Shown in pieces: positions 1 to 64,000 of a DNA stretch of 64,000 bases; positions within the stretch are counted from its first letter, which is position 1, and every line of letters begins with the position of its first letter. The position numbers were made by a program, and so were the translations under genes. The notes under the pieces are model-generated. The model was not told the origin of the DNA and did not search any database. It saw nothing but the letters and a program-made list of their open reading frames with translations. This DNA is from Clostridium sp. (GTDB taxonomy: Bacteria > Bacillota > Clostridia > Clostridiales > Clostridiaceae). The DNA is taken from positions 19,424 through 83,423 of the forward strand of contig SVCL01000191.1 in assembly GCA_015058405.1 (NCBI GenBank), given 5' to 3'.

Positions 1-1
1 T

Positions 2-502
2 ATATCTAAATATGTAAAAGTGTCTTTTGAAGAATTAGTTAAAATAGTAGATTATATAGGTGGGGTAGAAGTAGATATAAATAATGATGAAAAAAATATA
101 ATAAATAAAATTTGTAATATAAATATAGATAAGGCTGGAAAAGTTAACTTGAATGGAGAACAATCTTTAGCTTATTCAAGAATAAGATCTATAGATTCAG
201 ATTATAAAAGAACAGAAAGACAAAGAAATCTAATGATATCTATATTGATTAAGGCAAAGAATTTAAGTGCTTTAGATTATCCTAAAATTATATTAGAATT
301 AGCATCTTGTACAGAAACTAATCTTACTACTTTTGAGATTATGAGTTTATCTACTATAATTACAGACATGGATTTAAATAATATAGGTAGATTTAGAATA
401 CCTGTGGATGGTACAACTAGTGATAATACAGATGGTGTTTATCACTTAGATTGGAATGAGGAAATTAATAAAAACGCATTACACGATTATATTTATAATT
501 AA
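2..502 (+). CDS. LCP (LytR-CpsA-Psr) family protein, C-terminal part; 5' end lies outside the window
   Basis: Frame is open from position 2 (ISKYVKVSFEELVKIVDYIGGVEV). Carries LCP motifs LNGEQSLAYSRIR and DSDYKRTERQR. Confidence 0.85.
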   Translation: MSKYVKVSFEELVKIVDYIGGVEVDINNDEKNIINKICNINIDKAGKVNLNGEQSLAYSRIRSIDSDYKRTERQRNLMISILIKAKNLSALDYPKIILELASCTETNLTTFEIMSLSTIITDMDLNNIGRFRIPVDGTTSDNTDGVYHLDWNEEINKNALHDYIYN

Positions 503-573
503 ATTATAATTTAGTATGAAAACTTGTATATTAGGTTAATTATTATTTTGCAAGATTTCATACTTTTTCTATT

Positions 574-1359
574 TTAAAAATCTTTAGAATTAACTTCAAA
601 ATCAACATCAATAAACTTTAAATCAGTATATAAATCTTTATCAGAATAATTAAAGTTAGCCTTTTCAAGAACATTTCTTAAATTTTCACCCATTGGTTTC
701 ATTGAAAGATAAGTTACAGTACCAGAAATTAATCCTCCTACTATAGGAATTGCTTTGGTAATAGAAGAAGCTCCTTTATTAGATAATTTTATACCTAGAA
801 CTTTACTTATATTATTGATAATAGGGGAATATAACTTATTCCAAAGAGGTCTTTGAGGCATTTTTTTTAGTATAGTTTTAGAAAAAGCAGATGTCATTAT
901 CCTTACAGTTTCATTAGCACCAGCTATTCCAAACATTACTCCAATAAAAAGTATAAATCTATCAACTGTTTCTATATCCTCATATCCATCCCATATATCC
1001 TCAAATCCGTAAAGGTAACATAACTTTTGACATAACCTTAGTGAAATTGCAAAAAATTGAATTATATCTGTTGGTATAGTAACAGCTTGAGTAATTCCAC
1101 CTGGAATTCCAAACATAAGTGATGCTGAAGAACTAATAATTGTTTCTTTTTTTATGATCATATTAGAAAGTTTATTTATTTCTTCTTTACTTATATTAGC
1201 TTTTATTGGACCTTCTTTAATAACTAATAGAGTTTTTTCATTAGGATATTCATTTGAAAAAATATTGGTTAAAAATTTTTTTCTATCTATTTTAACTCCA
1301 GGAATTTTTAAAACTTTTAATAATATATTTTTAATATTAATATTTGTATCTTTAGACAT
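574..1359 (-). CDS. Conserved hypothetical protein, EcsC-like
   Basis: 261 aa ORF with Gly/Ala-rich hydrophobic segments (GIPGGITQAVTIPTDIIQFF; KAIPIVGGLISG) typical of EcsC-like proteins. Family assigned from memory. Confidence 0.55.
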   Translation of the reverse strand: MSKDTNINIKNILLKVLKIPGVKIDRKKFLTNIFSNEYPNEKTLLVIKEGPIKANISKEEINKLSNMIIKKETIISSSASLMFGIPGGITQAVTIPTDIIQFFAISLRLCQKLCYLYGFEDIWDGYEDIETVDRFILFIGVMFGIAGANETVRIMTSAFSKTILKKMPQRPLWNKLYSPIINNISKVLGIKLSNKGASSITKAIPIVGGLISGTVTYLSMKPMGENLRNVLEKANFNYSDKDLYTDLKFIDVDFEVNSKDF

Positions 1360-1466
1360 AGTAGACTCCTTATAATTCTTTAGTAAATAATAACATTAAA
1401 GTAGTTTTTGTACAAATTTTTTTAAAAATAGTATATTAAATTCCTTATTTTAAAAATTCATAGTAA

Positions 1467-1870
1467 ATGATGGCATTAGGGATAATTGTTGTAGCATTAA
1501 CAAAACATAGTACTGATACAAATTTTGAAAACGAATCAAGAGTATTACTGGATATATCAGAAGGTTTTACACTAGATGATCCGTATTTTGATAGTATAAC
1601 TGGTAATCTTACATTTACCGTTTATAAATCAGTAAGAAAAAATGGTACAGATTTTGATACAATTGAAGTAACTGGTTGGAAAATTATAATTAAAGAATTA
1701 AAATCTGAACTTAGAAGTACAGAAGTTAAAATATTTACTATTACAGCTTTAGCTACGATAATCTTAGCAGTTTTTTCATTAATTATTCAGAATCAATATT
1801 ACAAGTTACAAACTTATCATCTATTCTAGAAGAAACAGCGGCAGGAACAATGAATAAATTTAAATATTAA
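1467..1870 (+). pseudogene. Internally deleted, frameshifted remnant of a Cache-type methyl-accepting chemotaxis protein
   Basis: Ordered fragments: TM1-like MMALGIIVVALTK; Cache-like DDPYFDSITGNLTFTVYKSV and IEVTGWKIII; TM2-like IFTITALATIILAVFSLII. Then, in another frame (1805-1870), VTNLSSILEETAAGT-MNKFKY*, matching an MCP methylation helix and C-terminus. Confidence 0.65.
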
Positions 1871-1879
1871 TATAATAAG

Positions 1880-1934
1880 GGATGTATCAAGAGGAAGGTT
1901 ATAGAATTATAACGCTAAAAGCTTTGATACATCC
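1880..1934. repeat. Inverted repeat GGATGTATCAA...TTGATACATCC with nested GTTATA/TATAAC hairpin; probable terminator of the MCP relic
   Basis: 11-bp perfect arms at 1880-1890 and 1924-1934; inner hairpin at 1898-1913. Confidence 0.6.
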
Positions 1935-2070
1935 TATTATTATGCCTCTAGGGATTATATGAGGTTTAGGTTAAAGTTTTATAAAATATATATTACTAAG
2001 TTATATGGAATAAATAAACTTTAATGGGAAAATAAAAGAGGAATAGGGAGAAGAAAAGATTTTAATTATC

Positions 2071-2099
2071 TTGACATATCTCTTTAGAAAATTTAAAAT
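2071..2099 (+). promoter_or_regulatory. Sigma-A promoter of helD
   Basis: TTGACA (2071-2076), 17 nt spacer, TAAAAT (2094-2099). AGGAGA RBS precedes the ATG at 2137. Confidence 0.75.
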
Positions 2100-2136
2100 T
2101 TAATGACGATTAAAACTTATGAGTTAAGGAGAAAGT

Positions 2137-4305
2137 ATGTATAAAGGTAAAGAATATATAAACGAAAAAGAAAATCTAGAATTAACCATAGAAGCGATAA
2201 AAGATTTGTTAAGTAAATATACTAATTCTAATGATATTCAAGATAAAGATATAATAAAACATAGAAAGTTTTTATGGGATAACAGAAATGAATTAGATGA
2301 TATAGAGATAAATGAGAACTGTAGTCAAGTAGCACTTAAAGAAAAGATGTTTTCTAAAAATGTAAATAGGATGAGAACATTAGAAAGACAGTTGGGGTCT
2401 CCATATTTTGCGAGACTAGATTTTAAGGAAGATGGAGAGAGAGAAGGGGAAAGCTTTTATATAGGCTTATCTACAGTAGAAGATGAAGAAAATTTTGATT
2501 TTTTAGTATTTGATTGGAGATCACCTGTATCAACTATGTTCTATGATTTTGAAATAGGAAAAGCTTATTATGAAGCTCCAGGAAGAAGAATTACTGGTGA
2601 AATTGAATTTAATAGACAATTTAATATTAAAAATGGTGAAATAGTTTTTATGCATAATGCAAATGAATCTTTATGCGATGAGACACTAGGTTCAATGTTA
2701 GGTGGAAATGCTACTGATAAGATGAAAAATATAGTAGCAACTATTCAAAAAGAACAAAATGCAATAATAAGAAATGAAGATAGTAAGGTTCTATTTATTC
2801 AAGGTGCAGCAGGATCTGGAAAAACTTCTATAGCTCTTCATAGAGCAGCATATATTCTTTATAAACATAGAAAAGATTTAAAGGCAGATAATATTTTGAT
2901 TTTCAGTCCCAATAAAGTTTTTGCGGAATATATTTCAGATGTATTACCAGAGCTTGGAGAAACAGAAATATTACAAACTACTTTTGAAATGTATTCAAGA
3001 AACTTTTTACCTCAAAATCATATATATGAAAATAAAGTTCAGCATTTAGATTTTATATATTCAACAGATAAAAATTCTAAGGAATATAAGATAAGAGCTA
3101 AGGCGATGGAATATAAAAATTCTAAGGAATTTACTGAGGTATTAAATAAGTTTTCTAAGGATATACCAAGACTTATAACAAACATAAAACCTATATTTAT
3201 AGATGGAAAAGAAGTTATTAAAAGAAAAGCTGTAGAAAAAACATTTTTAGAAAGATTTAATAATATACCATTTTTAAATAGGATAGATGTAATAAAACAA
3301 AGCATATTTTCACAAGTAGAAACTAGATATCTATCTGATAATGATGATTTTGATTATGTAGAAGATAAAAAAAGTTTTTATGACTATTGTAATGAAACAG
3401 TTATAGAACAAGTGGATTCTATGGTTAAAACATTAGATAATGTAGAAGTTTATAAGTTGTTATGGAGTAATATACAAAGATATACTGATGCTGATTTAGA
3501 AGAAATTAAAGAATTCACATTGGATTATCTAAATCTTGGAGAAGTTAAATATGAAGATATAACTCCAATTATATATATAAGAGCTACTATGGAGGGCTTT
3601 AGAAATTATAGTAATATAAAGCATGTTCTTATTGATGAAGCACAAGATTATAGTCCTCTATTTTATGAAATAATAAAGAAATCTTTTAAAGGTTCTGCAA
3701 TTACAATAATGGGAGATTTAAATCAAAGAATTGATAAACATTCAAATGTTAAAGAAAAGTCAGGAATAACAGAAATATTTGATGATGTAAAAGTAGCTGT
3801 GTTAAAGAAAAGTTATAGATCAACAGCTGATATAACTAATTTTGCTAAAGAAATATTAAAAGATGGCGAGCCTATTGAAGCTGTAGAAAGACATGGTGAT
3901 AAGCCAAGTATTTATATGGTAAAGGAAAAAAGAGAAGATAAAATACTTGAAATTATTAAAAATATGAAAAGTAAAGAATTTAAGTCTATAGCAATAATAT
4001 GTAAAACCAAAGAAAATGTAAGAGAAGTATATAATAAGCTAAAAGTTTTAGATGAGGATGTTAATTTAATAGATAGTGATGAATCTGAATTTAAAACCGG
4101 AGTTAATGTAATTGTTTCTTATATTGCTAAAGGGCTAGAATTTGATGGAGTTATAATAGCAGATGGTGAAAGTTATATAGAAGATTTAGATGAAAATCTA
4201 TTCTATACAGTATCTACTAGAGCATTACATGAGTTGCATATTCTTACGGATAGAAATTTAAATGATATTTTACCTAAAGATAATAATTTGTATACAATTA
4301 AATAA
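2137..4305 (+). CDS. helD: HelD, RNA polymerase recycling SF1 helicase-like ATPase
   Basis: N-terminal SPYFARLDF and DWRSPVSTMFY motifs, Walker A GAAGSGKT, Walker B DEAQD, YRST, KGLEFD, YTVSTRA; 722 aa. Confidence 0.9.
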   Translation: MYKGKEYINEKENLELTIEAIKDLLSKYTNSNDIQDKDIIKHRKFLWDNRNELDDIEINENCSQVALKEKMFSKNVNRMRTLERQLGSPYFARLDFKEDGEREGESFYIGLSTVEDEENFDFLVFDWRSPVSTMFYDFEIGKAYYEAPGRRITGEIEFNRQFNIKNGEIVFMHNANESLCDETLGSMLGGNATDKMKNIVATIQKEQNAIIRNEDSKVLFIQGAAGSGKTSIALHRAAYILYKHRKDLKADNILIFSPNKVFAEYISDVLPELGETEILQTTFEMYSRNFLPQNHIYENKVQHLDFIYSTDKNSKEYKIRAKAMEYKNSKEFTEVLNKFSKDIPRLITNIKPIFIDGKEVIKRKAVEKTFLERFNNIPFLNRIDVIKQSIFSQVETRYLSDNDDFDYVEDKKSFYDYCNETVIEQVDSMVKTLDNVEVYKLLWSNIQRYTDADLEEIKEFTLDYLNLGEVKYEDITPIIYIRATMEGFRNYSNIKHVLIDEAQDYSPLFYEIIKKSFKGSAITIMGDLNQRIDKHSNVKEKSGITEIFDDVKVAVLKKSYRSTADITNFAKEILKDGEPIEAVERHGDKPSIYMVKEKREDKILEIIKNMKSKEFKSIAIICKTKENVREVYNKLKVLDEDVNLIDSDESEFKTGVNVIVSYIAKGLEFDGVIIADGESYIEDLDENLFYTVSTRALHELHILTDRNLNDILPKDNNLYTIK

Positions 4306-4312
4306 AAAATGA

Positions 4313-4356
4313 AAAAATACTAAGACGTATTTAGTTAAGTACGTCTTAGTATTTTT
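4313..4356. terminator. Bidirectional intrinsic terminator between helD and the desaturase gene
   Basis: 17-bp perfect inverted repeat AAAAATACTAAGACGTA / TACGTCTTAGTATTTTT between convergent genes. Confidence 0.85.
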
Positions 4357-5851
4357 ATAATCCAAAGTCTTTAAGTATCTTTTCAGAGCATATTTTGGAT
4401 GATTTCAATACCATAGACACTCCATTACCTGGATGTATCGAAGCTCCGGTAAAATATAAGTTCTTTACTTTAGGAATAGCACACTGAGGTCTAAATAATA
4501 AACTTTCATTAAGACTGTGGCTTAGACCAAATGCACAACCTCCAAAAGTATCAAATCTATCTCTTAAATCTAAAGGAGTAATACAAGAATCAAATATAAT
4601 ATGATCCTCTATGTCATAAAGACCATCAATACTAGATAATATAGATAAAATTTGTTTCTTTATCTTTTCTGACTTTTTACTAGTCCAATTAACTTTATTA
4701 TTTATAAGATTTGGTACTCGCACTGTTACATTTATTATTTCACAGTTTTCTGGACATACACTATTATCTATAGAACTAGGACAATAAATATATAGTGAAG
4801 GCTCCTTGGATAAAAAGCCTTTAAAAGGTGCTTGAATATTTTTTTTGAAGTTTTTGTTTATATATATATTATGCACCTTTAAATTAGGATATTTTTTATC
4901 TAAAGCTAAATATAAAATAAAAGCAGAACAAGAATACTTTAAGTTGTCTACAGGTTTAATTAATTGTTTAATAGATGGTTCTTTTATAAGGTTTGTAATT
5001 GTATTTGTATAATCACTATTACAAATAATTAAGTCTGCTAACTCTTTTTTTCCATTTATCATAACACCAATAGCCTTATTTTTTGAAAATAATATTTCAT
5101 TAACTTGAGTAAGAGGATATATTTTGCCGCCTTTCTCTAAAATTAACCTTTCTAAGGCTTTTATATATGAATACATACCACCTTTTATATAGTATAGTCC
5201 CTCCATTTGTGAAGCAGCAGGTATTAAATTATATATACTTGGTGAATGATAAGGGGACATACCTATATACATTGTTTGGAACATGAGATATTCAAATAAT
5301 TTTTCGTTTTGTATAAATTTTTTGCAGTCATGAGCACTTGAATGTAGTGTATTTAACCCTAAAGTAGTATATAAAGTAGAAGGATTTAATAAATTTCTAG
5401 ACTTTAAAAAATTTTTACTTAATAAATTTTTATTAGTAAATAGATATTTTTCATAGTTACTTGCTAAAAAGTTGAAGTAACCAGCTTTATTTTTGATATC
5501 ACCTTTAGTAATAACATCAACTGTAGATGTTAATGAAGAGAGATCATTAAAAAAATCATAATATGTATTATCATCAAAAAAACATCTATATGTAGGAGAA
5601 AGGGGCAAAAAAGTAAAATATTCTTTGTAGTCTTTTCCACAGTCTGAGAAAACATCTATATAATCTTTATAAATCATAGTGATAGTTGCAGTTAGATCAA
5701 ATTTAAAACTACCACTTTTCAAAATATTAGTTTTACCACCTATAGTTAAATTTTTTTCTAATACTTTTACGTTAAAACCCTTTGAACACAGTCTTGCAGC
5801 TATGGATAAACCACCAAGGCCTGCTCCAATGATAATTGCTTTTTTAGTCAT
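4355..5851 (-). CDS. Phytoene/dehydrosqualene desaturase family (CrtI/CrtN-like) FAD oxidoreductase
   Basis: N-terminal FAD motif IIIGAGLGGLSIAARL, YYIKGGMYS, C-terminal LYFTGASIHPGNGVSMV; 498 aa. Confidence 0.85.
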   Translation of the reverse strand: MTKKAIIIGAGLGGLSIAARLCSKGFNVKVLEKNLTIGGKTNILKSGSFKFDLTATITMIYKDYIDVFSDCGKDYKEYFTFLPLSPTYRCFFDDNTYYDFFNDLSSLTSTVDVITKGDIKNKAGYFNFLASNYEKYLFTNKNLLSKNFLKSRNLLNPSTLYTTLGLNTLHSSAHDCKKFIQNEKLFEYLMFQTMYIGMSPYHSPSIYNLIPAASQMEGLYYIKGGMYSYIKALERLILEKGGKIYPLTQVNEILFSKNKAIGVMINGKKELADLIICNSDYTNTITNLIKEPSIKQLIKPVDNLKYSCSAFILYLALDKKYPNLKVHNIYINKNFKKNIQAPFKGFLSKEPSLYIYCPSSIDNSVCPENCEIINVTVRVPNLINNKVNWTSKKSEKIKKQILSILSSIDGLYDIEDHIIFDSCITPLDLRDRFDTFGGCAFGLSHSLNESLLFRPQCAIPKVKNLYFTGASIHPGNGVSMVLKSSKICSEKILKDFGL

Positions 5852-5993
5852 ATTAACACCAACCTAAAATCACCAAGTTATTTTTAATTAAAATTATTGA
5901 CATAAAATTTATATTTAATACAAGGAAAAAATAAAAGTTTAAAAAGTACAAGCAAAGTATGGTATTATGTATAAAAGGAAGGGGAGTGCTAAT

Positions 5994-6560
5994 ATGGAAG
6001 ATATGGGGTATGATGAAATACTAAAGGATAATACGCGACTTGAAAGTAAAAATATAATATTAAGACCGTTTTCTATAGAGGATAGGGAAGATGTATTAGA
6101 ATATGGAAAAGATGAAAAGGTAACTAAGTATTTAACTTGGAACTCATTTTATACCATAGAAGATGCAGAAAATACAATAGAAAAATATTATAAAAATAAA
6201 TTAAATGCATACGCTATTGAATTAAGATGTTTAAAAAAGTGTATAGGATGTATTGAGATAAGAGTTGATGCTAAAAATAATAAAGCAACTTTTGGATACT
6301 TATTAAATTCAAAGTATTGGGGAAGAGGAATAATGACTGAAGCTTTAATGGCTGTATTAGATTTAGCTTTTAATAAATTAAATTTAAATAGGGTAGAAGG
6401 ATGTCATTATGTTGGAAATGAAGGTTCCGGAAAGGTTATGAAAAAGTGTATGATGAAATATGAAGGAACTGCATTGGAAGAAGTTTTTATAAAAGAAAGA
6501 TATTATGATGTTGTTCATTATGGAATAACTAGAAAGCAGTACAAAGAAATCTATGGCTAA
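5994..6560 (+). CDS. GNAT N-acetyltransferase, RimJ/RimL type (start probably 5994; ORF track gives 5967)
   Basis: LILRPF, FGYLLNSKYWGRGIMTEAL and NEGSGKVMKKCMMKYEG motifs; AAGGGGAG RBS upstream of ATG 5994. Confidence 0.85.
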   Translation: MEDMGYDEILKDNTRLESKNIILRPFSIEDREDVLEYGKDEKVTKYLTWNSFYTIEDAENTIEKYYKNKLNAYAIELRCLKKCIGCIEIRVDAKNNKATFGYLLNSKYWGRGIMTEALMAVLDLAFNKLNLNRVEGCHYVGNEGSGKVMKKCMMKYEGTALEEVFIKERYYDVVHYGITRKQYKEIYG

Positions 6561-6627
6561 TAGTAATTTTTTATGCTATCATGAGGTTATTGTTAAGGTA
6601 TAAAGAAATAAGAAAATAGGTGAAATA

Positions 6628-7590
6628 ATGAAAAGTAGGAAATTAACAGAAGCAGCAATGCTATCAGCTTTATTTGTAGTAATTAGTATAATTGCTATAG
6701 GGACAGGAATAGCTTATTCTTTATATTTAGATATGGTAGTACCAATACTTTTAGCATTAATATATTTTAAGTGTGATTTAAAATATACTATTTTATCAGC
6801 AGGAACATCTTTAATTATTGTTATGTTAATATACGGAAATGTAGCTTCGGGATTATATATGATTCAAAGTATGCTCATGGGGATTGTATGTGGTGTTCTT
6901 ATAAAAAAAGATACTACAATACTAGATGATTTGTTTTATTGTGGGCTTTTTGGATGTATAGTTATGATTTTGATAGATATATATTTTTCAGGAATATTAG
7001 GATATAGTTTTATTAAGGAAGCTGAAGGATATTTAGAGTATATTCCTTATAATGAAGAAATGAAGAAAGTAGTATTTTATATTTCTGTAGCTGCTATTCC
7101 TCTTGGTACAATATTTATAACATACTTTGTATCACTGATTTTGGGAAAAAAGTTAAAAATATTAGATAAAGTTGGTATGAAAAAGTTCACTCTGATTAAA
7201 AACTTTAGAAAGTTTGGAAATTTGATATGTTGTTCTAATAAAACAACTAACATAGGGATAGGGTATTTGTTAATAATTGCTATATTAAGAATGGCTGGTG
7301 TTTTAGAGTTCCATAAATATTTTGAAATTTTATTTACATCTATGGAGTATACTGTATTGTACTTTCTAATAAGTGATTCATTTAAATTTGTACCAAAAGA
7401 TATTTATAAAAGAACAAAGTCAAGGTTAGCTTTCTTTGTTTCAGAAGTTATAATACTATTTTTATTAGTTAATCAATTTAGAATAACAACCAGTATATTA
7501 ATATTATACAGCTATATAGTTAATAAAAAATATGATATACGAAATACACAAATTAAAATGATAAATAATAATATAATTAAATACATTTGA
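6628..7590 (+). CDS. DUF2232/YybS-like integral membrane protein
   Basis: N-terminus MKSRKLTEAAMLSALFVVI typical of the family; many hydrophobic helices. Confidence 0.65.
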   Translation: MKSRKLTEAAMLSALFVVISIIAIGTGIAYSLYLDMVVPILLALIYFKCDLKYTILSAGTSLIIVMLIYGNVASGLYMIQSMLMGIVCGVLIKKDTTILDDLFYCGLFGCIVMILIDIYFSGILGYSFIKEAEGYLEYIPYNEEMKKVVFYISVAAIPLGTIFITYFVSLILGKKLKILDKVGMKKFTLIKNFRKFGNLICCSNKTTNIGIGYLLIIAILRMAGVLEFHKYFEILFTSMEYTVLYFLISDSFKFVPKDIYKRTKSRLAFFVSEVIILFLLVNQFRITTSILILYSYIVNKKYDIRNTQIKMINNNIIKYI

Positions 7591-7597
7591 TTGTGAT

Positions 7598-7659
7598 TTA
7601 GGGAATTGTAATAGGGCAAAAGTTTGTTAATAGATTTTGCTTATATTACAGTTCCCTAA
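7598..7659. terminator. Long hairpin, bidirectional terminator between the DUF2232 gene and glgB
   Basis: TTAGGGAATTGTAATA pairs with TATTACAGTTCCCTAA (one G-U), with an inner GGCAAAA/TTTTGCT stem. Confidence 0.75.
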
Positions 7660-7663
7660 GTTT

Positions 7664-9508
7664 TTAATTATTATACAATTGGTTAACTTTTAACACACAG
7701 CTTCCAAGAGGAGCAAGATTTACTTTAAAGGAGTAAGGCATATTATTACAAGGTATATTTTCAATAGTTATTGCAGTAGGATTTGTATATCCAGAGCCAC
7801 TATAAATACTATCTTCACTATTAATAAGTTCGGTTAAGAAGCCAGTTACATCGATTCCAAATCTAAATTGTTCATATTTTTTATTAGACATATTAAGAAT
7901 TACTACAACTTCAGAATCACCTGCATACCTGATGTAAGAGTATAGACAATCTGTTCTATTATCTGCATCTATCCACTTAAAGCCTTCTTCTGAATAGTCT
8001 TTTTTATGAAGAGCAGGTATATCAAAATATAGTATATTTAAATCTTTAAAAAATCTTTTGAAGGAATCATGAATAGGATAATCTAATAAAAACCAATCGT
8101 TTTCTTTCTTTTCATCCCATTCTCTAAAGTGCGCAAGTTCATTTCCCATAAAGTTAAGTTTTTTACCAGGATGAGTAAACATATAAGTATATAAAGTTCT
8201 ACATTCAGAAAATTTTTCTTCATATGTTCCCCATAATTTATCTATTATAGTTTTCTTTCCGTGTACTACTTCATCATGAGATAAAGAAAGTATAAAGTTT
8301 TCATAATAAAAATAGCTCATAGAAAAGTTTATTAAGTTATGATTATACCATCTGTCTCCAGGAGGTGTTGCAAAGTAGTTTAGGGTATCATGCATCCATC
8401 CAAGATCCCATTTATAATCAAATCCAAGACCTCCATATTCCGTAGGAGCAGTAACTTTAGGATAATTGCTAGAGTCTTCTGCAATAAGCATAACAGAAGG
8501 AAACATATCATTTAGGCCACTATTCATTTTTCTTAAAAAATCAACGCCTCCTATATTAACACCTCTGTTTGAGTTACCTTGCCAGTATATGGCGTTAGAT
8601 ATAGCGTCCATTCTTAAACCATCTATGTGATATACATCTAACCAAAAAGCAGCAGCACTCATTAAAAAACTAATAACAGTAGGATTATAGTAGTTAAAGT
8701 TGCAGGAACCCCATTGATTATTAGCGATATCGGTGTATTCATATTCATAAAGATTAGAACCATCAAATTTAGCTAAGGAGAAGTTATCACGCACAAAGTG
8801 TACAGGAACGAAGTCAAGGATGACTCCAATGTTATTATTGTGACATTTGTTAATGAAAGACATTAGTGATTTTACGCTGCCATATCTTGAGCTTGGACTA
8901 AAGTATCCGGAACTTTGATAGCCCCAAGAACCATCAAAAGGATGTTCGGTAATTGGTAAAAGCTCTATATGAGTAAATTTATTTTTAAGAACATATTCTA
9001 TAAGTTCATCAGATATTTCGTCATAAGAATAAAAGTCTTCAGGATTTCTTTTTTTCCAAGAGCCAAGATGTAATTCATAGATACTAACAGGAACTTCATA
9101 ATTTTTAGATCTATTTTTCATCCAACTATAATCACTAAATATAGAATTGTCAATGTTAGTAATGATAGAAGCTGTATTTGGTCTTAATTCACTAAAAAAA
9201 GCAAAGGGATCTGATTTGTCACATATAACATCATTACATTGATGAACTCTGTATTTATACATCATACCTTCTTTAGCCTCTGGAATAAATAAAGAGTAAG
9301 TTCCATTATAATCAATATTTATCATATTATGAGTACTACCGTCCCAATTGTTAAACTCTCCAATAACTTGTATACCTTTTGCTTTAGGAGCGTATACAGT
9401 AAAACGAATTCCATCTACACCGTTTTCACTTACCTTATGAGCTCCAAAATATTTATATGCTGAAAAACAATTTCCTGAATAAAAATTATTAAGTAGTTGG
9501 TTATACAT
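7664..9508 (-). CDS. glgB: 1,4-alpha-glucan branching enzyme (GH13), short form
   Basis: IYELHLGSW, EHPFDGSWGYQ, DGLRMDA, IAEDS, KWDLGWMHD and LSHDEVVHGK motifs. Confidence 0.95.
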   Translation of the reverse strand: MYNQLLNNFYSGNCFSAYKYFGAHKVSENGVDGIRFTVYAPKAKGIQVIGEFNNWDGSTHNMINIDYNGTYSLFIPEAKEGMMYKYRVHQCNDVICDKSDPFAFFSELRPNTASIITNIDNSIFSDYSWMKNRSKNYEVPVSIYELHLGSWKKRNPEDFYSYDEISDELIEYVLKNKFTHIELLPITEHPFDGSWGYQSSGYFSPSSRYGSVKSLMSFINKCHNNNIGVILDFVPVHFVRDNFSLAKFDGSNLYEYEYTDIANNQWGSCNFNYYNPTVISFLMSAAAFWLDVYHIDGLRMDAISNAIYWQGNSNRGVNIGGVDFLRKMNSGLNDMFPSVMLIAEDSSNYPKVTAPTEYGGLGFDYKWDLGWMHDTLNYFATPPGDRWYNHNLINFSMSYFYYENFILSLSHDEVVHGKKTIIDKLWGTYEEKFSECRTLYTYMFTHPGKKLNFMGNELAHFREWDEKKENDWFLLDYPIHDSFKRFFKDLNILYFDIPALHKKDYSEEGFKWIDADNRTDCLYSYIRYAGDSEVVVILNMSNKKYEQFRFGIDVTGFLTELINSEDSIYSGSGYTNPTAITIENIPCNNMPYSFKVNLAPLGSCVLKVNQLYNN

Positions 9509-9661
9509 AAAAATACCTCGCTTTCAAACTGACTAGTTCAATTATAAATAAATTTACAATAAATGTAAAATACATTTTGAAGAAATTTATTTTTTATAAG
9601 AAATAATAAATAGTACATATTACATATATATTAAAATGAGAAGTAATAAATTTATATACAA

Positions 9662-9702
9662 AAAAGCTTAATAGCATTTAGAAAAATAACTATTAAGCTT
9701 TT
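9662..9702 (-). terminator. Probable terminator of the radical SAM-LysE operon
   Basis: 13-bp inverted repeat AAAAGCTTAATAG / CTATTAAGCTTTT just past the LysE stop codon. Confidence 0.7.
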
Positions 9703-9713
9703 GGTATAACTTT

Positions 9714-10331
9714 TTATAAAATTTTTAGTATAAAATCATAGCCTAGTTTTAAACCATAAAATAGTATTATAAGACCACATAATATATTTATAAATTTTAA
9801 TACCTTATTATTAAATTTATTTTTGGTTATAGATACTATTCCAGATAAAACATTAAACCATAAAAATGATGCTAGTGCAACTCCTATTATAAAAAAGTAA
9901 GAGGTTTCATTTTCTAATGAAGCACGTATTCCGCCTAAAAGTAGGGTACCATCTATTATTGCCTGAGGGTTTAACCAAGTTACAGCAAAACATTTGAGTA
10001 TTACTTTGGAAAAAGATTCATTTTCAATATTATTTTTAAATGTATCAGGAGTAGATCTTATTAAAGATATTGCTATATATATAATTACTATAGAGCCTAT
10101 TCCCATTAATATATTACCTAACATGTTAAATTTAGTTAAAAGAAATCCTACACCAAAGAAACATGATAATGCTAGGGATATATCAAAAAATACTGTTGTC
10201 ATTGCTGTGCGTAGTGCTTCAAGTTTACTTTTATATAGGGCAGAATTAATTACAAATAGATTTTGTACCCCAATCGGTGCCACATAAGCTAGTCCAAATA
10301 GTAAACCTTGAAATAAGTATTTAATTTTCAT
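9714..10331 (-). CDS. LysE/ArgO family amino-acid exporter
   Basis: LAYVAPIGVQNLFVINSAL and VTWLNPQAIIDGTLLLG motifs; about 6 TM helices; AAGGAGA RBS. Confidence 0.9.
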   Translation of the reverse strand: MKIKYLFQGLLFGLAYVAPIGVQNLFVINSALYKSKLEALRTAMTTVFFDISLALSCFFGVGFLLTKFNMLGNILMGIGSIVIIYIAISLIRSTPDTFKNNIENESFSKVILKCFAVTWLNPQAIIDGTLLLGGIRASLENETSYFFIIGVALASFLWFNVLSGIVSITKNKFNNKVLKFINILCGLIILFYGLKLGYDFILKIL

Positions 10332-10352
10332 AATTATATCTCCTTAAGTATT

Positions 10353-11891
10353 TTAAAGTAAATTGTTTAAAATTGATAAGTTAGTAATTCCTAATTCGTT
10401 GTATAATTCAGAAAAGTTTTGTTCATAATCAGTTTTATTTTTGAATAATTTTTGACAATGAGCTAAGGCAAATAGCCATAAACAATAAATCTCCATATTA
10501 GTCATGTTAGGAGTATCGTAAGGAGGAATTCCACTTCCTAAAAAGTCACAATTCATTAAATAGTTATTCGGATCTCTATTGAGTAAAGTAATATTATATT
10601 TTTCACTATCTCTATATAAGACAGTACCTGGATAAGCAACCATTGTAGAAATATGAGTAACGTCAATTAAATTTTCTTTAATTAAGTTTCCTACAAATTT
10701 AATTGTATTAATTGTACTTTCGATAGTATCCCCTGGTAATCCAATCATTATATAAGCTTGAATTTGTATTCCATATTTTTTTATTGTTCTACATGAATTT
10801 AATGTTATATTAGAATCCATAGTTTTGTTTATTTCTTGTAAAGCATCAGAGTTTGTACTTTCAATACCTAAAGCAATTTGAATGTTACCAGCTCTTTTCA
10901 TTAGTTTAACAATATTATCTTCTATTCTAGGAGGATATACTTGACACCACCATTTTACATCTAATTTCCTTTCGATAATTTCTTCGCAAATCTGTCGAGA
11001 ATGATCAGCGTCTAATAAAAATTCTAAATCTCCCATAACAAAAAACTTTTTATTATATTTCTTCATGACATTTTCAATTTCGTCAACTACTACTTTAGGA
11101 CTTCTTTGTCTAGTTCTTTTCATAGCGGAATTATCAGCTGTACAGTAATGACATCCATTCTTGCAGCCACGAGCTGTATAAATTCTTGGAACAATTAAGG
11201 GTTGATATTTTTCTTCGTATAATGAGTAATCTAAAAAAGGAAGACTGTCTAAATCATGAATTATTTCTCTGTCTTCTGTTCTAAATAACTTATTGTCTTT
11301 AAGAAAAGATAGACTTTTTACATTTGATAAGTTTGAGATATCTGAATTTAATTTACAAATCAAATCTTTAATAGTATATTCGCCTTCATTTCTTACTATA
11401 AAGTCTATGTTTCTATTATTTTTTAGGATAGTTTCATCATTTTTAGTAGGGTAATATCCTCCCCAAAATATAAATGAATTATTGTGAACTTTTCTTATAA
11501 AATTAGTGATTTTATTTGCCCAATTTTCAGCGATAGTCATTACAGATATACCAAAGTAAGTAGCATTATATTTGGTTAATTCTGCTTCTATATCTTCTTG
11601 TGTTATAGTAGCGCTTTCATATTTTCGCTTGTAAAAATCTTCAAAATGAAAATCTAAAATTTTTACACTATAGCCTTTTGATTTTAGATAAGAAGCAATA
11701 GAAAGTATTCCATAACTAGCTTCTACAGGTAAGTCTCCTAATAGTCTACCACACTTATTTTCCATTGTATGCCAGTAATGAAATTCTATTTTGCTTGCTG
11801 GATCCATCAAATCAAGCTTTTTATTATTCGGACTGAATAAAGGTGGTTGAATTAGTATAATATCATAAGTAATTGAATTGTTATTTTTCAT
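10353..11891 (-). CDS. Cobalamin-binding radical SAM protein (class B-like)
   Basis: N-terminal B12-binding region (SYGILSIASYLK, FWGGYYPT, VRNEGE), CxxxCxxC motif RGCKNGCHYC, LGIES, YIMIGLPGDT, YPGT. Confidence 0.9.
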   Translation of the reverse strand: MKNNNSITYDIILIQPPLFSPNNKKLDLMDPASKIEFHYWHTMENKCGRLLGDLPVEASYGILSIASYLKSKGYSVKILDFHFEDFYKRKYESATITQEDIEAELTKYNATYFGISVMTIAENWANKITNFIRKVHNNSFIFWGGYYPTKNDETILKNNRNIDFIVRNEGEYTIKDLICKLNSDISNLSNVKSLSFLKDNKLFRTEDREIIHDLDSLPFLDYSLYEEKYQPLIVPRIYTARGCKNGCHYCTADNSAMKRTRQRSPKVVVDEIENVMKKYNKKFFVMGDLEFLLDADHSRQICEEIIERKLDVKWWCQVYPPRIEDNIVKLMKRAGNIQIALGIESTNSDALQEINKTMDSNITLNSCRTIKKYGIQIQAYIMIGLPGDTIESTINTIKFVGNLIKENLIDVTHISTMVAYPGTVLYRDSEKYNITLLNRDPNNYLMNCDFLGSGIPPYDTPNMTNMEIYCLWLFALAHCQKLFKNKTDYEQNFSELYNELGITNLSILNNLL

Positions 11892-12233
11892 TTATATTCC
11901 TCCATTTATTTATAAATTAATTTATTGAAATTATATCCAAAAAAAGAATAAAAAACAATAGAACAAGCATAAATGGGATGAAAAATTTAATGTTATTATA
12001 TAGAAATGTAAGGTTCTGTACAAATAATTGACAAAAAAATAAATATAAGGAAGATGGTGAGTTGTGATGATATTTTGGATTTTGTTACTATTATATGGTT
12101 CTGTAAAATGATAAATGAAAATTATGTGTTTTTATTATGGAGAAAATACGAAAAAAATAGAAAGGGAGTAAAAGAGGAATAAAAAATATCGAAAATAATG
12201 AGTATAATATATGCTTAAAGGAAGTGGAGAAAG

Positions 12234-13856
12234 ATGAAAAACAAAAGAAGAATAAGTATGGCTAATAAAATATTAGTAATTTTCACCTTATTAATTTTAG
12301 GGGTGACAACTTTCTTATCAGCTATTTCATTTATACGTTCAAGAGAAATTGTGTTAGAAACAACTATTAATCAATATAAGGAAAGAGCAATTGATGGAAC
12401 TAGTATGTTAGAAGCTGAAATAGAAAATAAATATAAACAATTAGAGTATATATCTAATATTCCGGAAATTAAAAGTATGAATTGGGAGTATCAATATCCA
12501 AAGTTATTAGAGGAAACTTCTAAATGGAATTTTAATCATATTTTTATTATGAAACCGGATGGAACTAGTTATTATGCAAAAGATAATAGTATAAAAAATC
12601 AACATGGTGAGGAATTTTTTTATAACATAGTAGGGGATAAAAAAACAATAACAGAACCTTATATTACTGAAACTGAATCAATAGTAACTTTAACATTACC
12701 TATAAAGGATAATGGAGAGGTATTGGGTAATATATGTGGAGTTGTTGATTTAGATACAATCAATCAAATGATTCAAAATATTGATATAGGAAAAACAGGA
12801 AATGCTTTTATTGTAAATAAGCTTGGTAATTTTGTTACTAATAAGAATATGGACTATGTAAAAAAACATGTGAATGTACTTGAATTAGATAAAGAGAATC
12901 AAGGATTATCTGAAATAGCTAATATAATTGAAGATCCTTCTAAAGGAGAAGCTAAGTTCAAGGAAATAAAAATAGACAATAAAGAAAATATAGCAGTATA
13001 TAAGACAATAAATAATACTGAGTGGCAATTATGTTTTACTATAACTAAAGGTGAATTATTAGAAGGAGTTAATGGTACATTAGGAACTCAAATATTAATT
13101 TCTATTATATCAATAATAATTGGTATATTTATAGCTTATATGGTTAAAAAAATGTTAAATATTAAACTGAAAAAAATTGAGGATATAGCTGAAGAATTAT
13201 CAAAATGTAATTTAGATTGTTATGTTCAAGTGGTTGGAAATGATGAATTTGCTGAAGTTACAAACAATTTAAATAATTCTATAAAAGTTCTAAGAAAAAC
13301 AATAAATGAAGTTAACGCAAGTAGTAATGAGTTAGTTACTAGTAATAAAGAAATTAGTAATATGCTATTAAACTTGTTTGAAGAAATAAGTGAATCAACA
13401 GCAGCTATAGAAGATATTTATATAGACATGGAGAAATCTTCTGAGGAACTTTTAGCACTTAATAAAACTTCTAAAGATATTATGATGAATACTAAAAATA
13501 CAGTAGTGACTGCTGAAGAAGGTGTTGTTGTTGCAGGTGGTATTCAAGATAAATCAAAAGTAATAAATAAGCAGACAATAGAATTAAGAAATAATACTAT
13601 GAGCAACTATAATAATTGTAGTGAAAAGTTAAGAGAGTCAATAGAAAAGGTAACTATAATTAATAATATATCCAATATGTCTAATTTAATAAGAAACATA
13701 GCAGGTCAAACTGAAATGTTAGCATTAAATGCTAGTATTGAAGCTGCAAGAGCAGGAGAGCATGGAAAAGGATTTGCTGTAGTAGCTACAGAAGTTAATG
13801 AATTAGCTAGAAAAACTACTGAGGCTGTAGATAGTATTCAAAAAGATGTATCATAA
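12234..13856 (+). CDS. dCache-HAMP methyl-accepting chemotaxis protein, apparently C-terminally truncated
   Basis: Two TM segments, Cache (TEPYI), HAMP (GNDEFAEV) and signalling tip [23 protein letters not shown]. Stop comes only ~22 aa after the tip, inside a terminator hairpin. Confidence 0.85.
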
Positions 13857-13872
13857 GCCGATACATCTTTTT
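13840..13872. terminator. Bidirectional terminator between the MCP and sigma factor genes
   Basis: 13-bp perfect inverted repeat AAAAAGATGTATC / GATACATCTTTTT with a 7-nt loop containing the MCP stop codon. Confidence 0.8.
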
Positions 13873-13885
13873 TGCTATAAGTTAT

Positions 13886-14464
13886 TTAATTGAGAAAATC
13901 ATTTTTAATAGAATTAGAAAGCTTATTAACAACTTTCTTTCTTTTTCTTAAAACAGTTGAGTAAGGAATTTCTTTTATTTTGGAATAGGTTTTAGATGTA
14001 GTATTATTTAAAACAGTATTTATTAAAATATCTTTTTCTTCTGTAGATAATTTTTTTATAGCTTCTTTAAGACAAGCTTTTTCATGAAGTGAAATTATGT
14101 TTGAATCAACTGAATCGTCGGATGACTTTAAGAAGTATTCCATATTGGTACTTTCCCATAAGGAGCTTGTACCATCAATTTCTTTTAATATACTTTTTTT
14201 ATGAATTAAAGAATAAAGAGATGTTTTAATTGATTTAGTACCATATGCAACAAATCTGTGATTTTCAATATTATATTTATTTATAGAGTTAAGAAGAGTT
14301 GTGTAACATTCATTTATTAAATCTTCAAGTTCGTAGCCATCCACAAAAGTTTTTTTGCATAAGTTCTTTATAAAGGGATCAAATTGTGTAATTAATTTTT
14401 CTTTACATAATGAATCACCATTTTTAATGTTTTTAACAAGTTCTTCTATATAATCAAAGTCCAT
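13886..14464 (-). CDS. Sigma-70 family alternative sigma factor, possibly BotR/TcdR/UviA-like
   Basis: Region 2 (LVKNIKNGD...LITQFDPFI...YELEDL...FVAY) and region 4 HTH (LSTEEKDIL...PYSTVLRKRKK); 192 aa; AGGAGG RBS. Confidence 0.7.
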   Translation of the reverse strand: MDFDYIEELVKNIKNGDSLCKEKLITQFDPFIKNLCKKTFVDGYELEDLINECYTTLLNSINKYNIENHRFVAYGTKSIKTSLYSLIHKKSILKEIDGTSSLWESTNMEYFLKSSDDSVDSNIISLHEKACLKEAIKKLSTEEKDILINTVLNNTTSKTYSKIKEIPYSTVLRKRKKVVNKLSNSIKNDFLN

Positions 14465-14635
14465 AATAAAACCTCCTTTTTATTAAATTATAAAATAATA
14501 AAGTAGGAGATTTTGATGAATGTTGTAGAAGAAGAGATATATCATTGCGTAAAAGCAATAAAATATATAACTGTTCTTTAAATTATAGAAATTAAGAGTT
14601 TTTCATTTTTGAAATCTTAAATTTTCAAGATATTA

Positions 14636-14671
14636 AAAAAGCTCTGACATGGTAAAAAATCAGAACTTTTT
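14636..14671 (-). terminator. Probable terminator downstream of the DUF445 gene
   Basis: AAAAAGCTCTGA / TCAGAACTTTTT, 12 bp with one mismatch. Confidence 0.5.
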
Positions 14672-14735
14672 AAGATATTTATAACGTGAATACAATGCAT
14701 TATAACATTTTTTATAAATAATGTAAATAAATTCA

Positions 14736-15338
14736 TTAAATTAAACTAAGAACAATTGCTTGAATTAGTCCAATAAGAGCACCAAGGACAAATCCTAAAA
14801 CTTCAATGTGCTTAAGTTCTTTTTTTGCTACCTTTATAATAATTGCTTCTAATTCGATTAAGTCTAAAGCTTTAATTTTTTCTTCAACTATCTTTTGTAT
14901 GTCAACTTTATCCTTAATTTTAACTAGAAGTTCGCCGCCCATATCTTCTAGCATAGGGCCTACTTCGTTATCTACTATTTTATCAATATAAGGAGTAGCC
15001 ATCATTCTAAAAGGAATAGGTATTAAATTTACTTTCTCATTTATTACAGATCTAATTTTTTCTTTAGCAGCAATTATAAGATTTTCTTTATCTTCTTCAG
15101 AAAAAGATTCGTTTATTAAATCATCAATAGATAATAATTCAGTAGCAACAACTTCACCTATATTTTCAGCAATTTCATTTTTTCTTTTAGGAATAAGACC
15201 TAAAATTTCAATATTAAGAACAGGTATTTTAATAGGGTTTATTGGTCTAAACATAAGTTTAATAGCTAATATATTTGTAAGCCATCCAATAATACCACCT
15301 ACTAAGGATAAAACAAGTACTATTAATAATTTATTCAT
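14736..15338 (-). CDS. DUF445 family membrane-anchored protein
   Basis: GGIIGWLTNILAIKLMFRP, GLIPKRKNEIA and KELKHIEVLGFVLGALIG motifs. Confidence 0.9.
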   Translation of the reverse strand: MNKLLIVLVLSLVGGIIGWLTNILAIKLMFRPINPIKIPVLNIEILGLIPKRKNEIAENIGEVVATELLSIDDLINESFSEEDKENLIIAAKEKIRSVINEKVNLIPIPFRMMATPYIDKIVDNEVGPMLEDMGGELLVKIKDKVDIQKIVEEKIKALDLIELEAIIIKVAKKELKHIEVLGFVLGALIGLIQAIVLSLI

Positions 15339-15537
15339 AATAAATAATCCTCCTAAATAATATAAAATTCAACAAAAAATATTGTACAATCTTTTTTAAA
15401 GTAAGGCAATAGACTACAATAAAAACTAAAAAAACACGAATGAAAATCTAAAAAAACAAAAAAATATATGTATATTTATCTTATGTATGTTATAATTCAA
15501 GTAATGAAAAAAATAAGAATAAAGGGGTTGTATTGTC

Positions 15538-18500
15538 TTGGGGCAAAAGTTTAAAAAAGTATTAGTAGCCAATAGAGGTGAAATTGCTATAAGAATTTTT
15601 AGAGCATGTCATGAATTAGGAATTAGAACAGTAGCTATTTACTCAGAAGAAGATAAGTGTTCTTTGTTCAGAACTAAAGCACATGAATCTTATCAAATAG
15701 GAAAAAATAAAGGACCTGTAGAAGCATATTTAAATATTGATGAAATAATAGAATTAGCATTAAAGAAACATGTTGATGCAATACATCCAGGTTATGGGTT
15801 TCTTTCGGAAAATCCTGAATTTGCAAGAAGATGTGAAAAGGCTGGTATTGAGTTTATAGGGCCTAAATCTGAAATGATGGAACAGTTAGGAGATAAGATT
15901 AAATCTAAAATTGTTGCTAAGAATGTAAATGTACCTGTTATTCCAGGTGTTGAAGAAGCAATAACTTCAGAGGAAGATGCAATAAAAATTGCAGATGAAT
16001 GTGGATATCCAGTTATGATAAAAGCAGCTGCTGGTGGTGGCGGTAGAGGTATGAGAATAGTTAAAAGTAAAGATGAACTATTATCAGCCTTTAGAAATGC
16101 TAAAAATGAAGCTAAAAAAGCTTTTGGTATAGACGATATGTTTATAGAAAAATACATAGAAGGTCCAAAACATATAGAAATACAAATAATAGGTGATAAG
16201 TATGGAAATATTGTTCATTTATTCGAAAGAGATTGTTCTATACAAAGAAGACATCAAAAGGTAATTGAATTTTGTCCAGCTTTATCCTTGACAGAAGAAA
16301 AAAGACAAGAAATTTGTAGTGATGCATTAAAGATTGCGAAGTCTGTTAATTATAGAGGTGCAGGTACATTAGAGTTTTTACTAGATAAACATGGTAATCA
16401 TTATTTTATTGAAATGAATCCTAGGGTTCAAGTAGAACATACAATAACAGAAATGATAACAGGTATAGATATAGTACAAACTCAAATTTTAGTAGCAGAA
16501 GGTTATGCACTTAATTCAGATGAAATAGGGATAAAGTCACAACAAGATATACAAAAAAGAGGATATGCTATTCAATGTAGAGTTACAACAGAAGATCCAG
16601 CAAACAATTTTTCACCTGATACTGGTAAGATAGATGTATATAGAACTGCTTCAGGATTTGGTATAAGACTTGATGGTGGTAATGGATTTAGTGGTTCTGT
16701 TATTTCTCCATATTATGATAGCTTGTTAGTTAAGAGTACTGCTTATTCTAGAACATTTGAAGATGCTGTTAGAAAGGCAATACGTGCAATAAAGGAAACT
16801 AATATTACAGGAGTAAAAACTAATATAGATTTTTTAATAAATGTATTAAATAATGAAACATTCAAAAAAGGTGAATGTGATACAAACTTTATATCAAATA
16901 ATCCACAATTATTTGATGTTAATCCAAGGACTGATGATGAATACAGAATATTAAAGTTCTTAGGAGAAAAGGTAGTAAATGAAACTAAGGGGCAAAAAAT
17001 AGATTTTGATGTTCCTAGAATCCCTAAATTTGAAGATGTAAGTAATCTAAAAGGTACTAAACAAATCTTAGATGAAAAAGGTCCGGAAGCAGTAGTAGAA
17101 TGGATAAAAAATCAAAACAAACTTTTATTAACAGATACTACTATGAGAGATGCTCAACAATCATTAATGGCTACAAGAGTTAGAACTCGTGATATGGTTA
17201 ATATAGCAAATGCTACAGCTAAGTATGGAAAAGATTTATTCTCTCTAGAAATGTGGGGAGGAGCTACTTTTGATACATCATATAGATTTTTAAAAGAATC
17301 TCCTTGGAGAAGATTAAAGGAACTTAGAAAGCGTATACCAAATGTTATGTTTCAAATGCTAATTAGAGGAGCTAATGGTGTAGGGTATAAAAATTATCCA
17401 GACAACGTAATAAAAGAATTTATTAAAGAATCTGCAGCCTCTGGTATAGATGTATTTAGAATATTTGATTCACTTAATTGGTTAAAAGGTATAGAGGTAT
17501 CTTTAAACCAAGTATTAGAATGTAATAAGCTTGCAGAGGTAGCTCTTTGTTATACTGGTGATATTTTAGATGAAGATAGAGATAAATATACATTAGATTA
17601 TTATGTAAGAAGAGCTAAGGATATAGAAAAGATGGGAGCACATATACTTGGAATAAAGGATATGTCAGCACTTTTAAAACCATATGCTGCTAAAAAGCTT
17701 ATAACAGCATTAAAAAATGAAATTTCTATACCAATTCATCTTCATACACATGATACAACAGGTAATGGCGTTGCAACTGTGTTAATGGCTGCAGATGCAG
17801 GAGTAGATATTGTTGATACAGCCTTTAGTAGTATGTCTGGACTTACAAGTCAGCCAGCTCTAAACTCAATAGTTGCAGCTCTTGAACATACAGATAGAGC
17901 AACTGGAATTGAGCTTAGTGATATACAAAAGATTTCAGATTACTGGATGGATGTTAGACCTGTTTATAGTGGATTTGAGTCAGACTTAAAATCAGGTAGT
18001 GCTGAAATTTATAAATTTGAGATACCAGGTGGTCAATATTCGAATTTAAAACCACAAGTAGAAAGCTTTGGTCTAGGGGATAGGTTTGATGATGTAAAAC
18101 AGATGTATAAAAAGGTTAATAAAATGATGGGAGATATAATTAAAGTTACTCCATCATCCAAAATGGTTGGTGATATGGCTATATTTATGGTAAAGAATGA
18201 TTTGACACCAGAAAATATATATGAAAAAGCAGCTAACATGGCTTTCCCAGATTCAGTGGTATCTTATTTTAAAGGTATGATGGGGCAACCAGAAGGGGGA
18301 TTCCCAGAAAAGTTACAAAAACTTGTATTAAAAGGTGAGACACCAATAACAGTTAGACCAGGTGAGTTACTTCCACCAGAAGATTTTGAGGCTATTGAAA
18401 AGAAGTTAAAGGATAAATATAAGTTTAATCCTACAAAGAAACAAGTAATAAGTAGTGCTTTATATCCTGATGTTTATGAAGATTTTATAAAGTTTAAATT

Positions 18501-18978
18501 GGAATATGGTAATTTAGCGCGTATGGGTAGTGATATATTCTTCCATGGTTTAAAAGAAGGAGAAACTTCGGAAATTGAATTAGCAGAAGGTAAAACTTAT
18601 ATAGTTCAATTAATAGGTGTAGGAAAGCTTGATTATGATGGATATAGAACTGTTGATTTTGAAATTAACGGTAATAGAAGAGGAATTAAAATTAAAGATA
18701 AAAATGAAAGAAACTTTGTGGCAGGATCATTAGAAGGTGCAACTAAAATGGCTAATGCTTCTAATCCTAAAGAAGTAGGAGCTGCTATTCCAGGAAATGT
18801 TATTAAAATTCTAGTAAAAGAAGGAGAAGAAGTAAAAGAAAATCAAAGTTTATTAGTAATAGAAGCTATGAAGATGGAAACTAATATTTTTGCATCTTGT
18901 GATGGTAAAGTGGATTCTATATTAGTTAATGAAGGTGAACAAGTAAAAAATGGTCAGTTATTAATTAATTTAAAGTAG
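15538..18978 (+). CDS. pyc: Pyruvate carboxylase (TTG start)
   Basis: Biotin carboxylase (VANRGEIA, ERDCSIQRRHQK), carboxyltransferase (TDTTMRDAQQSL, HLHTHDT) and biotin attachment motif EAMKME. Confidence 0.98.
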   Translation: MGQKFKKVLVANRGEIAIRIFRACHELGIRTVAIYSEEDKCSLFRTKAHESYQIGKNKGPVEAYLNIDEIIELALKKHVDAIHPGYGFLSENPEFARRCEKAGIEFIGPKSEMMEQLGDKIKSKIVAKNVNVPVIPGVEEAITSEEDAIKIADECGYPVMIKAAAGGGGRGMRIVKSKDELLSAFRNAKNEAKKAFGIDDMFIEKYIEGPKHIEIQIIGDKYGNIVHLFERDCSIQRRHQKVIEFCPALSLTEEKRQEICSDALKIAKSVNYRGAGTLEFLLDKHGNHYFIEMNPRVQVEHTITEMITGIDIVQTQILVAEGYALNSDEIGIKSQQDIQKRGYAIQCRVTTEDPANNFSPDTGKIDVYRTASGFGIRLDGGNGFSGSVISPYYDSLLVKSTAYSRTFEDAVRKAIRAIKETNITGVKTNIDFLINVLNNETFKKGECDTNFISNNPQLFDVNPRTDDEYRILKFLGEKVVNETKGQKIDFDVPRIPKFEDVSNLKGTKQILDEKGPEAVVEWIKNQNKLLLTDTTMRDAQQSLMATRVRTRDMVNIANATAKYGKDLFSLEMWGGATFDTSYRFLKESPWRRLKELRKRIPNVMFQMLIRGANGVGYKNYPDNVIKEFIKESAASGIDVFRIFDSLNWLKGIEVSLNQVLECNKLAEVALCYTGDILDEDRDKYTLDYYVRRAKDIEKMGAHILGIKDMSALLKPYAAKKLITALKNEISIPIHLHTHDTTGNGVATVLMAADAGVDIVDTAFSSMSGLTSQPALNSIVAALEHTDRATGIELSDIQKISDYWMDVRPVYSGFESDLKSGSAEIYKFEIPGGQYSNLKPQVESFGLGDRFDDVKQMYKKVNKMMGDIIKVTPSSKMVGDMAIFMVKNDLTPENIYEKAANMAFPDSVVSYFKGMMGQPEGGFPEKLQKLVLKGETPITVRPGELLPPEDFEAIEKKLKDKYKFNPTKKQVISSALYPDVYEDFIKFKLEYGNLARMGSDIFFHGLKEGETSEIELAEGKTYIVQLIGVGKLDYDGYRTVDFEINGNRRGIKIKDKNERNFVAGSLEGATKMANASNPKEVGAAIPGNVIKILVKEGEEVKENQSLLVIEAMKMETNIFASCDGKVDSILVNEGEQVKNGQLLINLK

Positions 18979-19005
18979 TTAAATTGAATAAATATATATT
19001 TATAT

Positions 19006-19058
19006 AAAGTAATAGGTTGTTGAATGATTATATATATTCAACAACCTATTACTTTTTT
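19006..19058 (+). terminator. Intrinsic terminator of pyc; marks the left boundary of the gene cluster
   Basis: 20-bp inverted repeat AAAGTAATAGGTTGTTGAAT / ATTCAACAACCTATTACTTT followed by a T tract. Confidence 0.9.
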
Positions 19059-19292
19059 GCAAACATTTTAGATTTGTCTCATGGGAATAAAAAAGTTTTA
19101 ATTTATCATTATAAAAAGTTAAAGAAATATATAAATATAAAAAAATGAGACATTTGTAATATATTATTGGTTATTGAAAATAATGACGAAAAACCATGAA
19201 AAATAAAAAAGTTAAAAATTAAGAAAAAGTTAAGAAAAAATTGATTAATTGGTAAAAATGTGTTATGACATATAAAAATAAGGTTTTATGTA

Positions 19293-19320
19293 GGTTAACA
19301 GAAGTTTCGGCGCTTTAACT
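19293..19320 (+). promoter_or_regulatory. Candidate LoaP-responsive leader hairpin with UUCG tetraloop
   Basis: GTTAA-C-AG-AA-GT-[TTCG]-GC-G-CT-TTAAC folds into a bulged stem capped by UUCG. It is the only GC-containing patch in the AT-rich leader, and loaP is encoded in the cluster. Confidence 0.45.
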
Positions 19321-19477
19321 AAAGTAAAATTAATATAAAAAAATCATAAAAAATATATTTATAGAGCAGTGTTTTTTATAAATATATAAATTTGTTGTGC
19401 AAAAAAAAAGTGTCAGTTCTTGGAATACTATAATTTTTTTAAAAATATGTTATAAAAAATTAAGGGGTTGTAATAAT

Positions 19478-20179
19478 GTGAAAAAGATAAAATTATTTTG
19501 TATAGCACATGCAGGGGGATCAGCGGTCTCTTTTATTAAATGGAGAGATTATATAGATAAAAAAATAGAGGTGATACCTATAGAACTTTCAGGAAGAGGT
19601 GCTAGAATAGATCAAAAACTATATGATACTTTTGAGGAAGCAGTAGATGATGTATATAATGTAATTAATAGTGAAACAGAAAATAGTAAGTATGCTATAT
19701 ATGGACACAGTATGGGAAGCTGGATTGCTTTAGCATTATGTTATAAGCTTGCAAAAGAAAAGAGAAAACCTCCTGTACATTTATTTGTTTCAGGTAAGGA
19801 AGCACCATTTACAAAAGAAAAAGAAGAAAATATACATATGTTAAATGATAAGGAATTAGAGAAAAAATTAAAAGAATTAGGAGGAACTCCTAGATATATA
19901 TTTGAGAACGAAGAGTTAAAAAAGATGTTTTTACCTATTATAAGAGCTGATTACAAAATTATAGAAAGGTATAAGTTTAAAGAGAAACAGGAATTAAATT
20001 GCCCTATTTCTTTTTTTTATGGAATAAATGATTCAATAAGTGATTATGAAATAAATGGTTGGAGTAATTTTACTAATAATGAGTTCAGAATCATTAAGTT
20101 TAAAGGCAATCACTTCTTTTTATATGAAGATGTAGAAAAAGTAAGTGAAGAAATTAATTCAATATTAAAATGCTATTAA
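19478..20179 (+). CDS. Type II (editing) thioesterase; likely GTG start at 19478 (ORF track gives 19397)
   Basis: LFCIAHAGGSA, catalytic GHSMG, IIRADY, GNHFF; AAGGGG RBS before the GTG. Confidence 0.92.
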   Translation: MKKIKLFCIAHAGGSAVSFIKWRDYIDKKIEVIPIELSGRGARIDQKLYDTFEEAVDDVYNVINSETENSKYAIYGHSMGSWIALALCYKLAKEKRKPPVHLFVSGKEAPFTKEKEENIHMLNDKELEKKLKELGGTPRYIFENEELKKMFLPIIRADYKIIERYKFKEKQELNCPISFFYGINDSISDYEINGWSNFTNNEFRIIKFKGNHFFLYEDVEKVSEEINSILKCY

Positions 20180-20197
20180 GTTAAGGAGAGAGATTAT

Positions 20198-21175
20198 ATG
20201 CAAAATATTTATTATTGGAATTATGTGAATCAATGGAAGATTGATGGCGAATATCTAATCATAGGAAAAGAGAAGTTTAAAGGAAGTGTTACAAAATTAT
20301 TTCCAGAGTTTTATTTTTATGCTCAAGACGGCATAGATGTAGATAATTTACCTGATTTATCGGATAAGGTTAATAAGAAGATAATTAAAATATTTACAAG
20401 AGATTTGATTAAAAAAGGAATATTAAGAAATACTATTAATACTCCTTCTGAAATATTTGAATCACAAAGTAAATATATTAAAAGCATATATGATGATAAA
20501 TATTTCTTTGAAAGTGAAAATGTAGAGAAATTTAAAAAGGAACAAAAGTCAAGATTTATTAATATGCATAATGATAATGATGAAATAGCTTTAGATAATG
20601 AGATAAGTATTCCAGATTTTATTATAAATAGAAAGAGCGTTAGAAATTATGACATAAATAAAAAAATAAGTTTTAATACAATTTCTAATTTATTAGGTGC
20701 ATTAAAAAAGGTAAAAGATGAAGAAAGGTTTTATTATCCAAGTGCTGGGGGACTATATCCTATTAATGTATATATCTATTTTAAAGAAGATAGGGTAGAA
20801 GGAATAAAACAAGGATTATACTTCTATAATCCTGTAGATAATAGTCTTCGTCTAGTAAATAGTAATTGTAGTATAAATGATGAAAGTCAATTCTTTACTA
20901 ATAAAAATATCTTCAAGACATCAGCATTTACCATGTATTTAACATATGATAGTGAAAGTAATTTCCCTAAATATAAAAGTGATGGATATTTTTATGGATT
21001 ATTAGATTGTGGTGCAATGGTATCATTAATGAATTATATTGCATCGTATTTAGGATTAGGTTCATGTTCTATTGGATCTATGAATTTTGATTCAATAAAG
21101 GACTTTTTTAAATTAAAGCAAAACGAAGAATACATTCATTCAATTGAGTTTGGCTATGAAAATAATGAGAATTAA
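20198..21175 (+). CDS. Stand-alone SagB/ThcOx-type FMN-dependent thiazoline oxidase (nitroreductase fold) with N-terminal extension
   Basis: NRKSVRNY, YPSAGGLYPINVY, LLDCGAM and LGLGSCSIG motifs; immediately precedes the NRPS carrying Cy domains. Confidence 0.88.
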   Translation: MQNIYYWNYVNQWKIDGEYLIIGKEKFKGSVTKLFPEFYFYAQDGIDVDNLPDLSDKVNKKIIKIFTRDLIKKGILRNTINTPSEIFESQSKYIKSIYDDKYFFESENVEKFKKEQKSRFINMHNDNDEIALDNEISIPDFIINRKSVRNYDINKKISFNTISNLLGALKKVKDEERFYYPSAGGLYPINVYIYFKEDRVEGIKQGLYFYNPVDNSLRLVNSNCSINDESQFFTNKNIFKTSAFTMYLTYDSESNFPKYKSDGYFYGLLDCGAMVSLMNYIASYLGLGSCSIGSMNFDSIKDFFKLKQNEEYIHSIEFGYENNEN

Positions 21176-21187
21176 GGGGGAATTTAC

Positions 21188-24100
21188 ATGGGAAAAAGGT
21201 ATTTGGGCGAATATCTGTATTTATTAAGAAAAGAGAATAATAAAGGGATAACTATATTACATTCAAATGAAGAAGAGGAATACATAACATATAGTGAATT
21301 CTATAAGTTATGTAATGAGTTTGGAGAAAAATTAAAGGCAGTAGGCATAAGTACAAGTGATAAAGTATTAATTCAAGTTAATAATCAAAAAAAGTTTATT
21401 GTTATAATGTGGGCTTGTATATTGAAGGGAATAGCATTTATACCTGTTAAGGCTATTGAGAGTAATATAGATAGAAACTTGGTTGAAAATATAGTAGGTC
21501 AACTTGATGATATTAAGATAATAGTAGAAGAGGATAATAAAAATAAATACAAACAGTTTTTAGAAGATTCTCTGATTAATTTCGAAGAAATAGATAAAGT
21601 AGAAATAGATAACAATGAAATTGAAAATGATGGAGTTATAAGTGATAATTCAATGGCTTTAATTCAGTTTTCATCAGGATCTACTGGAAATCCTAAAGGA
21701 ATAGTTATAAGTCATAAAAATATTATAGTTGATCTTGTCTCTGTAATTAAATCATATAAACTTCAAGAAGAAGATTCAATTATGACATGGATGCCTTTAA
21801 CTCATTCTTTTGGATTATTAGCAGTTCATATATTAGCTGTAATGAATTGTACAAGCCAATATATAATGCAAACTAATACATTTATAAGTAAACCTAATTT
21901 ATGGTTAAGAAAAACTTCAGAAAATAGAAGTTCTTATCTATTTGCTCCTAACTTTGCAATGCAATATATAGTGGATAATATAGAAGAATTAAAAGAAGAA
22001 AATTTGGATTTAAGTTGTGTAAAATCAATTGTTTCTGCAGCTGAAAATATAAAAGAAGTTACTTGTAATAACTTTATAAATACTTTAAAACAATTTAATT
22101 TAAAAGCTAATGTTATCCGTCCTGCTTATGGATTATCAGAAGGAACGATTTTTATTAGTGTAACTGATTTAGCTAAAGGACATGTTAAGCATATAGTAGA
22201 TAGAAAATGTTTAACTATAGGAAGTAAGTTGAAATTTTTAGATTCTAATAGTAATGAAGCTGTTACCTTTATTGAAGATGGTAAAGTTTTAGACTGTTGT
22301 GAGGTAAGAATTTGTGATGATAAAATGAATGTTTTACCAGAGGGGTATATAGGTAGAGTACAGATAAAAGGTCATATGTTAGCAGAAGGATATATCAATA
22401 ACAATTCTATAGAACCTCTTTATCTTGTAGATAATGAGTGGTTTGATACAGGAGATATTGGATTTTTAAATGATAATGCCTTAACTATAACAGGTAGAAG
22501 TAAAGAAATAATCATAATTAATGGTACAAATTTATATCCTTTTGACTTTGAAAATTTAATAGAAGAGAATACTAACATAAAGCATAATTCCACAGTAGTA
22601 GCAGCCTTGTATAATGAGGAAATAGGTGAGGATGAGATTTTAGTATTTACTGTATACGAAGAGGAATTGGGAGATTTTACGGATTTAGTAAAAGAAATTA
22701 GAAAAGTAGTAAAGAAGAATACTGGATTTAATATAAAAGATGTAATAAAGATAGATTCAGTTCCTAGAAATAATAATGGTAAAGTAAGAAGATTAGAGCT
22801 AGTACAAAATTATGCAGATGGCATTTATAAAAAAGAGAATTTAAGTAATAATAAAACAAATGTAGATAAGGAAAGTTCAGTAAATAAAATTAATTCTATT
22901 TTAATTGATGTAATTAGAAAAGAATTAAAAAATAATAGTATAGATATTACAGATTCAATTTTAGAATATAATATTTCATCTATAAAAATCATTAAGATAT
23001 TAGGAATATTAGCTAATGAGACAAAAGTGAAAATTGAATTTAGTGAATTTATCGATTGTGATACATTCTTAGAATTAGCTAATATTATAAATGAAAAATA
23101 TAGCACTAATGAAGTGGTGGAAGCGGATAAGAAAATAGTAATTGATAAAGAAAATTTATATGAAGAATTTAATTTAACTAATATACAAATGGCTTATTTA
23201 ATGGGAAGAAATAAGCAATTTGAATTAGGAGATACTTCAACACATTACTATGCAGAAATAGAAACAACACTTGATATAGATAAGTTAAATAAGAGCCTAA
23301 ATGATGTTGTTAAAAGACAACCTATGTTAAGAGCAATATTTACTAATAATGCTAAACAAAAAATATTAGAAAGTGTTCCAGAATATAAAATCGAAGTAAT
23401 AGATGCAGTGAATAAAGAAGATATTTTAATGGCTGAAAGAAATAAAATGTCTCATCATATGTTTGATCCATATACTTGGCCATTATTTGATTTTAAAGCT
23501 TTAAAGATATCAGAAGAAAAATATAGATTACTATTTGGTATAGATTTATTAGTATCAGATGGTGCAAGTATTCAAATGTTATTTAAAGAAATAGCTGATG
23601 TTTATTATGGTAAAGATAAGGAAGAATTAGATATTACATTTAGAGATTATATATGTTCTAAGGAAGGATTATGTGAAACTGAAGCTTATAAAGTTGATAA
23701 AGAGTTTTGGAATAATAAAATTCCTGATATTCCACAGGCACCACAGTTACCTTTAAAGGTGAGATTAGCTGATATTAAGAAACCTCACTTTTTAAGAAAG
23801 GAAGCTATTATAGAATATGAGGACTGGAATAAGTTAAATGATTTATGTAAGAAACATAATACAAGATTAACATTTATGTTACTTACAGCATATTCATTAG
23901 TGCTTTCTAGATGGAGTAATCAAAAGGATATATCTCTAAATACAACAATATTCAATAGGGAATTAGCAAATGAAAGTATCCATAAGATAATAGGAGATTT
24001 TACATCAGCGTTAATTTTAGATGTTGATACTAAAGATAGAAATGATTTCTGGAAGTTAGCTAAAGAAGTTCAAGATAATTTTATGAATTTATATAGTCAT

Positions 24101-27100
24101 AAAAATTATGATGGAGTTAATGTAATTAGAGATTATAGTACTTACAATAATTTAGATAACAAGTCAGCAATAATGCCAATTGTATTTACTAGTATGTTAT
24201 TTGATGAAGAGGATAGTAACTTCGGAAATATAGGAGAAATGGTATACGGTATAACACAAACTTCTCAAGTATATTTAGATCATCAAGTAATGAATTTAGA
24301 AAAAGGAATATTATTAAATTGGGATTATGTTAGCGAAGCATTTGAAGAAGATACTATTAATTCAATGTTTAAAGAATATGTTGACTTAATTATGAACTTA
24401 TCAAATGATATTAATATAAATGAAGCAACTTATGAAGTAGAAAAAATGTTTGATAAGTATAATGATACATCAGAAGAATTTTCTACAGAAACATTACAAG
24501 AAATGTTTAGAAAGCAAGTTCTATTGAATCCAGAAAATATTGCGTTAAAGTATAAAGAAAAAGAAGTTTCTTATAAAGAACTTGATATTGCATCCAATAA
24601 AGTAGCAAATTATTTATCTAAAGAAAATGTACAAAAAGGAGATTTAGTAGGGGTACTAGCAGAGAGAAGTATAGAAAGTATCATTAGCATATTAGGTATC
24701 TTAAAAGCTGGTGCTGGATATATTCCTATAAATCCTGATTTTCCAGATGAGAGACAAAAGTATATATTAGATAATGCTAATTCTAACATTTTACTTAATT
24801 CAGAATTATGCAAGAATATAATAAAGAATTATGAAGAAAAGACAGATAATATATATGATAATGTAGATGATATTGCATATATAATTTACACATCTGGTAG
24901 TACTGGAAAACCAAAAGGTGTTGTTATAAAACATAAAGCAGTGTGCAACACAATTAAAGATATAAACAATAGATTCCATGTGGATAAAGATGATGTGTTT
25001 ATTGGATTAGCATCATTAAGTTTTGACTTATCAGTTTATGATATTTTTGGAAGCTTAACTACAGGTGGTAAGCTAATAATCATTGATGATCAAAGAAATG
25101 TTGAAGATGTAAGTAATATAGTAAAAAATGAAAAAGTAACAATATGGAATTCGGTTCCAGCTGTTATGGAAATGTTAATAGATTACAGAGAATCTCATGA
25201 AGAACAAGTTATAGATTACGATGATTTAGATGAATTAAGATTAGTTCTATTAAGTGGTGATTGGATTCCAGTTTCATTACCAGAAAGAATAAAAGACGAG
25301 TTTATGGATTGCCAAGTAATAAGTTTAGGTGGAGCAACTGAAGCATCAATATGGTCAATATATTATCCTATAGAAGAAGTAGATGAAAATCTTACAAGTA
25401 TACCATATGGATATCCTCTAGCCAATCAAACATATTATGTTTTAAATTATAATATGGAACTTTGTCCTGTAGGTGTAAAAGGTGAGTTATATATTGGAGG
25501 AGTTGGACTTGCAGAATGTTACTTAAATGATGATGAAAAAACTAATAATTCTTTCATTATACATCCTAAATATGGAAGAATCTATAAAACTGGAGATATG
25601 GGTAGATTTACTAATAATGGTTATATAGAATTCATGGGTAGAAATGATTCACAAGTTAAGGTTAGAGGATACAGAATAGAACTTGGAGAAATTGAAGCAG
25701 CAATATTAGAAAATACTAGTATAAAAAATGCAGTTATATTAAATGGAAAAGATAAAAATGGTATAAGTACATTGTTTGCATTCTTTACTTCAGAATCAGC
25801 TGTTGATATCCAAAGTTTAAGAAATACTTTAAAAGAATCATTACCTAAATATATGGTCCCAACATACTTAAAACAAGTTGATGAGATTCCATTAACTAAT
25901 AATGGAAAGATTGATAGAAAAACATTATTATCAATGGATTTAGAAGAGTCTGGATATAAGAAAGTTATAATACAACCTAAGAATGTTGTAGAAGCAAGAT
26001 TAGTAGAATTATGGAAAGAACTATTAGGTATTAAAGAAGTAAGTACAGATGATAATTTCTTTGAATTAGGTGGTAATTCAATTTTAGTAATTAAATTAGT
26101 AAGTTTAATAGAAAAAGAATTTAATATTAAAATTGACTTCAAGAATTTCATTGAAAATAGCAAAATCAAACAAATGGCTAAAATAATTGATAATTCTGAA
26201 AAGAAAAGTGATGATGATATAACATTTAAGGAAATTATTTTAGATGTTGAAAATCAATATGAGGAATTTGATTTAACTAATATACAAATTGCTTATTTAA
26301 TAGGTAGAGATAAACAATTTGAATTAGGTGGTACTTCAACACATGCCTATATGGAAATAGAAACAACATTAGAGATAGAAAAATTAAATGATGCTTTAAG
26401 AAAAGTAATACAAAGACATCCAATGTTAAGAGCTATTATTTTACCAAATGGTAAACAAAAAGTATTAGAAAATGTTCCTGATTATAATATTGAAGTAATA
26501 GATTTAACAAATAAGACTGTAGAAGAAAAAGAAGATTGTAACTTAAAGTTAAGGCATGAAATGTCACATCATATTTTTGATACTGATGTTTGGCCACTAT
26601 TTAATTTTAAAGCATTAAAAATGGATGTTAGTACTTATAAGATATTATTTGAAATTGACTTATTAATTGCAGATGGTGCAAGTATTCAAATGATATTTAA
26701 AGAAATGAAAGAATTCTATGATGGTAAGGAAAAGAAAGAATTAGGAATAACATTTAAAGATTATATGTGTAATTACAAATCTGTGTTAGAAAGTAAGAAG
26801 TATAAGGAAGATAAAGAATACTGGCAAAATAAACTTCCAGAAATACCTAAGGCAGCTCAATTACCATTAAAGAAGAAGGTTTCAGAAGTTGATGAACCTA
26901 ACTTTGGAAGAAAGCTTAGAATAATAGAAAATTCTACATGGGCTAATATTTGTGAAAAGGCAGCACAAAATAGCATAACACCAGCAATGATATTATTTAC
27001 AGCATATGCAAAAGTATTATCTAGATGGAGTAATCAAGATAAATTATCTATAAATACTACAGTATTTAATAGATTACCTATTCATGAGGATGTTAATGAT

Positions 27101-30100
27101 GTTATAGGAGACTTTACTTCATTAATGTTATTAGGTGTAGATACAAGCGTAGAAGATGATTTTTGGCTATTATGTAAGTCAATTCAAAGAGAGTTTATGG
27201 AAGCATTAGATCATAGAGATTATGATGGAATAAATGTAATTAGAGATTATTGTTCATATAATGAATTAGACAAAAATTCAGTAGCAATGCCTATAGTTTT
27301 CACAAGTATGCTATTTGGAAAAACTTTAGATTTATCTAATTCTATTTCTTCAATAGGTGATACATTAATGTCTGTAACTCAAACTTCTCAAGTATATTTA
27401 GATTATCAAATAATGGAAGTTAAAGATGGAATTCAATTAAGTTGGGATTATATAAAAGAGTTATTTGATGAAGATGTAATAACTAATATGTTTAATTATT
27501 ATATAGATTTAATATTAAGCTTAGTTGGAGATAAACCAGGAATTGTAGAAGATGCATATTTAGATAAATTTATAGAAGATTATAATAATACAGATGAAGA
27601 TGTAAAGGTAGAAACACTACAAAAATTATTTATGAATAAGGCTAAAGAGTATCCTAATAATATAGCAGTAAAATTGGGAGATAATAGCTTTACTTATAAG
27701 GAATTAGATGAAAGATCTAATAAGATAGCAAATTATTTAATGGAAAATCAAGTTGGTAGAAATGATTATATAGGAATATACGCAAAAAGAGATATAAACA
27801 CAATTGCTAATATTTTAGGAGTTCTAAAAACAGGGGCTGCATATGTGCCTATAGAACCAGAATATCCAGATGAAAGAAGAGAATATATTTTATCCAATAG
27901 TAATTGTAAGTTTATGTTAGTACCTGATTTTTATGATGATAATGATATTGATGAGTATTCACAAGAATTTTTAGGCGTAGATGATAATAAGGAAGATGTT
28001 GCTTATATTATTTATACATCAGGTAGTACAGGAAAACCAAAAGGTGTTGTAATTAAACATGAATCAGCAGCTAATACAATAATAGATATGAATAATAAGT
28101 ATAATGTTACTTCAGAGGATAGAGTTATAGCATTATCATCAATGGGATTTGACTTATCTATTTATGATATATTTGGTTCATTATCTTCAGGAGCAACTTT
28201 GGTTATGATAAAAGATCATAGAGATATTATTAATTTGATTGATATTGTAACTAAAGAGAAAATAACTATATGGAATTCAGTTCCAGCTATAATTAATATG
28301 TTTATTGATAATGTAGATTCCGGATATATTAATGAAGATTTAAAACATATATTATTAAGTGGAGATTGGATAGGCTTAAAGCTACCAAATAGAATAAAAG
28401 AATGTTTTGTAAATGCTGATGTTACAAGCTTAGGAGGAGCAACAGAAGGATCTATATGGTCTATCTATTATCCAATAAATGAAATGAAGAGTAAGTGGAA
28501 GAGTATACCATATGGAATGCCTTTAGCTAATCAAAAAATATATATATTAGATTATCAAATGAAACACTGCCCTATAGATGTTGAAGGAGAAATATTTATA
28601 GGTGGTATTGGTGTAGCAAATGGTTATATAAATGAAGAAGAAAAAACTAAGGCAGCCTTTATAAATCACCCAACATTAGGATATATTTATAAAACAGGTG
28701 ATTATGGAGTATTAAGAAAAGAAGGTTACGTAGAATTTATAGGAAGAAAAGATTATCAAATAAAAATAAGAGGATATAGAATAGAACTTGGAGAAATCGA
28801 AAAGAGAATACTTGAATATAAAAATATAAAAACAACAGTTGTAGTTGATAAAGTTGATTCAAGAAATAATAAGTATTTATGTGCATATATAGTTTCTGAT
28901 AATCAGATAAATATTAGCGAAATAAGCGATTACTTAATTGAGGTTTTACCAGAATATATGGTTCCAAGGATAGTAATGCAAATTGATGAAATACCATTAA
29001 CTCAAAATGGAAAAGTTAATTTAAAGGCATTACCTGAACCAGAAATGTTAGAGGAAGTTGCAAGTGATAATTATATTGAGGCTTCAGGAGAAATTGAAGA
29101 AAAGTTACTAGAAACATGGAAAGAAGTATTTGATTCTGAAAATATTGGTGTTGCAGATAGATTCTTTACTTTAGGTGGAGATTCAATAAAAGCAATTCAA
29201 ATATGTGCAAAGGTAAAGAAATATGGATTTAAGTTAAATGTACATGATATTTTATTAAATCAATCAATTAATAAGATAAAGAATTGTATAACATTAACTG
29301 AATTGAAATGTGATCAAGGAGTAGTAACAGGTAAGAGTAAGCTTACTCCAGTACAAAAGTGGTTCTTTGAACATGAATTTAAAAATATGAATCAATGGAA
29401 TCAAGGTTATATGCTATTTAGAAAAGAAGGATTTGATGTAGCAATATTAGAAAAGACTTTAGATAAGTTAGTAGAACATCATGATGCATTAAGATCTAAT
29501 TTTAGAATGAATGAAAATGTATTAGTGGAATACTTTGAAGATGTAGATAATAAATCATATAACTTATCTGTACTAGATTTAAGAACTGATGATAACTTCA
29601 AAGATACTATTAATACTGAAGTTGAAGCTGTACAAAAATCCTTAGATATAGAAAATGGTCCAATGGTTGGTGCAAAGATATTTAGTACTATAGAAGGGGA
29701 TTACTTATTTATGACAATTCATCATTTGGTTGTTGATGGTATATCATGGAGAATAATTCTTGAAGATTTAAATAGTATTTATATGCAATTATTAGAAGGA
29801 GAAGAAGTTATCTTACCAGAAAAGAGTAGCTCATTTAAGCAATGGAGTGAAGCATTATACAGTTATGCTGAAAGCAATAAGATATTAGAGATGGCAGAAT
29901 ATTGGTCAAGATTTAATTCTGAAACAGAATTTGTATTACCAAAGGATAATAATTTTGATACTAATATGATGAAGGATAGTTCAACTGAAATAATGAGTAT
30001 TTCTAAGGAAGATACAGATAGATTATTACAAGGTACTAGTAAGAATATTGATGCCGATATAAATGAAATTCTGTTAACAGCGTTGGCTATAAGCATCAAA

Positions 30101-30724
30101 AATTGTTATGACAAATCTAGATTTATAATTAATATTGAAGGTCATGGAAGAGAAAATATAGTGAATAATATTGATATATCTAGAACTGTTGGATGGTTTA
30201 CATCTATTTCACCTTTACTTTTAGATATAACTAATAGTACTAATATTGAAGAATCAATAGAAGAAGTAAAGAAAGAAGTAAGAGCAATACCAAATAAAGG
30301 TGTGGATTATGGAATATTAAGATATATTGCATCAGATGAAATTAGAAATAATATAAATTTAAATATTAATCCTGAAGTTACATTCAATTATTTAGGTCAA
30401 ATGGGACAACAAAGAGAAGATGATGCGTTTAAGGTATTACCAGATTATATTGAAAATTGTATGAATGAAGAATCAGAGAGAGCTTCTTTCTTAGATGTAT
30501 TTGGTGTTACAGTAGATGGTAGTCTTACATTTAGATTTATATACAATTCTAAAGCATGTAATAAAGAGACTATGGAATTATTAAGTGAAAACTTCAAGAA
30601 AGCAATATTTGATATTATAGATTATTGCGAATCTCAAGAAAGTAGTAATAATTCAGTAGATTTATTAGAAAATGATATATCAGAAGATGAATTCGATGAT
30701 ATACTTGACATATTAAATGAGTAA
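21188..30724 (+). CDS. NRPS 1: FAAL-ACP-Cy-A(Cys)-PCP-Cy-A(Cys)-PCP-E
   Basis: FAAL motifs QFSSGSTGNPKG, WMPLTHSFGL, YGLSEGT and ITGRSKEIIIING. Cy signatures DLLVSDGAS and DLLIADGAS. Both A domains give by-eye code DLYNLSLIWK (Cys). PCPs GGNS and GGDSI. E domain HHLVVDGISW and EGHGRE. Confidence 0.93.
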   Translation: MGKRYLGEYLYLLRKENNKGITILHSNEEEEYITYSEFYKLCNEFGEKLKAVGISTSDKVLIQVNNQKKFIVIMWACILKGIAFIPVKAIESNIDRNLVENIVGQLDDIKIIVEEDNKNKYKQFLEDSLINFEEIDKVEIDNNEIENDGVISDNSMALIQFSSGSTGNPKGIVISHKNIIVDLVSVIKSYKLQEEDSIMTWMPLTHSFGLLAVHILAVMNCTSQYIMQTNTFISKPNLWLRKTSENRSSYLFAPNFAMQYIVDNIEELKEENLDLSCVKSIVSAAENIKEVTCNNFINTLKQFNLKANVIRPAYGLSEGTIFISVTDLAKGHVKHIVDRKCLTIGSKLKFLDSNSNEAVTFIEDGKVLDCCEVRICDDKMNVLPEGYIGRVQIKGHMLAEGYINNNSIEPLYLVDNEWFDTGDIGFLNDNALTITGRSKEIIIINGTNLYPFDFENLIEENTNIKHNSTVVAALYNEEIGEDEILVFTVYEEELGDFTDLVKEIRKVVKKNTGFNIKDVIKIDSVPRNNNGKVRRLELVQNYADGIYKKENLSNNKTNVDKESSVNKINSILIDVIRKELKNNSIDITDSILEYNISSIKIIKILGILANETKVKIEFSEFIDCDTFLELANIINEKYSTNEVVEADKKIVIDKENLYEEFNLTNIQMAYLMGRNKQFELGDTSTHYYAEIETTLDIDKLNKSLNDVVKRQPMLRAIFTNNAKQKILESVPEYKIEVIDAVNKEDILMAERNKMSHHMFDPYTWPLFDFKALKISEEKYRLLFGIDLLVSDGASIQMLFKEIADVYYGKDKEELDITFRDYICSKEGLCETEAYKVDKEFWNNKIPDIPQAPQLPLKVRLADIKKPHFLRKEAIIEYEDWNKLNDLCKKHNTRLTFMLLTAYSLVLSRWSNQKDISLNTTIFNRELANESIHKIIGDFTSALILDVDTKDRNDFWKLAKEVQDNFMNLYSHKNYDGVNVIRDYSTYNNLDNKSAIMPIVFTSMLFDEEDSNFGNIGEMVYGITQTSQVYLDHQVMNLEKGILLNWDYVSEAFEEDTINSMFKEYVDLIMNLSNDININEATYEVEKMFDKYNDTSEEFSTETLQEMFRKQVLLNPENIALKYKEKEVSYKELDIASNKVANYLSKENVQKGDLVGVLAERSIESIISILGILKAGAGYIPINPDFPDERQKYILDNANSNILLNSELCKNIIKNYEEKTDNIYDNVDDIAYIIYTSGSTGKPKGVVIKHKAVCNTIKDINNRFHVDKDDVFIGLASLSFDLSVYDIFGSLTTGGKLIIIDDQRNVEDVSNIVKNEKVTIWNSVPAVMEMLIDYRESHEEQVIDYDDLDELRLVLLSGDWIPVSLPERIKDEFMDCQVISLGGATEASIWSIYYPIEEVDENLTSIPYGYPLANQTYYVLNYNMELCPVGVKGELYIGGVGLAECYLNDDEKTNNSFIIHPKYGRIYKTGDMGRFTNNGYIEFMGRNDSQVKVRGYRIELGEIEAAILENTSIKNAVILNGKDKNGISTLFAFFTSESAVDIQSLRNTLKESLPKYMVPTYLKQVDEIPLTNNGKIDRKTLLSMDLEESGYKKVIIQPKNVVEARLVELWKELLGIKEVSTDDNFFELGGNSILVIKLVSLIEKEFNIKIDFKNFIENSKIKQMAKIIDNSEKKSDDDITFKEIILDVENQYEEFDLTNIQIAYLIGRDKQFELGGTSTHAYMEIETTLEIEKLNDALRKVIQRHPMLRAIILPNGKQKVLENVPDYNIEVIDLTNKTVEEKEDCNLKLRHEMSHHIFDTDVWPLFNFKALKMDVSTYKILFEIDLLIADGASIQMIFKEMKEFYDGKEKKELGITFKDYMCNYKSVLESKKYKEDKEYWQNKLPEIPKAAQLPLKKKVSEVDEPNFGRKLRIIENSTWANICEKAAQNSITPAMILFTAYAKVLSRWSNQDKLSINTTVFNRLPIHEDVNDVIGDFTSLMLLGVDTSVEDDFWLLCKSIQREFMEALDHRDYDGINVIRDYCSYNELDKNSVAMPIVFTSMLFGKTLDLSNSISSIGDTLMSVTQTSQVYLDYQIMEVKDGIQLSWDYIKELFDEDVITNMFNYYIDLILSLVGDKPGIVEDAYLDKFIEDYNNTDEDVKVETLQKLFMNKAKEYPNNIAVKLGDNSFTYKELDERSNKIANYLMENQVGRNDYIGIYAKRDINTIANILGVLKTGAAYVPIEPEYPDERREYILSNSNCKFMLVPDFYDDNDIDEYSQEFLGVDDNKEDVAYIIYTSGSTGKPKGVVIKHESAANTIIDMNNKYNVTSEDRVIALSSMGFDLSIYDIFGSLSSGATLVMIKDHRDIINLIDIVTKEKITIWNSVPAIINMFIDNVDSGYINEDLKHILLSGDWIGLKLPNRIKECFVNADVTSLGGATEGSIWSIYYPINEMKSKWKSIPYGMPLANQKIYILDYQMKHCPIDVEGEIFIGGIGVANGYINEEEKTKAAFINHPTLGYIYKTGDYGVLRKEGYVEFIGRKDYQIKIRGYRIELGEIEKRILEYKNIKTTVVVDKVDSRNNKYLCAYIVSDNQINISEISDYLIEVLPEYMVPRIVMQIDEIPLTQNGKVNLKALPEPEMLEEVASDNYIEASGEIEEKLLETWKEVFDSENIGVADRFFTLGGDSIKAIQICAKVKKYGFKLNVHDILLNQSINKIKNCITLTELKCDQGVVTGKSKLTPVQKWFFEHEFKNMNQWNQGYMLFRKEGFDVAILEKTLDKLVEHHDALRSNFRMNENVLVEYFEDVDNKSYNLSVLDLRTDDNFKDTINTEVEAVQKSLDIENGPMVGAKIFSTIEGDYLFMTIHHLVVDGISWRIILEDLNSIYMQLLEGEEVILPEKSSSFKQWSEALYSYAESNKILEMAEYWSRFNSETEFVLPKDNNFDTNMMKDSSTEIMSISKEDTDRLLQGTSKNIDADINEILLTALAISIKNCYDKSRFIINIEGHGRENIVNNIDISRTVGWFTSISPLLLDITNSTNIEESIEEVKKEVRAIPNKGVDYGILRYIASDEIRNNINLNINPEVTFNYLGQMGQQREDDAFKVLPDYIENCMNEESERASFLDVFGVTVDGSLTFRFIYNSKACNKETMELLSENFKKAIFDIIDYCESQESSNNSVDLLENDISEDEFDDILDILNE

Positions 30725-30739
30725 GGAGAGATTTAATAT

Positions 30740-32173
30740 ATGAGTAAAGATAAAAAAGATATTAAAAGTATATATGGACTTTCTCCTATGCAAACTGTAA
30801 TGCTATTTAATTCAATAAAAAGCGCAAACAATGACGATGATCCTTATTTCAGACAATATTTAATTGATATACAAGGTGAAGTATGCGTTGAAAATTTAAA
30901 AAAGAGTATGCAGTTAATTATTGAAAGATATGATATTTTACGAACAGCTTTTGTTTATGAAAAAGTTAAACAACCAGTACAAGTAGTTTTTAATAGTAGA
31001 GAAATATCTATAGGATACGAAGATTTATCTAATTTAGATGAAGAGAAGCAAAAAGATGCTATAGATAAAATGATGAAAGAAGATAAGAAGATTAAATTTA
31101 ACTTATCAAAAGATGTTCTAAACAGAATGAAATTAATTAAGTTATCAGATAAGAAATATAAACTTTTATGGAGTAATCATCATATTTTAATGGACGGTTG
31201 GTGTGGAAGTATAATTCTTAATGAATTTTGTGATATTTATGAATCGCTTCAAGAAAATAAGAGAGTAAATTTACCAGCTGTAAATCAATATAGTGAATAC
31301 ATAAATTGGTTAAAGAAATATAATAAAAATGAAGCTTTAATGTATTGGAAAAAGTATTTAGCTGGATATAAAAATAAAACTAGTATACCGACTAATAAAA
31401 CTAATAAAATATATGAATACAATGAATTAGTATTGAAGCTAAATAAAGAAACTACCAGTAGATTGAAAAAATTTGCATTAGATAATCAAGTTACTTTATC
31501 AATAGTAGTAGATATTTTATGGGGATTACTTTTACAGGCTTACAATGAAACAAATGATTCAATGTTTGGAATGGTTGTATCAGGAAGAATGGCTCCTGTT
31601 GATGGAATTGAAAAAATGGTAGGTCTATTTATAAATACTATTCCAATGAGAATTAAGATATCAAATAGTACAAGTTTTTCAGATTTAAAAAATCAAGTAC
31701 AACAAGCAGTTATATATGGAGAAAAATATAGTAGTGTTTTATTAACTGAAATGTTGTCAGCAGCTAGCATAAATAATGATATGTTAGATCATATGGCTGT
31801 ATTTGAAAACTATCCAAGTGATGGTATTATAAAGAATAAATATTTTAGCTGCAAATTCATGAATTCAGCAGAAAAGACAAATTATGATTTTAATGTTTTA
31901 TTTTATCCAGGGGACGAAATAGAAGCTAGATTTACTTATAATAAAAATATGTATAGTGAAGAAATTATTAAAGTAATAATTAGTCATTTAGAAAAGTTAT
32001 CTAATAGTATTATTAAAGATGCAGATAAAACTTTATTAGATGAAAAGTTGAAAAAAGAATTGTTATTTGAATTAAGAGAAAAGCTAATAGATATAGAATG
32101 TGCTGATATTCTTAATGAAAAATTAAGCTTTTCTGAAGTTATTCCACAAGATGAAGGAAGCTTTACATTTTAA
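30740..32173 (+). CDS. Stand-alone condensation domain (DCL-type)
   Basis: IYGLSPMQ, RYDILRTAF, HHILMDGWC, VGLFINTIP; no A or PCP domain; ends QDEGSFTF. Confidence 0.92.
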   Translation: MSKDKKDIKSIYGLSPMQTVMLFNSIKSANNDDDPYFRQYLIDIQGEVCVENLKKSMQLIIERYDILRTAFVYEKVKQPVQVVFNSREISIGYEDLSNLDEEKQKDAIDKMMKEDKKIKFNLSKDVLNRMKLIKLSDKKYKLLWSNHHILMDGWCGSIILNEFCDIYESLQENKRVNLPAVNQYSEYINWLKKYNKNEALMYWKKYLAGYKNKTSIPTNKTNKIYEYNELVLKLNKETTSRLKKFALDNQVTLSIVVDILWGLLLQAYNETNDSMFGMVVSGRMAPVDGIEKMVGLFINTIPMRIKISNSTSFSDLKNQVQQAVIYGEKYSSVLLTEMLSAASINNDMLDHMAVFENYPSDGIIKNKYFSCKFMNSAEKTNYDFNVLFYPGDEIEARFTYNKNMYSEEIIKVIISHLEKLSNSIIKDADKTLLDEKLKKELLFELREKLIDIECADILNEKLSFSEVIPQDEGSFTF

Positions 32174-32187
32174 AATATTATAGTAGG

Positions 32188-32228
32188 AAAATTCTCTTTT
32201 ATAACTAGGTTATAAAAGAGAATTTTTT
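32188..32228 (+). terminator. Intrinsic terminator inside the NRPS operon
   Basis: 18-bp perfect stem AAAATTCTCTTTTATAAC / GTTATAAAAGAGAATTTT, loop TAG, T run at 32223-32228, between co-directional NRPS genes. Confidence 0.7.
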
Positions 32229-32278
32229 CGTGCTAAAAAATATATATTATTTTACATTAAAATGAAGGGAGAAATTTT

Positions 32279-35200
32279 ATGTTTAATGATTCTAAAGAAA
32301 CAGATTTAGAAAAGTTAAAAAGGCAACGTTCATATTGGATGAATAAATTATCAGATTATCTTTGTGAAAATAAGTTTCCATATAATAATGTAATTAACGG
32401 AGATAAAGAATATATTATTGAGAAATATACAGTAGATAATGAAATGTTATTAAGTTTAAAGAATATATCTGGTAACTCTAAAAGAAGATTATATGTTTTA
32501 TTAGTATCTTGTATGTGTATATTACTTTATAAAAATACTAAGAAAAATAAAATGGTAATAGGTTCGCCTATCTTAAAGCAAAAAGAGAAAAAAGAATATA
32601 TAAACACATTAATTCCTATAGTGGCAGATTTAAATGATGATATATCCTTTAAAGAATTAGTACTATCAATAAATGAGACAATGCTTGAAGCTTACGATAA
32701 TCAAGATTATCCAATGAAAAATATAATAGAAAATTTAAAGAGGGATAGTAAAAAGGATGATTTAGAATTATTCTCTATAAATACTAGAGAACATAGTATT
32801 CATGAAAATTGTTATGATGAAGAATTGAAAAGAGAATTAAATTTACAATTTTCAATAAATGATAAGAATATAGAGATTAATGTAGAATATAATTCTTCTT
32901 ATTACGTAAAAGACTATATTGATACTTTGATTAATCAATATAAAAATATAATTAAAGTAGCTTGTAATAATCCTAAAGTGATGCTTAAAGATATATCTTT
33001 AATATCATTAGAGGAAGTAGATTTAATATTAAATAAATTTAATAATACTAAAACTAATTACCCTAGCGGAAAGAGCGTTAAAGATATTTTTGAAGAAACA
33101 GCAAGAGAAAATAAAGATAAGATAGCTGTTGTATCAGGAGACAGAAGTTTAACTTATGGAGAATTAGATGAAAAATCTAATCAAATAGCTCATTCCTTAA
33201 TTGGCCAAGGAATTGAAAATAATGATGTTGTAGCTATATTATGCGATAAAAGTATAGATACAATAGTAGGAATATTAGGAATAGTAAAAGTGGGTGCAGC
33301 TTATTTACCAATTGATACAAGCTATCCTAAAAGCAGAGTAGATTATATGGTATCTGATAGTAAAGCAAAAGTATTACTATTGCGACAAGATTCTATTGAT
33401 AATAAGGTTGTTAAGGATTTACCTTTAAATAGAATTGTTATAGATAGTAAAGAGGTTCTATTAGAAGATAAGGAAGCGGTTAATAGAGTAGTATCAGCGC
33501 AAGATTTAATATATATTATATATACCTCAGGAAGTACTGGAAAACCTAAAGGTGTATGTGTTATGAATAAAAATGTAGTTAGATTAGTTAAGAATACTAA
33601 TTATGTAGAATTCAAAAAGGAAGATAGAATATTACAAACAGGTTCTATAGCATTTGATGCATCAACTTTTGAGGTATGGGGATCATTATTAAATGGTTCA
33701 GCTTTATATGTAGAAAGCAAAGATATAATACTAGATAGTAATGTAATTAAAGATTATATTAATAAAAATAATATTTCAGTTATGTGGTTGACTTCTCCAT
33801 TATTTAATCAATTATGTGAAGATAAAGTTGAGATTTTTTCTAACTTAAGATATTTGATAGTAGGAGGAGATGTAGTATCTCCGAAGTATGTAAATAAGGT
33901 AAGAAAAATTAATGATAGTATTGTAATAGCTAATGGATACGGACCAACAGAAAATACAACTTTCTCTACTGTTTATTTAATAGATAAAGATGTAGATGAA
34001 GAAAAAACAATACCAATAGGAAAACCAATATCAAATTCAACTGCCTATGTATTAGATAAAAATCAAAATTTAGTACCAATAGGTACAATAGGTGAATTAT
34101 ATGTTGGTGGTGAAGGTGTAGCAAAAGGGTATTTAAATAGAGAAGATTTAACAAAAGAAAAGTTTATAGAAAATCCTTTTAATAAATCAGAAAGATTGTA
34201 TAGAACAGGGGATAAAGTAAGGCTGCTAAAAGACGGAAATATAGAGTTTTTAGGTAGAATAGATTATCAAGTAAAAATAAGAGGATTTAGAATAGAGTTA
34301 CAGGAAGTAGAAAGAAGAATATTAGAACATGAAAATGTTAAAGAAGTTGTAGTATTAGATAAGTTAGATAAGCATGGAAGTAAATGTTTAGCAGCTTATA
34401 TAGTGGGAGAAAATGAAATAAAAGCATCAGAAATTAGGGCGTATTTAATAGAAAGATTACCTGATTATATGATACCTTCTGAATTCTATATTATTGAAAA
34501 GATGCCATTAAATCAAAATGGAAAAGTTGATAGAAAAGAATTACTTCTATTAGAAGCTAAGGAAGATAGTAGCGAAGAGTGTTGTAAAGGTAGAAATGAA
34601 ATAGAAAATTTATTAATTGATATATGGGAAAGTGTTTTAGTAAGGAAAGGAATTGGAATATATAATGATTTCTTTACTTTAGGTGGAGATTCTATAAAGA
34701 TAATTCAAGTTCTTTCTCAATTAAGAAAATATAACTATAAATTAAATGTACAAGATTTCTTTAATTATCCAACAATTTCAGAATTAGCTCTTCATATTAA
34801 AACTATTGATGAAGAAATAGATCAAAAGTTAGTTGTAGGAAAAACTAATTTAACACCTATTCAAGAGTGGTTTTTTAATGAAAGTAATAACGAAATAAAT
34901 CACTTTAATCATTCTGTAATGATTTTCAAAGAAGATGGATTTGATTTAAAAGTATTAAAGAAAACATGTCATAAGTTAATTGAACATCATGATGCATTAA
35001 GAATGACTTATAAATTTGAAAATGATAAGATTACTGGATTTGTTAATGATCTAAATGAAAATAGCTTAAAATTTAAAGTTATAGATTTAAGAAATAGCGA
35101 TTATTATGAAGATATAATAGAGCAAGAAACAATGAAAGAGCAAAAATCAGTAGATATAAGAAAGGAATCACTTACTAGATTTGTTTTATTCAAAACACCA

Positions 35201-37669
35201 ATAGGTGATAAATTATTAATAATAGTACATCATTTGGTGATAGATGGTGTTTCATGGAGAATATTGTTAAGAGACTTAGAATTAGGATATTCTCAAGGAA
35301 TAAAGGATGAAGAAATTACATTTGATAAAAAGACTATTTCTTATAAAAAGTGGTCAGAAATATTAGAAGATTATTCTACAGGTGAAAAGTTAAGAAGAGA
35401 AAAATTATATTGGAATAAGATAGTTCAAAAAGACATTAAGAAACTTCCTAAATTAGTAGATGCTAAGTCAGATAATATTAAAGATGGACAGACTATTACT
35501 GTTGAATTAGATAAAGCTGCAACAGTAGATTTGTTAGAAAAGACTAGTAAAGCTTTCAACACAGAAATTAATGATATATTATTATCAGCATTACAAATAA
35601 GCTTGTATAAGTGGATAGGCAATGGAGAAATAGCTATAAATCTTGAAGGACATGGTAGAGAGGCAATAGTAGAAAACGTTGAATTGAGTAATACTATAGG
35701 ATGGTTTACTTCCTTATATCCAGTAATATTAGATTTAAAACAAAATGATAATGTTGGATATATGATAAAGAATTTGAAAGAAAGATTAAGAAAGATACCT
35801 AATAAAGGAGTAGGTTATGGAATATTAAAATATATAACTGCTCAAAAGGAAGAATCTATTGTTAATCTTAATTTTAAACCAGAGATAAGCTTTAACTATA
35901 TGGGACAATTTGATATGAACTTAAATAGTGATATTTTTAAGATCGATGAGTTCTTATTAAAATCTTCAGTTAGTGAAGAAGTAAGAAGAAACTTTGCTAT
36001 AGATATAGTTGGAATAATGATAAATGAAAATATAGTTTTTAGATTTAATTATAATAAAGAAGAGTTTGATAAAGAAACAATAACTTCCTTTGCTAATAAT
36101 TATATTGAAGCATTAAAAGAAATAATAGACTTCTGTAAATCTGTAAAAGAGACAGAATATACTCCTTCAGATTTTGGCGATAATACTTTAACAATAGATG
36201 AATTGAATATCATAAAAGATAAATGCGGAAAAAATATAAAGAAAATTTATCAGCTAACACCTTTGCAAGAAGGTATGGTTTATCATTCATTAGTAGGGGA
36301 TGAATCAGGAAATTATGTAGTTCAATCTGTCATGGATTTTAAAGGAATATTAGATGAAAATTTATTTATAAAGGCTTTTGATTTAGTACTTAATAAATAT
36401 GAAATTTTCAGAAGTAGAATTTTCTATAAAAATATAGATAAGATAAGACAAGTTATTTTGAAAAAGTCAGAAATAGAATATGTATATGAAGACATATCAA
36501 ACTTTGATTTAGATACTAGAAAAGAAAAGTTTGATAATTTCATAGAAGAGGATAGACAAAGAGGATTTGACTTAGAGCAAGATAGTTTAATGAGAATAGC
36601 TATATTTAGAGATAAGACAGATATGTACAAGGTAGTTTGGAGTTTCCATCATGTTATTTTAGATGGATGGTGTTTAGGAATTGTATTAAATGATATCTTT
36701 ACTTTCTATAGAGAATTAAAACTTAATAGAAACGTGGAAAGTAAAGAAAGTGTAGAATTTGGTGAATATATAAAATGGCTAGCTGAAAAAGATAAGGAAG
36801 AAGCTAGAACTTATTGGAGAGAGTATTTAAAAGATATAAAAGATATCGTGGGATTCTCTAAATTAAAAGAAGATAATCCTAATAAACCTAAGTCAAAGAA
36901 TACTAATTTATTTAAAATTAATGAAGAATTATTAGAAAAACTTAATAAAAAGGCTTCAGAAAATAAGGTGACATTAAGTAATATAATTCAATCTATATGG
37001 GGAATTTTATTAAGTAAATATTGTAATAGTTCAGATATTGTATTTGGTTCTGTAATATCAGGTAGATCAGGTGACTTTGAAGGAATTGAAAATATGGTTG
37101 GTTTATTTATAAATACTATACCAATAAGAGTTAATTTAAATAATGAAACTAATTTCAAAGATATAGTTACAAAGATGCAAAAAGATCAAGTACAAAATGA
37201 GAAGTTTAGTTATTATCCTCTTATTAAGATACAAAGAGATAATAATATAGAAACTGATTTAATTGACACTATTATAGCTTTTGAAAATTATCCTTTAAGT
37301 ATAGATAAGATAAATGAAGAGCTAAGTCAAACTGATTTAGAGATAGATAAGGCATATTCTATAGAGCAAACAAATTATGATTTTGAAATTGTAATTATAC
37401 CAGGAAAAGAATTAGAGGTTAGTTTTGTATACAATTCAAATGCATATAGTGAAGAATTTGTAAATAGAGTTTCTTCAGATATGCAAAAGATAATAGAAAT
37501 AGTAAGCGAAGATTTTTCAATAAATATAAGCGAAATTAATTTACTAGGAAATAGTGAAAAGGAAAAATTAATAAAGCAATATAGAGAAGAAGTTTCCTTA
37601 AATAATATCAATTATACAGGAAATGAAGAAGCAGCTTTAAGTGAAGATGATATAGATTTTGATTTTTAA
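32279..37669 (+). CDS. NRPS 2: half-C - A(Val) - PCP - E - C(DCL)
   Basis: N-terminal ~250 aa resemble the C-terminal lobe of a C domain with no HHxxxDG. A code DAFWIGGTFK (Val). PCP GGDSI; E HHLVIDGVSW; C HHVILDGWC; ends EDDIDFDF. Confidence 0.92.
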   Translation: MFNDSKETDLEKLKRQRSYWMNKLSDYLCENKFPYNNVINGDKEYIIEKYTVDNEMLLSLKNISGNSKRRLYVLLVSCMCILLYKNTKKNKMVIGSPILKQKEKKEYINTLIPIVADLNDDISFKELVLSINETMLEAYDNQDYPMKNIIENLKRDSKKDDLELFSINTREHSIHENCYDEELKRELNLQFSINDKNIEINVEYNSSYYVKDYIDTLINQYKNIIKVACNNPKVMLKDISLISLEEVDLILNKFNNTKTNYPSGKSVKDIFEETARENKDKIAVVSGDRSLTYGELDEKSNQIAHSLIGQGIENNDVVAILCDKSIDTIVGILGIVKVGAAYLPIDTSYPKSRVDYMVSDSKAKVLLLRQDSIDNKVVKDLPLNRIVIDSKEVLLEDKEAVNRVVSAQDLIYIIYTSGSTGKPKGVCVMNKNVVRLVKNTNYVEFKKEDRILQTGSIAFDASTFEVWGSLLNGSALYVESKDIILDSNVIKDYINKNNISVMWLTSPLFNQLCEDKVEIFSNLRYLIVGGDVVSPKYVNKVRKINDSIVIANGYGPTENTTFSTVYLIDKDVDEEKTIPIGKPISNSTAYVLDKNQNLVPIGTIGELYVGGEGVAKGYLNREDLTKEKFIENPFNKSERLYRTGDKVRLLKDGNIEFLGRIDYQVKIRGFRIELQEVERRILEHENVKEVVVLDKLDKHGSKCLAAYIVGENEIKASEIRAYLIERLPDYMIPSEFYIIEKMPLNQNGKVDRKELLLLEAKEDSSEECCKGRNEIENLLIDIWESVLVRKGIGIYNDFFTLGGDSIKIIQVLSQLRKYNYKLNVQDFFNYPTISELALHIKTIDEEIDQKLVVGKTNLTPIQEWFFNESNNEINHFNHSVMIFKEDGFDLKVLKKTCHKLIEHHDALRMTYKFENDKITGFVNDLNENSLKFKVIDLRNSDYYEDIIEQETMKEQKSVDIRKESLTRFVLFKTPIGDKLLIIVHHLVIDGVSWRILLRDLELGYSQGIKDEEITFDKKTISYKKWSEILEDYSTGEKLRREKLYWNKIVQKDIKKLPKLVDAKSDNIKDGQTITVELDKAATVDLLEKTSKAFNTEINDILLSALQISLYKWIGNGEIAINLEGHGREAIVENVELSNTIGWFTSLYPVILDLKQNDNVGYMIKNLKERLRKIPNKGVGYGILKYITAQKEESIVNLNFKPEISFNYMGQFDMNLNSDIFKIDEFLLKSSVSEEVRRNFAIDIVGIMINENIVFRFNYNKEEFDKETITSFANNYIEALKEIIDFCKSVKETEYTPSDFGDNTLTIDELNIIKDKCGKNIKKIYQLTPLQEGMVYHSLVGDESGNYVVQSVMDFKGILDENLFIKAFDLVLNKYEIFRSRIFYKNIDKIRQVILKKSEIEYVYEDISNFDLDTRKEKFDNFIEEDRQRGFDLEQDSLMRIAIFRDKTDMYKVVWSFHHVILDGWCLGIVLNDIFTFYRELKLNRNVESKESVEFGEYIKWLAEKDKEEARTYWREYLKDIKDIVGFSKLKEDNPNKPKSKNTNLFKINEELLEKLNKKASENKVTLSNIIQSIWGILLSKYCNSSDIVFGSVISGRSGDFEGIENMVGLFINTIPIRVNLNNETNFKDIVTKMQKDQVQNEKFSYYPLIKIQRDNNIETDLIDTIIAFENYPLSIDKINEELSQTDLEIDKAYSIEQTNYDFEIVIIPGKELEVSFVYNSNAYSEEFVNRVSSDMQKIIEIVSEDFSINISEINLLGNSEKEKLIKQYREEVSLNNINYTGNEEAALSEDDIDFDF

Positions 37670-37685
37670 TAAGGAGTAGATAGAA

Positions 37686-40600
37686 TTGGATAGTAAGGTA
37701 ATTGAAAATATATTATTATCGGATAAAACTTATGCAATACAAAAAGAGTATTGGCAAGAAAAGCTTAATGAATGTAAGAAAACTACATTATTAAATAAAA
37801 GAGTTGAATCTGTGAAAGATTTAAATGTAGTAGAAAATTGTTTTGAAATACAGAATGAAATATTTCAAGGGTTAAAGAAAATATCAAAAGGAAAAGACTT
37901 AACTTTATATATTATTTTGCTTTCTATATTAAAAGCGATTTTATATAGATACACTGAAAAAGATGATATTGCAGTTTGGTCTCCTGTATATATGCAAAAG
38001 TGTACAGAAAAAACAATTAATGATTTTATAGTTATTAGAGATTCTGTAGATGGTAAGAACACATTAAAAAATATAATAATGAACGTAAAAAAGAGCTGTA
38101 TTGAAGGATACAATAATCAAGATTTTCCTTTAAGAAAATTTGTGGAAGAAGAAATAGAAGCAGAAATTGTATGTTCATTAAATACTATACATGATTCTAA
38201 CATTAAAGAATATCCAAAAGAAAGTGTAGTTCTTGCATTTGAAAGATATGAAGATAAGTTAGATCTTAAAGTAAAGTTTAATTCTAATAAATATACAACC
38301 TTAGAAATTGAAAGGTTTGTTAAGAACTATGAAGAAATGGCTAAAAACTTTACTAAGGACATTAATTTAGAATTAAGTAATACAGATTGTGTTGCTAATG
38401 AAGAAATAGACATAATAGAAAATAAGTTAAACAACACACAAGTAGAGCATTGTGATGATAAGTTATTAAATGAAATTTTTGAAAACAAAGTACTAGAATC
38501 TCCAGATAAAATAGCAGTTGTGTTTGGTGATAATAAGTTAACATATGATGAATTAAATAAGAAAGCCAATAAATTAGCGAGACAATTAAATAAATTAGGA
38601 ATAAAGGCAAAAGACATAGTTGGAATTATGATGGATAAGTCAGAAGAAACTATAATTGCTATGTTAGCTATTTTAAAGGCAGGGGCAGCTTATTTACCTT
38701 TAGGTATAGATTATCCAATAGAAAGAGTATTGGATATTAAGGAAAGTTCTAATCTTGAGTTTATAATAAGGGAAAACTTAAGGATAAATAGAATTGAAGG
38801 TGATAAATATGTTGAAGTTGATGCAATTGAAGAGATTAATAATTGTGAAAATCTAGAAAAGAATATATCACCTAACGATTTAGCTTATGTTATATATACA
38901 TCTGGTTCAACTGGAAAGCCAAAAGGGGTTATGGTTGAACATAGAAATGTAGTTAATGTATTAGAATGGTTTAATAGTTTAATGGATGCGGAAGTAGATT
39001 GTAATGTTTTACAACTTACCAACATCACTTTTGATGTTTCTGTAGAAGAGATATTTGGAGCTATTTTATTTGGTAGAACATTATTTATTCCAGATAAAGA
39101 AACTAGACTAAGTTATGAAAAGTTAAGAAGTTATATTGAGGAAAATAATATTAATATAGCTCAATTTGTACCAGTAACATTAAGAGAATTCTTAGTAGAA
39201 GGTAAAAAAATAGAATGTTTAAATAAAGTAGTTTGTGGTGGAGATAAATTAGATGATGATTTAAAGAATAAAATAGTATCTAAAGGATATAATTTATACA
39301 ATAATTATGGACCTACAGAAACTACAGTAGATGCTATATCTTTAAAATGTTCTAATGAAAAAGTTACTTTAGGAAAACCTATTGATAATACAAATGTATA
39401 TATTGTTAATGAGTTAAATAAACTTCAACCTATAGGTGCAATTGGTGAAATATGTATTGCAGGAAAAGGCGTAACAAGAGGATATATGAATAATGAAAAA
39501 CTTACAGCAGAGAAGTTTATAATAAATCCTTTTGGAACTGGAAAGCTATATAAGACAGGAGATCTTGGAAGATGGTTGGAAGATGGTACTGTTGAGTTCT
39601 GGGGAAGAGTAGATAATCAAGTTAAAATAAGAGGATTCAGAATAGAAATAGGAGAAATCGAAAACTTACTAAAATCATATAGCGAAATTAAAGAAGCAGT
39701 AGTTGTTGTAGAGCAAGATAAGTTTAATAATAAGAGTTTATGTGCATATTTTGAAGCAGCAAAAATTTTAAATGTTGAAGAAATTAAAAAATATCTGTTA
39801 TCTAAATTACCAAGTTATATGGTTCCAACATATTTAGTTCAAATAGATAAGATGCCATTAAAATCTAATGGTAAAATTGATACTAAACAGCTTAGTAGAA
39901 AAAAAGAAAATATAAATAGTTCATCAAATATTGAATTACCTAGAAATTATATAGAAGAACAATTAGTAGAGGTATGGAAGAATATACTTGGAAGTGAAGA
40001 GATAAGTATATCTAGTGACTTTTTTGAACTTGGAGGAGATTCTATAAAAGCTTTACAAATAGTATCTTCTTCTGCAAGAAAAGGATTAAAGTTAGAAGTT
40101 AAAGATATATTTGAAAAGAGAACAATTAAAGAATTAAGTCCTGATATTACTTTTAAGAGTAAATCTAATAATCAAGAAAGTGTTGAAGGTCCTGTTAAAT
40201 TATCTCCAATTCAAAAGTGGTTCTTTGAACAAAACTTCACAAATAGTAATCATTGGAATAATTCAATGATGATATTTAGCAAAGATGGATTTAAATTAGA
40301 CTTAGTTAAGAAGGTAGTAAATAAAATAGTAGAACATCATGATGCATTAAGAATGGTATATGACATTAAAGGTGAAAGTGTACTACAAACTAATTTGGCA
40401 TATAAAGAAAATATGATTGATGTAGAGGCTATAAATTTAAGAGATTTATTAAATTATAAGGCAGAAATAGAAAAAGAATGTGATAAGATCCAAAGTAATA
40501 TAGATTTAAATAATGGGCCATTAATAAATGTTAAGTTATTTAATACTATTGATGGAGATTATATAGTATTTGTAATACATCATCTTGTTATAGACGGAAT

Positions 40601-41585
40601 ATCATGGAGAGTATTACTAGAAGATTTTAATGAAGGATATATTGCTATACAAGAAGGAAAAGAAATAAAGTTACAAGATAAAACTGATTCTTATAAAGAA
40701 TGGGTAGATAATGTATATAAGTATTCTGAAAGCAAAAAATTGAAGAGAGAATTGAGCTATTGGAAAGAGATAGAAGACGAAAAGATAGATTTAATAAAAA
40801 AAGATATGAAAGCAGATAGTAATAAGATATTAGATAGTAAGTTATGTTCTATAAAATTATCTAAAGAGTATACTGAAAAGTTTATTAAGGATGTAAATGG
40901 AATATACAATACAAAAAGTAATGATATTTTATTAACTGCTTTACTAATTGCTTTAAACAAGTGGACATGTCTGGATAAGATACGTATAAATCTAGAAGGT
41001 CATGGTAGAGAAATGATATATCCAGATATAGATATTTCAAGAACAATTGGTTGGTTTACAACAACATATCCAGTTGTTTTATCAATGGAAAAAGGAAAAG
41101 ACTTATCTTATATGATAAGAAAAACAAAGGAAACTCTAAGAAAGACTCCTAACAATGGAATTGGATATGGAATTTTAAGATATATATCTAACTTCTCAGA
41201 TGAGGAAAATGTAAGTTTCAAATGTAATCCTGAAATTGGATTTAATTATTTAGGAGAATTTGATAAGGTTGCAACTACAAAGACTTTTGAACTTTCCGAT
41301 GTTTCATCAGGAATTCAAGTTAGTCCTCAAGGTGAAAGAATTACTGTGTTAGATATTAATGGAATGGTATTAAATAACGAATTAACTTTTACTTGTAATT
41401 ATAATACTAAAGAATACTTTGAAGAAACAATAAATAATCTTATGGAATTATTCAAGGATAACCTTATTGAAATAATAGATTATTGTACAAGTGGAACAGC
41501 AAAGCAAGTTACTCCTACAGATTTAGGAGATGCCAATATTTCAATAGATGATTTGGATAATATAATGAATTTACTAAATCAATAA
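37686..41585 (+). CDS. NRPS 3: half-C - A(basic residue?) - PCP - E (TTG start)
   Basis: A code read by eye as DVEQVGNVDK. PCP GGDSI; E HHLVIDGISW and EGHGRE; COM-donor-like tail TPTDLGDANISIDDLDNIMNLL. Confidence 0.9.
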   Translation: MDSKVIENILLSDKTYAIQKEYWQEKLNECKKTTLLNKRVESVKDLNVVENCFEIQNEIFQGLKKISKGKDLTLYIILLSILKAILYRYTEKDDIAVWSPVYMQKCTEKTINDFIVIRDSVDGKNTLKNIIMNVKKSCIEGYNNQDFPLRKFVEEEIEAEIVCSLNTIHDSNIKEYPKESVVLAFERYEDKLDLKVKFNSNKYTTLEIERFVKNYEEMAKNFTKDINLELSNTDCVANEEIDIIENKLNNTQVEHCDDKLLNEIFENKVLESPDKIAVVFGDNKLTYDELNKKANKLARQLNKLGIKAKDIVGIMMDKSEETIIAMLAILKAGAAYLPLGIDYPIERVLDIKESSNLEFIIRENLRINRIEGDKYVEVDAIEEINNCENLEKNISPNDLAYVIYTSGSTGKPKGVMVEHRNVVNVLEWFNSLMDAEVDCNVLQLTNITFDVSVEEIFGAILFGRTLFIPDKETRLSYEKLRSYIEENNINIAQFVPVTLREFLVEGKKIECLNKVVCGGDKLDDDLKNKIVSKGYNLYNNYGPTETTVDAISLKCSNEKVTLGKPIDNTNVYIVNELNKLQPIGAIGEICIAGKGVTRGYMNNEKLTAEKFIINPFGTGKLYKTGDLGRWLEDGTVEFWGRVDNQVKIRGFRIEIGEIENLLKSYSEIKEAVVVVEQDKFNNKSLCAYFEAAKILNVEEIKKYLLSKLPSYMVPTYLVQIDKMPLKSNGKIDTKQLSRKKENINSSSNIELPRNYIEEQLVEVWKNILGSEEISISSDFFELGGDSIKALQIVSSSARKGLKLEVKDIFEKRTIKELSPDITFKSKSNNQESVEGPVKLSPIQKWFFEQNFTNSNHWNNSMMIFSKDGFKLDLVKKVVNKIVEHHDALRMVYDIKGESVLQTNLAYKENMIDVEAINLRDLLNYKAEIEKECDKIQSNIDLNNGPLINVKLFNTIDGDYIVFVIHHLVIDGISWRVLLEDFNEGYIAIQEGKEIKLQDKTDSYKEWVDNVYKYSESKKLKRELSYWKEIEDEKIDLIKKDMKADSNKILDSKLCSIKLSKEYTEKFIKDVNGIYNTKSNDILLTALLIALNKWTCLDKIRINLEGHGREMIYPDIDISRTIGWFTTTYPVVLSMEKGKDLSYMIRKTKETLRKTPNNGIGYGILRYISNFSDEENVSFKCNPEIGFNYLGEFDKVATTKTFELSDVSSGIQVSPQGERITVLDINGMVLNNELTFTCNYNTKEYFEETINNLMELFKDNLIEIIDYCTSGTAKQVTPTDLGDANISIDDLDNIMNLLNQ

Positions 41586-41611
41586 AACATAAGTAATTTG
41601 GGGGAGTTATT

Positions 41612-44600
41612 ATGGGTAATAAAGTTAAGATTGAAAAAATATATAACTTAACATCTATGAAAGAAGGTATGATTCTTTATGATGAATTAAATAAGGAAAA
41701 TGATGCCTACATAGAACAATCAATGTTTATTATTAAAGGATGTTTAAATGTTAATACATTAGAAGAAACTTTTAATAAGTTGATTGAAAGATATGAAGCT
41801 TTTAGGAGTGTTTTTATAAGTAAAGGGATAAACGAACCTGTACAAGTAGTAGTTCAAGATGCTAAGTTGGTAATTCATTATGAAGATCTTACAAATTATA
41901 CTGGAAGTAAAGAGGAGTATATAAAAAAATTTGAAGAAGAAGATAGAAGAAAAGGCTTTGATTTAACTAAAGCACCTTTAACTAGAGTATCTGTATTAAA
42001 GTTAGATGAAGAGGTATTTCAAGTAGTATGGAGTTTTCATCATATAATTATGGATGGATGGTGTATGGGAATATTGATAGATGAAATGTTTAAAATATAT
42101 GATTCTATTAATGAAAACTATACATTAGATTTACCTAAGGTACATTCTTATTCTAAATATATGGACTGGCTTAAATTGCAAGATGAAGACGAAGCTGAAG
42201 AGTATTGGAAAGAATATATGTCTGAATATGAGGAGTGTGCATGTATTATCAATTCCAAAACTAGTGCAAGCAGTAGTAAATATGATGTTTGTGATTTATA
42301 TTTTAAAGTTAATAAGGAAAAGACAGGAATATTAAAAGAAATTTCAAATAAGTATGGAGTAACTTTAAGTACAATAATTCAAAGTATATGGGGAATAATG
42401 CTTCAGAGATACAATAGTACAAAGGATGTAATATTTGGTGCTGTTGTATCAGGAAGACCTGCTGAAGTTGAAAATGTATCTAGTATAGTTGGTCTGTTTA
42501 TAAATACTATTCCTGTAAGAGTAAAAACTGAAGAAAAGATGCAGTTTAATGAATTATTATTAGATATGCAAAATAAAGCATTACAATCAGATAAGTATCA
42601 ATATTATTCATTAGCTAAGAATCAATCAAATTCATTAGTTAAAGAAAATCTTATAAATAATATTGTAGCTTTTGAAAATTATCCAGAATCTGATGAAATA
42701 AATAATTCAAATTCATTAATGAAAAGTAATCTTTTAATAAGTGATTTAAGAGCATATGAGCAAACAAGCTATGATTTTAATTTTATAGTATTACCAGGAG
42801 AAGAATTAACAATCAGATTTAATTATAATGGCGCTAAATATGATACAGGAACTATAGAAAGAATAAAAGATCATTTTATAAATATAGTTAATAATGTTGT
42901 GGAAAATGATTCGATTATCATTGACGATATTGATATTATTGGTGATGAAGAAAAAGAGAAAATACTAAACCACTTTAATAATACTAATAAGGAATATGAA
43001 AATAAAAAGAATGTTATTGAATTATTTGAAGAACAAGTTGAAATAAATCCAGAAAATATAGCTATTGTAGATGGGGAAGAAGAGGTAACTTATAAAGAGT
43101 TAGATAAGAAGTCTAATTTGTTAGCTTCAAAATTACTTGAGAATGAAAGATTAGGTAGTGAAAGCATTATATCAATAATGATGGATAGATCTATAAATAT
43201 GATAGTTAGCATGCTTGCTGTTTTAAAAGTTGGAGCTGCATATTTACCAATAGATCCAGAATACCCAAGTAATAGAATAGAGTATATTTTACAAAATAGT
43301 AAATCTGATATGTTAATAACACAAAAGAAATACAGTAAGGATTTAGATTTTGAAGGAAGTATATTGAATATAGAAGAGGTTAATTTTGCTGATGAATTGA
43401 AAGTAGAAAGAATTAATAACAGTAAATATGATGATTTAGCTTATATAATTTATACTTCAGGAACAACAGGAAATCCTAAAGGTGTAATGATTGAGCATAG
43501 AAATTTAATTAATTTATGTAAATGGCATGTAGATAGATTTGGAATAACAGAAAAGGATAATTCTGCTCAATATGCATCTATGGGATTTGATGCATGTGTT
43601 TGGGAAATATGGCCTTACATTATTTCAGGTTCAACTATTTATATAGTTCCAAATGAATTAAAAATAGATATTTTAAGTCTAAATAATTTTTATAATAAAA
43701 ATAATATAACAGTATCCTTCTTACCTACACCTATATGTCAAAGTTTTATTGAGATAGGTGAAAATAGTTCTTTAAGATATTTATTAACAGGAGGAGATAA
43801 GTTAGTAAATTATAAAAAACAAAACTACAAGTTAGTAAATAATTATGGTCCTACAGAAAATACAGTAGTTACAACTAGCTTTGAAGTTGATGCTGAGTAT
43901 AGTAATATTCCTATTGGAAAACCAATTTATAATACTAAAGTATATATATTAGATAAAAATGATAAGTTAGCACCTATTGGAGTATCCGGTGAAATATGCA
44001 TAAGTGGTTCAGGAATATCAAGAGGATATTTAAATAATGAAAAGTTAACTAAAGAAAAGTTTATTGATAATCCATATAATAAAGAAGAAAAGATGTATAG
44101 AACTGGAGATTTAGGAAAGTGGACAAATGATGGGAATATTGAATTCCAAGGACGTTCTGATTATCAAGTTAAAATAAGGGGATTTAGAATAGAGCTTGGT
44201 GAAATAGAAAGTAATTTATTGAAGATAGAAGGGGTAACAGAGGCTACAGTACTTGATATTGGTGAGGGAGATAATAAGCATTTATGTGCATATATTACTA
44301 CAGGTAAAGAATTAAGTATAAGTTATCTAAAAGAAGTTCTTAAAGAAAACTTGCCTAAGTATATGGTACCAACTTACTTCATAATACTTGATAGAATGCC
44401 ATTAACACCTAATGGAAAAGTAGATAAAAGAGCTTTATTAAAAGTAGAAATTAATAATGAAGAAAGCGAAAATATAGAAGTTCAACAAGAAACAAATGAT
44501 ATAGAAAAAAACTTGTTAGGAGTATGGGAAAAGATCTTAGGAGTTAAAGGAATAAAGTTAGAAGAAAACTTTTTTGATATTGGAGGAAATTCATTACTTG

Positions 44601-45325
44601 TACTTAAAATGTTTTCTCTTATAAATAATATCTATAAAGATAAGATTAAAATTACAGATATTTTTGCTAATCCAACAATAAAAGAATTAGCAAAATTAAT
44701 TGGTTATAATCCAGAAGATGAAGAAAATTATGAAATAGAAGGATTAAAGCTAAGTGATGAATATTTCTTGAATAATGAAAGAAATACTGAAAATTCAATG
44801 TTTGAGTATACAATTGATGAAGATATGTATAGTGAATTACTAAGAATTTCAGATAATTTAGCTATTAATATAGAAACAATATTAATAGCTACAAATATTT
44901 ATATTAATAATAAAATAAGTGATATCAGTGAACAAGTTATATATACAATTCTTGATAAAGAAGATAAGGTTAAAAAGAGCATTATTGATTTAAAATCAAT
45001 AAGTAATTTTACAGATTTGTTTATGTTAGTTAAAGAAGGTATCTTTGACAATGAGGAAAATGTGTACGATATTGCTAAATTTAATAGAGTAATTAAAAAC
45101 AATAAAGAAGTAAATATAATTTATCCTTTAATATATAATAATGAACTTGATGTTAGTGATTATAATTTAGAAGAAATATTTAATTTATCACTAAGTGTTG
45201 AAAAATTTGAAGATTATTTAAAACTTAAGTTTAACTATAATACTGATATTATTAAGACTAATAAAGTTGAAGAAATGTTTGGTTTATATATTAATTTATT
45301 AGAAATGATAATTAAAAACTATTAA
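41612..45325 (+). CDS. NRPS 4: C(DCL) - A(Leu) - PCP - half-C
   Basis: HHIIMDGWC; A code DAWFLGNVVK (Leu); PCP GGNS; C-terminal ~190 aa resemble a degenerate C-lobe. Confidence 0.92.
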   Translation: MGNKVKIEKIYNLTSMKEGMILYDELNKENDAYIEQSMFIIKGCLNVNTLEETFNKLIERYEAFRSVFISKGINEPVQVVVQDAKLVIHYEDLTNYTGSKEEYIKKFEEEDRRKGFDLTKAPLTRVSVLKLDEEVFQVVWSFHHIIMDGWCMGILIDEMFKIYDSINENYTLDLPKVHSYSKYMDWLKLQDEDEAEEYWKEYMSEYEECACIINSKTSASSSKYDVCDLYFKVNKEKTGILKEISNKYGVTLSTIIQSIWGIMLQRYNSTKDVIFGAVVSGRPAEVENVSSIVGLFINTIPVRVKTEEKMQFNELLLDMQNKALQSDKYQYYSLAKNQSNSLVKENLINNIVAFENYPESDEINNSNSLMKSNLLISDLRAYEQTSYDFNFIVLPGEELTIRFNYNGAKYDTGTIERIKDHFINIVNNVVENDSIIIDDIDIIGDEEKEKILNHFNNTNKEYENKKNVIELFEEQVEINPENIAIVDGEEEVTYKELDKKSNLLASKLLENERLGSESIISIMMDRSINMIVSMLAVLKVGAAYLPIDPEYPSNRIEYILQNSKSDMLITQKKYSKDLDFEGSILNIEEVNFADELKVERINNSKYDDLAYIIYTSGTTGNPKGVMIEHRNLINLCKWHVDRFGITEKDNSAQYASMGFDACVWEIWPYIISGSTIYIVPNELKIDILSLNNFYNKNNITVSFLPTPICQSFIEIGENSSLRYLLTGGDKLVNYKKQNYKLVNNYGPTENTVVTTSFEVDAEYSNIPIGKPIYNTKVYILDKNDKLAPIGVSGEICISGSGISRGYLNNEKLTKEKFIDNPYNKEEKMYRTGDLGKWTNDGNIEFQGRSDYQVKIRGFRIELGEIESNLLKIEGVTEATVLDIGEGDNKHLCAYITTGKELSISYLKEVLKENLPKYMVPTYFIILDRMPLTPNGKVDKRALLKVEINNEESENIEVQQETNDIEKNLLGVWEKILGVKGIKLEENFFDIGGNSLLVLKMFSLINNIYKDKIKITDIFANPTIKELAKLIGYNPEDEENYEIEGLKLSDEYFLNNERNTENSMFEYTIDEDMYSELLRISDNLAINIETILIATNIYINNKISDISEQVIYTILDKEDKVKKSIIDLKSISNFTDLFMLVKEGIFDNEENVYDIAKFNRVIKNNKEVNIIYPLIYNNELDVSDYNLEEIFNLSLSVEKFEDYLKLKFNYNTDIIKTNKVEEMFGLYINLLEMIIKNY

Positions 45326-45344
45326 ATATTATTGGAGGGGTTGT

Positions 45345-46595
45345 ATGAAAGATGTAGTGTTGTTGTTTTCAGGACAAGGTTCTCAATATGTTGGAATGGG
45401 AAAAAACATATATGATAAATACTCAATTGTTAAAGATATATTCGAGGAAGCAAGTGATACCTTAAATATAGATATGAAGAAGTTATGCTTTGAGGGGGAT
45501 TTGGAAAAGTTATCATTAACTAGTAATACACAAACTGCTATATTAACAGTTAGTTATGCTATGTTTAAAGTGCTAACAAATGAGTATGGAATAAATCCTG
45601 TATATATGGCCGGACACAGTTTAGGTGAAATAAGTGCTATTACCTGCGCTAATGCTATCAATTTTAAAGATGGACTTAAGATAGTAAAAAGAAGAGGAGA
45701 ATTAATGCAAAGAGCTAGCGCTGAAAAAAGCAGTATGGCAGCTATTATTGGTGTTGAGTCAAAAGAGGTTGAAAATGTAATTGATGAAATAAAGAATAAA
45801 GGGCGAATAATCAATATTGCTTGTTATAATTCTACGCTGCAAAATGTTATTTCAGGAGAAGATGAAGCTGTAAGAGAAGCTATTAATAAGTTAGAAACTA
45901 TAGCTAAAAAAGTATCTCATTTAAAAGTAAGTGGAGCTTTTCATACACAATTAATGGCTCCTGTAGCTGATGAATTTGAAGAAGAGTTAAATAAGTATAA
46001 ATATAATGAATTTAGTATTCCTGTAATTAGTAATGTAAATGCTAAAGAATATGAAAGTTCATTAGAAATTGTAAGTAACTTAAAAAATCAGTTAACAAAT
46101 CCAGTATTATGGACTGATATAATGAAAGCTATAATAAATAAAGATAGTGATTATATTATAGAATTAGGGCCTAAAAATACATTAAGTAAGTTATTTAAGA
46201 GATATTCTAATATGAGTAATATATATGCTTTTGATAACAAAGCTGATCTAAATAAAATAGATAGAAATATAGGTTTAAAAAAAGATATTGATTTTAATCT
46301 GGTAAAATCAATATTAGTTGCAGCATCATGTACTGAGAATAATAATTTTCAAAATGAAAAATACAGTGAAAATGTAATTCTTCCAATAAAGAAGATAAAA
46401 AATATATATATTGCATTAAAAGAAACAAAAAGAGAGGTTACTGTTGAAGACTTAGATAAAGCAGTAGAGGCTCTTTTTTTAGTGCTTGAAAATAAGAGTG
46501 TAGGTAATTTTGAAAAGAAAGAAATATTAAGCGAATTATTAAAACAAACAAGATATGAAGAGATTAAAAGAAAAATCGCAAGTAATATCATATAG
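45345..46595 (+). CDS. Stand-alone malonyl-CoA:ACP transacylase (trans-AT), ItuD/FenF-like with C-terminal extension
   Basis: FSGQGSQYVGMG, catalytic GHSLGE, VSGAFH, ELGP; ~110 aa extension beyond the FabD core. Confidence 0.9.
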   Translation: MKDVVLLFSGQGSQYVGMGKNIYDKYSIVKDIFEEASDTLNIDMKKLCFEGDLEKLSLTSNTQTAILTVSYAMFKVLTNEYGINPVYMAGHSLGEISAITCANAINFKDGLKIVKRRGELMQRASAEKSSMAAIIGVESKEVENVIDEIKNKGRIINIACYNSTLQNVISGEDEAVREAINKLETIAKKVSHLKVSGAFHTQLMAPVADEFEEELNKYKYNEFSIPVISNVNAKEYESSLEIVSNLKNQLTNPVLWTDIMKAIINKDSDYIIELGPKNTLSKLFKRYSNMSNIYAFDNKADLNKIDRNIGLKKDIDFNLVKSILVAASCTENNNFQNEKYSENVILPIKKIKNIYIALKETKREVTVEDLDKAVEALFLVLENKSVGNFEKKEILSELLKQTRYEEIKRKIASNII

Positions 46596-46613
46596 ATTTT
46601 AAAAGGAGGAAGT

Positions 46614-49600
46614 ATGCTAAGTTTTGACGATATTGATTTGAATATAAAGAAAGAAAAAGTTGAAGTTAAGAAAATTCGTTCAAAAGACATAGCTGTTATC
46701 GGTATAAGTTTAAGATTACCTAAGGCTAACAATTTGGAAGAATTTTGGTGCAACCTTACTAATGGAATAGATTGCATTGACCATGTACCAACTTCTAGGC
46801 AAAAAGATATAACAAAGTATTTAAAATACACTAATATGGATAAAGAATTTGAAGTTGGAGAAATGGGCTATATAGATGATATAGATAAATTTGATTATAA
46901 GTTTTTTGGCTTATCTCCAAATGAAGCTAAATTAATGGATCCAAATCAAAGAGTATTTTTACAAACTGCATGGAATGCTTTAGAGGATTCTGGATATGGC
47001 GGTAAAAAGTTTTATGGTAGTAGAACAGGTGTGTATATAGGTTATGGAGATACGCCTGATTATTCTTATAGTAGATTAATTGACGAGGTTGAACCAAAAA
47101 GTAAAATAGTTAGTTTTACAGGAAATTTATCAGCGATGATTGCAAGTAGAATAAGTTATATTCTTAACTTAAGAGGACCAAGTGTAACTATAGACACAAC
47201 ATGTTCTTCATCTTTAGTAGCATTACATATGGCATGTCAAGGAATACGAAATGGCGATTGTGATGCAGCAATAGTAGGAGGGGTAAAAATAAGTGTTTTA
47301 CCTCTTAAATCAAAAGAAAAGTTAGGTATAGAATCTTCTAATGATAGAACTATGGCTTTTGATGATAATTCTGATGGAGCAAGTAGTGGAGAAGGTGTGG
47401 TAGCCTTAATTATAAAACCATTAGACAAGGCTATCAAAGATAATGATTCTATATATTCTGTTATAAAAGGAAGTTCAATAAATCAAGATGGAAGATCTAT
47501 TGGAATTACAGCTCCTAATCCAGAGGCACAGGAAGATGTTCTAATTAGAGCTTGGAAGGAAGCAGAAGTGAATCCAGAAGATATATCATATGTAGAAGCT
47601 CATGGAACAGGAACAAATTTAGGAGATCCAATAGAAATTGATGGATTAACTAGAGCTTTTTCTAAATTTACAGATAGAAAACAATTTTGTGCTGTAAGTG
47701 CTCTTAAATCTAATATTGGACATTTAGATAGTTGTTCAGGTTTAGCTGGAGTTGTAAAAGCTATCCTATGTCTTAAACATAAAACTTTAGTTCCAGTGGT
47801 TAATTTTACAGTTCCAAATTGTAAAATTGATTTTGAAGAGTCGCCAGTATATATAGTTAACAAAACTAAGAAATGGAATAGTAGATGTGACTTAAGAAAA
47901 TGTGGAGTAAGCTCTTTTGGATTAAGTGGATGTAATTGTCACGTTGTATTAGAAGAGTGGCAAGAAGATAAATCAGCTAGTTTAAGTAGAATTAATGAAT
48001 TTGATATGTTATCTGTTACAGCAAAATCACAAGAAGCATTAGAAAATTTAATAAAGAAATATATAACTTTTATTGAGAATATTGATGAAAGTGACTTAAT
48101 GAATTTTGTTTATACAGCTAATACAGGAAGAGGAGAATATGAAGAAAGAGTATTATTCATATTCTCAAACAAGGAAGAGTTATTAAATAATATGAAGTCT
48201 TTTAGTAGAAAGAACTTTAATAGTGAAAAAATATTTATTACTAATAGAGAACATTATAATGATATAAACTTCCAAAAAACTGTACAAGATGAAATTGATA
48301 GCTTACAGAAAAATTGTCAATACGATTTAGAAACACTTATTAAAATTGCAGGATTATATGTTAATGGTGGAAGTATTGACTGGAATAAGTTTTATAAAAA
48401 AGAAAAGAGAAAGAAGATTCATATACCAGGATATGAGTTTGAGAAAATTAGGGTATGGCTTAATATTCCAGATGAGAGAAAAGTTAAGTGTTTAAATTCA
48501 GTGGAAAAGGAAGAAGAGAAGAAAGTTAAGCCTACAAGTATTGAAGAAATAAGCAAAGTAATTGCAGATACTTGGAGTGAGTATTTAGGAATAACTTCAA
48601 TTGGGCTAGAAGATAATTATTATTCATTAGGGGGAGATTCTCTTATTGGTATCCAAATTGTAAATAGATTAAAAAATATTTTAGATGTGGATATAAAATT
48701 AAAGGATTTATCTGAAGGTTTAACAATAAAAAAATTGTCTAGCATAATAATGGAAAAGTCTAAGTTAGACAATAGTTCTGCTAAAAATGATATGACTATC
48801 AAAAAGGCAGAAAAGAGAGAGTATTATCCATTATCTTCAGCTCAAAAGAGAATGTATGTAAGTCAAGTATTAGAAGATGAAAAAGAGAATAAAACTTATA
48901 ATATTTTTGGTGCATTAGATATTGAGGGTAAGTTAGATATAGATAAACTTAAACATGCATTAAATCAAGTTACTGAAAGACATGAAATTTTAAGAACATC
49001 TTTTAAATTAGTTGATGGAAAACCTGTCCAAATAGTAAATGAAGATATAAAAATAGAATTAGAAACTATGGAGATAGATGAAAACAACATAGATAAACAA
49101 ATTGATTTATTAATTAATTCTTTTGATCTAAGTGCTGCACCATTAACTAAATATTATTTATTACATGTAGCAAATGATAAATATATATTTGTATATAATA
49201 TGAACCATATAATTTCAGATGGTGTTTCAGTAGGAATATTTATGGATGAAGTATCTCAAATATATAATGGAAATACTTTAGAACCATTGAAATTACAATA
49301 TAAGGACTATGCAGTATGGCAAAATAAGATCATAGGTAGTGAAATAATTGAAAGTCAGAGACAATATTGGATTAACAAATTTAGTGGTGACTTGCCTACA
49401 TTAGATTTATTGCCTGATTATTCTAATAGTTTGGATAATGTATATGAAGGAAGTTATGTTAGAGTTATTGCAGACTTAGACATAAAAAGAAGTTTAAATG
49501 AAATTGCTAATAAGAGAAGTACAACATTATTTAATGTATTACTAGCTGCATATTATGTACTTTTAATGAAGTATAGTAAGCAAGAAGATATAATCATAGG

Positions 49601-50153
49601 ATCACCATTTTCAGGAAGACAAAATTCGGAAATTGAAAATCTAATGGGAATGTTTGTTAATACTATTGCTTTAAGAAGTTGTCCAAACAATAGCAAGAAA
49701 TTTAATGACTTCTTAGAGGAAGTAAAAACTTGTACTATGGAAGCAATTGAAAATCAAGATTATCAATTTGATATGCTTGTAGAAGAACTAAATTTAAATA
49801 GACAAGAAGGTAAGCTATTTGATACTTTCTTTGCATTACAAAATATGAAGTTAGACCCAATTAAGATTAATGATGTGAAAGTAGATTTCAGAGAATGTAA
49901 TATTCATGTATCTCCATATAAAGTATCATTAATTTCTATGGAAAATAGTGAAGGTATAAATTTAATATTTGAATATCAAAAAAATGTATTTAAAAGAGAA
50001 ACTGTTGAAGGTTTTGCAGAAAGCTATATTAGTATTTTAGAACAAATTACAGAAGATGATACTTTAATGATAGAAGATATTAAGATATGTAATGAGTACG
50101 ATAAAGCAGAATGCGATATTTTAGAAAATGAAGATTTAGATTTTAATTTTTAA
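46614..50153 (+). CDS. AT-less PKS/NRPS hybrid: KS - ACP - C(LCL), no KR, DH or ER
   Basis: KS triad DTTCSSSL, EAHGTGT, KSNIGH; AT-docking remnant PGYEFEK; ACP LGGDSL; C domain YPLSSAQKRMY and NHIISDGVS; ends ENEDLDFNF. Confidence 0.92.
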   Translation: MLSFDDIDLNIKKEKVEVKKIRSKDIAVIGISLRLPKANNLEEFWCNLTNGIDCIDHVPTSRQKDITKYLKYTNMDKEFEVGEMGYIDDIDKFDYKFFGLSPNEAKLMDPNQRVFLQTAWNALEDSGYGGKKFYGSRTGVYIGYGDTPDYSYSRLIDEVEPKSKIVSFTGNLSAMIASRISYILNLRGPSVTIDTTCSSSLVALHMACQGIRNGDCDAAIVGGVKISVLPLKSKEKLGIESSNDRTMAFDDNSDGASSGEGVVALIIKPLDKAIKDNDSIYSVIKGSSINQDGRSIGITAPNPEAQEDVLIRAWKEAEVNPEDISYVEAHGTGTNLGDPIEIDGLTRAFSKFTDRKQFCAVSALKSNIGHLDSCSGLAGVVKAILCLKHKTLVPVVNFTVPNCKIDFEESPVYIVNKTKKWNSRCDLRKCGVSSFGLSGCNCHVVLEEWQEDKSASLSRINEFDMLSVTAKSQEALENLIKKYITFIENIDESDLMNFVYTANTGRGEYEERVLFIFSNKEELLNNMKSFSRKNFNSEKIFITNREHYNDINFQKTVQDEIDSLQKNCQYDLETLIKIAGLYVNGGSIDWNKFYKKEKRKKIHIPGYEFEKIRVWLNIPDERKVKCLNSVEKEEEKKVKPTSIEEISKVIADTWSEYLGITSIGLEDNYYSLGGDSLIGIQIVNRLKNILDVDIKLKDLSEGLTIKKLSSIIMEKSKLDNSSAKNDMTIKKAEKREYYPLSSAQKRMYVSQVLEDEKENKTYNIFGALDIEGKLDIDKLKHALNQVTERHEILRTSFKLVDGKPVQIVNEDIKIELETMEIDENNIDKQIDLLINSFDLSAAPLTKYYLLHVANDKYIFVYNMNHIISDGVSVGIFMDEVSQIYNGNTLEPLKLQYKDYAVWQNKIIGSEIIESQRQYWINKFSGDLPTLDLLPDYSNSLDNVYEGSYVRVIADLDIKRSLNEIANKRSTTLFNVLLAAYYVLLMKYSKQEDIIIGSPFSGRQNSEIENLMGMFVNTIALRSCPNNSKKFNDFLEEVKTCTMEAIENQDYQFDMLVEELNLNRQEGKLFDTFFALQNMKLDPIKINDVKVDFRECNIHVSPYKVSLISMENSEGINLIFEYQKNVFKRETVEGFAESYISILEQITEDDTLMIEDIKICNEYDKAECDILENEDLDFNF

Positions 50154-50181
50154 ATAAATATTTTTTTAGGGGGAATTTAAA

Positions 50182-51105
50182 ATGGAAAATAGTAAAAAAA
50201 ATAGTATTATGGTAGTGGTTTTAACATTTATAATGTCTTTTGTTGTTTATCTTGCAGCTACATTAGTTGTTAGAGGAACATTTATTTCTATTCAAAATTT
50301 AGGTGATTTACCTATGGAAGAAGCAAATATGATTTTAGGTAAAAATCCAGTGTATTTAGGAGTAAATTCAATTGTAGATATTTTAGTAATTGTATGTTTA
50401 ATGTTTATTGTAAAGAAGAAAAATGAAAAAGTATTTGAATATGATGATGTTGTTAAGTTTAGAAAAAGAAGTTTTAATCTATATTCTTTAGGAATACTTT
50501 TAGCAACAATAAATATGGTTGTATTTACTTTATTTGCAGTTTGTTCAGGTTTATTTTCTTATGGTTCAGAAACTGTGTCTGATTTTTCTACTAGTGTAGT
50601 AGTTGAGTTTGTTATTTGTGGATTAGTTTATTCGTTTATTACTGGATATTGTGAAGAATTACTTCATAGAGGAATTATATATAAGCAATTAAATAAAGCT
50701 TGTCCTAAGTATTCTTTATATATATGTTCATTTTTATTTATGATGACAGAATTATCAGGAAGTCAATTTAAATTAATAGATTATGTTGGTGTATTTTTAG
50801 CTGGTGTATTTTTCTGTTATTTATATGATGTAAGTTCTTCAATGTTTTTATCAGCTGGATTCCATTCAGGAGTACACTTCCTTTTATTAATGGTAACTAA
50901 ATTCCAAGGTGTTGATATATATCAAGGACCAATGTTTATGATTTTTAATCCAAGTAATGATTTTGTTGTTGGAGGTATAAGCTTAGGATCTCCATATGGT
51001 ATTGTTACTGCAGTTATTAATATGCTAGGAATAGTTATATTAACTATTTATAAAAAGAAAAAGAATATAAAAAGTGAAGCAGAATTAAATATGAAAGCTG
51101 CTTAA
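50182..51105 (+). CDS. CPBP/Abi (type II CAAX protease-like) membrane protein with divergent motifs
   Basis: Multiple TM helices; EELLHRG (EExxxR). Expected FxxxH reads FMMTE; expected HxxxN reads HSGVH. Confidence 0.75.
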   Translation: MENSKKNSIMVVVLTFIMSFVVYLAATLVVRGTFISIQNLGDLPMEEANMILGKNPVYLGVNSIVDILVIVCLMFIVKKKNEKVFEYDDVVKFRKRSFNLYSLGILLATINMVVFTLFAVCSGLFSYGSETVSDFSTSVVVEFVICGLVYSFITGYCEELLHRGIIYKQLNKACPKYSLYICSFLFMMTELSGSQFKLIDYVGVFLAGVFFCYLYDVSSSMFLSAGFHSGVHFLLLMVTKFQGVDIYQGPMFMIFNPSNDFVVGGISLGSPYGIVTAVINMLGIVILTIYKKKKNIKSEAELNMKAA

Positions 51106-51147
51106 TTTCATCTAGAGAGCTAAAGTAAAGAGGCGGAGGATATAAAA

Positions 51148-54100
51148 ATGAGTGATATAAATAAACTTAATACTCAAGATACAGACAAGTTATTTTGGAA
51201 TAAACAGTTAAGTGCTAATTTAAGTGATAATCATTTTCCTTATGATTACAATTATGAGGGGAATAATGAAGAAAAAATATATGAATGGTGTGAGCTTAAT
51301 TTATCAGATGAAGCAAATAATGTTATAAAAAAAGTCGCAGGAAGTTCTGATGTAAAGTTACATATTTTATTTATATCAGCATTAAGTATTTTAATAAGTA
51401 GGTATTCTGAAAATAACGATATTATAATATCATCTCCAATTTATAAGCAAAATATAGAAGGAAATTTTGAAAACAAAGTATTAGTTTTTAGAAATGAAAT
51501 TGATTTAGAAGGAAGTTTTAAAAACTTCCTTCTTAAGGTTAAGGACAATTTGGTTGAAGCAACTAAACATCAAAATTTTCCTATATCAAAGTTTATTAAT
51601 ACAATAGAGTTTGAAAATTTTGAAAATGGAAATGATATATTTCAAGTAATGCTTGCTATTGATGCTATTCATGATATTAATTATGTTGATTGTATAAATA
51701 GTAACTTATATTTTTTAGTTGTAAATGATGAAAAAAATATAAAAATAAAAGTTAAATTCAATTCTAATTTATATAAGAAAGAAAGTATTAAGTTAATATT
51801 ATATTCTTTAGAAGAGTTAATAACTGAATTAATTAGTAAAAATAGTATTGAGAATTTTAATATTCTTTCTAATTATGAGAAAACAAAAATATTAAATGAA
51901 TTTAATAAGAAAACAGTTTGTGATGAAGAATATTTACTTCATGAATTATTTGAAAAGCAAGTTGAAAAAAATCCAGATGAAATAGCTTTGATAGATGGAA
52001 GTAGAAGTATAACTTATAAAGAATTAAATGATAAAGCAAATTCATTGGCTGGATTTATAAATGAAAAAGGAATGGGGAAAAATACAATTATAGGAGTTAT
52101 GCTTGATAATTCCATAGAACTTATAATTTCATTATTAGGAATATTAAAAGCAGGTGCGGCTTATTTACCAATAGATTCAGGTTATCCAGAAGATAGAATA
52201 AGTTTTATGATTGAGGATAGTAAGTTAAATTGTATTATAACAGAAAATAAATATGAGAACTTATTAAAAGATAGAAAAATAAATATTATTGATATTAATA
52301 ATGAAGAAATATATTTATATAAGGATAGAGTAATTAATATTGAAAAGAATCCAAGTACTTTAGCATATATAATATATACTTCTGGTACAACAGGAAAACC
52401 AAAAGGGGTAATGATTGAACATAAAGCAGTTACTAAATCTATATTATGGCGTAGCAATGAATATAAGTTAAGTGTTGAAGATGCAGTATTGCAGTTATTT
52501 TCATATTCATTCGATGGATTTGTAACAAGCTTTTTTACTCCAATAGTATCTGGTTCTAAGGTAGTTTTATTAAAAGGAAATGAAGTTAAAAATCCTTATA
52601 AAATTAATGAAGCTATAAAAAAATATAATGTGACTCATTTTATAGCTGTTCCACCATTATTTAAAGCTATATTAGATAATGCAAAATATGATGATCTTTT
52701 GTCATTAAAAATTGTAACTTTGGCTGGTGATAATATAACTAATGATGTAATAAAGAAAGCTAAACAATTAAATGAAAATTTAGAAATTGTAAATGAATAT
52801 GGTCCTACAGAAAATAGTGTAGTCACAACTATATACAGAGATTTAAAAGTTAATGAGCCAATAAAAATAGGTAAACCTATAAGTAATACTCAAGTATATA
52901 TAATTAAAAATGATAAATTATGTAATGTGGGTATTAGTGGTGAGTTATGTATATCAGGAGAAAGATTAGCTAGAGGATATTTAAATAGAGAAGATTTGAC
53001 TTCTGAGAGATTTGTTCAAAATCCTTTTGATAAAGATTTAATTATGTACAAGACCGGAGATATAGGTAAGTGGGATATTGATGGAAATATAAGATTATTA
53101 GGAAGAAAAGATAATCAAGTTAAAATAAGAGGATTCAGAATAGAGCTTGGGGAAGTAGAAAATAGAATACTAGAATATAAAGGCATAGAAAGTGTAGTAG
53201 TTACAGCTAAATATGATCATCATAATAATAAATCTTTATGTGCATATTTTGTTTCTAAGGATAAAGTATCTACCTTAGATTTAAGACAATATCTTAATAA
53301 GGTATGTCCTTTATATATGGTGCCAGCTTATTTTATGCAAATAGATAGTATACCTATAACTGTTAATGGAAAGGTTGATAGAAAAAACTTACCGGATATA
53401 GAGTTTAAAAGAGATATAAATTCTAAGTTTGTTGAGCCTAGAAATGAAAACGAGAAGATTATTGCAAATGAATGGAGAAAAGTTTTAGAAATAGACCAAA
53501 TAGGTATATATGATAACTTCTTTAATTTAGGAGGAGATTCTCTTAAAGCTATTCAAGTTGCAAGTTTATTATCTGATAAGTTTGAAATCGAAATCAATGA
53601 TATTTATAAAAATCAAACTATAGCAGAACTAGCTGAAAAAATAAAATATTCTAATACATCTGTAAAGGATAGAATTAAACAAATAATAAATTCGGATTAT
53701 ACATTTAATGATGATAAAAATTTAAGTGAACAAGAATATATAAATGATGAATATAATAATAAATTGAATTTATGCAAAGAAGAAAGTTATACAGTGAAAA
53801 GTTATACTAACATAATGCTAACAGGTGTTACAGGATATGTAGGAGCATATTTAAGTAAGGAAATTTTAGAAACTTTAAATTCAAATATATATGTTTTAGT
53901 AAGAGGAGAAGATTTAAATATAGCTACTAAAAGATATATTGATAAGTTAACTTTCTATTTTGGTGAAGATTTTTATAATAAGTACAAAGATAGAATAAGT
54001 GTTATAAATGGAGATATAACAGAAGAATTTTTAGGTATAGAGAAATGTCATTATGATGAATTAGCAAATACAATAGATTGTGTTATTAACTCAGCTGCAT

Positions 54101-54915
54101 ATGTAAAGCATTTTGGTGAGTATAAAAATTTCTATGACATAAATATTAAAGGTGTAAATAACCTTATGAAATTTGCAAATAGTGGAGTTAAAAAGGATTT
54201 TAATCAAATATCAACTCTAAGTATAGCTTCAGGAACTATTCCTGAAAAAGACGAAATAGTGTTTACTGAGTTAGACTGCGATGTTGGTCAAGAAAATGAA
54301 AACTTCTATTCTATGAGTAAATTAGAAGGTGAGAAAAAAATATTAGAAGCTAGCAAGGAGTATTCAATAAATACTAAGATATTTAGATTAGGTAATATTG
54401 TTTGTAATTCAGAAAGTGGAAAATTCCAAGAAAATATTTCAGAAAATGCATTCTATAACTTTGTTAAGTCATTAATAAAATTGAAAACAATTGCAAATAT
54501 TGATTTAAAAGTTTTAGATTTTACATTTGTTGATCAAGCAGCTAAAGCAATACTAAAAATATTTGATAAAGAAAATTTAGAAATGAATATTTTCCATATT
54601 TCAAATAATAATAAAGTAAGTTTATCAGAATTAGGAAATATGTTGAAAGAAATATATAAGGATATTAATGTTTGTGATGCTAAGGAATTTCTTAATATAT
54701 TATATGATAATTTAGATAATGAAGAATTAGCACCTTATGTTAATAATATATTAAGATATTTTGGACTTTTAGATGATAAACATATAACTAAATTTATAAT
54801 ATTAAATAGCTATACTGATTTATTATTAAAGAAAAATAAATTTGAATGGAGTAAATTAAATATAGTTAAGTTAAAAAGTATGATTGATTATTGCGTTAAT
54901 AGTAAGTTTATTTAA
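51148..54915 (+). CDS. NRPS 5: half-C - A(Tyr) - PCP - R (terminal thioester reductase)
   Basis: A code DGTITAEVVK, one position from the fengycin-type Tyr code DGTITAEVAK. PCP GGDSL. R domain with TGVTGYVG, catalytic YSMSK and FRLGNI. Confidence 0.92.
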   Translation: MSDINKLNTQDTDKLFWNKQLSANLSDNHFPYDYNYEGNNEEKIYEWCELNLSDEANNVIKKVAGSSDVKLHILFISALSILISRYSENNDIIISSPIYKQNIEGNFENKVLVFRNEIDLEGSFKNFLLKVKDNLVEATKHQNFPISKFINTIEFENFENGNDIFQVMLAIDAIHDINYVDCINSNLYFLVVNDEKNIKIKVKFNSNLYKKESIKLILYSLEELITELISKNSIENFNILSNYEKTKILNEFNKKTVCDEEYLLHELFEKQVEKNPDEIALIDGSRSITYKELNDKANSLAGFINEKGMGKNTIIGVMLDNSIELIISLLGILKAGAAYLPIDSGYPEDRISFMIEDSKLNCIITENKYENLLKDRKINIIDINNEEIYLYKDRVINIEKNPSTLAYIIYTSGTTGKPKGVMIEHKAVTKSILWRSNEYKLSVEDAVLQLFSYSFDGFVTSFFTPIVSGSKVVLLKGNEVKNPYKINEAIKKYNVTHFIAVPPLFKAILDNAKYDDLLSLKIVTLAGDNITNDVIKKAKQLNENLEIVNEYGPTENSVVTTIYRDLKVNEPIKIGKPISNTQVYIIKNDKLCNVGISGELCISGERLARGYLNREDLTSERFVQNPFDKDLIMYKTGDIGKWDIDGNIRLLGRKDNQVKIRGFRIELGEVENRILEYKGIESVVVTAKYDHHNNKSLCAYFVSKDKVSTLDLRQYLNKVCPLYMVPAYFMQIDSIPITVNGKVDRKNLPDIEFKRDINSKFVEPRNENEKIIANEWRKVLEIDQIGIYDNFFNLGGDSLKAIQVASLLSDKFEIEINDIYKNQTIAELAEKIKYSNTSVKDRIKQIINSDYTFNDDKNLSEQEYINDEYNNKLNLCKEESYTVKSYTNIMLTGVTGYVGAYLSKEILETLNSNIYVLVRGEDLNIATKRYIDKLTFYFGEDFYNKYKDRISVINGDITEEFLGIEKCHYDELANTIDCVINSAAYVKHFGEYKNFYDINIKGVNNLMKFANSGVKKDFNQISTLSIASGTIPEKDEIVFTELDCDVGQENENFYSMSKLEGEKKILEASKEYSINTKIFRLGNIVCNSESGKFQENISENAFYNFVKSLIKLKTIANIDLKVLDFTFVDQAAKAILKIFDKENLEMNIFHISNNNKVSLSELGNMLKEIYKDINVCDAKEFLNILYDNLDNEELAPYVNNILRYFGLLDDKHITKFIILNSYTDLLLKKNKFEWSKLNIVKLKSMIDYCVNSKFI

Positions 54916-54927
54916 GGGGGGAGATTT

Positions 54928-56223
54928 TTGAATCAAGAAGCAGTACTAGAAACAAATATGTTAAAGTCAAGTTTCAAAAGAAATTATTTTTTATTAATGT
55001 TAGGGAGAACAATATCAGAAATAGGGACAAGCATTTTTAAGTTTGGGTTGAGTTTATATGTACTAGATGTAACTAAGTCAGCATTTGCATATTCTATGGT
55101 TCTATTCTTCTCTACAATGGCAGGAGTAATAACAAATGTGTTTGCAGCAAGTATTTCTGATAAATACAATAAGAAGAATATTATGATTATATCAGATATT
55201 CTTAGTGCTATAGTTATTTGCATTTTTTCAATCTTATGTGGCAGAATATTGAATAGTATGATAATATTAATAGTATATGTAATAATTATAAGTAGTATAC
55301 AGTCGTTATTTGAATTAACGATAAGCTCTGCTATTCCTAATTTATTCTGTGAAGATGATATAACTAAAGTAAATTCATCATTACAATCTATATTATCTTT
55401 ACTAGGTATATTTGGGGCAATAGTAGGGAGTTTTATATATAGTAGCTTCGGTATAACTACTATATTAATTATTGATGGAGTATCTTTTGGAATTACTGGA
55501 CTTATGGAAATGTTTTTAATCTATAAAGATGATAAAAGAGCAGTAGAGTTTCAAAAAGAGAAAAAATATATTAACAATATAAAAGAAATATTTATGTTTT
55601 TTAAGCAAAATAGTACGTTAATATTTTTAGTGATATTTGTAATGATAACAGGCCTAGTATTTGGATCTTTAGTGCTTTTAGTATTACCATATATAACTTA
55701 TAATGAATTAAATTTATCTTCGTTAGAGGTAAGTTTAATACAAGCAGGATGGTTTATAGGGACAATATTAGGCGCTATATTGGTATCTAAATATAATGCG
55801 TTATCAAATATAATGAAAAAGATTTTTTTATTTTTAGCAATTCAAAGTGTAAGTGTTATGTTTTGGGTGTTTCCTAATATATTGAATTCAAATAGTGTTA
55901 GTAATTGGGTTATAACAGGAGTGTATATGACATTATTAATTATACTTGGAATATTTAATAGTTATCAGATAATTCCGATAACAACATTTTTCCAAATATA
56001 TATTCCAACTGAAATAAGAGCTCGTTTTTTTGGAATATTCAATGCAAGTATTTTAATAGCGTCATCACTAGGTAATTGTATATATGGAATTCTACTTGAA
56101 AACTTCAATTGGTCAATAATAATTTTTATTTCAGGTATAATAACTATAGTTTATGCTTTATTTGGTAGAAAAGGTAAGAAGTTTGGCAAATATTCTGAAT
56201 TAATTGATAGTATAAATGTTTAA
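54928..56223 (+). CDS. MFS exporter (TTG start)
   Basis: About 12 hydrophobic helices; motif A-like ASISDKYNKKNIMIISD; second-half motif IPTEIRARFFG. Confidence 0.88.
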   Translation: MNQEAVLETNMLKSSFKRNYFLLMLGRTISEIGTSIFKFGLSLYVLDVTKSAFAYSMVLFFSTMAGVITNVFAASISDKYNKKNIMIISDILSAIVICIFSILCGRILNSMIILIVYVIIISSIQSLFELTISSAIPNLFCEDDITKVNSSLQSILSLLGIFGAIVGSFIYSSFGITTILIIDGVSFGITGLMEMFLIYKDDKRAVEFQKEKKYINNIKEIFMFFKQNSTLIFLVIFVMITGLVFGSLVLLVLPYITYNELNLSSLEVSLIQAGWFIGTILGAILVSKYNALSNIMKKIFLFLAIQSVSVMFWVFPNILNSNSVSNWVITGVYMTLLIILGIFNSYQIIPITTFFQIYIPTEIRARFFGIFNASILIASSLGNCIYGILLENFNWSIIIFISGIITIVYALFGRKGKKFGKYSELIDSINV

Positions 56224-56266
56224 AAAATTGTATTTACAACAACCAAGATTTAGGGGAGTGCAATTA

Positions 56267-57148
56267 ATGAAAGTCGAATTAAAGAATATAGGAAAACAAT
56301 ATACCAAAGATTTTTGGGGAGTAAAGAATATTAATTTAGAATTAGATGAAGGAGTTATAGGATTGCTAGGTTCAAATGGTGCAGGAAAATCTACATTAAT
56401 GAGAATACTAACAATGGTAACTAAGCCTACTTGTGGAGAAATTTTAGTAAATGGAAAAAATGTTCTTAAAAATCCTGAATCTTTAAGAAGTGTATTAGGA
56501 TATTTACCTCAAAATTTCGGAGTTTATCCTAACTTAAATGCATTAGAATTTTTAGAATATATAGCTTCTGTTAAAGGAATTAGAAATAAAGATGCAAAAA
56601 GAAGAATTGATGAATTACTTCAATTATTAAATTTACATGATGTATGCAAAAGACCAATAGGTGAATATTCAGGAGGTATGAAGCAACGTGTAGGTATAGC
56701 TCAAGCATTATTAAATGATCCTAAGTTATTAGTTGTAGATGAACCAACTGTAGGATTAGATCCAGAGGAAAGAGTTAGAATACGTAATCTTTTTTCAGAG
56801 ATTGCATCTGATAGAATAATTTTATATTCTACACATATAGTTTCAGATATTGAGGCTATTTCGAATAAAATAGCAATTATAAATAAAGGAAGATTGAACA
56901 TATACAATACAAATGAAAAAATTATAGATATGGTTTCAGATAAAGTATGGGAAGCAACAGTAAATGAAGATGAATTAAAGAAGTTAAAGGACAAGTTGTT
57001 AGTTAGTAATGTTGTAAGATATGGTAATGAATCAACATTAAGAATTGTATCTGAGACAGTTCCTACAATAAATGCAAAAAGAGTAAAACCTACCTTAGAA
57101 GATGCTTATTTATATTTTTCATCACATATAAGAAAGGAGAATGAATAA
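56267..57148 (+). CDS. ABC transporter ATP-binding protein (start probably 56267; ORF track gives 56216)
   Basis: Walker A GSNGAGKST, signature YSGGMKQR, Walker B VVDEP, H-loop STH; AGGGGAG RBS. Confidence 0.93.
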   Translation: MKVELKNIGKQYTKDFWGVKNINLELDEGVIGLLGSNGAGKSTLMRILTMVTKPTCGEILVNGKNVLKNPESLRSVLGYLPQNFGVYPNLNALEFLEYIASVKGIRNKDAKRRIDELLQLLNLHDVCKRPIGEYSGGMKQRVGIAQALLNDPKLLVVDEPTVGLDPEERVRIRNLFSEIASDRIILYSTHIVSDIEAISNKIAIINKGRLNIYNTNEKIIDMVSDKVWEATVNEDELKKLKDKLLVSNVVRYGNESTLRIVSETVPTINAKRVKPTLEDAYLYFSSHIRKENE

Positions 57149-58784
57149 TATGAACGCATTGGATAGAGTTTACAGAATTGCAAAGGCTGATTTTAAAGAG
57201 AGAGTACGAAGTTATAAGTTCTTAATAATTTTGGGATTTGCTATGTTTCTGTCTTTTACATTTATTGCTCCTACAAATGCAGAGTATATTACCAATTATG
57301 TAATGCAAGATAATGTTATTTATAGAGGTGTATATAATTCAGCATGGTTAGGAAGTATGATGGCGTTATCTATTACTGTATTTTTATCTTTATTTGGTTT
57401 TTATTTAATTAGAAGTAATGTAGAAAGAGATATTGATACAGGCATGAATCAAATTCTTGGTTCCTGTTCAGTGAAGAAGAGTATATATATTTTTGGAAAG
57501 TTTTTAAGTAATTTTTGTACTATATTAACAATTATATTAATTGCAGCTTTTTCTACTATAGTAATTCAATTTATTAGAGGTGAAGTATTGCAAATTAATT
57601 TAGTAGATATTTTTTCTCCAATAATTTTTATAGTGCTGCCAAGTATAGCAGTGGTTTCTGCAATAGCAATACTTTTTGAATCAATTTCATTTTTACGTGG
57701 TAGTTTAGGAAGCGTTGCTTACTTTTTGCTGTGGATGGCTATTTATATTATAACTATGGAAACAAATTTATCTAATCAAAATATTGCAGGAGCAAATATT
57801 TTTAAAAATGATTTATTTGGTATGACTACATTATTAAATTACATGCTTAATGGAATAAAAGAGGTATTCCCTAATATTACTGCTAATATGATTGAGCTAT
57901 TTGGCGATAAAGGAAGTTATGCTATACAAACTTTTAATTGGGGTGGAATAAAGTGGAGTGCATCTATTATTTTAGTAAGATTTATATGGGTGTTAGTAGC
58001 TTTATTAATTGTTGAAGTCTCTAGTGTATTATTTAGAGGGTTTGATGTTCTAAGAAAAAATAAAACTAATTTAAATGTATTAAGCTTATTTAAGAAGAGA
58101 ACACCAATTAATTATGAAATATATAAATATAAGGATAATGGAACTAAGTTAACTAAGTTGAAAAGTAGCTCTTTTCAATATAATTATATATCAAATATAA
58201 TTCAAGAAATTAAGTTATCATTAAAACTAGTAAATATTTGGTGCTTTTTAGCTATGATAATTATACTTATATTTGAATTTGTAGCACCTATAGATAGCGT
58301 TAAAGCATATTTAGCTCCAGTATCTACGATCTTACCAATTGGTATTTGGTCTATTTTAGGACTTAAAGAAGATAAATACAATTTAAGTCAAATCTTAAGT
58401 TCATGTTCTAAATATAAAACACGTCAATTTTTAGTTCAATGGATATCAGCAGTAGTGCTAACAGCTATTTTACAAGTAGGACTTTTAGTAAAGCTATTAC
58501 TAAGTGGAGGATTTTTAGGATTTATTTCATGTTTAGTAGGAATTATTTTTGTTCCTTCATTAGCATTTTTACTAGGTACTATAAGTGGGAATAGTAGATT
58601 ATTTGAAATAGTATATAGTATAATTTGGTATTTTGGATTAATTAACAATGTACCAGCACTAGATTTTATAGGAATTTTCACAGGTGGAAATATAATTATT
58701 ACATTATTCTATTTTATTATTTCGATAGCATGTGTTATTTGTGTATATTTGATTAAAGAAAATAAAGATTTTTCAAGTAGATAA
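57141..58784 (+). CDS. ABC-2-type permease with duplicated membrane domains
   Basis: 547 aa with many TM segments in two halves; overlaps the stop of the ATPase gene. Confidence 0.75.
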   Translation: MNNMNALDRVYRIAKADFKERVRSYKFLIILGFAMFLSFTFIAPTNAEYITNYVMQDNVIYRGVYNSAWLGSMMALSITVFLSLFGFYLIRSNVERDIDTGMNQILGSCSVKKSIYIFGKFLSNFCTILTIILIAAFSTIVIQFIRGEVLQINLVDIFSPIIFIVLPSIAVVSAIAILFESISFLRGSLGSVAYFLLWMAIYIITMETNLSNQNIAGANIFKNDLFGMTTLLNYMLNGIKEVFPNITANMIELFGDKGSYAIQTFNWGGIKWSASIILVRFIWVLVALLIVEVSSVLFRGFDVLRKNKTNLNVLSLFKKRTPINYEIYKYKDNGTKLTKLKSSSFQYNYISNIIQEIKLSLKLVNIWCFLAMIIILIFEFVAPIDSVKAYLAPVSTILPIGIWSILGLKEDKYNLSQILSSCSKYKTRQFLVQWISAVVLTAILQVGLLVKLLLSGGFLGFISCLVGIIFVPSLAFLLGTISGNSRLFEIVYSIIWYFGLINNVPALDFIGIFTGGNIIITLFYFIISIACVICVYLIKENKDFSSR

Positions 58785-58836
58785 TTTTTGATGGAAAAAA
58801 TATTAAATTTATATTAATGGTTTAAGAGGGATTGAG

Positions 58837-59334
58837 ATGCGTTGGTATGTATTGTTTGTTAATGTTGGAGAAGAAGTAAATGTAAAAAAATCAATAAAGA
58901 AGTTATTGTGTGAAGATTGTGAAGTTGTTGTACCTAGAAGAAAGATACGTGAAACTAAACAAAGAATCAAAAGGGAAGTAATTAAAAATTTATTTCCCGG
59001 ATATGTTTTTATTGAAGTAGATATGAATGCAGAGGTGTATTATAAGATAAAAAAAATACCTAATGTAATAAAAATCTTAAGTTATGATTCTAATTATACA
59101 GATGTATTAAGTAAGGAAATGGATCTTATATTTAACTTAATTACTGTAGGAGAAGTAATAGAATTATCTGATGCAATCTTTGTTGAAAATAGGTTACAGG
59201 TATTATCTGGACCTTTAAAAAATAAAGAGCAGTTCATAAAAAAGGTTGATAAGAGGAAAGAAAGAGCTACTGTATATTTTAATATACATGGTAAAACTCA
59301 AAAGGTGGATTTAGGGCTTAACATTATAAATTAG
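58837..59334 (+). CDS. loaP: LoaP-type NusG paralogue (processive antiterminator)
   Basis: NGN domain (WYVLFVNVGEE, LFPGYVFI) plus KOW domain with basic IKKVDKRKERA motif characteristic of LoaP; located at the end of a biosynthetic operon. Confidence 0.85.
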   Translation: MRWYVLFVNVGEEVNVKKSIKKLLCEDCEVVVPRRKIRETKQRIKREVIKNLFPGYVFIEVDMNAEVYYKIKKIPNVIKILSYDSNYTDVLSKEMDLIFNLITVGEVIELSDAIFVENRLQVLSGPLKNKEQFIKKVDKRKERATVYFNIHGKTQKVDLGLNIIN

Positions 59335-59475
59335 TTTTAAGAAAAATTTAAAATATTTAACAAGTTCGTTAAAAAAAGTTATAATATTTTAATTAGAGTC
59401 TTAAATAATAAGTTAAAAGTATTATTTAATTTTTTGTTATTATTTAATCATAGAATATATCTGGAGGTATTTGAT

Positions 59476-61416
59476 ATGGTTAAGTATTTAAAGAAATTAG
59501 TAATATGTTTTGTATTAATTTCACTTATTATTTTTCAAGGTTCTGGTGCAATGTTTGCAGTAGAGGGTAGTTTTATAGATACTTATAGTTCTAGAGAACA
59601 AAAAAAATCATTAGAAGAATTTATAGATGGATATTTTAGAGATAATATGAAGAAGTTATCTGTTCCTGGAGCTGCTATCATTATAGTAAAAGATAACAGA
59701 GTAATCTTAAAAAAAGGTTATGGGTTTAGTGATATTGAAGCAAAGCAAGAGGTAAATCCTGATAAAACAAGTTTTCCTGCTGCTTCAGTAAGTAAGTTAT
59801 TTACAGCTACTGCTATTATGCAGTTATATGAAAAGGGAAAGATAGATTTAAATGAAGATATAAATAAATATATTAGTCCTTTTAAAGTTGAAAATGAATT
59901 TAATGAAGCTGTAACTTGTTCAAATTTATTAACACATTCTAGTGGACTAGATGAACAAAATGAATTAGATTGTGGTACTTTAGATATAAATAATATAAAA
60001 TCTCAAGAATATTATATGCAAAGTCATAAGGCTAAGGTTATAACAAAGCCTAATACAATTACAAGATATTGCAATTTAGGATATAACATTTTAGGTTATA
60101 TTGTTGAAAAAAAATCGGATTTATCTTATGAAGAATATATTAAGCAAAATATATTAAAAAAATTAAAGATGGATAGAAGTAACGTTAGGATATACGACGA
60201 ATCTACTGCAAAACCTTATAGTATTGATAAAGATAAATATGTAGAAAAGAAGATCCCGTATCAATATACTTCGGGCTCTTCAGGAATAATAGCACCAGTG
60301 AGTGATATGAAGAATTTTATGATTGCAAATCTTAATAAAGGATATTTTGAAGGAAATAGAATTTTAAATGTTAAAACTTTGAATTTGATGCAAAGTAAAC
60401 AATTTAGTAATGATGAGTCTTTATCTGGAATGGGGTATGGCTTTATTAGAGATTACAAAAATGGAAAAGAAATTTTAAAGCATGAAGGTGCTTTAGCCTG
60501 TGGATACACTACAACTATGTTGCTATTACCAAAAGAAAATATAGGTGTGTACGTAGCAACTAATTCATTAAATGCACTTCCATTTAGATTTGAAGAAGAT
60601 TTTTTAAATTATATGTACGGACAAAATAATATATCAAACAATATGTTGGTTAATAAGGAAACAAAAAGCAAAGACTTAAAGAAATATGTAGGAACATATA
60701 GAAATTATGATGGAATATCTAAAAGTAATATAATGAAAATTGGATTATTGCTAGATAATTCAACAGATTTTAATATTTATGATAATAATGATGGAACTTT
60801 AACTTTAGAAGAATATACAGAATCAAAAGAAAAAGTTAAAACTAAGATTATTCAAGAGAATGGATGTATATTCAAAAGAGTAGATGGTAAAGGAAATATA
60901 GTATTTAGATTAGATGATAAAGGAAATGTAGCATATTTATTTAATAATGTAAGTGAAAGTTCTTATGAAAAAATAAGTCTTTTAGAAAAAAATGATACTT
61001 TATTTGCTATGTTAATTTTATGTTTTTTAAGTTTTTTAATGAATTTAATATATATTATCTATATAAAGATAAGAAAAAAGATTAGTATATTTTCTACAGA
61101 AAAGGCAAATAAGATATTTTATATGAATTTATTTGGAAGTATAGTAAATATAGCAGGTTTTTTTGGAACCATATTCGTAACAATTAATATGATTGATAAT
61201 TCAAGTATGCAATTAATAAATGTTCTATATATTTTTCTATCGTTTCTAATTTTAGGAGCAGGAATTGTTTTTTTTCAATTAATTAGAGTTATTTACTATA
61301 TGGTTAAGGAGAAAATAGATTATAAAGTAATAATTTATTGCTTATACACTATTATGATTAAATTTGTATTTTTAGGTTTGATAACATATCTAAATATTTT
61401 AGGTTATAAAATATAA
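59476..61416 (+). CDS. Exported serine hydrolase (beta-lactamase class C / PBP fold) with C-terminal TM anchor (start probably 59476)
   Basis: Signal-like N-terminus, SxxK (ASVSK), LLTHSSG, YxN (YCN), HEG, and 3-4 C-terminal hydrophobic helices. Confidence 0.85.
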   Translation: MVKYLKKLVICFVLISLIIFQGSGAMFAVEGSFIDTYSSREQKKSLEEFIDGYFRDNMKKLSVPGAAIIIVKDNRVILKKGYGFSDIEAKQEVNPDKTSFPAASVSKLFTATAIMQLYEKGKIDLNEDINKYISPFKVENEFNEAVTCSNLLTHSSGLDEQNELDCGTLDINNIKSQEYYMQSHKAKVITKPNTITRYCNLGYNILGYIVEKKSDLSYEEYIKQNILKKLKMDRSNVRIYDESTAKPYSIDKDKYVEKKIPYQYTSGSSGIIAPVSDMKNFMIANLNKGYFEGNRILNVKTLNLMQSKQFSNDESLSGMGYGFIRDYKNGKEILKHEGALACGYTTTMLLLPKENIGVYVATNSLNALPFRFEEDFLNYMYGQNNISNNMLVNKETKSKDLKKYVGTYRNYDGISKSNIMKIGLLLDNSTDFNIYDNNDGTLTLEEYTESKEKVKTKIIQENGCIFKRVDGKGNIVFRLDDKGNVAYLFNNVSESSYEKISLLEKNDTLFAMLILCFLSFLMNLIYIIYIKIRKKISIFSTEKANKIFYMNLFGSIVNIAGFFGTIFVTINMIDNSSMQLINVLYIFLSFLILGAGIVFFQLIRVIYYMVKEKIDYKVIIYCLYTIMIKFVFLGLITYLNILGYKI

Positions 61417-61437
61417 TTTTAGAAATGAGGAGAATTT

Positions 61438-62136
61438 ATGATTAATATATTGATAGTTGATGATGAAGAAGAAATTATGGAACTTATGGAAGTTTACTTG
61501 GTAAATGAAGGATACAATGTAATTAAAAGAAATACAGGTCTGGATATTATAGATGTAATTAAGGAAAAGAACATTAAATTAGTTATTTTGGATAGAATGA
61601 TGCCTGATATAGATGGAATACAAGTGTGTATGAACATAAGAAAATGTTATAATATTCCTATTATTATGGTTAGTGCAAAAAGTCAGGATATAGATAAAAT
61701 ATATGGTTTATCAACAGGAGCAGATGATTACATAACTAAACCATTTAATCCTATGGAATTTGTTGCAAGAGTAAAAAGCCAAGTACGAAGGTATTTATAT
61801 TTAAGTGGTGAAAAAGTAACGACTGAAAGTGAAAATGATGTAATTGATATTAAAGGAGTACAAATTAATCAAAGTAATCATGTTGTTAAGGTTCTAGGGA
61901 AAGTTATAAAGTTAACTCCTAAAGAATATGAGATATTATTGTTATTAGCAAGAAATAAAGGAAGGGTTTTTAGTAGCGAAGAAATATTCAGGCAAGTATG
62001 GCAAGAAAAATATTTTGATAATAATAATACTGTTATGGTGCATATGTGGAGAATTAGAGAAAAACTAGAGCAAAATCCTAAGGATCCTAAGATAATAGAA
62101 ACAGTATGGGGAGTGGGGTATAAAATTGAAGAGTAG
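61438..62136 (+). CDS. OmpR/VanR-family response regulator
   Basis: ILIVDDE, LDRMMP, GADDYITKPF; winged-helix motifs LTPKEYEIL and ETVWGVGY. Confidence 0.95.
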   Translation: MINILIVDDEEEIMELMEVYLVNEGYNVIKRNTGLDIIDVIKEKNIKLVILDRMMPDIDGIQVCMNIRKCYNIPIIMVSAKSQDIDKIYGLSTGADDYITKPFNPMEFVARVKSQVRRYLYLSGEKVTTESENDVIDIKGVQINQSNHVVKVLGKVIKLTPKEYEILLLLARNKGRVFSSEEIFRQVWQEKYFDNNNTVMVHMWRIREKLEQNPKDPKIIETVWGVGYKIEE

Positions 62137-63220
62137 GAGTTTAAAATATACTATAATTTTTAATTTAATATTTAGTAGTGTAGTTTCAATGATAATTACA
62201 TTATCATTGTTATCTTTATCTATGATTGGTATGTATATAGTTTCTTCGGAATTATTTTACAATTTTATCAATTTATATCACGAAAATAGAAGATTTATGG
62301 ATATATTTTCTATAGGATGTTTAATATTTTTTATTGTGTTATTTTGTTTTATTTTTATTAAGAGAATTAACTTTATTTCTGAATATTTAGGTGAAATTTC
62401 TTTTAATTTAAAAAAGGTATCTAATGGGGATATGGATATAAATATACCTATTAGAAGAGATGATGAATTAGGAAGATTAGCAGAAGATGTTAATAAAATG
62501 GCTAGTGATTTACAATGTTTAATGGAAAAGGAAAGAGTATGGGAACGTGATAAAAATAATTTGATAACAAATTTATCTCATGATTTACGTACTCCGCTTA
62601 CTTCGATTTTAGGGTTCTTAGAGTTAATAAAGAATACTAATTATAAGGATGAAGAAACATATAAGCATTATTGTAGTATTGCATTAAGTAAAACTAAAGA
62701 ATTAAATGATGCTATAGAGCAATTATTTGAATTTACTAGCATAAACAATGTAGATGTTAAATTAAATAAACAAAATATATCTTTAGATGAATTAGTAGAG
62801 CAAGTTATAATTGGATTTATACCTAACCTTGAGAAGAATAATATGGAATATAGAATTGTTTCTAAGAATAGGTTAAAAACAATTAATGTTGATGTAAAAC
62901 TTTTATTACGAGCTTTTGAAAATCTAATTATTAATAGTATTAAGTACGGGTGTGAAGGAAAGTATTTAGACATAGAATTAGAAGATGAAGGTGATAAAGC
63001 TAGAATAAGTTTTATTAATTATGGAGAAGAAATTAAAGAAGAAGATATGAAAAATCTGTTTGAAAAGTTCTACAGAATAGAAAAAACATGTAAAAAGAAA
63101 GAAGGAACAGGTTTAGGTTTAGCTATAGTTAAAGCAATAGTAGAACAACATAAAGGAGAAATTAAAGTATTGAGTTCAAAAGAAAAAACAGAATTTAGAA
63201 TTGAATTACCATATTTGTAA
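62126..63220 (+). CDS. Sensor histidine kinase (HAMP-HisKA-HATPase), VanS-like, very short external loop
   Basis: Two TM segments, RRDDELGRLA (HAMP), H-box LSHDLRTPLT, NLIINSIKY, GTGLGLAI. Confidence 0.95.
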   Translation: MKSRSLKYTIIFNLIFSSVVSMIITLSLLSLSMIGMYIVSSELFYNFINLYHENRRFMDIFSIGCLIFFIVLFCFIFIKRINFISEYLGEISFNLKKVSNGDMDINIPIRRDDELGRLAEDVNKMASDLQCLMEKERVWERDKNNLITNLSHDLRTPLTSILGFLELIKNTNYKDEETYKHYCSIALSKTKELNDAIEQLFEFTSINNVDVKLNKQNISLDELVEQVIIGFIPNLEKNNMEYRIVSKNRLKTINVDVKLLLRAFENLIINSIKYGCEGKYLDIELEDEGDKARISFINYGEEIKEEDMKNLFEKFYRIEKTCKKKEGTGLGLAIVKAIVEQHKGEIKVLSSKEKTEFRIELPYL

Positions 63221-63248
63221 TTTAGCTTTTGGAATTTGGTATTAAATA

Positions 63249-63365
63249 TTAAGAAATGCTTTGGACTATGCACAAATAAATAATAAATAAAGGAGATTTC
63301 AAAAATGAAACTGTAGTCATTATGAAAAAAGTTTTCTTAAATTTATAGTCCAAAGTATTTCTTAA
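63249..63365. repeat. 21-bp long-range inverted repeat downstream of the histidine kinase gene
   Basis: TTAAGAAATGCTTTGGACTAT (63249-63269) and ATAGTCCAAAGTATTTCTTAA (63345-63365); 20/21 match, 75-nt spacer. Confidence 0.75.
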
Positions 63366-63524
63366 ATTTTCAAATAAAAACGTAACTTATAGCATACATT
63401 TTTATTGAGGTAAATGTGTAAATTTATTAGGATGATTTACTACATCTTAAATACTTGACAAAAATACAAAAAATATACATATAAAAATAAATTTTTTAAA
63501 ATATAAATAGAAAATTCATAAAGT

Positions 63525-63570
63525 AGTAAATAAGTAATTAATAATAACTAATTAATTACTTATTTACTTT
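63525..63570 (+). terminator. Hairpin, terminator-like, just upstream of the HD gene promoter
   Basis: 18-bp perfect inverted repeat AGTAAATAAGTAATTAAT / ATTAATTACTTATTTACT followed by TT. Extended -10 TGTTATAAT follows at ~63580-63588. Confidence 0.6.
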
Positions 63571-63623
63571 CAATATATATGTTATAATAAGATACCAAAT
63601 TAGAGAAAGTAAGAGGAAACTAT

Positions 63624-64000
63624 ATGATAAGCAATAGATTGAAAAAACAATTAGATTTCATTATTGAAATAGATAAAATAAAAAATGTTTTTCGCATGTC
63701 ATACATTGCAGATGGAAGTAGACGTGAAAATGATGCAGAACATTCATGGCATTTAGGGATAATGGCAGCTATTTTATCAGAATATATAAAAGACGATATT
63801 AATATTAGTATGGTATTAAAAATGGTACTTATTCATGACTTAGTTGAAATATATGCTGGTGATACCTTTGCTTTTGATGAAGAGGGGTATTTAGATAAAT
63901 CAGATAGAGAAGAAAAAGCAGCAGAAGAGCTGTTTGGTAGATTGCCAGAAGATCAAAAAAGTGAATTTAAAGGTTTGTGGGAAGAATTTGAACAATGTAA
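63624..64000 (+). CDS. HD-domain phosphohydrolase (HDDC2/YfbR-like), truncated by window end; absent from the ORF track
   Basis: Translates MISNRLKKQLDFIIEIDKIKNVFR...RRENDAEHSWHL...MVLIHDLVEIYAGD...LWEEFE, open to the end of the window; AAGAGG RBS. Confidence 0.9.
   Translation, partial: MISNRLKKQLDFIIEIDKIKNVFRMSYIADGSRRENDAEHSWHLGIMAAILSEYIKDDINISMVLKMVLIHDLVEIYAGDTFAFDEEGYLDKSDREEKAAEELFGRLPEDQKSEFKGLWEEFEQC

Follow-up and report, generated by a model that had tools for sequence, protein, structure and literature searches.

The leader of a large NRPS/PKS cluster in the genome of a Clostridium sp. raises the question of whether a 28-nt hairpin can be the site at which the antiterminator LoaP gains access to RNA polymerase. 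LoaP controls long antibiotic gene clusters. Its binding hairpin is reportedly found in the dfn and mln leaders of Bacillus velezensis, in work ascribed to Goodson in 2017 and to Elghondakly in 2021 and 2024. The first-pass annotation of the stretch analyzed here (64,000 nt, referred to below as the window) had singled out a bulged, UUCG-capped hairpin in the cluster leader and proposed that it was a clostridial equivalent of the Bacillus element, which it described as a small hairpin with a UNCG tetraloop and asymmetric bulges. This description agrees with the sequence of the dfn hairpin RNA used experimentally in B. velezensis, GGCCAAUCGCGUCUUCGGCACGUUGCC (Jermain 2025, PMC12691694, Table S2). 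The RNA hairpin constitutes the LoaP recruitment signal, and both the hairpin and LoaP residues E40, R41 and I143 are required for antitermination and antibiotic production in B. velezensis (PMC12691694). The analysis reported below suggests that the window hairpin is probably a diverged ortholog of the dfn-type hairpin and a functional LoaP site. The system is a known LoaP system and not a new one, to which the divergent hairpin adds a case.

The hairpin lies on the coding strand of the 5' leader, 157 nt ahead of the GTG codon (19478) that opens the first gene of the cluster, close to the 160 nt originally estimated; this cluster contains the only loaP of the genome. The sequence, GGUUAACAGAAGUUUCGGCGCUUUAACU, confirmed the hairpin and the structure drawn for it: GUUAA can pair with UUAAC and, beyond a bulged C, AG can pair with CU, followed by an AA/G internal loop, a GU/GC helix and the UUCG loop. 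Read in terms of the type-B hairpins described below, these elements become bulged C19299, a 2-bp step (A-U and G-C), a bulged A and an upper stem of A.G, G-C and U.G, the last of which closes the UNCG-type tetraloop (UUCG). All 28 positions of the type-B model align globally and without gaps, and nine of the ten pairs form; the third upper pair is the A.G mismatch. Folding tests showed that the structure can form, but that its stability is no better than that of shuffled sequence (MFE −2.0 to −2.6 kcal/mol, z +0.5 to +0.6); the 251-nt leader as a whole gave a z of −0.3. Since z is also close to zero for the published dfn RNA (−0.04) and for further LoaP hairpins (−0.2 to −0.9), folding energy does not discriminate LoaP hairpins from background.

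The gene preceding the leader encodes pyruvate carboxylase and is followed by a strong terminator (19006-19055, −25.7 kcal/mol), the hairpin lying 237 nt beyond. No terminator was recognizable in the window leader, and an Rfam scan of the leader returned no relevant family. The AT-only hairpin listed in Table 1, a counterpart of which occupies the equivalent place in the C. butyricum-type leaders considered below (alignment A6), is not convincing as a terminator. Two promoter-like hexamers had been pointed out upstream of the hairpin, TTGATT at 19241 and TATAAA at 19271. Both are present; as a pair they fail, because a separation of 24 nt is too great for sigma-70 recognition. At 19261-19269, TGt-TATGAC makes a better −10 partner for TTGATT, from which it is separated by 17 nt, and a consensus scan upstream of the hairpin found nothing stronger than this combination. 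A promoter here would start transcription about 15-20 nt before the hairpin. A further promoter-like site, at 19330-19359, lies downstream and the hairpin might therefore not be transcribed.

Table 1. Position of the features discussed in the text and aligned hairpin blocks (alignment A6)
Feature	Coordinates	Strand	Basis or aligned block
Weak promoter-like site, TTGATT, 17 nt, TGt-TATGAC	19241..19269	+	own scan; predicted
GUAG, abutting the 5' side of the hairpin, common to C. butyricum-type leaders	19289..19292	+	alignment A6
Candidate LoaP-binding hairpin, dfn type (type B)	19293..19320	+	sequence, type-B model alignment, relatives' leaders
AT-only hairpin, 11- to 14-bp, 13-nt loop, about 30 nt past the LoaP-type hairpin	19353..19388	+	fold −8.7 kcal/mol, z −1.25
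Type II thioesterase, first cluster gene	19478..20179	+	Pfam PF00975; BLASTP
Biosynthetic genes and exporter, all co-directional	20198..56223	+	Pfam
Intrinsic terminator inside the operon, 18-bp perfect stem and U run	32188..32226	+	own scan, −17.3 kcal/mol
Possible loaP promoter, TTGATG, 16 nt, TATATT, in the 52-nt gap before loaP	58788..58815	+	sequence reading
loaP, NusG-paralog antiterminator, 165 aa	58837..59334	+	NF033641, Pfam NusG, PDB 8f5g
Hairpin block, window			GUAG-GUUAA-C-AG-A-AGU-UUCG-GCG-CU-UUAAC-UAAAGUAAAAU
Hairpin block, C. butyricum			GUAG-UUUAA-U-CG-C-UGU-CUCG-GCA-CG-UUAGA-UAAGGGAAAU
Hairpin block, metagenome			GUAG-UCUAA-U-CG-U-UGU-CUCG-GCA-CG-UUGGA-UAGGGGAAAU

The interval between the hairpin and loaP is occupied by a single co-directional cluster. 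Following the thioesterase, it encodes a nitroreductase-like protein, five multi-module NRPSs (the last with a terminal reductase domain), a stand-alone condensation protein, a trans-AT, a hybrid KS-ACP-C PKS/NRPS, a CAAX-protease-like protein and an MFS exporter; an ABC exporter and one gene with no Pfam match are also included. The loaP gene begins 39.5 kb downstream from the hairpin, as anticipated (about 39 kb), and is followed by genes for a beta-lactamase-family hydrolase and then a two-component system. Its product matches the NCBIfam model NF033641 ("antiterminator LoaP") over the full length (residues 3-164) with 176.5 bits against a cut-off of 125, and scores far under the NusG and RfaH cut-offs. 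It matches the Pfam NusG family, and its best relative in the PDB is 8f5g (1.6e-28). The gene is present in one copy in the 3.7-Mb, 28% G+C genome. The closest relative found among the representatives of 15 billion proteins, the LoaP protein of C. estertheticum, is 46% identical, and by sequence the window LoaP is an isolated lineage. A second hairpin just past loaP (59356-59373, +; UUUAAC-AAGUUC-GUUAAA) was considered and discarded: it is a plain 6-bp stem (−2.6 kcal/mol) that contains UUCG but lacks the LoaP architecture.

To place the window hairpin among its possible kin, about 700 Clostridia genomes were searched with the LoaP model, yielding about 80 loaP loci. Two hairpin families emerged. 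Type A consists of a stem, a bulged U, the core GUUUCGGC and the closing stem; it usually lies 10-130 nt past loaP in polysaccharide-type loci (L003-L020, L033-L061; alignment A3), and seven of its nine pairs covary among 23 sequences, a score reached by none of 500 shuffles. Type B, to which dfn belongs, has a lower stem ending in AA, a bulged U, a C-G and a G-C pair, a second bulge, a 3-bp upper stem, the loop, and then CG and UU (alignment A7; L009, L010, L013, L014, L031, L049, L052, L060, L086-L112). Among its 24 sequences, dfn included, seven of ten pairs covary, again with 0/500 shuffles reaching the observed score; the bulged U (24/24), the C-G pair (23/24) and the G-C pair (24/24) are constant or nearly so. 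Characterized by AAUCG...CGUU and two 5' bulges, type B is widespread in LoaP-encoding Clostridia and often lies far from loaP. Many clostridial members have loops other than UNCG, which is thus not universal in this type. An Rfam scan of 14 LoaP loci found no family matching either type, and these two covarying, LoaP-linked families without an Rfam match are by-products of some use. Locus L004 is intermediate: built like type B, it contains the core GUUUCGGC, and a U-A pair replaces the usual C-G. The window hairpin likewise joins the exact type-A core to the type-B bulge architecture, a combination for which L004 provides a precedent. A scan of metagenomes with a degenerate hairpin pattern returned chance matches, except for one hairpin like type A or L004.

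LoaP-type hairpins in cluster leaders far from loaP proved to be common in Clostridia. A parallel was found in a member of the Clostridiaceae (G021; L118:4700-5900(-), L116, L117, L084; G021:C49:139984-205355), where a consensus promoter, a type-B hairpin, a GGCGAAGC element, a strong leader terminator, a PPTase gene and about 65 kb of NRPS/PKS genes precede loaP, which comes last. A leader hairpin, a long operon and loaP at the 3' end are also the layout of the window. The GGCGAAGC element (GUGAAnGGGCGAAGCUAUG) is a second conserved feature of many clostridial LoaP leaders, those of G021 and G087 among them, located 50-100 nt past the hairpin (L005-L020, L052, L060, L009:1110-1135(-), L118:5262-5282(-), L119:8575-8600(-)). 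It is absent from the window in a search allowing up to 3 mismatches, is not visible by eye in C. butyricum-type leaders and is not among the dfn oligonucleotides in the supplement of PMC12691694. Copies elsewhere in the window's genome are part of an unrelated repeat. In C. estertheticum (L119:8480-10010, −), loaP is divergent from a trans-AT PKS operon whose leader has the element; the leader hairpin, CAAGUGC-AGUUUAG-GCACUUG, differs and is recognized by none of the covariance models introduced next.

Three covariance models were built without the window: R1 from type A, R2 from type B and R3 from type B together with the C. butyricum-type hairpins. R1 gave the window hairpin 7.2 bits, in a local alignment restricted to the core; R2 gave 8.0 bits, global and ungapped; R3 gave 10.1 bits, which ranked fourth in the 64-kb window (E about 3.8). 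True type-B members score 21-34 bits. On this check the candidate fell below significance, and its membership in a family is not statistically supported by the models. The low scores are explained by a change at two invariant positions, the bulged U being C and the C-G pair being A-U. The conserved AAUCG...CGUU reads AACAG...CUUU in the window, with G-C and AA/UU kept. If the altered positions are LoaP contacts, the changes may weaken binding. The best R3 match of the window (57946-57972, −; 14.2 bits) lies antisense within the ORF at 57141-58784, does not fold and was dismissed as a false positive; a match elsewhere in the genome (G000:C28:51154) does not fold either and was rejected.

These scores, together with the unremarkable fold, raise the possibility that the hairpin arose by chance in an AT-rich intergenic region and has nothing to do with LoaP. 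In 7-17% of trials, random sequences flanking GUUUCGGC folded equally well. The core was found 11 times in the genome, nine times inside ORFs, once upstream of a tRNA gene and once in the window leader. The probability that any of these copies falls within the 420-nt leader on the correct strand by chance is about 6e-4, which speaks against a fortuitous hairpin. The comparison with homologous clusters, described below, does so as well, and we consider a chance origin very unlikely. The copy near the tRNA gene (G000:C41:20077-20111, +; outside the window) forms a stable hairpin (−12 kcal/mol) with a GG/AA internal loop, about 45 nt upstream of the gene. The genome also contains, in at least 12 contigs and often near contig ends, a repeat containing GCGTGGCGAAGCCACTTTTT(T) (e.g. 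C19:4545-4590, C52:100-145); it comprises a GC-rich hairpin and a T run, and is probably a repeated terminator or the end of a mobile element.

Direct searches of genome and metagenome contigs for homologues of the window LoaP and for related loci produced no matches, and a thioesterase search of 126 genomes of the genus gave a best match of 49% identity and no hairpin. Homologous NRPS clusters were reached by another route, passing from protein representatives to the homologues of a relative and from these to the contigs that encode them. Such clusters are present in C. butyricum (L120, L121) and on the metagenome contigs L122-L124. The gene order runs from an ABC transporter and a beta-lactamase-family gene through loaP, a leader of about 380-415 nt and the thioesterase to an NRPS and a condensation protein of 478 aa, then, across a gap, to an NRPS of 1790 aa. 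The window shares the succession thioesterase, NRPS, condensation gene, gap and NRPS; LoaP and thioesterase are each 46% identical, and the end-to-end alignment of the thioesterases supports the GTG start. The ABC transporter, hydrolase and loaP genes, which stand upstream of the leader in the C. butyricum-type clusters, lie 3' of the NRPS genes in the window. The window cluster thus resembles a circularly permuted version of the C. butyricum type (54928-63220 of the window against L120:5269-10495).

In the leader of each relative, a canonical type-B hairpin (33.9 bits) follows loaP by 60-160 nt and precedes the thioesterase gene. When aligned with MAFFT (A6), the window block matched those of the relatives without gaps, with the flanks GUAG and UA..G.AAAU in common. 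The alignment comprises four sequences and three distinct hairpin versions; 97.5% of its cells are paired in the common structure. Three compensatory double changes were identified, all of them in the window: U-A to G-C, C-G or U.G to U-A, and C-G to A-U. In the shuffle test, 13 of 500 shuffles scored as high. The place, the architecture, the flanks, the G-C and U.G upper pairs and the internal terminator described below are the same in the window and in the relatives. The relatives differ in conforming to the type-B consensus, in having a CUCG loop, in their proximity to loaP and in the strong terminator (−18 to −20 kcal/mol) that separates hairpin and thioesterase gene; besides the compensatory changes, the window has the C bulge, the A.G mismatch and the UUCG loop. 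Across orthologous clusters the hairpin is conserved with covariation, having a counterpart before the same thioesterase gene and three compensatory pairs in what is a small sample of four sequences.

Local alignment of the entire leaders of the window and C. butyricum was not significant against shuffles, so that homology is argued from the hairpin block and synteny. This lack of similarity could again be taken to favor a chance hairpin. However, when the C. butyricum 45-mer was compared without gaps to the entire genome, the window site ranked first among 7.4 million positions (31 of 45 identities; the runner-up had 28), and it was in the top 13 when the metagenome 45-mer was used. This ranking, the gapless alignment with the equivalently placed hairpins of homologous clusters and the compensatory changes speak against an accidental structure.

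A different alternative is one in which the hairpin descends from a canonical one but lost the U bulge and the C-G pair after the rearrangement and no longer recruits LoaP, the protein then using some other signal or being without function. Such decay would account for the changed invariant positions, the A.G mismatch and the low model scores; the lack of the leader terminator and of the GGCGAAGC element and the weakness of the promoter would fit as well. Nonetheless, random decay would not produce three double changes that preserve pairing. Moreover, loaP is intact and matches its family model over the full length, a strong internal terminator has been retained for it to override, and the genome offers no alternative hairpin. 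We therefore regard a decayed relic as unlikely, and favor a site that has diverged while remaining functional. The search for alternatives was made with all three models: R1 and R2 found nothing else in the genome, and the one R3 match was the non-folding sequence mentioned above. The leader hairpin is plausibly the sole LoaP loading site in this genome.

A third alternative is that the hairpin has a structural role that does not involve LoaP, for instance as a 5' mRNA stabilizer or as a signal for RNase processing. UUCG hairpins close to the 5' end can protect transcripts, and the GUUUCGGC hairpin upstream of the tRNA gene (C41) shows that the same core exists elsewhere in this genome. The architecture is nevertheless the bulged and weak one of LoaP hairpins and not that of a stable protective stem, and the counterparts in the relatives lie next to loaP. 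A role of this kind appears highly improbable. Taken together, the comparative data support the original proposal of a clostridial equivalent of the Bacillus element: a genuine, single-copy loaP is accompanied by a hairpin having positional and structural counterparts and compensatory changes, all of which are consistent with a LoaP site.

What LoaP might act upon is suggested by the intrinsic terminator at 32188-32226, which occupies the only long intergenic gap of the operon (105 nt). The segment 32183-32235 folds with −21.6 kcal/mol (z −7.6). The corresponding gap of C. butyricum contains a near-identical terminator (L121:19545-19600, −15.6 kcal/mol, z −6.2). Its retention within an assembly-line operon, across a divergence corresponding to 46% identity, argues for regulated readthrough and gives LoaP something to override. 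In the dfn cluster, LoaP acts at internal terminators, in dfnE and dfnI (PMC12691694), and the terminator of the window is a likely target of LoaP readthrough. The hairpin would most likely be where LoaP loads so as to read the 39-kb operon through this terminator.

According to the model that we favor, transcription would start at the weak promoter about 20 nt upstream, so that the hairpin would form in the nascent leader soon after initiation. The loaP gene at the cluster's 3' end, possibly expressed from a promoter of its own, would supply the protein, which would bind the hairpin and join the elongating RNA polymerase. The modified polymerase would then read past 32188-32226 and any weaker sites, allowing the whole 39-kb NRPS/PKS operon to be transcribed. 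LoaP binding, polymerase loading and antitermination in the window are thus envisaged by analogy with Bacillus velezensis (PMC12691694). Since loaP itself lies beyond the terminator to be overridden, the arrangement may give rise to positive feedback, except if the gene has a promoter to itself; the possible promoter in the gap before the gene (58788-58815) may allow it to be transcribed independently of the operon.

The residues that B. velezensis LoaP requires for hairpin binding were provisionally mapped onto the window protein by way of 8f5g and the relatives. E40 would correspond to E39, which is kept, R41 to T40 (in the motif ETK), and I143 to the isoleucine of FNIHG, also kept. The loss of arginine from the "ER" motif suggested itself as the cause of the change from C-G to A-U in the hairpin. 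This explanation was rejected, for C. butyricum LoaP, which is 46% identical to the window protein, shares the ETK motif and adjoins a canonical hairpin with C-G. By the same token, a threonine at the position of R41 is compatible with a type-B hairpin. It is conceivable, though we hold it to be doubtful, that the window LoaP, as a member of an orphan lineage, has co-evolved with its hairpin toward an altered specificity, in which the possible contacts would now be the C and the A-U pair, the structure being kept by compensation. If so, the two would represent a natural orthogonal pair of antiterminator and RNA tag, and loaP, lying behind the terminator it has to override, would make the cluster a positive-feedback switch.

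Under the preferred reading, that of a diverged and functional LoaP site, the published Bacillus paradigm would extend to a clostridial NRPS/PKS cluster with loaP at the far end, behind a conserved terminator, and the window would show how much of the consensus a hairpin can lose with its structure intact. This suggests that heterologous expression of the silent-looking cluster, or of its C. butyricum relatives, needs loaP together with the leader. The variant hairpin and its LoaP would in addition be useful for probing which nucleotides LoaP reads.

Compared with type A, the window hairpin has the identical 8-nt core, GUUUCGGC. Type A, however, has a continuous stem with an invariant bulged U immediately 5' of the core, whereas the window has A at that position, together with an internal loop and a second bulge. 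No NusG paralog other than LoaP is known to be recruited by an RNA hairpin. The RfaH/ops and UpxY systems resemble it in that a specialized NusG paralog is recruited by a leader signal and makes a long operon resistant to terminators; their signals, however, are carried by the non-template DNA of a paused complex, whereas LoaP is directed by a hairpin in the RNA (PMC12691694). Many clostridial LoaP leaders carry an ops-like element, GGCGAAGC, that the window does not have. The dfn hairpin differs from that of the window in the bulge (U as opposed to C), in the first pair of the step (C-G as opposed to A-U) and in the closing pair (C-G as opposed to U.G). The dfn and mln layouts differ as well, in that loaP adjoins the leader, whereas the window has it at the end of the cluster, 39 kb farther downstream, and has no recognizable terminator in the leader. 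These differences are set against a common design. The dfn and window hairpins measure 27-28 nt and share the UUCG tetraloop, G18 and C19 after the loop and the G9-C21 pair. In both, the lower stem contains AA/UU, position 7 is a lone bulged pyrimidine, and the 2-bp step is topped by an asymmetric segment with 4 nt on one side and 3 nt on the other. Like its dfn and mln counterparts, the window hairpin belongs to a LoaP-encoding genome and stands in the 5' leader of a long NRPS/PKS operon.

What the first reader, a model, noticed from the sequence alone, without database searches (positions are those of the whole stretch)
19478..59334. ~40 kb hybrid FAAL-NRPS/trans-AT PKS cluster in a Clostridium-like genome, predicting a bis-thiazol(in)e lipopeptide with reductive release
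Seen in sequence: a complete co-directional assembly line with a starter (FAAL-ACP), six A-domain modules, one KS module, a trans-AT, TE-II, an oxidase, a terminal R domain, exporters and LoaP. A-domain codes read by eye: Cys, Cys, Val, unknown/basic, Leu, Tyr. Each of the three E domains is followed by a DCL-type C domain (HHxxxDGWC). Inferred product: acyl-Thz-Thz-D-Val-D-Xaa(basic)-Leu-C(O)CH2C(O)-Tyr-al/ol. The TE-II, oxidase, Cy-NRPS opening recalls the Bacillus bacillothiazole (nrs) cluster, and the trans-AT recalls iturin ItuD/FenF. I know no characterised pathway with this full architecture, and few NRPS products are known from clostridia.
Basis: partly seen in the sequence, partly recalled or inferred. 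Interest (0 to 1): 0.92.

Follow-up and report, generated by a model that had tools for sequence, protein, structure and literature searches.

The report
Clostridium lipopeptide-aldehyde NRPS-PKS gene cluster
An intact, uncharacterised gene cluster of about 40-44 kb in a gut Clostridium should make a fatty-acyl, thiazoline-containing peptide aldehyde; the kind is ordinary, but its subunits meet at an unusual recurring junction that looks like an undescribed docking device.

Summary
Window 19478-59334 holds 15 co-directional intact genes: TE-II, SagB-type oxidase, FAAL-T-Cy-A(Cys)-T-Cy-A(Cys)-T-E, stand-alone DCL C, A(Val)-T-E-C, A(?)-T-E, C-A(Leu)-T, trans-AT, KS-T-C, A(Tyr)-T-R, exporters and LoaP. 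No lesion was found.

He missed four things:
- A CPBP protease gene sits inside the line.
- The cluster probably runs on to about 63.2 kb (S12 hydrolase plus two-component system, syntenic in Bacillus cereus).
- Three subunits begin with only the C-terminal lobe of a C domain ("half-C").
- Each of those three is preceded by a subunit ending in a full C domain plus an acidic ...[FL]xF-COOH tail.

That pairing recurred at every related junction examined, so I read it as a docking pair (inferred).

The host is an unnamed Clostridium sensu stricto from animal guts. Closest cluster relatives are only 45-50% identical (metagenomes, B. cereus group). No characterised counterpart was found, but MIBiG could not be queried.

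Verdict: a real, probably functional, new member of a known kind. The first-stage interest of 0.92 is too high; the junction is the most novel lead.

The parts
19478..20179 (+). Type II thioesterase (editing TE); GTG start at 19478
   Evidence: PF00975, E 5.6e-36. GHSMG motif. RBS and start codon.
20198..21175 (+). Discrete FMN-type azoline oxidase (SagB / nitroreductase family)
   Evidence: TIGR03605, 114.8 bits against a cut-off of 78.4. PF00881. Same gene position class as in the B. cereus relative L020.
21188..30724 (+). N1, 3178 aa: FAAL(30-538)-T-Cy(DLLVSD)-A(Cys)-T-Cy(DLLIAD)-A(Cys)-T-E; ends in a COM-donor-like helix
30740..32173 (+). C4, a stand-alone DCL-type condensation domain (HHILMDGWC), 477 aa
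   Evidence: PF00668, E 9.7e-96. Best solved relatives are TycB1, BacC and SrfA-C.
32147..32170 (+). C-terminal tail of C4 (...QDEGSFTF-COOH), proposed docking peptide
   Evidence: Tail statistics.
32279..37669 (+). N5, 1796 aa: half-C(1-265)-A(Val)-T-E-C(HHVILDGWC)
32279..33073 (+). Half-C domain of N5 (C-terminal lobe of a C domain only; no HHxxxDG)
   Evidence: PF00668 profile positions 189-453 of 456, E 2e-23. Alignment.
37643..37666 (+). C-terminal tail of N5 (...EDDIDFDF-COOH)
37686..41585 (+). N6, 1299 aa: half-C(1-262)-A(DVEQVGNVDK, unassigned, probably cationic)-T-E; ends in a COM-donor-like helix
37686..38471 (+). Half-C domain of N6
   Evidence: PF00668 profile positions 188-451, E 6.5e-16.
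41612..45325 (+). N7, 1237 aa: C(HHIIMDGWC)-A(Leu)-T-degenerate half-C
44702..45322 (+). C-terminal 207-aa domain of N7, a degenerate C-lobe conserved in relatives, placed before the KS subunit
   Evidence: hhalign against the half-C family: probability 95.4%, E 1.7e-8. Weak Pfam match. Conserved in L015 and L018.
45345..46595 (+). Discrete malonyl-type acyltransferase (trans-AT, FabD-like, with a C-terminal extension of about 130 aa)
   Evidence: TIGR00128, 303 bits. GHSLG and GAFH motifs. Syntenic in L015 and L018.
46614..50153 (+). PK, 1179 aa: KS(Cys-His-His)-linker-T-C(NHIISDG); no KR, DH or ER domain
50127..50150 (+). C-terminal tail of PK (...NEDLDFNF-COOH)
   Evidence: Orthologues end ...DLKFDFI and ...DLSFNF.
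50182..51105 (+). CPBP / Rce1-like intramembrane protease, 6 predicted TM segments; likely immunity or processing
   Evidence: PF02517. TM segments. Same position in L015 and in B. cereus L018.
51148..54915 (+). N11, 1255 aa: half-C(1-265)-A(Tyr)-T-R (thioester reductase)
51148..51942 (+). Half-C domain of N11
   Evidence: PF00668 profile positions 191-455, E 3.1e-20. AF2 model pLDDT 83, pTM 0.83. Foldseek best matches are NRPS C domains, TMq 0.69-0.76.
54928..56223 (+). MFS transporter
   Evidence: PF07690.
56216..57148 (+). ABC transporter ATPase
   Evidence: PF00005.
57141..58784 (+). Polytopic membrane protein (about 8 TM segments), probable ABC permease partner; no family match
58837..59334 (+). 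LoaP, a NusG-paralogue antiterminator
   Evidence: NF033641, 176.5 bits against a cut-off of 125.
59434..61416 (+). S12 (beta-lactamase-fold) serine hydrolase with an N-terminal TM/signal segment and 4 C-terminal TM segments; probable cluster member (resistance or processing peptidase)
   Evidence: PF00144. SVSK and YCN motifs and TM segments. PDB relatives include Pab87, Flp and alkaline D-peptidase. A homologue of this Pfam family stands beside the B. cereus cluster.
61438..63220 (+). OmpR-type response regulator plus HAMP/HisKA histidine kinase; probable cluster-associated sensing pair
   Evidence: The same pair stands next to the B. cereus relative.

Best explanation
This is an intact, probably functional biosynthetic operon. 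It encodes a seven-module thiotemplate line spread over seven synthetase subunits plus a discrete AT.

Shown by sequence:
- FAAL-T loads a fatty acid.
- Two Cy-A(Cys)-T modules build two thiazoline rings.
- A discrete SagB-type oxidase and an E domain follow.
- A DCL C domain joins Val (then E), a second DCL C joins residue 4 (then E), and a third DCL C joins Leu.
- KS-T with the discrete malonyl-AT adds one C2 unit. No KR is present.
- A C domain joins Tyr, and an SDR-type R domain with intact cofactor and Tyr/Lys motifs ends the line.

Inferred product: fatty-acyl-thiazol(in)e-D-thiazoline-D-Val-D-Xaa(probably cationic)-Leu-CO-CH2-CO-Tyr-H. That is a lipopeptide carrying a keto-statine ('statone') unit and a C-terminal tyrosinal. 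The aldehyde may be reduced further, or may condense with the active methylene to give a 3-acyl-pyrrolin-2-one.

The E domain and DCL C after ring 2 argue that ring 2 stays a D-thiazoline and that the oxidase acts on ring 1.

Inferred subunit order is fixed by two systems:
- COM-type helices act at the two E|C junctions (N1 to C4, N6 to N7).
- At the three C|A junctions (C4 to N5, N5 to N6, PK to N11), an acidic tail ending [FL]-x-F-COOH on a terminal full C domain docks on the N-terminal C-lobe-only 'half-C' domain of the next subunit.
- A fourth, degenerate half-C at the C-terminus of N7 faces the KS subunit. That subunit's N-terminus (MLSFDDIDL) carries a similar motif.

Inferred accessory roles:
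- LoaP gives processive antitermination over the 40-kb operon.
- The MFS and ABC pumps export the product.
- The CPBP protease, the S12 hydrolase and the two-component system provide self-protection or processing.
For: Domains, motifs and codes.

Intactness:
- All reading frames are open, with gaps of 12-105 bp or short overlaps between genes.
- A lineage 2-3% diverged (organism B) carries roughly 1,000 substitutions across the 40 kb. Its only listed indels lie at 19401 and 32234 (both non-coding) and at 56230 (15 nt into the annotated ABC ATPase ORF). None lies in a synthetase gene.

Expression hint: 16 short contigs at 99% identity or more in a bovine-gut metatranscriptome run.

Family conservation:
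- L015 and B. cereus L018 keep C-A-T-x | AT | KS-T-C | CPBP | half-C-A-T-R.
- L015 keeps the Leu and Tyr-like codes.
- B. cereus L020 keeps TE-II, FAAL-T-C, the oxidase and Cy-Cys-Cy-Cys.

Docking pair:
- Pfam places the three N-terminal domains at profile positions about 190-455 only.
- The AF2 model has pLDDT 83 and matches C domains.
- About 55 of the 120 best homologues of N11 start at the same boundary, full-C HMM positions 191-200.
- An acidic, Phe-bearing tail precedes every half-C junction examined: 3 in the window, 2 in B. cereus, L015, L005, L009, L010, C. felsineum, Abyssisolibacter, an Aminicenantes MAG and Psychrobacillus.
- The tail occurs in 39 of 94 fetched NRPS proteins that end in a full C domain, against 1 of 295 that do not.
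- The C-terminal domain of N7 is homologous to half-C at hhalign probability 95%.
Against: - No metabolite, transcript start or protein interaction was measured.
- The A4 substrate is unassigned.
- FAAL chain length is unknown.
- No PPTase gene lies in the window, whereas relative L015 has one after the R gene.
- The oxidation state of each ring and the fate of the aldehyde are inference.
- The RNA-run contigs could be DNA carry-over.
- The docking idea rests on co-occurrence only. Some tails deviate (DFKL, EFDIN). In L009 the tail follows a T domain, not a C domain.
- Truncated N-terminal C domains have been dismissed in the literature as inactive remnants (PMC7253712).
Confidence: 0.75

Rival explanations
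1. The half-C domains are evolutionary leftovers of recombination or gene fission (C-lobe + A units moving together). They serve at most as a structural platform for the A domain. The acidic Phe tails are merely how terminal C domains end, and subunit order is set by other contacts.
For: C-lobe plus A domain is a recognised co-evolving unit. A truncated N-terminal C* is annotated 'probably inactive' in thermoactinoamide ThdA, with a suggested gatekeeping effect on the A domain (PMC7253712). The half-C domains lack HHxxxDG. No binding data exist.
Against: The boundary is sharp (HMM positions 191-200) in about 55 independent proteins from several phyla. A half-C profile scores N-terminal half-Cs at 117-211 bits, above the 40-106 bits for C-lobes of full C domains, which points to a distinct conserved subfamily. 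All junctions examined pair tail with half-C. The tail is nearly absent from proteins that do not end in a C domain, 1 of 295. Only 41% of terminal C domains carry it, so it is not a generic C-domain ending.
Confidence: 0.3
2. The product is a thiazoline-based metallophore (pyochelin/yersiniabactin-like), not an antibiotic or protease-inhibitor lipopeptide.
For: Tandem Cy-A(Cys) modules, an E domain on a thiazoline module, a reductase and a phenol-bearing residue all occur in thiazoline siderophore pathways (established knowledge of the Pch and Ybt systems).
Against: The starter is FAAL-T rather than a salicylate or DHB aryl cap. No substrate-binding protein, Feo- or Fur-type gene or siderophore importer was seen anywhere in the window. 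The neighbours are exporters, a CPBP protease, an S12 hydrolase and a two-component system, which is typical of peptide-antibiotic immunity. Three D-residue-forming modules and a C2 extension fit a peptide ligand of proteins or membranes better.
Confidence: 0.08
3. The lipo-thiazoline-D-Val-D-Xaa part is a prodrug or carrier moiety. The membrane-anchored S12 hydrolase (59434-61416), or the CPBP protease, removes it outside the cell after the D-residue and releases a small Leu-ketomethylene-tyrosinal warhead.
For: The S12 hydrolase has a signal/TM segment, SxxK and YxN motifs and four C-terminal TM helices, which recalls the membrane-anchored S12 peptidase ClbP as I remember it. A gene of the same Pfam family (PF00144, 634 aa) stands next to the B. 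cereus relative. S12 D-stereospecific peptidases cut after D-residues; alkaline D-peptidase is among its solved relatives.
Against: There is no N-acyl-D-Asn starter module (C-A(Asn)-T-E). ClbP is not among the 60 best solved relatives. The same genes fit a resistance role (BogQ/TriF-type) equally well. The gene lies outside the LoaP-terminated operon.
Confidence: 0.12
4. The cluster is silent or decaying and makes nothing in nature.
For: There is no PPTase in the window and no product data. The cluster is absent from all GTDB species representatives, so it is accessory and patchy.
Against: All catalytic motifs are intact. No indel occurs in a synthetase gene across a 2-3% diverged lineage. Metatranscriptome contigs match at 99% or more. 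The cluster is present in several gut samples and hosts.
Confidence: 0.1

Closest known systems
Uncharacterised Bacillus cereus-group cluster (L018 from GCA_000293705.1; L020 from GCA_036408815.1) and the metagenomic Clostridium-like cluster L015
   Same: Shared opening: TE-II, FAAL-T-C(y), discrete nitroreductase-type oxidase and two Cy-A(Cys) modules. Shared ending: C-A-T-degenerate half-C | trans-AT | KS-T-C with ...[FL]xF tail | CPBP protease | half-C-A-T-R. B. cereus also has the RR, HK and beta-lactamase-fold trio. L015 has Leu and Tyr-like codes at the same two modules.
   Different: Protein identity is only 45-50% (A-T-R) and 29% (FAAL part). B. cereus has an extra Gly-like module, splits FAAL-T-C from the Cy modules, has no room for an E domain after the second Cys module, and carries other codes at the last two A domains. 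L018 and L020 come from different strains, so that they form one cluster is assumed. No product is known for either relative.
Bacillothiazol (nrs) pathway of Bacillus velezensis FZB42 (MIBiG BGC0002641)
   Same: An NRPS with several Cys-heterocyclising modules and a discrete oxidase that makes thiazoles. The MIBiG number and the name are cited from PMC13001227. The discrete-oxidase detail comes from my own recall of the original report.
   Different: As far as I recall, nrs is much smaller and lacks the D-Val/D-Xaa/Leu modules, the KS module, the Tyr-R end and LoaP.
Peptide-aldehyde NRPSs with terminal reductase (AusA aureusimine synthetase; gut Clostridia dipeptide-aldehyde NRPSs; fellutamide-type lipopeptide aldehydes)
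   Same: A terminal SDR-type thioester reductase with intact NAD(P)H and YxxxK motifs. AusA's R region is the best named NCBIfam relative after the generic TIGR01746 model. The habitat is a gut Firmicute.
   Different: Those lines have 2-6 plain NRPS modules. This one adds a lipid starter, two heterocycles, three epimerisations and a ketide unit directly before the aldehyde residue.
COM domains and beta-hairpin/SLiM docking domains of NRPSs
   Same: A short C-terminal peptide on the upstream subunit recognises an N-terminal element of the downstream subunit. This cluster also uses COM-like helices at its two E|C junctions (motif comparison from memory).
   Different: Here the receiver is a C-lobe fold of about 265 aa placed before an A domain, and the junction lies inside a module (C|A) rather than between modules. 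The 2021 docking-domain review contains no occurrence of 'truncated', 'pseudo' or 'partial C' (PMC9113145), so no such class appears to be described there.
Iturin/mycosubtilin-type FabD-like discrete acyltransferases (ItuD, FenF) and trans-AT PKS modules
   Same: A stand-alone malonyl-specific AT gene sits next to a KS-T module that has no cis AT.
   Different: There is a single KS module with no reductive domains, embedded between two NRPS modules. The AT has a C-terminal extension of about 130 aa, and related ATs of 409-430 aa occupy the same position in the relatives.

Membership tests
Modular hybrid NRPS / type I PKS assembly line | A, T, C/Cy/E, KS and release domains with intact catalytic motifs in collinear order | tested here: met
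trans-AT PKS module | KS-T module without a cis AT, plus a discrete AT gene | tested here: met
   PK carries KS, linker, T and C only. The AT gene at 45345-46595 scores 303 bits on TIGR00128 and has GHSLG/GAFH.
trans-AT PKS module | KS belongs to the trans-AT KS clades (phylogeny) | not tested
   No reference KS set was available.
LoaP-regulated biosynthetic operon | LoaP-subfamily NusG paralogue encoded at the cluster | tested here: met
   NF033641, 176.5 bits against a cut-off of 125.
LoaP-regulated biosynthetic operon | Leader RNA hairpin bound by LoaP, and terminators that are read through | not tested
   The 19060-19460 leader was read but not analysed for the element. Rfam gave no hit in the window.
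Bacillothiazol (nrs)-type multithiazole NRPS | Tandem Cy-A(Cys)-T modules plus a discrete azoline oxidase | tested here: met
Bacillothiazol (nrs)-type multithiazole NRPS | Sequence orthology to Nrs proteins / the MIBiG BGC0002641 gene set | not testable with these tools
   No nrs sequences or MIBiG search were available. The best database relative of the FAAL-T-Cy part is 39% identical and unnamed.
Reductively released peptide aldehydes/alcohols | Terminal SDR thioester-reductase domain with a GxxGxxG-type motif and catalytic Tyr/Lys | tested here: met
   TGVTGYVG and YSMSK. TIGR01746 is the best model at 177.5 bits, below its curated cut-off of 213.
Reductively released peptide aldehydes/alcohols | Aldehyde or alcohol product | not testable with these tools
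   Needs chemistry.
DCL condensation domains | Position after an E domain, and closer similarity to known D-donor C domains than to LCL domains | tested here: met
   (position, HHxxxDGWC). TycB1 333 bits, SrfA-C about 300 bits, LCL TycC6/LgrA about 80 bits. Only C4 was searched; the other two align to it at E 1e-85 to 1e-87.
ClbP-type N-acyl-D-Asn prodrug systems | Starter module C-A(Asn)-T-E and a ClbP-like peptidase | tested here: not met
   The starter is FAAL-T-Cy and no Asn code is present. ClbP is not among the 60 best solved relatives of the S12 hydrolase.
Thiazoline siderophores (pyochelin/yersiniabactin type) | Aryl-acid starter and cognate uptake genes | tested here: not met
   FAAL starter. 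No uptake genes in the window.
D-stereospecific resistance peptidases (BogQ/TriF type) | S12 beta-lactamase-fold hydrolase with SxxK/YxN encoded at a gene cluster whose product carries D-residues | tested here: inconclusive
   The fold family and motifs are met, and D-residues are predicted. No BogQ or TriF sequence was available for comparison, and activity is untested.
Proposed half-C / acidic-tail docking pair (no established family) | N-terminal C-lobe-only domain preceded in gene order by a subunit ending in [DE]..[FL]xF-COOH | tested here: met
   Three junctions in the window and ten in other loci. Statistics. Fold.
Proposed half-C / acidic-tail docking pair (no established family) | Physical, specific binding of tail to half-C | not testable with these tools
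Needs AF-Multimer or biochemistry.

The most novel reading that the evidence does not exclude
The C-lobe-only 'half-C' domain plus the acidic ...[FL]-x-F-COOH tail is a widespread NRPS docking system that has not been recognised as such.
- It splits modules between C and A, holds a terminal full C domain against the next subunit's A-T, and leaves room at the junction for a trans-acting tailoring gene (B12 radical SAM enzymes in several related loci; the oxidase gene in B. cereus).
- In inverted polarity it also bridges the NRPS-to-KS junction.
- In this cluster, three such junctions with different tails (SFTF, DFDF, DFNF) would encode subunit order, and mis-docking could give shortened congeners.
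Probability: 0.35. Interest if true: 0.75.

Novelty: new member of a known kind. Interest (0 to 1): 0.5.

Why it matters
- Few non-ribosomal products are known from Clostridium. This cluster sits in an unnamed species found in faecal, bovine, mouse and other gut samples, so its product could act on neighbouring microbes or on host proteases.
- The predicted scaffold joins a lipid, two sulfur heterocycles, D-residues, a keto-statine unit and a peptide aldehyde. The last two are classical protease-inhibitor warheads. That makes it a concrete genome-mining target, with relatives in the B. cereus group available for comparison.
- If the half-C/tail junction is a true docking pair, it explains how many multi-subunit NRPSs of Bacillota and other phyla order their subunits. 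It would also give engineers a natural split point between C and A.

Tried and rejected
- Thumolycin (B. thuringiensis/B. cereus) as the characterised counterpart of the B. cereus relative: rejected. It is a TE-released pentapeptide with an arylpolyene lipid from a plasmid tho cluster (PMC10672896).
- Bilothiazoles: the paper holds none of the relevant features.
- Frameshift explanation for the half-C domains: rejected. Only 16-105 bp separate the genes, so there is no room for a lost N-lobe, and the upstream C domains are complete.
- R domain as a non-reducing Dieckmann cyclase (R*): disfavoured. The NAD(P)H motif and YxxxK are intact.
- ClbP-type prodrug logic: defining features not met.
- Window B12 radical SAM gene (10353-11891, minus strand) as a cluster member like the junction rSAMs of related loci: rejected. 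It is only about 22% identical to them, whereas they are 40-55% identical to each other.
- Rfam scan of the window: no hit.
- Full-length N1 protein search timed out; it was repeated with residues 1-1100.
- Literature searches for truncated or partial C domains as docking elements returned only the ThdA 'C*' remark.
- The genome-contig scan found no close cluster. The source species could therefore not be named, and run labels were coded.

Full report
**What is there**

The window has about 26% G+C throughout. From 19.4 to 63.2 kb every ORF of 100 aa or more lies on the + strand, apart from two short ORFs embedded antisense within genes. Intergenic gaps in the synthetase region are 12-105 bp, or the genes overlap slightly.

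Pfam and NCBIfam assign the genes as follows:
- TE-II (PF00975) and a SagB-type dehydrogenase (TIGR03605, 114.8 bits against 78.4);
- six NRPS proteins, a FabD-type acyltransferase (TIGR00128, 303 bits) and a KS-T-C protein;
- a CPBP/Rce1-like membrane protease;
- an A-T-reductase protein (TIGR01746 is the best model);
- an MFS pump, an ABC ATPase and a polytopic membrane protein;
- LoaP (NF033641, 176.5 bits against 125).

A hairpin terminator of the upstream pyruvate carboxylase gene lies at about 19012-19058. His end, 59334, is the LoaP stop codon.

**Domain anatomy**

Self-comparison with phmmer, a MAFFT alignment of all condensation-family domains and motif scans give this architecture:
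- N1 = FAAL-T-Cy-A-T-Cy-A-T-E
- C4 = stand-alone C
- N5 = half-C-A-T-E-C
- N6 = half-C-A-T-E
- N7 = C-A-T-x
- AT (discrete)
- PK = KS-T-C
- N11 = half-C-A-T-R

Specificity codes, taken by alignment to the GrsA Phe-A fragment (sequence recalled from memory; its own code DAWTIAAICK came out correctly) and checked by residue counting, are:
- DLYNLSLIWK twice (Cys)
- DAFWIGGTFK (Val)
- DVEQVGNVDK (unassigned)
- DAWFLGNVVK (Leu)
- DGTITAEVVK (Tyr, 9 of 10 to the classical code)

The three C domains that follow E domains read HHxxxDGWC. C4 is far closer to solved C domains that accept D-donors (TycB1 333 bits, BacC, SrfA-C about 300, McyB, PvdL C3) than to LCL domains (about 80 bits). The C domain after the PKS carrier has NHIISDG, so the catalytic second His is retained.

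KS has its Cys and two His residues. AT has GHSLG and a GAFH malonyl-type motif. R has TGVTGYVG and YSMSK, which argues for a true reductase rather than a Dieckmann-type R*. The seven NRPS/PKS carrier domains have the GG(D/N)S serine, and the FAAL-linked carrier has a variant NISSIK motif. All A domains have the A3, A7, A8 and A10 cores. I found no inactivating lesion.

N5, N6 and N11 each begin with about 265 residues that match only profile positions about 190-455 of the 456-position Condensation model (E 2e-23, 6.5e-16 and 3.1e-20). This is the C-terminal lobe without the HHxxxDG lobe.

There is no room upstream for a lost N-lobe, because the gaps are 105, 16 and 42 bp. In each case the preceding synthetase protein already ends in a complete C domain.

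An AlphaFold2 model of the N11 half-C (25-sequence alignment) is confident (pLDDT 83, pTM 0.83). Its best Foldseek matches are NRPS C domains (Txo1/Txo2 C-A, TycC, LgrA; TM-score 0.69-0.76 on the query).

The three proteins that precede a half-C end in similar tails...QDEGSFTF...EDDIDFDF and ...ENEDLDFNF. N7 carries a 207-residue C-terminal domain. It is conserved in two relatives and aligns to the half-C family at hhalign probability 95.4%, E 1.7e-8.

**Is the junction a general thing?**

Yes, on the evidence available:
- A profile of the three half-Cs finds 7,986 representative proteins at E 1e-30 or better. About a third of the best 150 have their best stretch at their very N-terminus.
- About 55 of the 120 best homologues of N11 start with a half-C. 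The boundary is always at full-C HMM position 191-200. They come from Clostridium, Bacillus, Psychrobacillus, Abyssisolibacter, Aminicenantes and Kapabacteria.
- At every junction whose upstream neighbour I could read, that neighbour ends in an acidic, Phe-bearing tail. These were two junctions in B. cereus, plus L015, L005, L009, L010, C. felsineum, Abyssisolibacter, an Aminicenantes MAG and Psychrobacillus. The tails were DFNF, SFNF, KFDFI, DLDF, EFDF, DFEF, DFKL, EFDIN, EFEF and DFSF. All but one follow a full C domain.
- Among 389 fetched NRPS proteins the tail occurs in 39 of 94 that end in a full C domain and in 1 of 295 that do not.
- Often one gene sits inside the junction. It is a B12 radical SAM enzyme in five related loci, the oxidase in B. 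cereus and the CPBP protease here.

I infer a docking pair: tail on half-C. This is co-occurrence evidence only. The 2021 docking review contains no occurrence of 'truncated', 'pseudo' or 'partial C'. The one literature remark I found calls such a domain 'probably inactive' (PMC7253712).

The KS subunit's N-terminus resembles the tails: MLSFDDIDL here, MLNFNEIEL in L015 and MLDFKDFDL in B. cereus. It faces N7's C-terminal half-C, which fits the same idea in inverted polarity.

**How the line most likely works**

Shown: the domain order and the specificities.

Inferred steps:
- FAAL loads a fatty acid on T0.
- Two Cy modules give two thiazolines.
- The E domain and the DCL C4 after ring 2 make sense only if ring 2 keeps its stereocentre (D-thiazoline). 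The discrete oxidase therefore most likely aromatises ring 1.
- D-Val, D-Xaa and L-Leu follow.
- KS plus malonyl-AT add C2 with no reduction. This gives a Leu-derived gamma-amino-beta-keto ('statone') unit.
- Tyr is added and released reductively as tyrosinal. The aldehyde could be reduced again or undergo Knoevenagel ring closure with the beta-keto-amide methylene.

A4 (DVEQVGNVDK) has Glu239 and Asp331 and is nearest, by my recall of published codes, to Orn-type DVGEIGSIDK, so it is probably cationic.

**Surroundings and extent**

Upstream genes are housekeeping: pyruvate carboxylase, a branching enzyme and others.

Downstream of LoaP come an S12 beta-lactamase-fold hydrolase and an OmpR/HisKA pair. 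The hydrolase has an N-terminal TM/signal segment, SVSK and YCN motifs and four C-terminal TM helices. The same three gene types flank the B. cereus relative, so the functional unit probably reaches about 63.2 kb.

Their role is open: a BogQ/TriF-like resistance peptidase, or processing. ClbP-type prodrug logic fails its defining tests. No PPTase is in the window.

**Relatives and host**

- The exact proteins occur only on a JGI metagenome contig and in one faecal run.
- The DNA is found in faecal, gut, bovine and mouse metagenomes, and in runs of two coded organisms.
- The best GTDB-representative match to KS-T-C is 47%.
- The best protein matches are 50% for A-T-R (metagenomes), 45% in B. 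cereus and 39% for FAAL-T-Cy.
- L015 keeps the back half, with Leu and Tyr-like codes.
- B. cereus strains keep both the opening (TE-II, FAAL-T-C, oxidase, half-C-A(Gly-like)-T-Cy-Cys-Cy-Cys) and the back half.
- Pyruvate carboxylase places the host in Clostridium sensu stricto, 81-83% to named species.

**Signs of function**

A lineage 2-3% diverged shows roughly 1,000 substitutions across the 40 kb. Its only listed indels are at two non-coding sites and near the ABC ATPase start.

A bovine-gut metatranscriptome run holds 16 short contigs at 99% identity or more, scattered over the operon. This is suggestive only, since DNA carry-over is possible.

**Known or new?**

Nine literature searches found no characterised counterpart. 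Thumolycin and the bilothiazoles are different. Bacillothiazol (BGC0002641) shares the Cy/oxidase logic but could not be compared by sequence. MIBiG was not searchable.

I file the cluster as a new member of a known kind, with interest about 0.5. The half-C/tail junction is the part that could be new biology.

Noticed in passing
L022:1279-2985; L023:1317-2975; L024:1247-2968; L009:16843-18414; L010:13276-15018: In five related loci a B12-binding radical SAM gene sits exactly between the subunit that ends in C+tail and the subunit that starts with half-C. Three of these enzymes are 40-55% identical to one another. This suggests tailoring of the aminoacyl-S-T of the downstream subunit at such split junctions.
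   Followed up: partly
L023:1-1197 (upstream 2953-aa NRPS of Abyssisolibacter fermentans): The precomputed Pfam order lists Radical_SAM and B12-binding hits between two AMP-binding hits of one NRPS protein. A radical SAM domain may therefore be embedded in an A domain.
   Followed up: no
L010:12467-13279: A stand-alone 271-aa protein consists of a half-C domain only and ends in ...EDDDFEF. It could be an adaptor that both receives and presents a tail.
   Followed up: no
L009:18398-24907: A Halothermothrix MAG subunit starts with a half-C directly followed by a full C domain. Its upstream partner ends in T + ...EEEFDF rather than C + tail. This is a variant that does not fit the simple C|A split.
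   Followed up: no
window:46614-46650, and the orthologues L015:5335 and L018:5046: The KS subunit begins MLSFDDIDL (MLNFNEIEL in L015, MLDFKDFDL in L018). This is an L-x-F-x-acidic motif resembling the C-terminal tails, and it faces the degenerate half-C at the end of N7.
   Followed up: partly
They are syntenic with the B. cereus relative.
   Followed up: partly
window:10353-11891 (-): A B12-binding radical SAM gene lies 8 kb upstream of the cluster on the other strand. It is only about 22% identical to the junction rSAMs and is probably unrelated.
   Followed up: yes
window:19300-59299: A bovine-gut 'METAGENOMIC RNA-Seq' run (X13) holds 16 contigs of 207-514 nt at 99% identity or more, spread over N1, N5, N6, N7, AT, PK, CPBP/N11, MFS and the permease/LoaP region.
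   Followed up: partly
window:19401, 32234, 56230: The only listed indels in a lineage 2-3% diverged (organism B) are a 2-nt loss before the TE-II start, a TGA insertion in the C4-N5 spacer and an A insertion 15 nt into the annotated ABC ATPase ORF. The last suggests that gene's true start lies further downstream.
   Followed up: no
window:13886-15338 (-): A sigma-70 region-2 (ECF-like) protein and a DUF445 membrane protein lie between the housekeeping genes and the pyruvate carboxylase gene. No link to the cluster is evident.
   Followed up: no

What the first reader, a model, noticed from the sequence alone, without database searches (positions are those of the whole stretch)
26230..32173. 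Epimerase directly after a heterocyclisation (Cy-A(Cys)-PCP) module, with a matching DCL partner
Seen: module 2 is Cy (DLLIADGAS), A(Cys), PCP with the GGDSI signature typical of E-coupled PCPs, then an intact E domain (HHLVVDG, EGHGRE). The next protein is a DCL-type C domain. If both rings were oxidised to thiazoles the alpha-stereocentre would be lost and E would have no role. Inference: the oxidase acts selectively on ring 1, leaving a thiazole followed by a D-thiazoline; alternatively Cy2 condenses without cyclising, giving D-Cys. A canonical E domain acting on a thiazoline is rarely documented to my knowledge.
Basis: partly seen in the sequence, partly recalled or inferred. Interest (0 to 1): 0.68.

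Follow-up and report, generated by a model that had tools for sequence, protein, structure and literature searches.

The report
Epimerase after a thiazoline-forming NRPS module
A Clostridium lipopeptide assembly line puts an ordinary, intact epimerase straight after a ring-forming cysteine module, and related gene clusters show that this epimerase and the ring oxidase are used as alternatives for a given ring, so the product most likely carries a thiazole followed by a mirror-image (D) thiazoline.

Summary
NRPS1 (21188-30724) reads FAAL-ACP-Cy1-A(Cys)-PCP-Cy2-A(Cys)-PCP-E. The next gene (30740-32173) is a stand-alone C domain of the DCL type. Cy2 keeps DxxxxD and the Thr/Asp(/Gln) cyclodehydration residues. 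The E domain keeps all seven canonical motifs and a GrsA-like COM tail. A BmdC-type oxidase gene lies just upstream, with its FMN-binding residues and catalytic Tyr intact.

The new evidence is comparative:
- A gene-for-gene collinear cluster in Clostridium butyricum (12 proteins, 43-51% identical) has no oxidase and carries an E domain after both Cy modules.
- In C. estertheticum and one other homologue the oxidase is fused in cis after Cy module 1, and E follows Cy module 2.
- The only locus with an oxidase and an E domain in the same module has a degenerate E (HC, EGNGRD, FKYYGQ).

It argues against an uncyclised D-Cys. No product has been characterised, and I found no published precedent for a canonical E domain in a Cy module. 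The known D-thiazoline epimerases (PchE, HMWP2) are methyltransferase-like inserts. I rate this a new variant of a known kind, of moderate to high interest, and directly testable.

The parts
19397..20179 (+). Type II thioesterase (editing TE)
   Evidence: Pfam Thioesterase, E 5.6e-36. 45% identical to the TE gene upstream of the C. butyricum orthologue.
20198..21175 (+). Discrete FMN-dependent thiazoline oxidase, BmdC type (RRE-like N-domain plus nitroreductase fold)
   Evidence: 239 bits, full-length alignment to BmdC 7LY7_B. Residues equivalent to BmdC R145, S147, R149, N236, S292, G294 and Tyr260 are kept, and R146 is K (one search read against PMC8795117). The gene is absent from the collinear C. 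butyricum cluster.
21188..23137 (+). NRPS1 loading part: fatty acyl-AMP ligase-like domain plus carrier protein
   Evidence: Pfam AMP-binding and PP-binding. Non-amino-acid code GLVFVAAIFK. The same FAAL-T start is found in the homologues.
23138..26212 (+). Module 1: Cy1 (DLLVSD) - A1 (Cys, DLYNLSLIWK) - PCP1 (GGNSI). No E domain.
   Evidence: Cy1 is 53% identical to Cy2. PCP1 has the non-E signature GGNSILV.
26243..27592 (+). Cy2 heterocyclisation domain
   Evidence: 359 bits to BmdB Cy2 5T3E. DLLIADGAS, Thr of PIVFTS and Asp/Gln of QVYLDYQ are kept. The dyad is as described in PMC9547227.
27593..29062 (+). A2, cysteine-activating adenylation domain, without any insertion
   Evidence: 585 bits to the BmdB A domain, collinear alignment. 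Stachelhaus code DLYNLSLIWK.
29063..29317 (+). PCP2 with the E-type signature FFTLGGDSIKAIQ
   Evidence: The same signature is found in the two other E-coupled PCPs of the cluster and in every Cy-A-T-E homologue.
29318..30724 (+). Canonical epimerisation domain with a C-terminal COM-donor-like acidic tail (…DISEDEFDDILDILNE)
   Evidence: 358 bits to GrsA E 5ISW, aligned through to the GrsA tail. All seven E motifs are intact. 44% identical to the orthologous E domain of C. butyricum.
30740..32173 (+). Stand-alone DCL-type condensation domain (HHILMDGWC), the partner of the E domain
   Evidence: Pfam Condensation positions 3-446. Best solved relatives are TycB1, BacC, SrfA-C and PvdL, all C domains that follow an E domain. 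35% identical to the two other post-E C domains of the cluster. 47% identical to the C. butyricum orthologue.
32279..37669 (+). NRPS3: half-C - A (Val code DAFWIGGTFK) - PCP - E - DCL. The acceptor module for the stand-alone C domain.
37686..54915 (+). Rest of the assembly line: NRPS4 (half-C-A-PCP-E), NRPS5 (DCL-A(Leu)-PCP), trans-AT, KS-ACP-C, CAAX-protease-like gene, NRPS6 (half-C-A(Tyr-like)-PCP-R)
   Evidence: Collinear with C. butyricum locus L078.

Best explanation
Module 2 of NRPS1 makes a D-configured thiazoline, and the oxidase aromatises only ring 1.

Proposed sequence of steps:
1. The FAAL loads a fatty acid.
2. Cy1/A1/PCP1 add Cys and cyclise it. The discrete BmdC-type oxidase converts the acyl-thiazolinyl-S-PCP1 to a thiazole.
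3. Cy2 condenses this donor with Cys-S-PCP2 and cyclodehydrates it to a thiazolyl-thiazolinyl-S-PCP2.
4. The canonical E domain equilibrates C4 (the former Cys alpha-carbon) of this ring.
5. The stand-alone DCL domain, recruited through a COM-type donor/acceptor pair, passes on only the D epimer to the Val module.
6. The chain continues through D-Val, a D residue with the unusual code DVEQVGNVDK, Leu, one malonyl unit and a Tyr-like residue. The R domain releases it reductively.

What is shown: the domain order, the integrity of the catalytic residues, the DCL type of the partner, and the pattern of oxidase versus E across homologues.

What is inferred: that E works on the PCP-bound ring (or on its acyclic N-acyl-Cys precursor), that the oxidase leaves ring 2 alone, and the structure of the product.
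For: - Domain identity and intact catalytic residues of Cy2, A2, PCP2, E, DCL and the oxidase.
- Natural comparison 1. The C. butyricum cluster (L077 plus L078) is collinear over 12 genes at 43-51% identity, with the same A codes. It has no oxidase homologue at all (tblastn at E<=10). It has an intact E domain after both Cy modules.
- Natural comparison 2. C. estertheticum (L076) and P0144 have the oxidase fused in cis directly after the PCP of Cy module 1, and an intact E after Cy module 2.
- Natural comparison 3. L031 has an intact oxidase embedded in the same module as an E domain. That E has lost the catalytic His (HHxxxDG to HC), and shows EGHGRE to EGNGRD, GWFT to GCFT and FNYLGQ to FKYYGQ.
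- None of the 44 Cy-containing representative proteins combines an oxidase and an intact E in one module.
- Four further Cy-A(Cys)-T-E loci (L035, L070, L079, L080) have an intact E and no oxidase in the stretches fetched, up to 10 kb on each side (less where the contig ends).
- The PCP signature covaries with the partner: GGDSIKA before an E domain, GGNS before a Cy or oxidase domain.
- E1 is as conserved against its C. butyricum orthologue (44%) as Cy (43%) and DCL (47%) are.
Against: - There are no chemical or biochemical data for this cluster or any homologue.
- The oxidase acts in trans, and the BmdC-BmdB docking salt bridges are not conserved in either A1 or A2. Sequence therefore does not show which module it serves.
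- Related clusters of the type TE2-Ox-FAAL-(Cy-A-T)n-R use one discrete oxidase with several Cy modules. The bacillothiazol system is described as multi-thiazole (title cited in PMC13324335 and PMC13001227). A trans oxidase can therefore in principle act on more than one ring.
- The degenerate-E argument rests on a single locus.
- Intact motifs do not prove activity.
- The absence of an oxidase in L035, L070, L079 and L080 is only established for the stretches fetched, at most 10 kb to each side.
Confidence: 0.6

Rival explanations
1. Both rings are oxidised to a bithiazole. The E domain is then catalytically idle and is kept only as the scaffold that carries the COM donor helix for docking the stand-alone DCL domain.
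For: - A discrete oxidase can serve several Cy modules in related clusters (architectures).
- L031 shows that a dead E domain with an intact COM-like tail and a downstream DCL can persist, so E-COM-DCL can be a purely structural unit.
- No sequence feature ties the oxidase to module 1.
Against: - All seven E motifs are intact here, although the domain has diverged by 56% from its C. butyricum orthologue.
- Where the oxidase really is in the same module, the E motifs decayed.
- The E domain after module 1 is exactly what is missing in the oxidase-bearing cluster, while the one after module 2 is retained.
- In two homologues the oxidase is hard-wired to module 1 only.
Confidence: 0.2
2. E epimerises free Cys-S-PCP2 before condensation, and Cy2 uses D-Cys as its acceptor. 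The product still has a D-thiazoline, but E never sees a heterocycle.
For: E domains of initiation modules act on aminoacyl-S-PCP (GrsA and TycA; established knowledge). The sequence data cannot tell when E acts.
Against: - In elongation modules E domains act on the peptidyl-S-PCP after condensation (established work on TycB and GrsB modules; my own knowledge, not tested here).
- A DCL gate downstream is what is expected for post-condensation epimerisation.
- Cy2 is 53% identical to Cy1, which takes L-Cys as acceptor, and shows no obvious acceptor-side change.
Confidence: 0.12
3. Cy2 only condenses, so the residue is an open-chain D-Cys, as in C-A(Cys)-T-E modules.
For: Some Cy domains are known to be condensation-only or inactive (for example VibF Cy1; my own knowledge). 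D-Cys made by an E domain is well known in other NRPSs.
Against: - Cy2 keeps DxxxxD, the Thr/Asp dyad and the Gln whose mutation impairs cyclodehydration (PMC9547227).
- Cy2 scores 359 bits against the active bacillamide Cy domain.
- All Cy domains that precede an E domain in the Clostridium homologues keep these residues.
Confidence: 0.05

Closest known systems
Pyochelin synthetase PchE and yersiniabactin HMWP2 (D-thiazoline formation)
   Same: A Cys-specific Cy module whose thiazoline is inverted to the D configuration on the assembly line before the next condensation (PMC8807600, PMC9547227).
   Different: There the epimerase is a methyltransferase-like domain inserted in the A domain between motifs A8 and A9, not a member of the C superfamily (PMC8807600). 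Here A2 has no insertion. The epimerase is a canonical C-superfamily E domain after the PCP, followed by a DCL domain.
Bacillamide synthetase BmdB with its discrete oxidase BmdC
   Same: Cy2, A2 and the oxidase are the closest solved relatives (359, 585 and 239 bits). It is a trans-acting RRE-like plus FMN oxidase that aromatises a PCP-bound thiazoline.
   Different: BmdB has one Cy module and no E domain. The BmdC-A domain salt bridges (D225-R1513, D231-R1512) are not conserved here.
GrsA/GrsB and TycA/TycB: A-T-E plus COM pair plus DCL
   Same: An E domain with the same seven motifs and an acidic C-terminal helix that aligns to the GrsA COM donor. The partner begins like TycB1 (MS..K..I..Y.L.PMQ) and is DCL type.
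   Different: There the E domain acts on an ordinary aminoacyl or peptidyl residue (Phe). Here the residue is made by a Cy domain, and the DCL domain is a separate 477-aa protein.
Bacillothiazol (nrs) type clusters: TE2-Ox-FAAL-(Cy-A-T)n-R
   Same: The same front end, with a type II TE, a discrete oxidase and a FAAL-primed string of Cys Cy modules. It is seen in L022, L025, L065, L067 and L073. The nrs product is reported as a multi-thiazole made with a discrete oxidase (cited in PMC13001227 and PMC10327441).
   Different: Those have no E domain and end directly in R. The window cluster continues into a peptide part rich in D-residues.
C-A(Cys)-T-E modules giving D-Cys (e.g. thiocoraline, FK228)
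   Same: A canonical E domain acting on a cysteine-derived residue (my own knowledge).
   Different: Those modules start with an ordinary C domain, so the residue stays open-chain.

Membership tests
Canonical NRPS epimerisation (E) domain, condensation superfamily | HHxxxDG with the second (catalytic) His | tested here: met
   IHHLVVDGISW at aa 2844-2854.
Canonical NRPS epimerisation (E) domain, condensation superfamily | E4 EGHGRE (catalytic Glu), E5 TVGWFT and E7 FNYLGQ motifs | tested here: met
   EGHGRE at aa 2984, TVGWFTS, and FNYLGQ at aa 3066.
Canonical NRPS epimerisation (E) domain, condensation superfamily | Closest relatives are proven E domains | tested here: met
   GrsA E 358 bits, TycB E 344, TycA E 338; C domains score 48 bits or less.
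Canonical NRPS epimerisation (E) domain, condensation superfamily | Epimerase activity on the PCP-bound substrate | not testable with these tools
   Needs an enzyme assay or product stereochemistry.
NRPS heterocyclisation (Cy) domain | DxxxxD in place of HHxxxDG | tested here: met
   DLLIADGAS at aa 1824.
NRPS heterocyclisation (Cy) domain | Thr/Asp cyclodehydration dyad (BmdB T1196/D1226; HMWP2 T1830/D1862) and helper Gln | tested here: met
   PIVFTS and QVYLDYQ align to the BmdB residues; the 30-residue spacing matches. The role of these residues is from PMC9547227.
DCL-type condensation domain | Groups with C domains that take a D-configured donor (those directly downstream of E domains), not with LCL domains | tested here: met
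   TycB1 333 bits, BacC post-E C 330, SrfA-C 297, PvdL post-E C 194, against 80 bits or less for TycC6 and LgrA. 35% identical to the two in-cluster post-E C domains, against 25% to the LCL-like C domain of the PKS protein.
DCL-type condensation domain | Selectivity for the D epimer at the donor site | not testable with these tools
   Needs a biochemical assay.
BmdC-type discrete thiazoline oxidase | RRE-like N-domain plus nitroreductase-fold FMN domain, with FMN-binding residues and the active-site Tyr | tested here: met
   Full-length alignment at 239 bits. R145, S147, R149, N236, S292, G294 and Y260 are conserved; R146 is K (with PMC8795117).
BmdC-type discrete thiazoline oxidase | Stable docking on the A domain through D225-R1513 and D231-R1512 | tested here: not met
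   The oxidase has C and S at these positions. A1 has N-E and A2 has K-E in place of R-R.
PchE/HMWP2-type embedded epimerase | Methyltransferase-like domain inserted in the A domain between A8 and A9 | tested here: not met
   A2 aligns collinearly with the uninterrupted BmdB A domain over 490 residues. Pfam finds no methyltransferase domain.

The most novel reading that the evidence does not exclude
The E domain is what gives a free-floating, undiscriminating oxidase its regioselectivity. Inverting C4 of ring 2 to the D configuration, with the DCL gate pulling the D epimer onward, makes that ring a non-substrate for the stereospecific FMN oxidase. On this reading, 'E or Ox' is a per-module switch that sets the thiazole/D-thiazoline pattern across a family of Clostridium lipopeptide aldehydes. 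It would also mean that a canonical C-superfamily E domain deprotonates a heterocycle directly.
Probability: 0.2. Interest if true: 0.75.

Novelty: new variant of a known kind. Interest (0 to 1): 0.62.

Why it matters
D-thiazolines in nonribosomal products have so far been explained by the unusual methyltransferase-like epimerases of the pyochelin and yersiniabactin systems. If an ordinary E domain does the same job, E-domain substrate scope extends to heterocyclic (or immediately pre-cyclic) intermediates. That would improve structure prediction for Cy-containing clusters, where current rules assume L or aromatic rings.

Nature has already built the comparison set: a cluster with E after both rings and no oxidase (C. 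butyricum), clusters with a cis oxidase then E (C. estertheticum), this one with a trans oxidase then E, and one with a cis oxidase and a dead E. This makes it directly testable how the oxidation state and stereochemistry of each ring are programmed. The C. butyricum version is common in genomes and metagenomes (listed in 43 blocks of the collection), so the product family may matter for gut and food clostridia.

Tried and rejected
- Close-relative scan of GTDB genomes with PCP2-E: nothing found.
- Whole-NRPS1 protein search: timed out.
- PCP2-E protein search: returned only short fragments at 39% identity or less and missed the long homologues. One of them, from B. velezensis, turned out to be the surfactin locus and is irrelevant.
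- Using the BmdC-BmdB docking residues to decide which module the oxidase serves: the salt-bridge residues are not conserved on either side, so this was uninformative.
- Literature search for a described Cy-A-T-E module or a characterised Clostridium product: thiamyxin, lusichelin, bilothiazole, the HDAC-inhibitor paper and the 'out of the rules' review contain no such case. The bacillothiazol primary paper (ACS Catal 2022) is not in the library.
I got round this through the trans-AT homologue.
- P0219 and P0269 first looked like Cy-A-T-E. Their E-like domains lack EGHGRE and FNYLGQ, so I did not count them.
- The near-identical second copy of NRPS1 (P0132) differs by a single residue, so it gives no information on selection.
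Full report
**Setting.** The window has about 26% G+C and a strong positive GC skew. A housekeeping pyruvate carboxylase (15538-18978) falls in a 90%-identity cluster whose only named member is from an 'uncultured Clostridium sp.'. From 19397 to 54915 all genes lie on the + strand and form one NRPS-PKS cluster:
- type II TE (19397-20179)
- oxidase (20198-21175)
- NRPS1 (21188-30724)
- stand-alone C domain (30740-32173)
- NRPS3 (half-C-A-PCP-E-C)
- NRPS4 (half-C-A-PCP-E)
- NRPS5 (C-A-PCP)
- trans-AT
- KS-ACP-C
- a CAAX-protease-like gene
- NRPS6 (half-C-A-PCP-R)

The cluster proteins I looked up by exact sequence are singletons, or in one case a pair, at 90% identity among about 15 billion proteins.

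The domain assignments rest on strong matches to solved structures:
- Cy2 matches the bacillamide Cy domain at 359 bits.
- A2 matches the BmdB A domain at 585 bits, collinear and without any insertion.
- E matches the GrsA E domain at 358 bits. The alignment runs to the very C-terminus, where the acidic tail DISEDEFDDILDILNE pairs with the GrsA COM-donor helix.

Both A domains give the canonical Cys code DLYNLSLIWK. I extracted the code against a GrsA fragment written from memory, and the reference positions returned the expected DAWTIAAICK.

Cy2 retains the Thr of PIVFTS and the Asp of QVYLD. These align to BmdB T1196 and D1226 with matching 30-residue spacing. They form the Asp-Thr dyad whose mutation cripples cyclodehydration, and the nearby Gln is also kept (PMC9547227).

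The 477-aa protein encoded next is a complete C domain (Pfam positions 3-446). Its best solved relatives are TycB1, the post-E C domain of BacC, SrfA-C and the post-E C domain of PvdL, at 333-194 bits. LCL domains reach only about 80 bits. Within the window it groups with the two other C domains that follow E domains (35% identity) and not with the LCL-like C domain of the PKS protein (25%). It is therefore DCL type.

As an internal control, the three PCPs that precede E domains all read GGDSIK. The others read GGNSI, GGNSL or GGDSL.

**The oxidase.** The gene at 20198-21175 aligns over its full length with BmdC (239 bits). Using the residue list of PMC8795117, the FMN contacts R145, S147, R149, N236, S292 and G294 and the active-site Tyr260 are conserved, and R146 is K. 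It therefore looks functional. The salt bridges that dock BmdC on the BmdB A domain (D225-R1513, D231-R1512) are not conserved. The oxidase has C and S at those positions, A1 has N-E and A2 has K-E. Sequence alone does not say which module it visits.

**Is the arrangement unique?** No. An exhaustive HMMER search with Cy2-A2-PCP2 and the N-terminal part of E, against 1.84 billion representative proteins, gave 149 top hits besides the window's own protein. I classified their domains by local BLAST. Forty-four contain Cy domains. Five contain Cy-A(Cys)-PCP(GGDSIKA)-E with all E motifs intact:
- P0144
- P0145 (named Clostridium butyricum)
- P0164 (Clostridium estertheticum)
- P0165
- P0224

A scan of one genome per GTDB species, using an alignment of these Cy domains, gave 74 loci. 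Two have an intact Cy-A-T-E-DCL: L035 (Ruminiclostridium cellobioparum) and L070 (Paenibacillus sp.). One, L031, has a degenerate version. Roughly 3 of about 57 complete Cy modules in those loci are followed by an E domain (an approximate count).

**The comparative evidence.** Four comparisons bear on the interpretation.

1. *C. butyricum.* The contigs carrying P0145 and the trans-AT homologue P0301 (L077 and L078) together show a cluster that is gene-for-gene collinear with the window. It has TE, NRPS1, a stand-alone DCL domain, NRPS3, NRPS4, NRPS5, AT, KS-ACP-C, a CAAX-like gene and NRPS6, plus the beta-lactamase-fold and NusG genes. The proteins are 43-51% identical and the A-domain codes are the same or nearly so. 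This cluster has no oxidase homologue at all (tblastn at E<=10). Its NRPS1 reads FAAL-Cy-A-T-E-Cy-A-T-E, with an intact E domain after both Cy modules. The window differs in exactly two linked ways. It has the oxidase gene, and it lacks the E domain after module 1 while keeping the one after module 2.

2. *C. estertheticum and P0144.* In both, a full RRE-like plus Ox unit is fused in cis between the PCP of the first Cy module and the next Cy domain. The E domain follows the second Cy module.

3. *L031.* This is the only case with an oxidase embedded in the same module as an E domain (Cy-A[Ox]-T-E, then DCL). Its oxidase keeps its FMN motifs and Tyr. Its E domain reads IHCLVIDG, EGNGRD, TVGCFT and FKYYGQ, so the catalytic His and other conserved residues are lost, while the COM-like tail survives.

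4. *L035, L070, L079 and L080.* All have an intact E domain after a Cy module and no oxidase in the stretches fetched, up to 10 kb on each side and less where the contig ends. In L079 the first Cy module carries a methyltransferase insert instead.

The PCP signature follows the same rule. It is GGDSIKA wherever an E domain follows, and GGNS where a Cy or oxidase domain follows. This includes PCP1 of C. butyricum (GGDSIKA, before E) against PCP1 of the window (GGNSILV, before Cy2).

**Interpretation.** Across this family, a given thiazoline is either aromatised or handed to an active E domain, not both. In the window this assigns the oxidase to ring 1 and E to ring 2. The predicted moiety is acyl-thiazole-(D)-thiazoline, passed by the DCL gate to a Val module.

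The predicted chain is fatty acyl - thiazole - D-thiazoline - D-Val - D-X (code DVEQVGNVDK, possibly a basic residue) - Leu - malonyl - Tyr-like residue, released by the R domain. The codes were read against my own knowledge of published codes.

Three steps remain inferred:
- that E acts on the ring, or on its acyclic N-acyl-Cys precursor
- that the trans oxidase does not also oxidise ring 2
- the actual product

**Rivals.**
- *Bithiazole with an idle, docking-only E domain* is the serious rival. A discrete oxidase serves several Cy modules in the many TE2-Ox-FAAL-(Cy-A-T)n-R clusters found in the scan. L031 proves that a dead E domain can persist as a scaffold. Against it stand the full motif integrity of the window's E domain despite 56% divergence from its orthologue, and the selective absence of the module 1 E domain.
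- *Epimerisation of Cys-S-PCP2 before condensation* would give the same product and cannot be excluded from sequence.
- *An uncyclised D-Cys* is unlikely given the intact Cy2 dyad.

**Known comparators.** D-thiazolines in pyochelin and yersiniabactin come from a methyltransferase-like domain inserted in the A domain (PMC8807600). A2 has no insertion here, so this cluster is not a member of that type although it would do the same chemistry. The Cy/A/oxidase parts are bacillamide-like. The E-COM-DCL hand-off is gramicidin/tyrocidine-like.

Full-text searches for Cy-A-T-E strings, for D-thiazoline with an epimerisation domain, and for Clostridium or C. butyricum thiazole NRPSs found no described case. 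The library lacks most subscription journals, so a precedent may exist elsewhere.

**Verdict.** The feature is a new variant of known NRPS logic that recurs in uncharacterised Clostridium, Ruminiclostridium and Paenibacillus clusters.

Noticed in passing
32279-33073, 37686-38465, 51148-51933: NRPS3, NRPS4 and NRPS6 each begin with a ~260-aa fragment that matches only the C-terminal lobe of a condensation domain (Pfam positions 188-455, no HHxxxDG). In each case the preceding protein ends in a complete C domain. The three fragments are 26-28% identical to each other. They are conserved in the C. butyricum orthologue and occur at the N-termini of other Bacillota NRPSs (P0148, P0186, P0192, P0224, P0274). 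They may be a scaffold for the A domain when the catalytic C domain is supplied in trans.
   Followed up: partly
44714-45322: NRPS5 carries about 200 extra residues after its PCP, with only a faint match to the last 50 positions of the Condensation profile (E 0.002). It sits just before the trans-AT and KS genes and could be a docking region or a domain remnant.
   Followed up: partly
46614-50153: The single PKS module is KS-ACP-C with no KR, DH or ER, and is served by a separate AT (45345-46595). Its terminal C domain has NHIISDG instead of HHxxxDG and is LCL-like.
   Followed up: no
50182-51105: A CAAX-protease/Rce1-like membrane protein gene lies between the PKS and the last NRPS gene. It is conserved at the same place in C. 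butyricum (46% identity). It may be an immunity or maturation function.
   Followed up: partly
58837-59334 and 59434-61416: A NusG paralogue and a 660-aa beta-lactamase-fold protein lie downstream of the cluster. In C. butyricum their orthologues (46% identity each) lie upstream of it, so both travel with the cluster. They might be a LoaP-like antiterminator and a D-stereospecific peptidase-like resistance protein. Both guesses come from my own knowledge and were not tested.
   Followed up: partly
38466-39893: The A domain of NRPS4 has the unusual code DVEQVGNVDK, which is conserved as DVEQIGNVDK in C. butyricum. I could not assign the substrate; the acidic pocket suggests a basic residue.
   Followed up: no
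54928-58784: The window cluster is followed by an MFS transporter, an ABC ATPase and a 547-aa protein with no Pfam match. The C. butyricum cluster has a phosphopantetheinyl transferase at that point instead. No PPTase gene was seen among the window ORFs of 150 aa or more.
   Followed up: no
25621-26169 (- strand): A 182-aa antisense ORF lies inside NRPS1. It is very likely a chance open frame of AT-rich DNA and not a gene.
   Followed up: no
L077 15107-16372: In C. butyricum the first E domain is followed directly by a Cy domain (E then Cy). That Cy domain must therefore accept a D-configured thiazolinyl donor. E-Cy junctions after ordinary modules are also common in the scan (L007, L010, L012, L018, L030, L037, L050).
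   Followed up: partly

Follow-up and report, generated by a model that had tools for sequence, protein, structure and literature searches.

Where a nonribosomal peptide synthetase (NRPS) module is divided between its C and A domains, an acidic F-x-F tail at the end of the upstream protein and a C-lobe-only "half-C" domain at the start of the downstream protein form a genuine, conserved and co-occurring pair, distinct from the COM helices of E-to-C junctions. Both elements are present at all three C-to-A breaks of the window (the whole 64,000-nucleotide stretch of Clostridium sp. DNA that was analyzed; GCA_015058405.1 SVCL01000191.1:19424-83423). Judged from sequence, the pairing, which recurs across many phyla, looks like an undescribed way to plug NRPS subunits together, and we found no earlier description of a tail paired with a half-C in the literature.

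The cluster in the window is a peptide-antibiotic assembly line (NRPS/KS; table 1). Its standalone C protein has HHILMDG at residue 147, and the C domain of the KS protein has NHxxxDG in place of HHxxxDG. Between NRPS4 and the KS protein, the gene order of the first-pass annotation had left out the trans-acting acyltransferase (trans-AT). Likewise, the KS protein and NRPS5 do carry a tail and a half-C, but the intervening CAAX/Rce1-like gene had gone unlisted. A homologue of the latter is also found in related Paenibacillus clusters (L036 and L040).

Table 1. Coordinates of genes, domains and terminal motifs, counted from the first nucleotide of the window
Feature	Position	Strand	Evidence
NRPS1, A-T-Cy-A-T-Cy-A-T-E	21188-30724		
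COM-like donor region ..SVDLLENDISEDEFDDILDILNE, end of NRPS1	30653-30721	+	
Standalone condensation domain protein, 477 aa	30740-32173	+	Pfam Condensation 3-446/456, E 1e-95
Tail QDEGSFTF-COOH, standalone C protein	32147-32170	+	Translation; ending ..IPQDEGSFTF, then stop
NRPS2, halfC-A-T-E-C	32279-37669		
Half-C (C-lobe-only, C*/ADA-like), N-terminus of NRPS2	32279-33064	+	Pfam Condensation 189-453 only, E 2e-23
Tail EDDIDFDF-COOH of NRPS2, past its terminal full C domain	37643-37666	+	Translation; ending ..SEDDIDFDF, then stop
NRPS3, halfC-A-T-E	37686-41585		
Half-C, N-terminus of NRPS3	37686-38465	+	Pfam Condensation 188-451, E 6e-16
COM-like donor helix TPTDLGDANISIDDLDNIMNLLNQ, end of NRPS3 E domain; E-to-C junction to NRPS4	41511-41582	+	
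NRPS4, C-A-T-halfC'	41612-45325		
Divergent C-lobe-like domain, 207 aa, past T domain, C-terminus of NRPS4	44702-45322	+	
Trans-acting acyltransferase, 416 aa	45345-46595	+	Pfam Acyl_transf_1, E 4e-32
KS-linker-T-C protein	46614-50153	+	
KS protein N-terminal peptide MLSFDDIDL	46614-46640	+	
Tail NEDLDFNF of KS-T-C protein	50127-50150	+	Translation; ending ..ENEDLDFNF, then stop
CAAX/Rce1-like membrane protein, between KS protein and NRPS5	50182-51105	+	Pfam Rce1-like, E 9e-12
NRPS5, halfC-A-T-R	51148-54915		
Half-C, N-terminus of NRPS5	51148-51930	+	Pfam Condensation 191-455, E 3e-20

Direct translation bears out the earlier claim that all three proteins ending in a full C domain carry an acidic F-x-F tail. 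Across phyla, the consensus of 27 cognate tails is [DE][DE]x[DE]FxF, with an invariant Phe at position -3 and F, L or Y at -1; this conserved part is generic. The tail of locus L011 is placed straight after a ..ELFNDS linker motif. An F-x-F-type motif is present at 51 of 98 C-type endings versus 0 of 12 E-type endings. Within one assembly line, three junctions share tails that are nearly identical, the approximately 30 tail/half-C pairs are too few for covariation, and from its sequence the tail is a weak candidate for a specificity "code."

NRPS2, 3, and 5 begin, as first proposed, with a C-lobe-only pseudo-C domain without HHxxxDG. Their half-Cs are ∼260 aa long and cover only positions ∼188-455 of the Pfam Condensation profile; the N-lobe and HHxxxD are absent from them in the profile search, translation and domain map. 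They are 26-29% identical to each other (E 1e-19 to 1e-23), are closer to one another than to any full C domain of the cluster, and have as best genome-wide matches only N-terminal half-Cs of other phyla. They share signature residues that no cis C-lobe has (YWxxKLS, TFK[ED]LL, ENIH, and FxFxR). A latch of ∼30 aa and the KFD motif are gone, the C5 Arg found in 100% of cis C-lobes is replaced by Q, and the C6 motif NQ[ND]YP is retained. By these features, the half-Cs are classed as their own subfamily of C-lobes. The half-C is located directly N-terminal to the A domain in the domain maps of NRPS2, 3, and 5, and the halfC-A order is kept in all 29 related ORFs.

Comparisons with known domains place the window half-Cs, by profile and architecture, within the C*/ADA kind of domain, described as C* in module 1 of ACV synthetase and as ADA in Lys2-type alpha-aminoadipate reductases (Iacovelli et al. 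2021, PMC7884236; for ADA, Kalb et al. 2015, as cited there). All PDB matches fall within the C-lobes of full C domains. The Lys2 model TIGR03443 matches the half-Cs of NRPS5 (positions 2-219, E 2e-14), NRPS2 (positions 33-220, E 1e-13), and NRPS3 (E 3e-5); these matches, spanning model positions 2-222, are domain-level and under the whole-protein cut-off, as expected. An AF2 model of NRPS3 residues 1-665 can be aligned to solved C-A didomains over ∼700 columns; its quality is moderate (pLDDT 71, TMq ∼0.55 to the didomains). Like the window half-Cs, C*/ADA domains are isolated C-lobes N-terminal to an A domain, lack the N-lobe and HHxxxDG, and partly keep C6/C7, and the halfC-A-T-R order of NRPS5 is the architecture of Lys2-type reductases. 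In contrast, C*/ADA domains, for which a docking ligand has not been described, belong to initiation modules or to stand-alone reductases that lack an upstream partner, whereas the window half-Cs start elongation modules with the catalytic C on another protein and a tailed partner strictly present. The first-pass annotation had not recognized the half-C as an established domain type, nor F-x-F-type C-termini as ligands of TubC-type docking domains. The suggested service of the half-C as a stand-in for the C-A interface is consistent with publications on homologous C*/ADA domains, which are needed for adenylation in ACV synthetase and Lys2-type reductases (PMC7884236), and on microcystin (Mcy) modules, in which a cis C domain boosts adenylation (bioRxiv 10.1101/2023.11.13.566838).

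The expected co-occurrence of tails and truncated C domains is found well beyond the window. Our survey included 29 half-C-starting ORFs, 27 of them evaluable, which come from metagenomes and from unrelated genomes of Halanaerobiales, Omnitrophota, Aminicenantes, Bacteroidales, Alkaliphilus, Wukongibacter, and Chitinophaga. In 24 of the 27, the upstream ORF ends in F-x-[FLIY]. Such C-termini occur in 27 of 38 ORFs that precede a half-C start by ≤2.3 kb versus 14 of 343 other ORFs (odds ratio 58, Fisher p = 1.6e-22, a value that overstates independence because loci were found via half-C similarity and several clusters are related). Moreover, 12 of the 14 background endings are themselves docking tails: one is a cognate tail further upstream, three are copies of the presumed McyE, and eight are at carrier protein-to-C junctions, where the TubC-type partner is recognized by Pfam in three cases and by an N-terminal extension of ∼65 aa in the remainder. 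One of the three exceptions, L025, is missing the family signature and resembles a broken ordinary C domain. For the half-C proteins of L002, L062 (B. wiedmannii), and L065, a tailed neighbour was not found within the DNA examined. The only protein seen to start at the A domain after a C-to-A break is in L018, and its upstream partner ends in ..LLMEFN, not F-x-F.

Tails are also carried by tailoring enzymes. Tailed B12-rSAM genes are located directly upstream of half-C genes in L004, L005 (twice), L006, L059, L066, L068, L076, and L078, and fall into two subfamilies that share only ∼25% identity. In L067 the same position is taken by a tailed PP-loop enzyme, whose homologue in L006 has the variant ending L-x-I; L006 also has an rSAM paralogue without a tail beside the tailed one. 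A half-C-starting gene is always alongside the rSAM and PP-loop tails. Because unrelated enzymes just upstream of half-C genes share it, the tail is suggested to be a portable docking motif. Several loci have two tailed proteins, a megasynthase and an rSAM, ahead of one half-C, which would need two sites or alternation.

Known docking systems account for other junctions. The two true E-to-C junctions of the cluster have the hallmarks of COM pairs, in agreement with the first-pass annotation: translated E domains end in COM-like helices (..SEDEFDDILDILNE and ..TPTDLGDANISIDDLDNIMNLLNQ) and the receiving C domains begin MSKDKKDIKSIYGLSPMQ and MGNKVKIEKIYNLTSMKEGM. The standalone C protein is predicted from sequence to take the chain from NRPS1 via a COM-like contact. 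COM pairs (Hahn and Stachelhaus; PMC9113145) and the tail/half-C pair follow the same principle, a C-terminal element meeting the first domain of the next subunit. Unlike the F-x-F tail, however, the COM donor is an amphipathic helix that follows an E domain and binds a helix-hand on a full C domain. A COM pair was rejected for the C-to-A junctions since donors there end in C-type rather than E-type domains and acceptors are without an N-lobe. Tails resemble the ligands of TubC-type (SLiM/beta-hairpin) docking domains (Richter 2008, Hacker 2018, and Kosol 2019, as reviewed in PMC9113145; see also PMC13324335), for which Phe-x-Phe-type C-terminal motifs are known. These ligands are likewise short, disordered, acidic C-terminal motifs with alternating hydrophobic residues, and are portable, occur on tailoring enzymes, and can serve several partners. 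In the surveyed loci, the tails IETFEF and ENFEL at carrier protein-to-C junctions are paired with Pfam TubC_N, which favours a docking role for the tail. But the window junction is a C-to-A break inside a module, whereas TubC-type junctions link a carrier protein to a C/Cy (or other) domain between modules. [quoted passage not shown] A TubC-type pair was consequently rejected, as the TubC_N receptor is absent and the junction is not at a carrier protein.

We suggest that the split module is probably held together by docking of the tail on the downstream half-C or half-C/A unit. The upstream subunit would have a flexible extension that runs 10-35 residues past the catalytic C domain and ends in [DE][DE]-x-[DE]-F-x-F-COOH, a putative short linear docking motif comparable in general type to the TubC-type ligands. 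Fused to its A domain, the downstream subunit would present a C-lobe of the C*/ADA kind that has no latch and is catalytically dead. Two jobs are proposed for this half-C: it may preserve the C-lobe:A-core platform on which adenylation depends, as shown in homologues, and it may provide, as co-occurrence suggests, a landing site for the tail, alone or with the A core. Docking would hold the upstream catalytic C within reach of the downstream T domain and allow condensation in trans, and the same tail would bring tailoring enzymes (B12 radical SAM and PP-loop) to the same module. Because the half-C and A domains are always fused, co-occurrence points to both alike as receptor.

Since ACV synthetase and Lys2 have functioning C*/ADA domains but no upstream partner, the half-C has a partner-independent role, possibly its only one. 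It could be purely an A-activating C*/ADA-type scaffold, with the tail docking elsewhere (A core, T domain, or another protein) and the two co-occurring merely since each is needed at C-to-A cuts. We consider this unlikely, though a serious competitor: the adenylation requirement in enzymes without upstream partners (PMC7884236), stimulation by cis C domains in Mcy modules (bioRxiv 10.1101/2023.11.13.566838), half-C matches to the Lys2 ADA region, and half-C proteins without a tailed neighbour all fit it, but the half-Cs of split junctions are a tight subfamily with conserved surface-type Lys, His, and aromatic residues not in cis C-lobes, rSAM and PP-loop tails are invariably next to a half-C-starting gene, and the direct A start in L018 is paired with ..LLMEFN. 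Far less probable is that the tail has no function and is left over from the C-A linker, or that it is a non-docking signal (stability or localisation). It does occupy the place where the linker and A start of an uncut module would follow, directly behind the linker motif in L011, but the constraint on positions -3 and -1 extends across phyla, unrelated enzyme families carry the tail, E-type endings are without it, and the downstream protein retains its own complete linker motif (..ILNKFNNT..), which makes the tail an extra element. That the half-C starts arose artefactually, from full C domains with a frameshift or a wrong gene call, is effectively refuted by sequence. Other genes or in-frame stops are upstream of each window half-C, the window half-C genes have good ribosome-binding sites, the subfamily is marked by deletions and signature residues of its own, and the same architecture recurs in 29 loci as well as in at least 54 of the 150 top-scoring representatives; only the broken C domain of L012 and L025, without the family signature, are what an artefact would look like.

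Docking by tail and half-C is less readily extended to a fourth junction, which had been described as a mirror image, with a half-C at the end of NRPS4 and an acidic Phe peptide at the start of the KS protein. The C-terminal domain is real and recurrent, but the AT gene is in between and the KS motif is weak. Over its 207 aa, this domain has a sub-threshold Pfam match of only ∼50 residues (E 0.0025, profile 386-436), a full-length phmmer match to the C-terminus of another NRPS (P0140, E 6e-13), and jackhmmer searches that converge, at full length, on C-lobes; it is also in P0003, P0089, P0136, L036, and L040. Its AF2 model (pLDDT 66) has Foldseek matches only to C/Cy/E domains (TMq 0.5-0.59), a partly circular result because the input alignment held C-lobes. 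We give about even chances that it is no receptor for the KS peptide and is instead a C-domain vestige at the point where the NRPS hands over to the PKS, or serves as a platform for the trans-AT. Consistent with this, the domain is strongly degenerate, the halfC'-ending NRPS is followed by an AT gene in both the window and L067, and in three related clusters the peptides at the KS N-terminus have only a loose LS[FW][DE] in common, at variable positions relative to the KS core. Nevertheless, all three KS partners start with a short acidic/aromatic peptide, and conservation in at least seven proteins suggests that the domain is probably functional.

The splits of iturin-family (MycA/MycB, ItuA/ItuB, and BamA/BamB) and microcystin (McyE/McyA) synthetases have breaks in the same position as in the window. 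As a lead, these synthetases are candidate members of the tail/half-C system. In three Microcystis loci (L030, L033, and L084), a 3487-aa protein, presumably McyE given its length and gene order, ends in ..FTEDFNF. The COM study of bacillomycin D covers E-C junctions only (PMC9213223). Modules have also been cut between C and A by design and rejoined noncovalently, in the XU concept and in type S NRPSs with synthetic zippers (as summarized in PMC11546977). Engineered splits are joined by artificial zippers, unlike the natural pair of the window; the tail/half-C pair would be nature's own answer to the C-A cut.

The plus strand of the window, which lies on a JGI metagenome contig and has a low GC content (~26%), carries a hybrid NRPS/trans-AT PKS cluster, as delineated by Pfam scans and window-derived domain HMMs. 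Its genes encode, in order, a type II thioesterase, a nitroreductase-like oxidase, NRPS1 (A-T-Cy-A-T-Cy-A-T-E), a standalone C protein, NRPS2 (halfC-A-T-E-C), NRPS3 (halfC-A-T-E), NRPS4 (C-A-T and 207 extra residues), a trans-AT, a KS-linker-T-C protein, a CAAX/Rce1-like membrane protein, and NRPS5 (halfC-A-T-R), followed by transporters, a NusG/LoaP-like protein, and a beta-lactamase-fold protein. Two of these genes are missing from the first-pass annotation: the AT gene, which separates NRPS4 from the KS protein, and the CAAX gene, which separates the KS protein from NRPS5.

Its description of the protein termini holds. On translation, each of the three proteins with a true C domain at its C-terminal end finishes in an acidic F-x-F tail (..QDEGSFTF in the standalone C protein, ..EDDIDFDF in NRPS2, and ..NEDLDFNF in the KS-T-C protein), and the downstream partner of each opens with a half-C, a C-lobe-only condensation-like domain. 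Tails lie ~10-35 residues beyond the C-lobe and follow the profile [DE][DE]-x-[DE]-F-[DENS]-F-COOH, the conserved core of which is generic. COM-like helices are present at both E-to-C breaks, again as annotated. The first ~260 residues of NRPS2, NRPS3, and NRPS5 match Pfam Condensation at positions ~188-455 only, without an N-lobe or HHxxxD, and these half-Cs are more similar to one another than to any full C domain of the cluster. A concealed N-lobe is ruled out: the DNA 5' of each half-C consists of other genes or in-frame stops and every start has a ribosome-binding site, leaving no space for one.

Half-Cs of the window match the NCBIfam model of Lys2-type alpha-aminoadipate reductase over its initial ~220 positions and, judged by sequence, are a kind of domain already described. 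This is the N-terminal ADA region of Lys2-type enzymes, equivalent to C* of ACV synthetase, an isolated C-lobe without an active-site motif; deletion of C* abolishes adenylation, and its exact role has been called elusive (PMC7884236). In microcystin modules, adenylation is promoted by the cis C domain (preprint 10.1101/2023.11.13.566838). Relative to 150 cis C-lobes, 72 half-Cs have lost the invariant C5 arginine, the six-residue segment after it, a ~30-residue latch, and the KFD motif, and have gained conserved YWxxKLS, TFK[ED]LL, ENIH, and FxFxR. No solved chain in the PDB begins with such a domain. Residues 1-665 of NRPS3, modelled with AF2 (pLDDT 71), align over ~700 columns to solved C-A didomains (TMq ~0.55), which is compatible with, but not decisive for, a retained C-lobe:A platform. 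Homologous-protein searches that started from the three half-Cs of the window, or from the tail of NRPS4, gave no matches, and a 22-sequence profile matched only 20 short fragments.

The association of tail and half-C extends well beyond this cluster and is not in doubt. Scanned against one genome per species, the half-C alignment gave 60 loci; the strongest matches are all N-terminal half-Cs, from distant phyla, with upstream neighbours ending in ..DESDFAF, ..DDDEFIL, ..EEGEFSF, ..SDSNFSF, ..SDDFNFS, and ..EDISFNF. Further loci came from look-ups of encoding contigs and from a metagenome scan using the window alignment. Among 29 sampled ORFs that start with a half-C, 27 have a readable upstream ORF, and in 24 of these 27 an F-x-[FLIY] tail lies within 2.3 kb upstream. 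One of the three exceptions, at locus L025, lacks the subfamily signature and resembles a broken ordinary C domain. The enrichment anticipated in the first-pass annotation is evident: F-x-[FLIY] ends 27 of 38 ORFs within this 2.3-kb upstream range versus 14 of 343 other ORFs (Fisher p = 1.6e-22; since loci are not independent samples, the evidence is at most as strong as this value implies), and 12 of those 14 are docking tails of a different sort. Among the 150 best proteins from a HMMER search of 1.84 billion representatives, at least 54 start with a half-C, and an aromatic-x-hydrophobic C-terminus is found on 51 of 98 C-type endings versus 0 of 12 E-type endings. No tailed neighbour is visible in the DNA available for half-C loci L002, L062, and L065. 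Locus L062, from Bacillus wiedmannii, encodes a C-A-T-E protein with a COM-like tail, a type II thioesterase, and, where the contig stops, an NRPS that opens with a half-C; a standalone C protein like that of the window may lie beyond the contig.

The tail could be a mere remnant of the linker between C and A domains. However, it occurs on two B12-binding radical SAM subfamilies that are only ~25% identical to each other, immediately upstream of half-C NRPS genes, and on a PP-loop ATPase-like enzyme that ends in ..DFDIDFNF just ahead of a half-C NRPS; a PP-loop homologue ends in the L-x-I variant ..GVDLEI, and one radical SAM paralogue without a tail sits beside a tailed one. Such portability is the most telling finding; it argues against a linker remnant and for a putative recruitment signal directed to the halfC-A unit. 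Two tailed proteins per half-C occur in loci such as L005, L006, L067, L068, L076, and L078. Identity with the FNxT linker motif is ruled out, as locus L011 has ..ELFNDS and ..DDFNFS while downstream proteins retain their own FNxT. Kindred tails (IETFEF, ENFEL, NQFVL) are found at carrier-protein-to-C junctions of these loci, where the partner begins with a Pfam TubC_N docking domain of ~65 residues. Such pairs belong to the known SLiM/beta-hairpin system, whose hairpin gains a strand from the final five residues of the tail (PMC9113145). Pfam finds no TubC_N in half-C proteins.

Locus L018 and protein P0149 show a different form of C-to-A break: the upstream protein stops exactly at its linker motif, ..EEQQLLMEFN, and its successor opens straight on the A domain, lacking both half-C and F-x-F. 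A 3487-aa Microcystis protein with a C-domain end terminates in ..FTEDFNF; on length and gene order we take it to be McyE, and the presumed partner McyA lies beyond the loci examined.

The fourth junction had been proposed as a mirror image of the other three. The last 207 residues of NRPS4 appear to be a real, very divergent C-lobe (halfC'), which recurs behind the final T domain in at least six other NRPSs. A trans-AT gene directly follows a T-halfC' NRPS in the window and in L067, which are unrelated contigs; in two Paenibacillus loci, the genes behind halfC' encode a CAAX-like protein and a KS-T-C protein. The KS N-termini (MLSFDDIDL, MLDLDMLSWDRE, and ..KNISFEEV..) share a loose motif only, lending weak support to mirrored docking.

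Coordinates of features in the window and in other loci
Feature	Locus	Position	Strand
Nitroreductase-like oxidase	window	20198-21175	+
NRPS1	window	21188-30724	+
Hairpin and U-run, in gap 32173 to 32279	window	32188-32235	
halfC' of NRPS4	window	44702-45322	+
trans-AT	window	45345-46595	+
NHIISDG, KS-T-C protein (aa ~860)	window	48800-48830	+
CAAX/Rce1-like gene	window	50182-51105	+
CAAX/Rce1-like gene, Paenibacillus	L036	13657-15315	
CAAX/Rce1-like gene, Paenibacillus	L040	13576-15234	
547-aa ORF	window	57141-58784	
NusG/LoaP-like gene	window	58837-59334	+
Tailed (F-x-F/L) B12-binding radical SAM	L004	2-544	
Same	L005	1-840 and 7924-9639	
Same	L006	4736-6421	
Same	L059	4919-6601	
Same	L066	1-429	
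Same	L068	3199-4902	
Same	L076	1969-3678	
Same	L078	2999-4708	
Tail-less radical SAM paralogue	L006	6440-8047	
PP-loop ATPase-like enzyme, ..DFDIDFNF	L067	4858-5964	
PP-loop homologue, ..GVDLEI	L006	12051-13094	
trans-AT after T-halfC' NRPS	L067	18583-19854	
Break without half-C or F-x-F	L018	9068-17263 / 17274	
3487-aa Microcystis protein	L030, L033	326-10789	
3487-aa Microcystis protein	L084	3-5789	
Three genes, Bacillus wiedmannii	L062	4485-8981; 9025-9756; 10001-11472	

Other features bear on product and expression. NRPS1 has two heterocyclisation domains, with DLLVSDG and DLLIADG replacing HHxxxDG, and is preceded by the oxidase gene; two thiazole or oxazole rings are therefore probable in the product. 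The reductase ending NRPS5 implies a predicted release as aldehyde or alcohol. The KS-T-C protein has a C domain with NHIISDG in place of HHxxxDG. The CAAX/Rce1-like gene lies amid megasynthase genes, also in related Paenibacillus clusters, and its product may have a role in self-protection or processing. Pfam gives no match for the 547-aa ORF behind the ABC ATPase gene. A perfect hairpin of 19 bp with a U-run behind it (dG -26.8 kcal/mol, z -5.6) lies within the operon and is not reported by a simple terminator scan because its stem is AT-rich; together with the NusG/LoaP-like gene at the cluster end, it suggests processive antitermination.

Alongside the observed anatomy, the co-occurrence, the C*/ADA homology, and the absence of a known receptor domain, we tentatively propose, with slightly more doubt than confidence, a widespread new class of NRPS docking in which a C-lobe-only (C*/ADA-like) domain binds a C-terminal [DE]-F-x-F, re-joining modules split between C and A and bringing trans-acting tailoring enzymes (B12 radical SAM and PP-loop) to one particular module. 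On this view the tail would be bound by the half-C, either by itself or jointly with the A core, and this contact would hold the upstream catalytic C domain, or a tailoring enzyme, close to the downstream T domain; by analogy with its homologues, the half-C may also support adenylation. In the open-access literature, docking reviews and recent primary work through 2026 describe COM, PAX, SLiM/beta-hairpin, and PKS classes and no C-to-A class; a bacillomycin D study of 'inter-module COM' concerns E-C junctions only (PMC9213223). We found no earlier description of the tail/half-C pairing in this literature, and a prior report may exist elsewhere.

NRPS engineering cuts modules at the C-A linker and re-joins them by synthetic zippers (PMC11546977). 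If the proposal is true, tail and half-C would be a natural, compact, portable pair for that cut, directly usable in such engineering, and C*/ADA domains would gain a second function as docking receptors. Assembly of split modules, for example in microcystin and iturin-type synthetases, might be explained, and the way in which radical SAM and other tailoring enzymes target one module of an assembly line would become visible.
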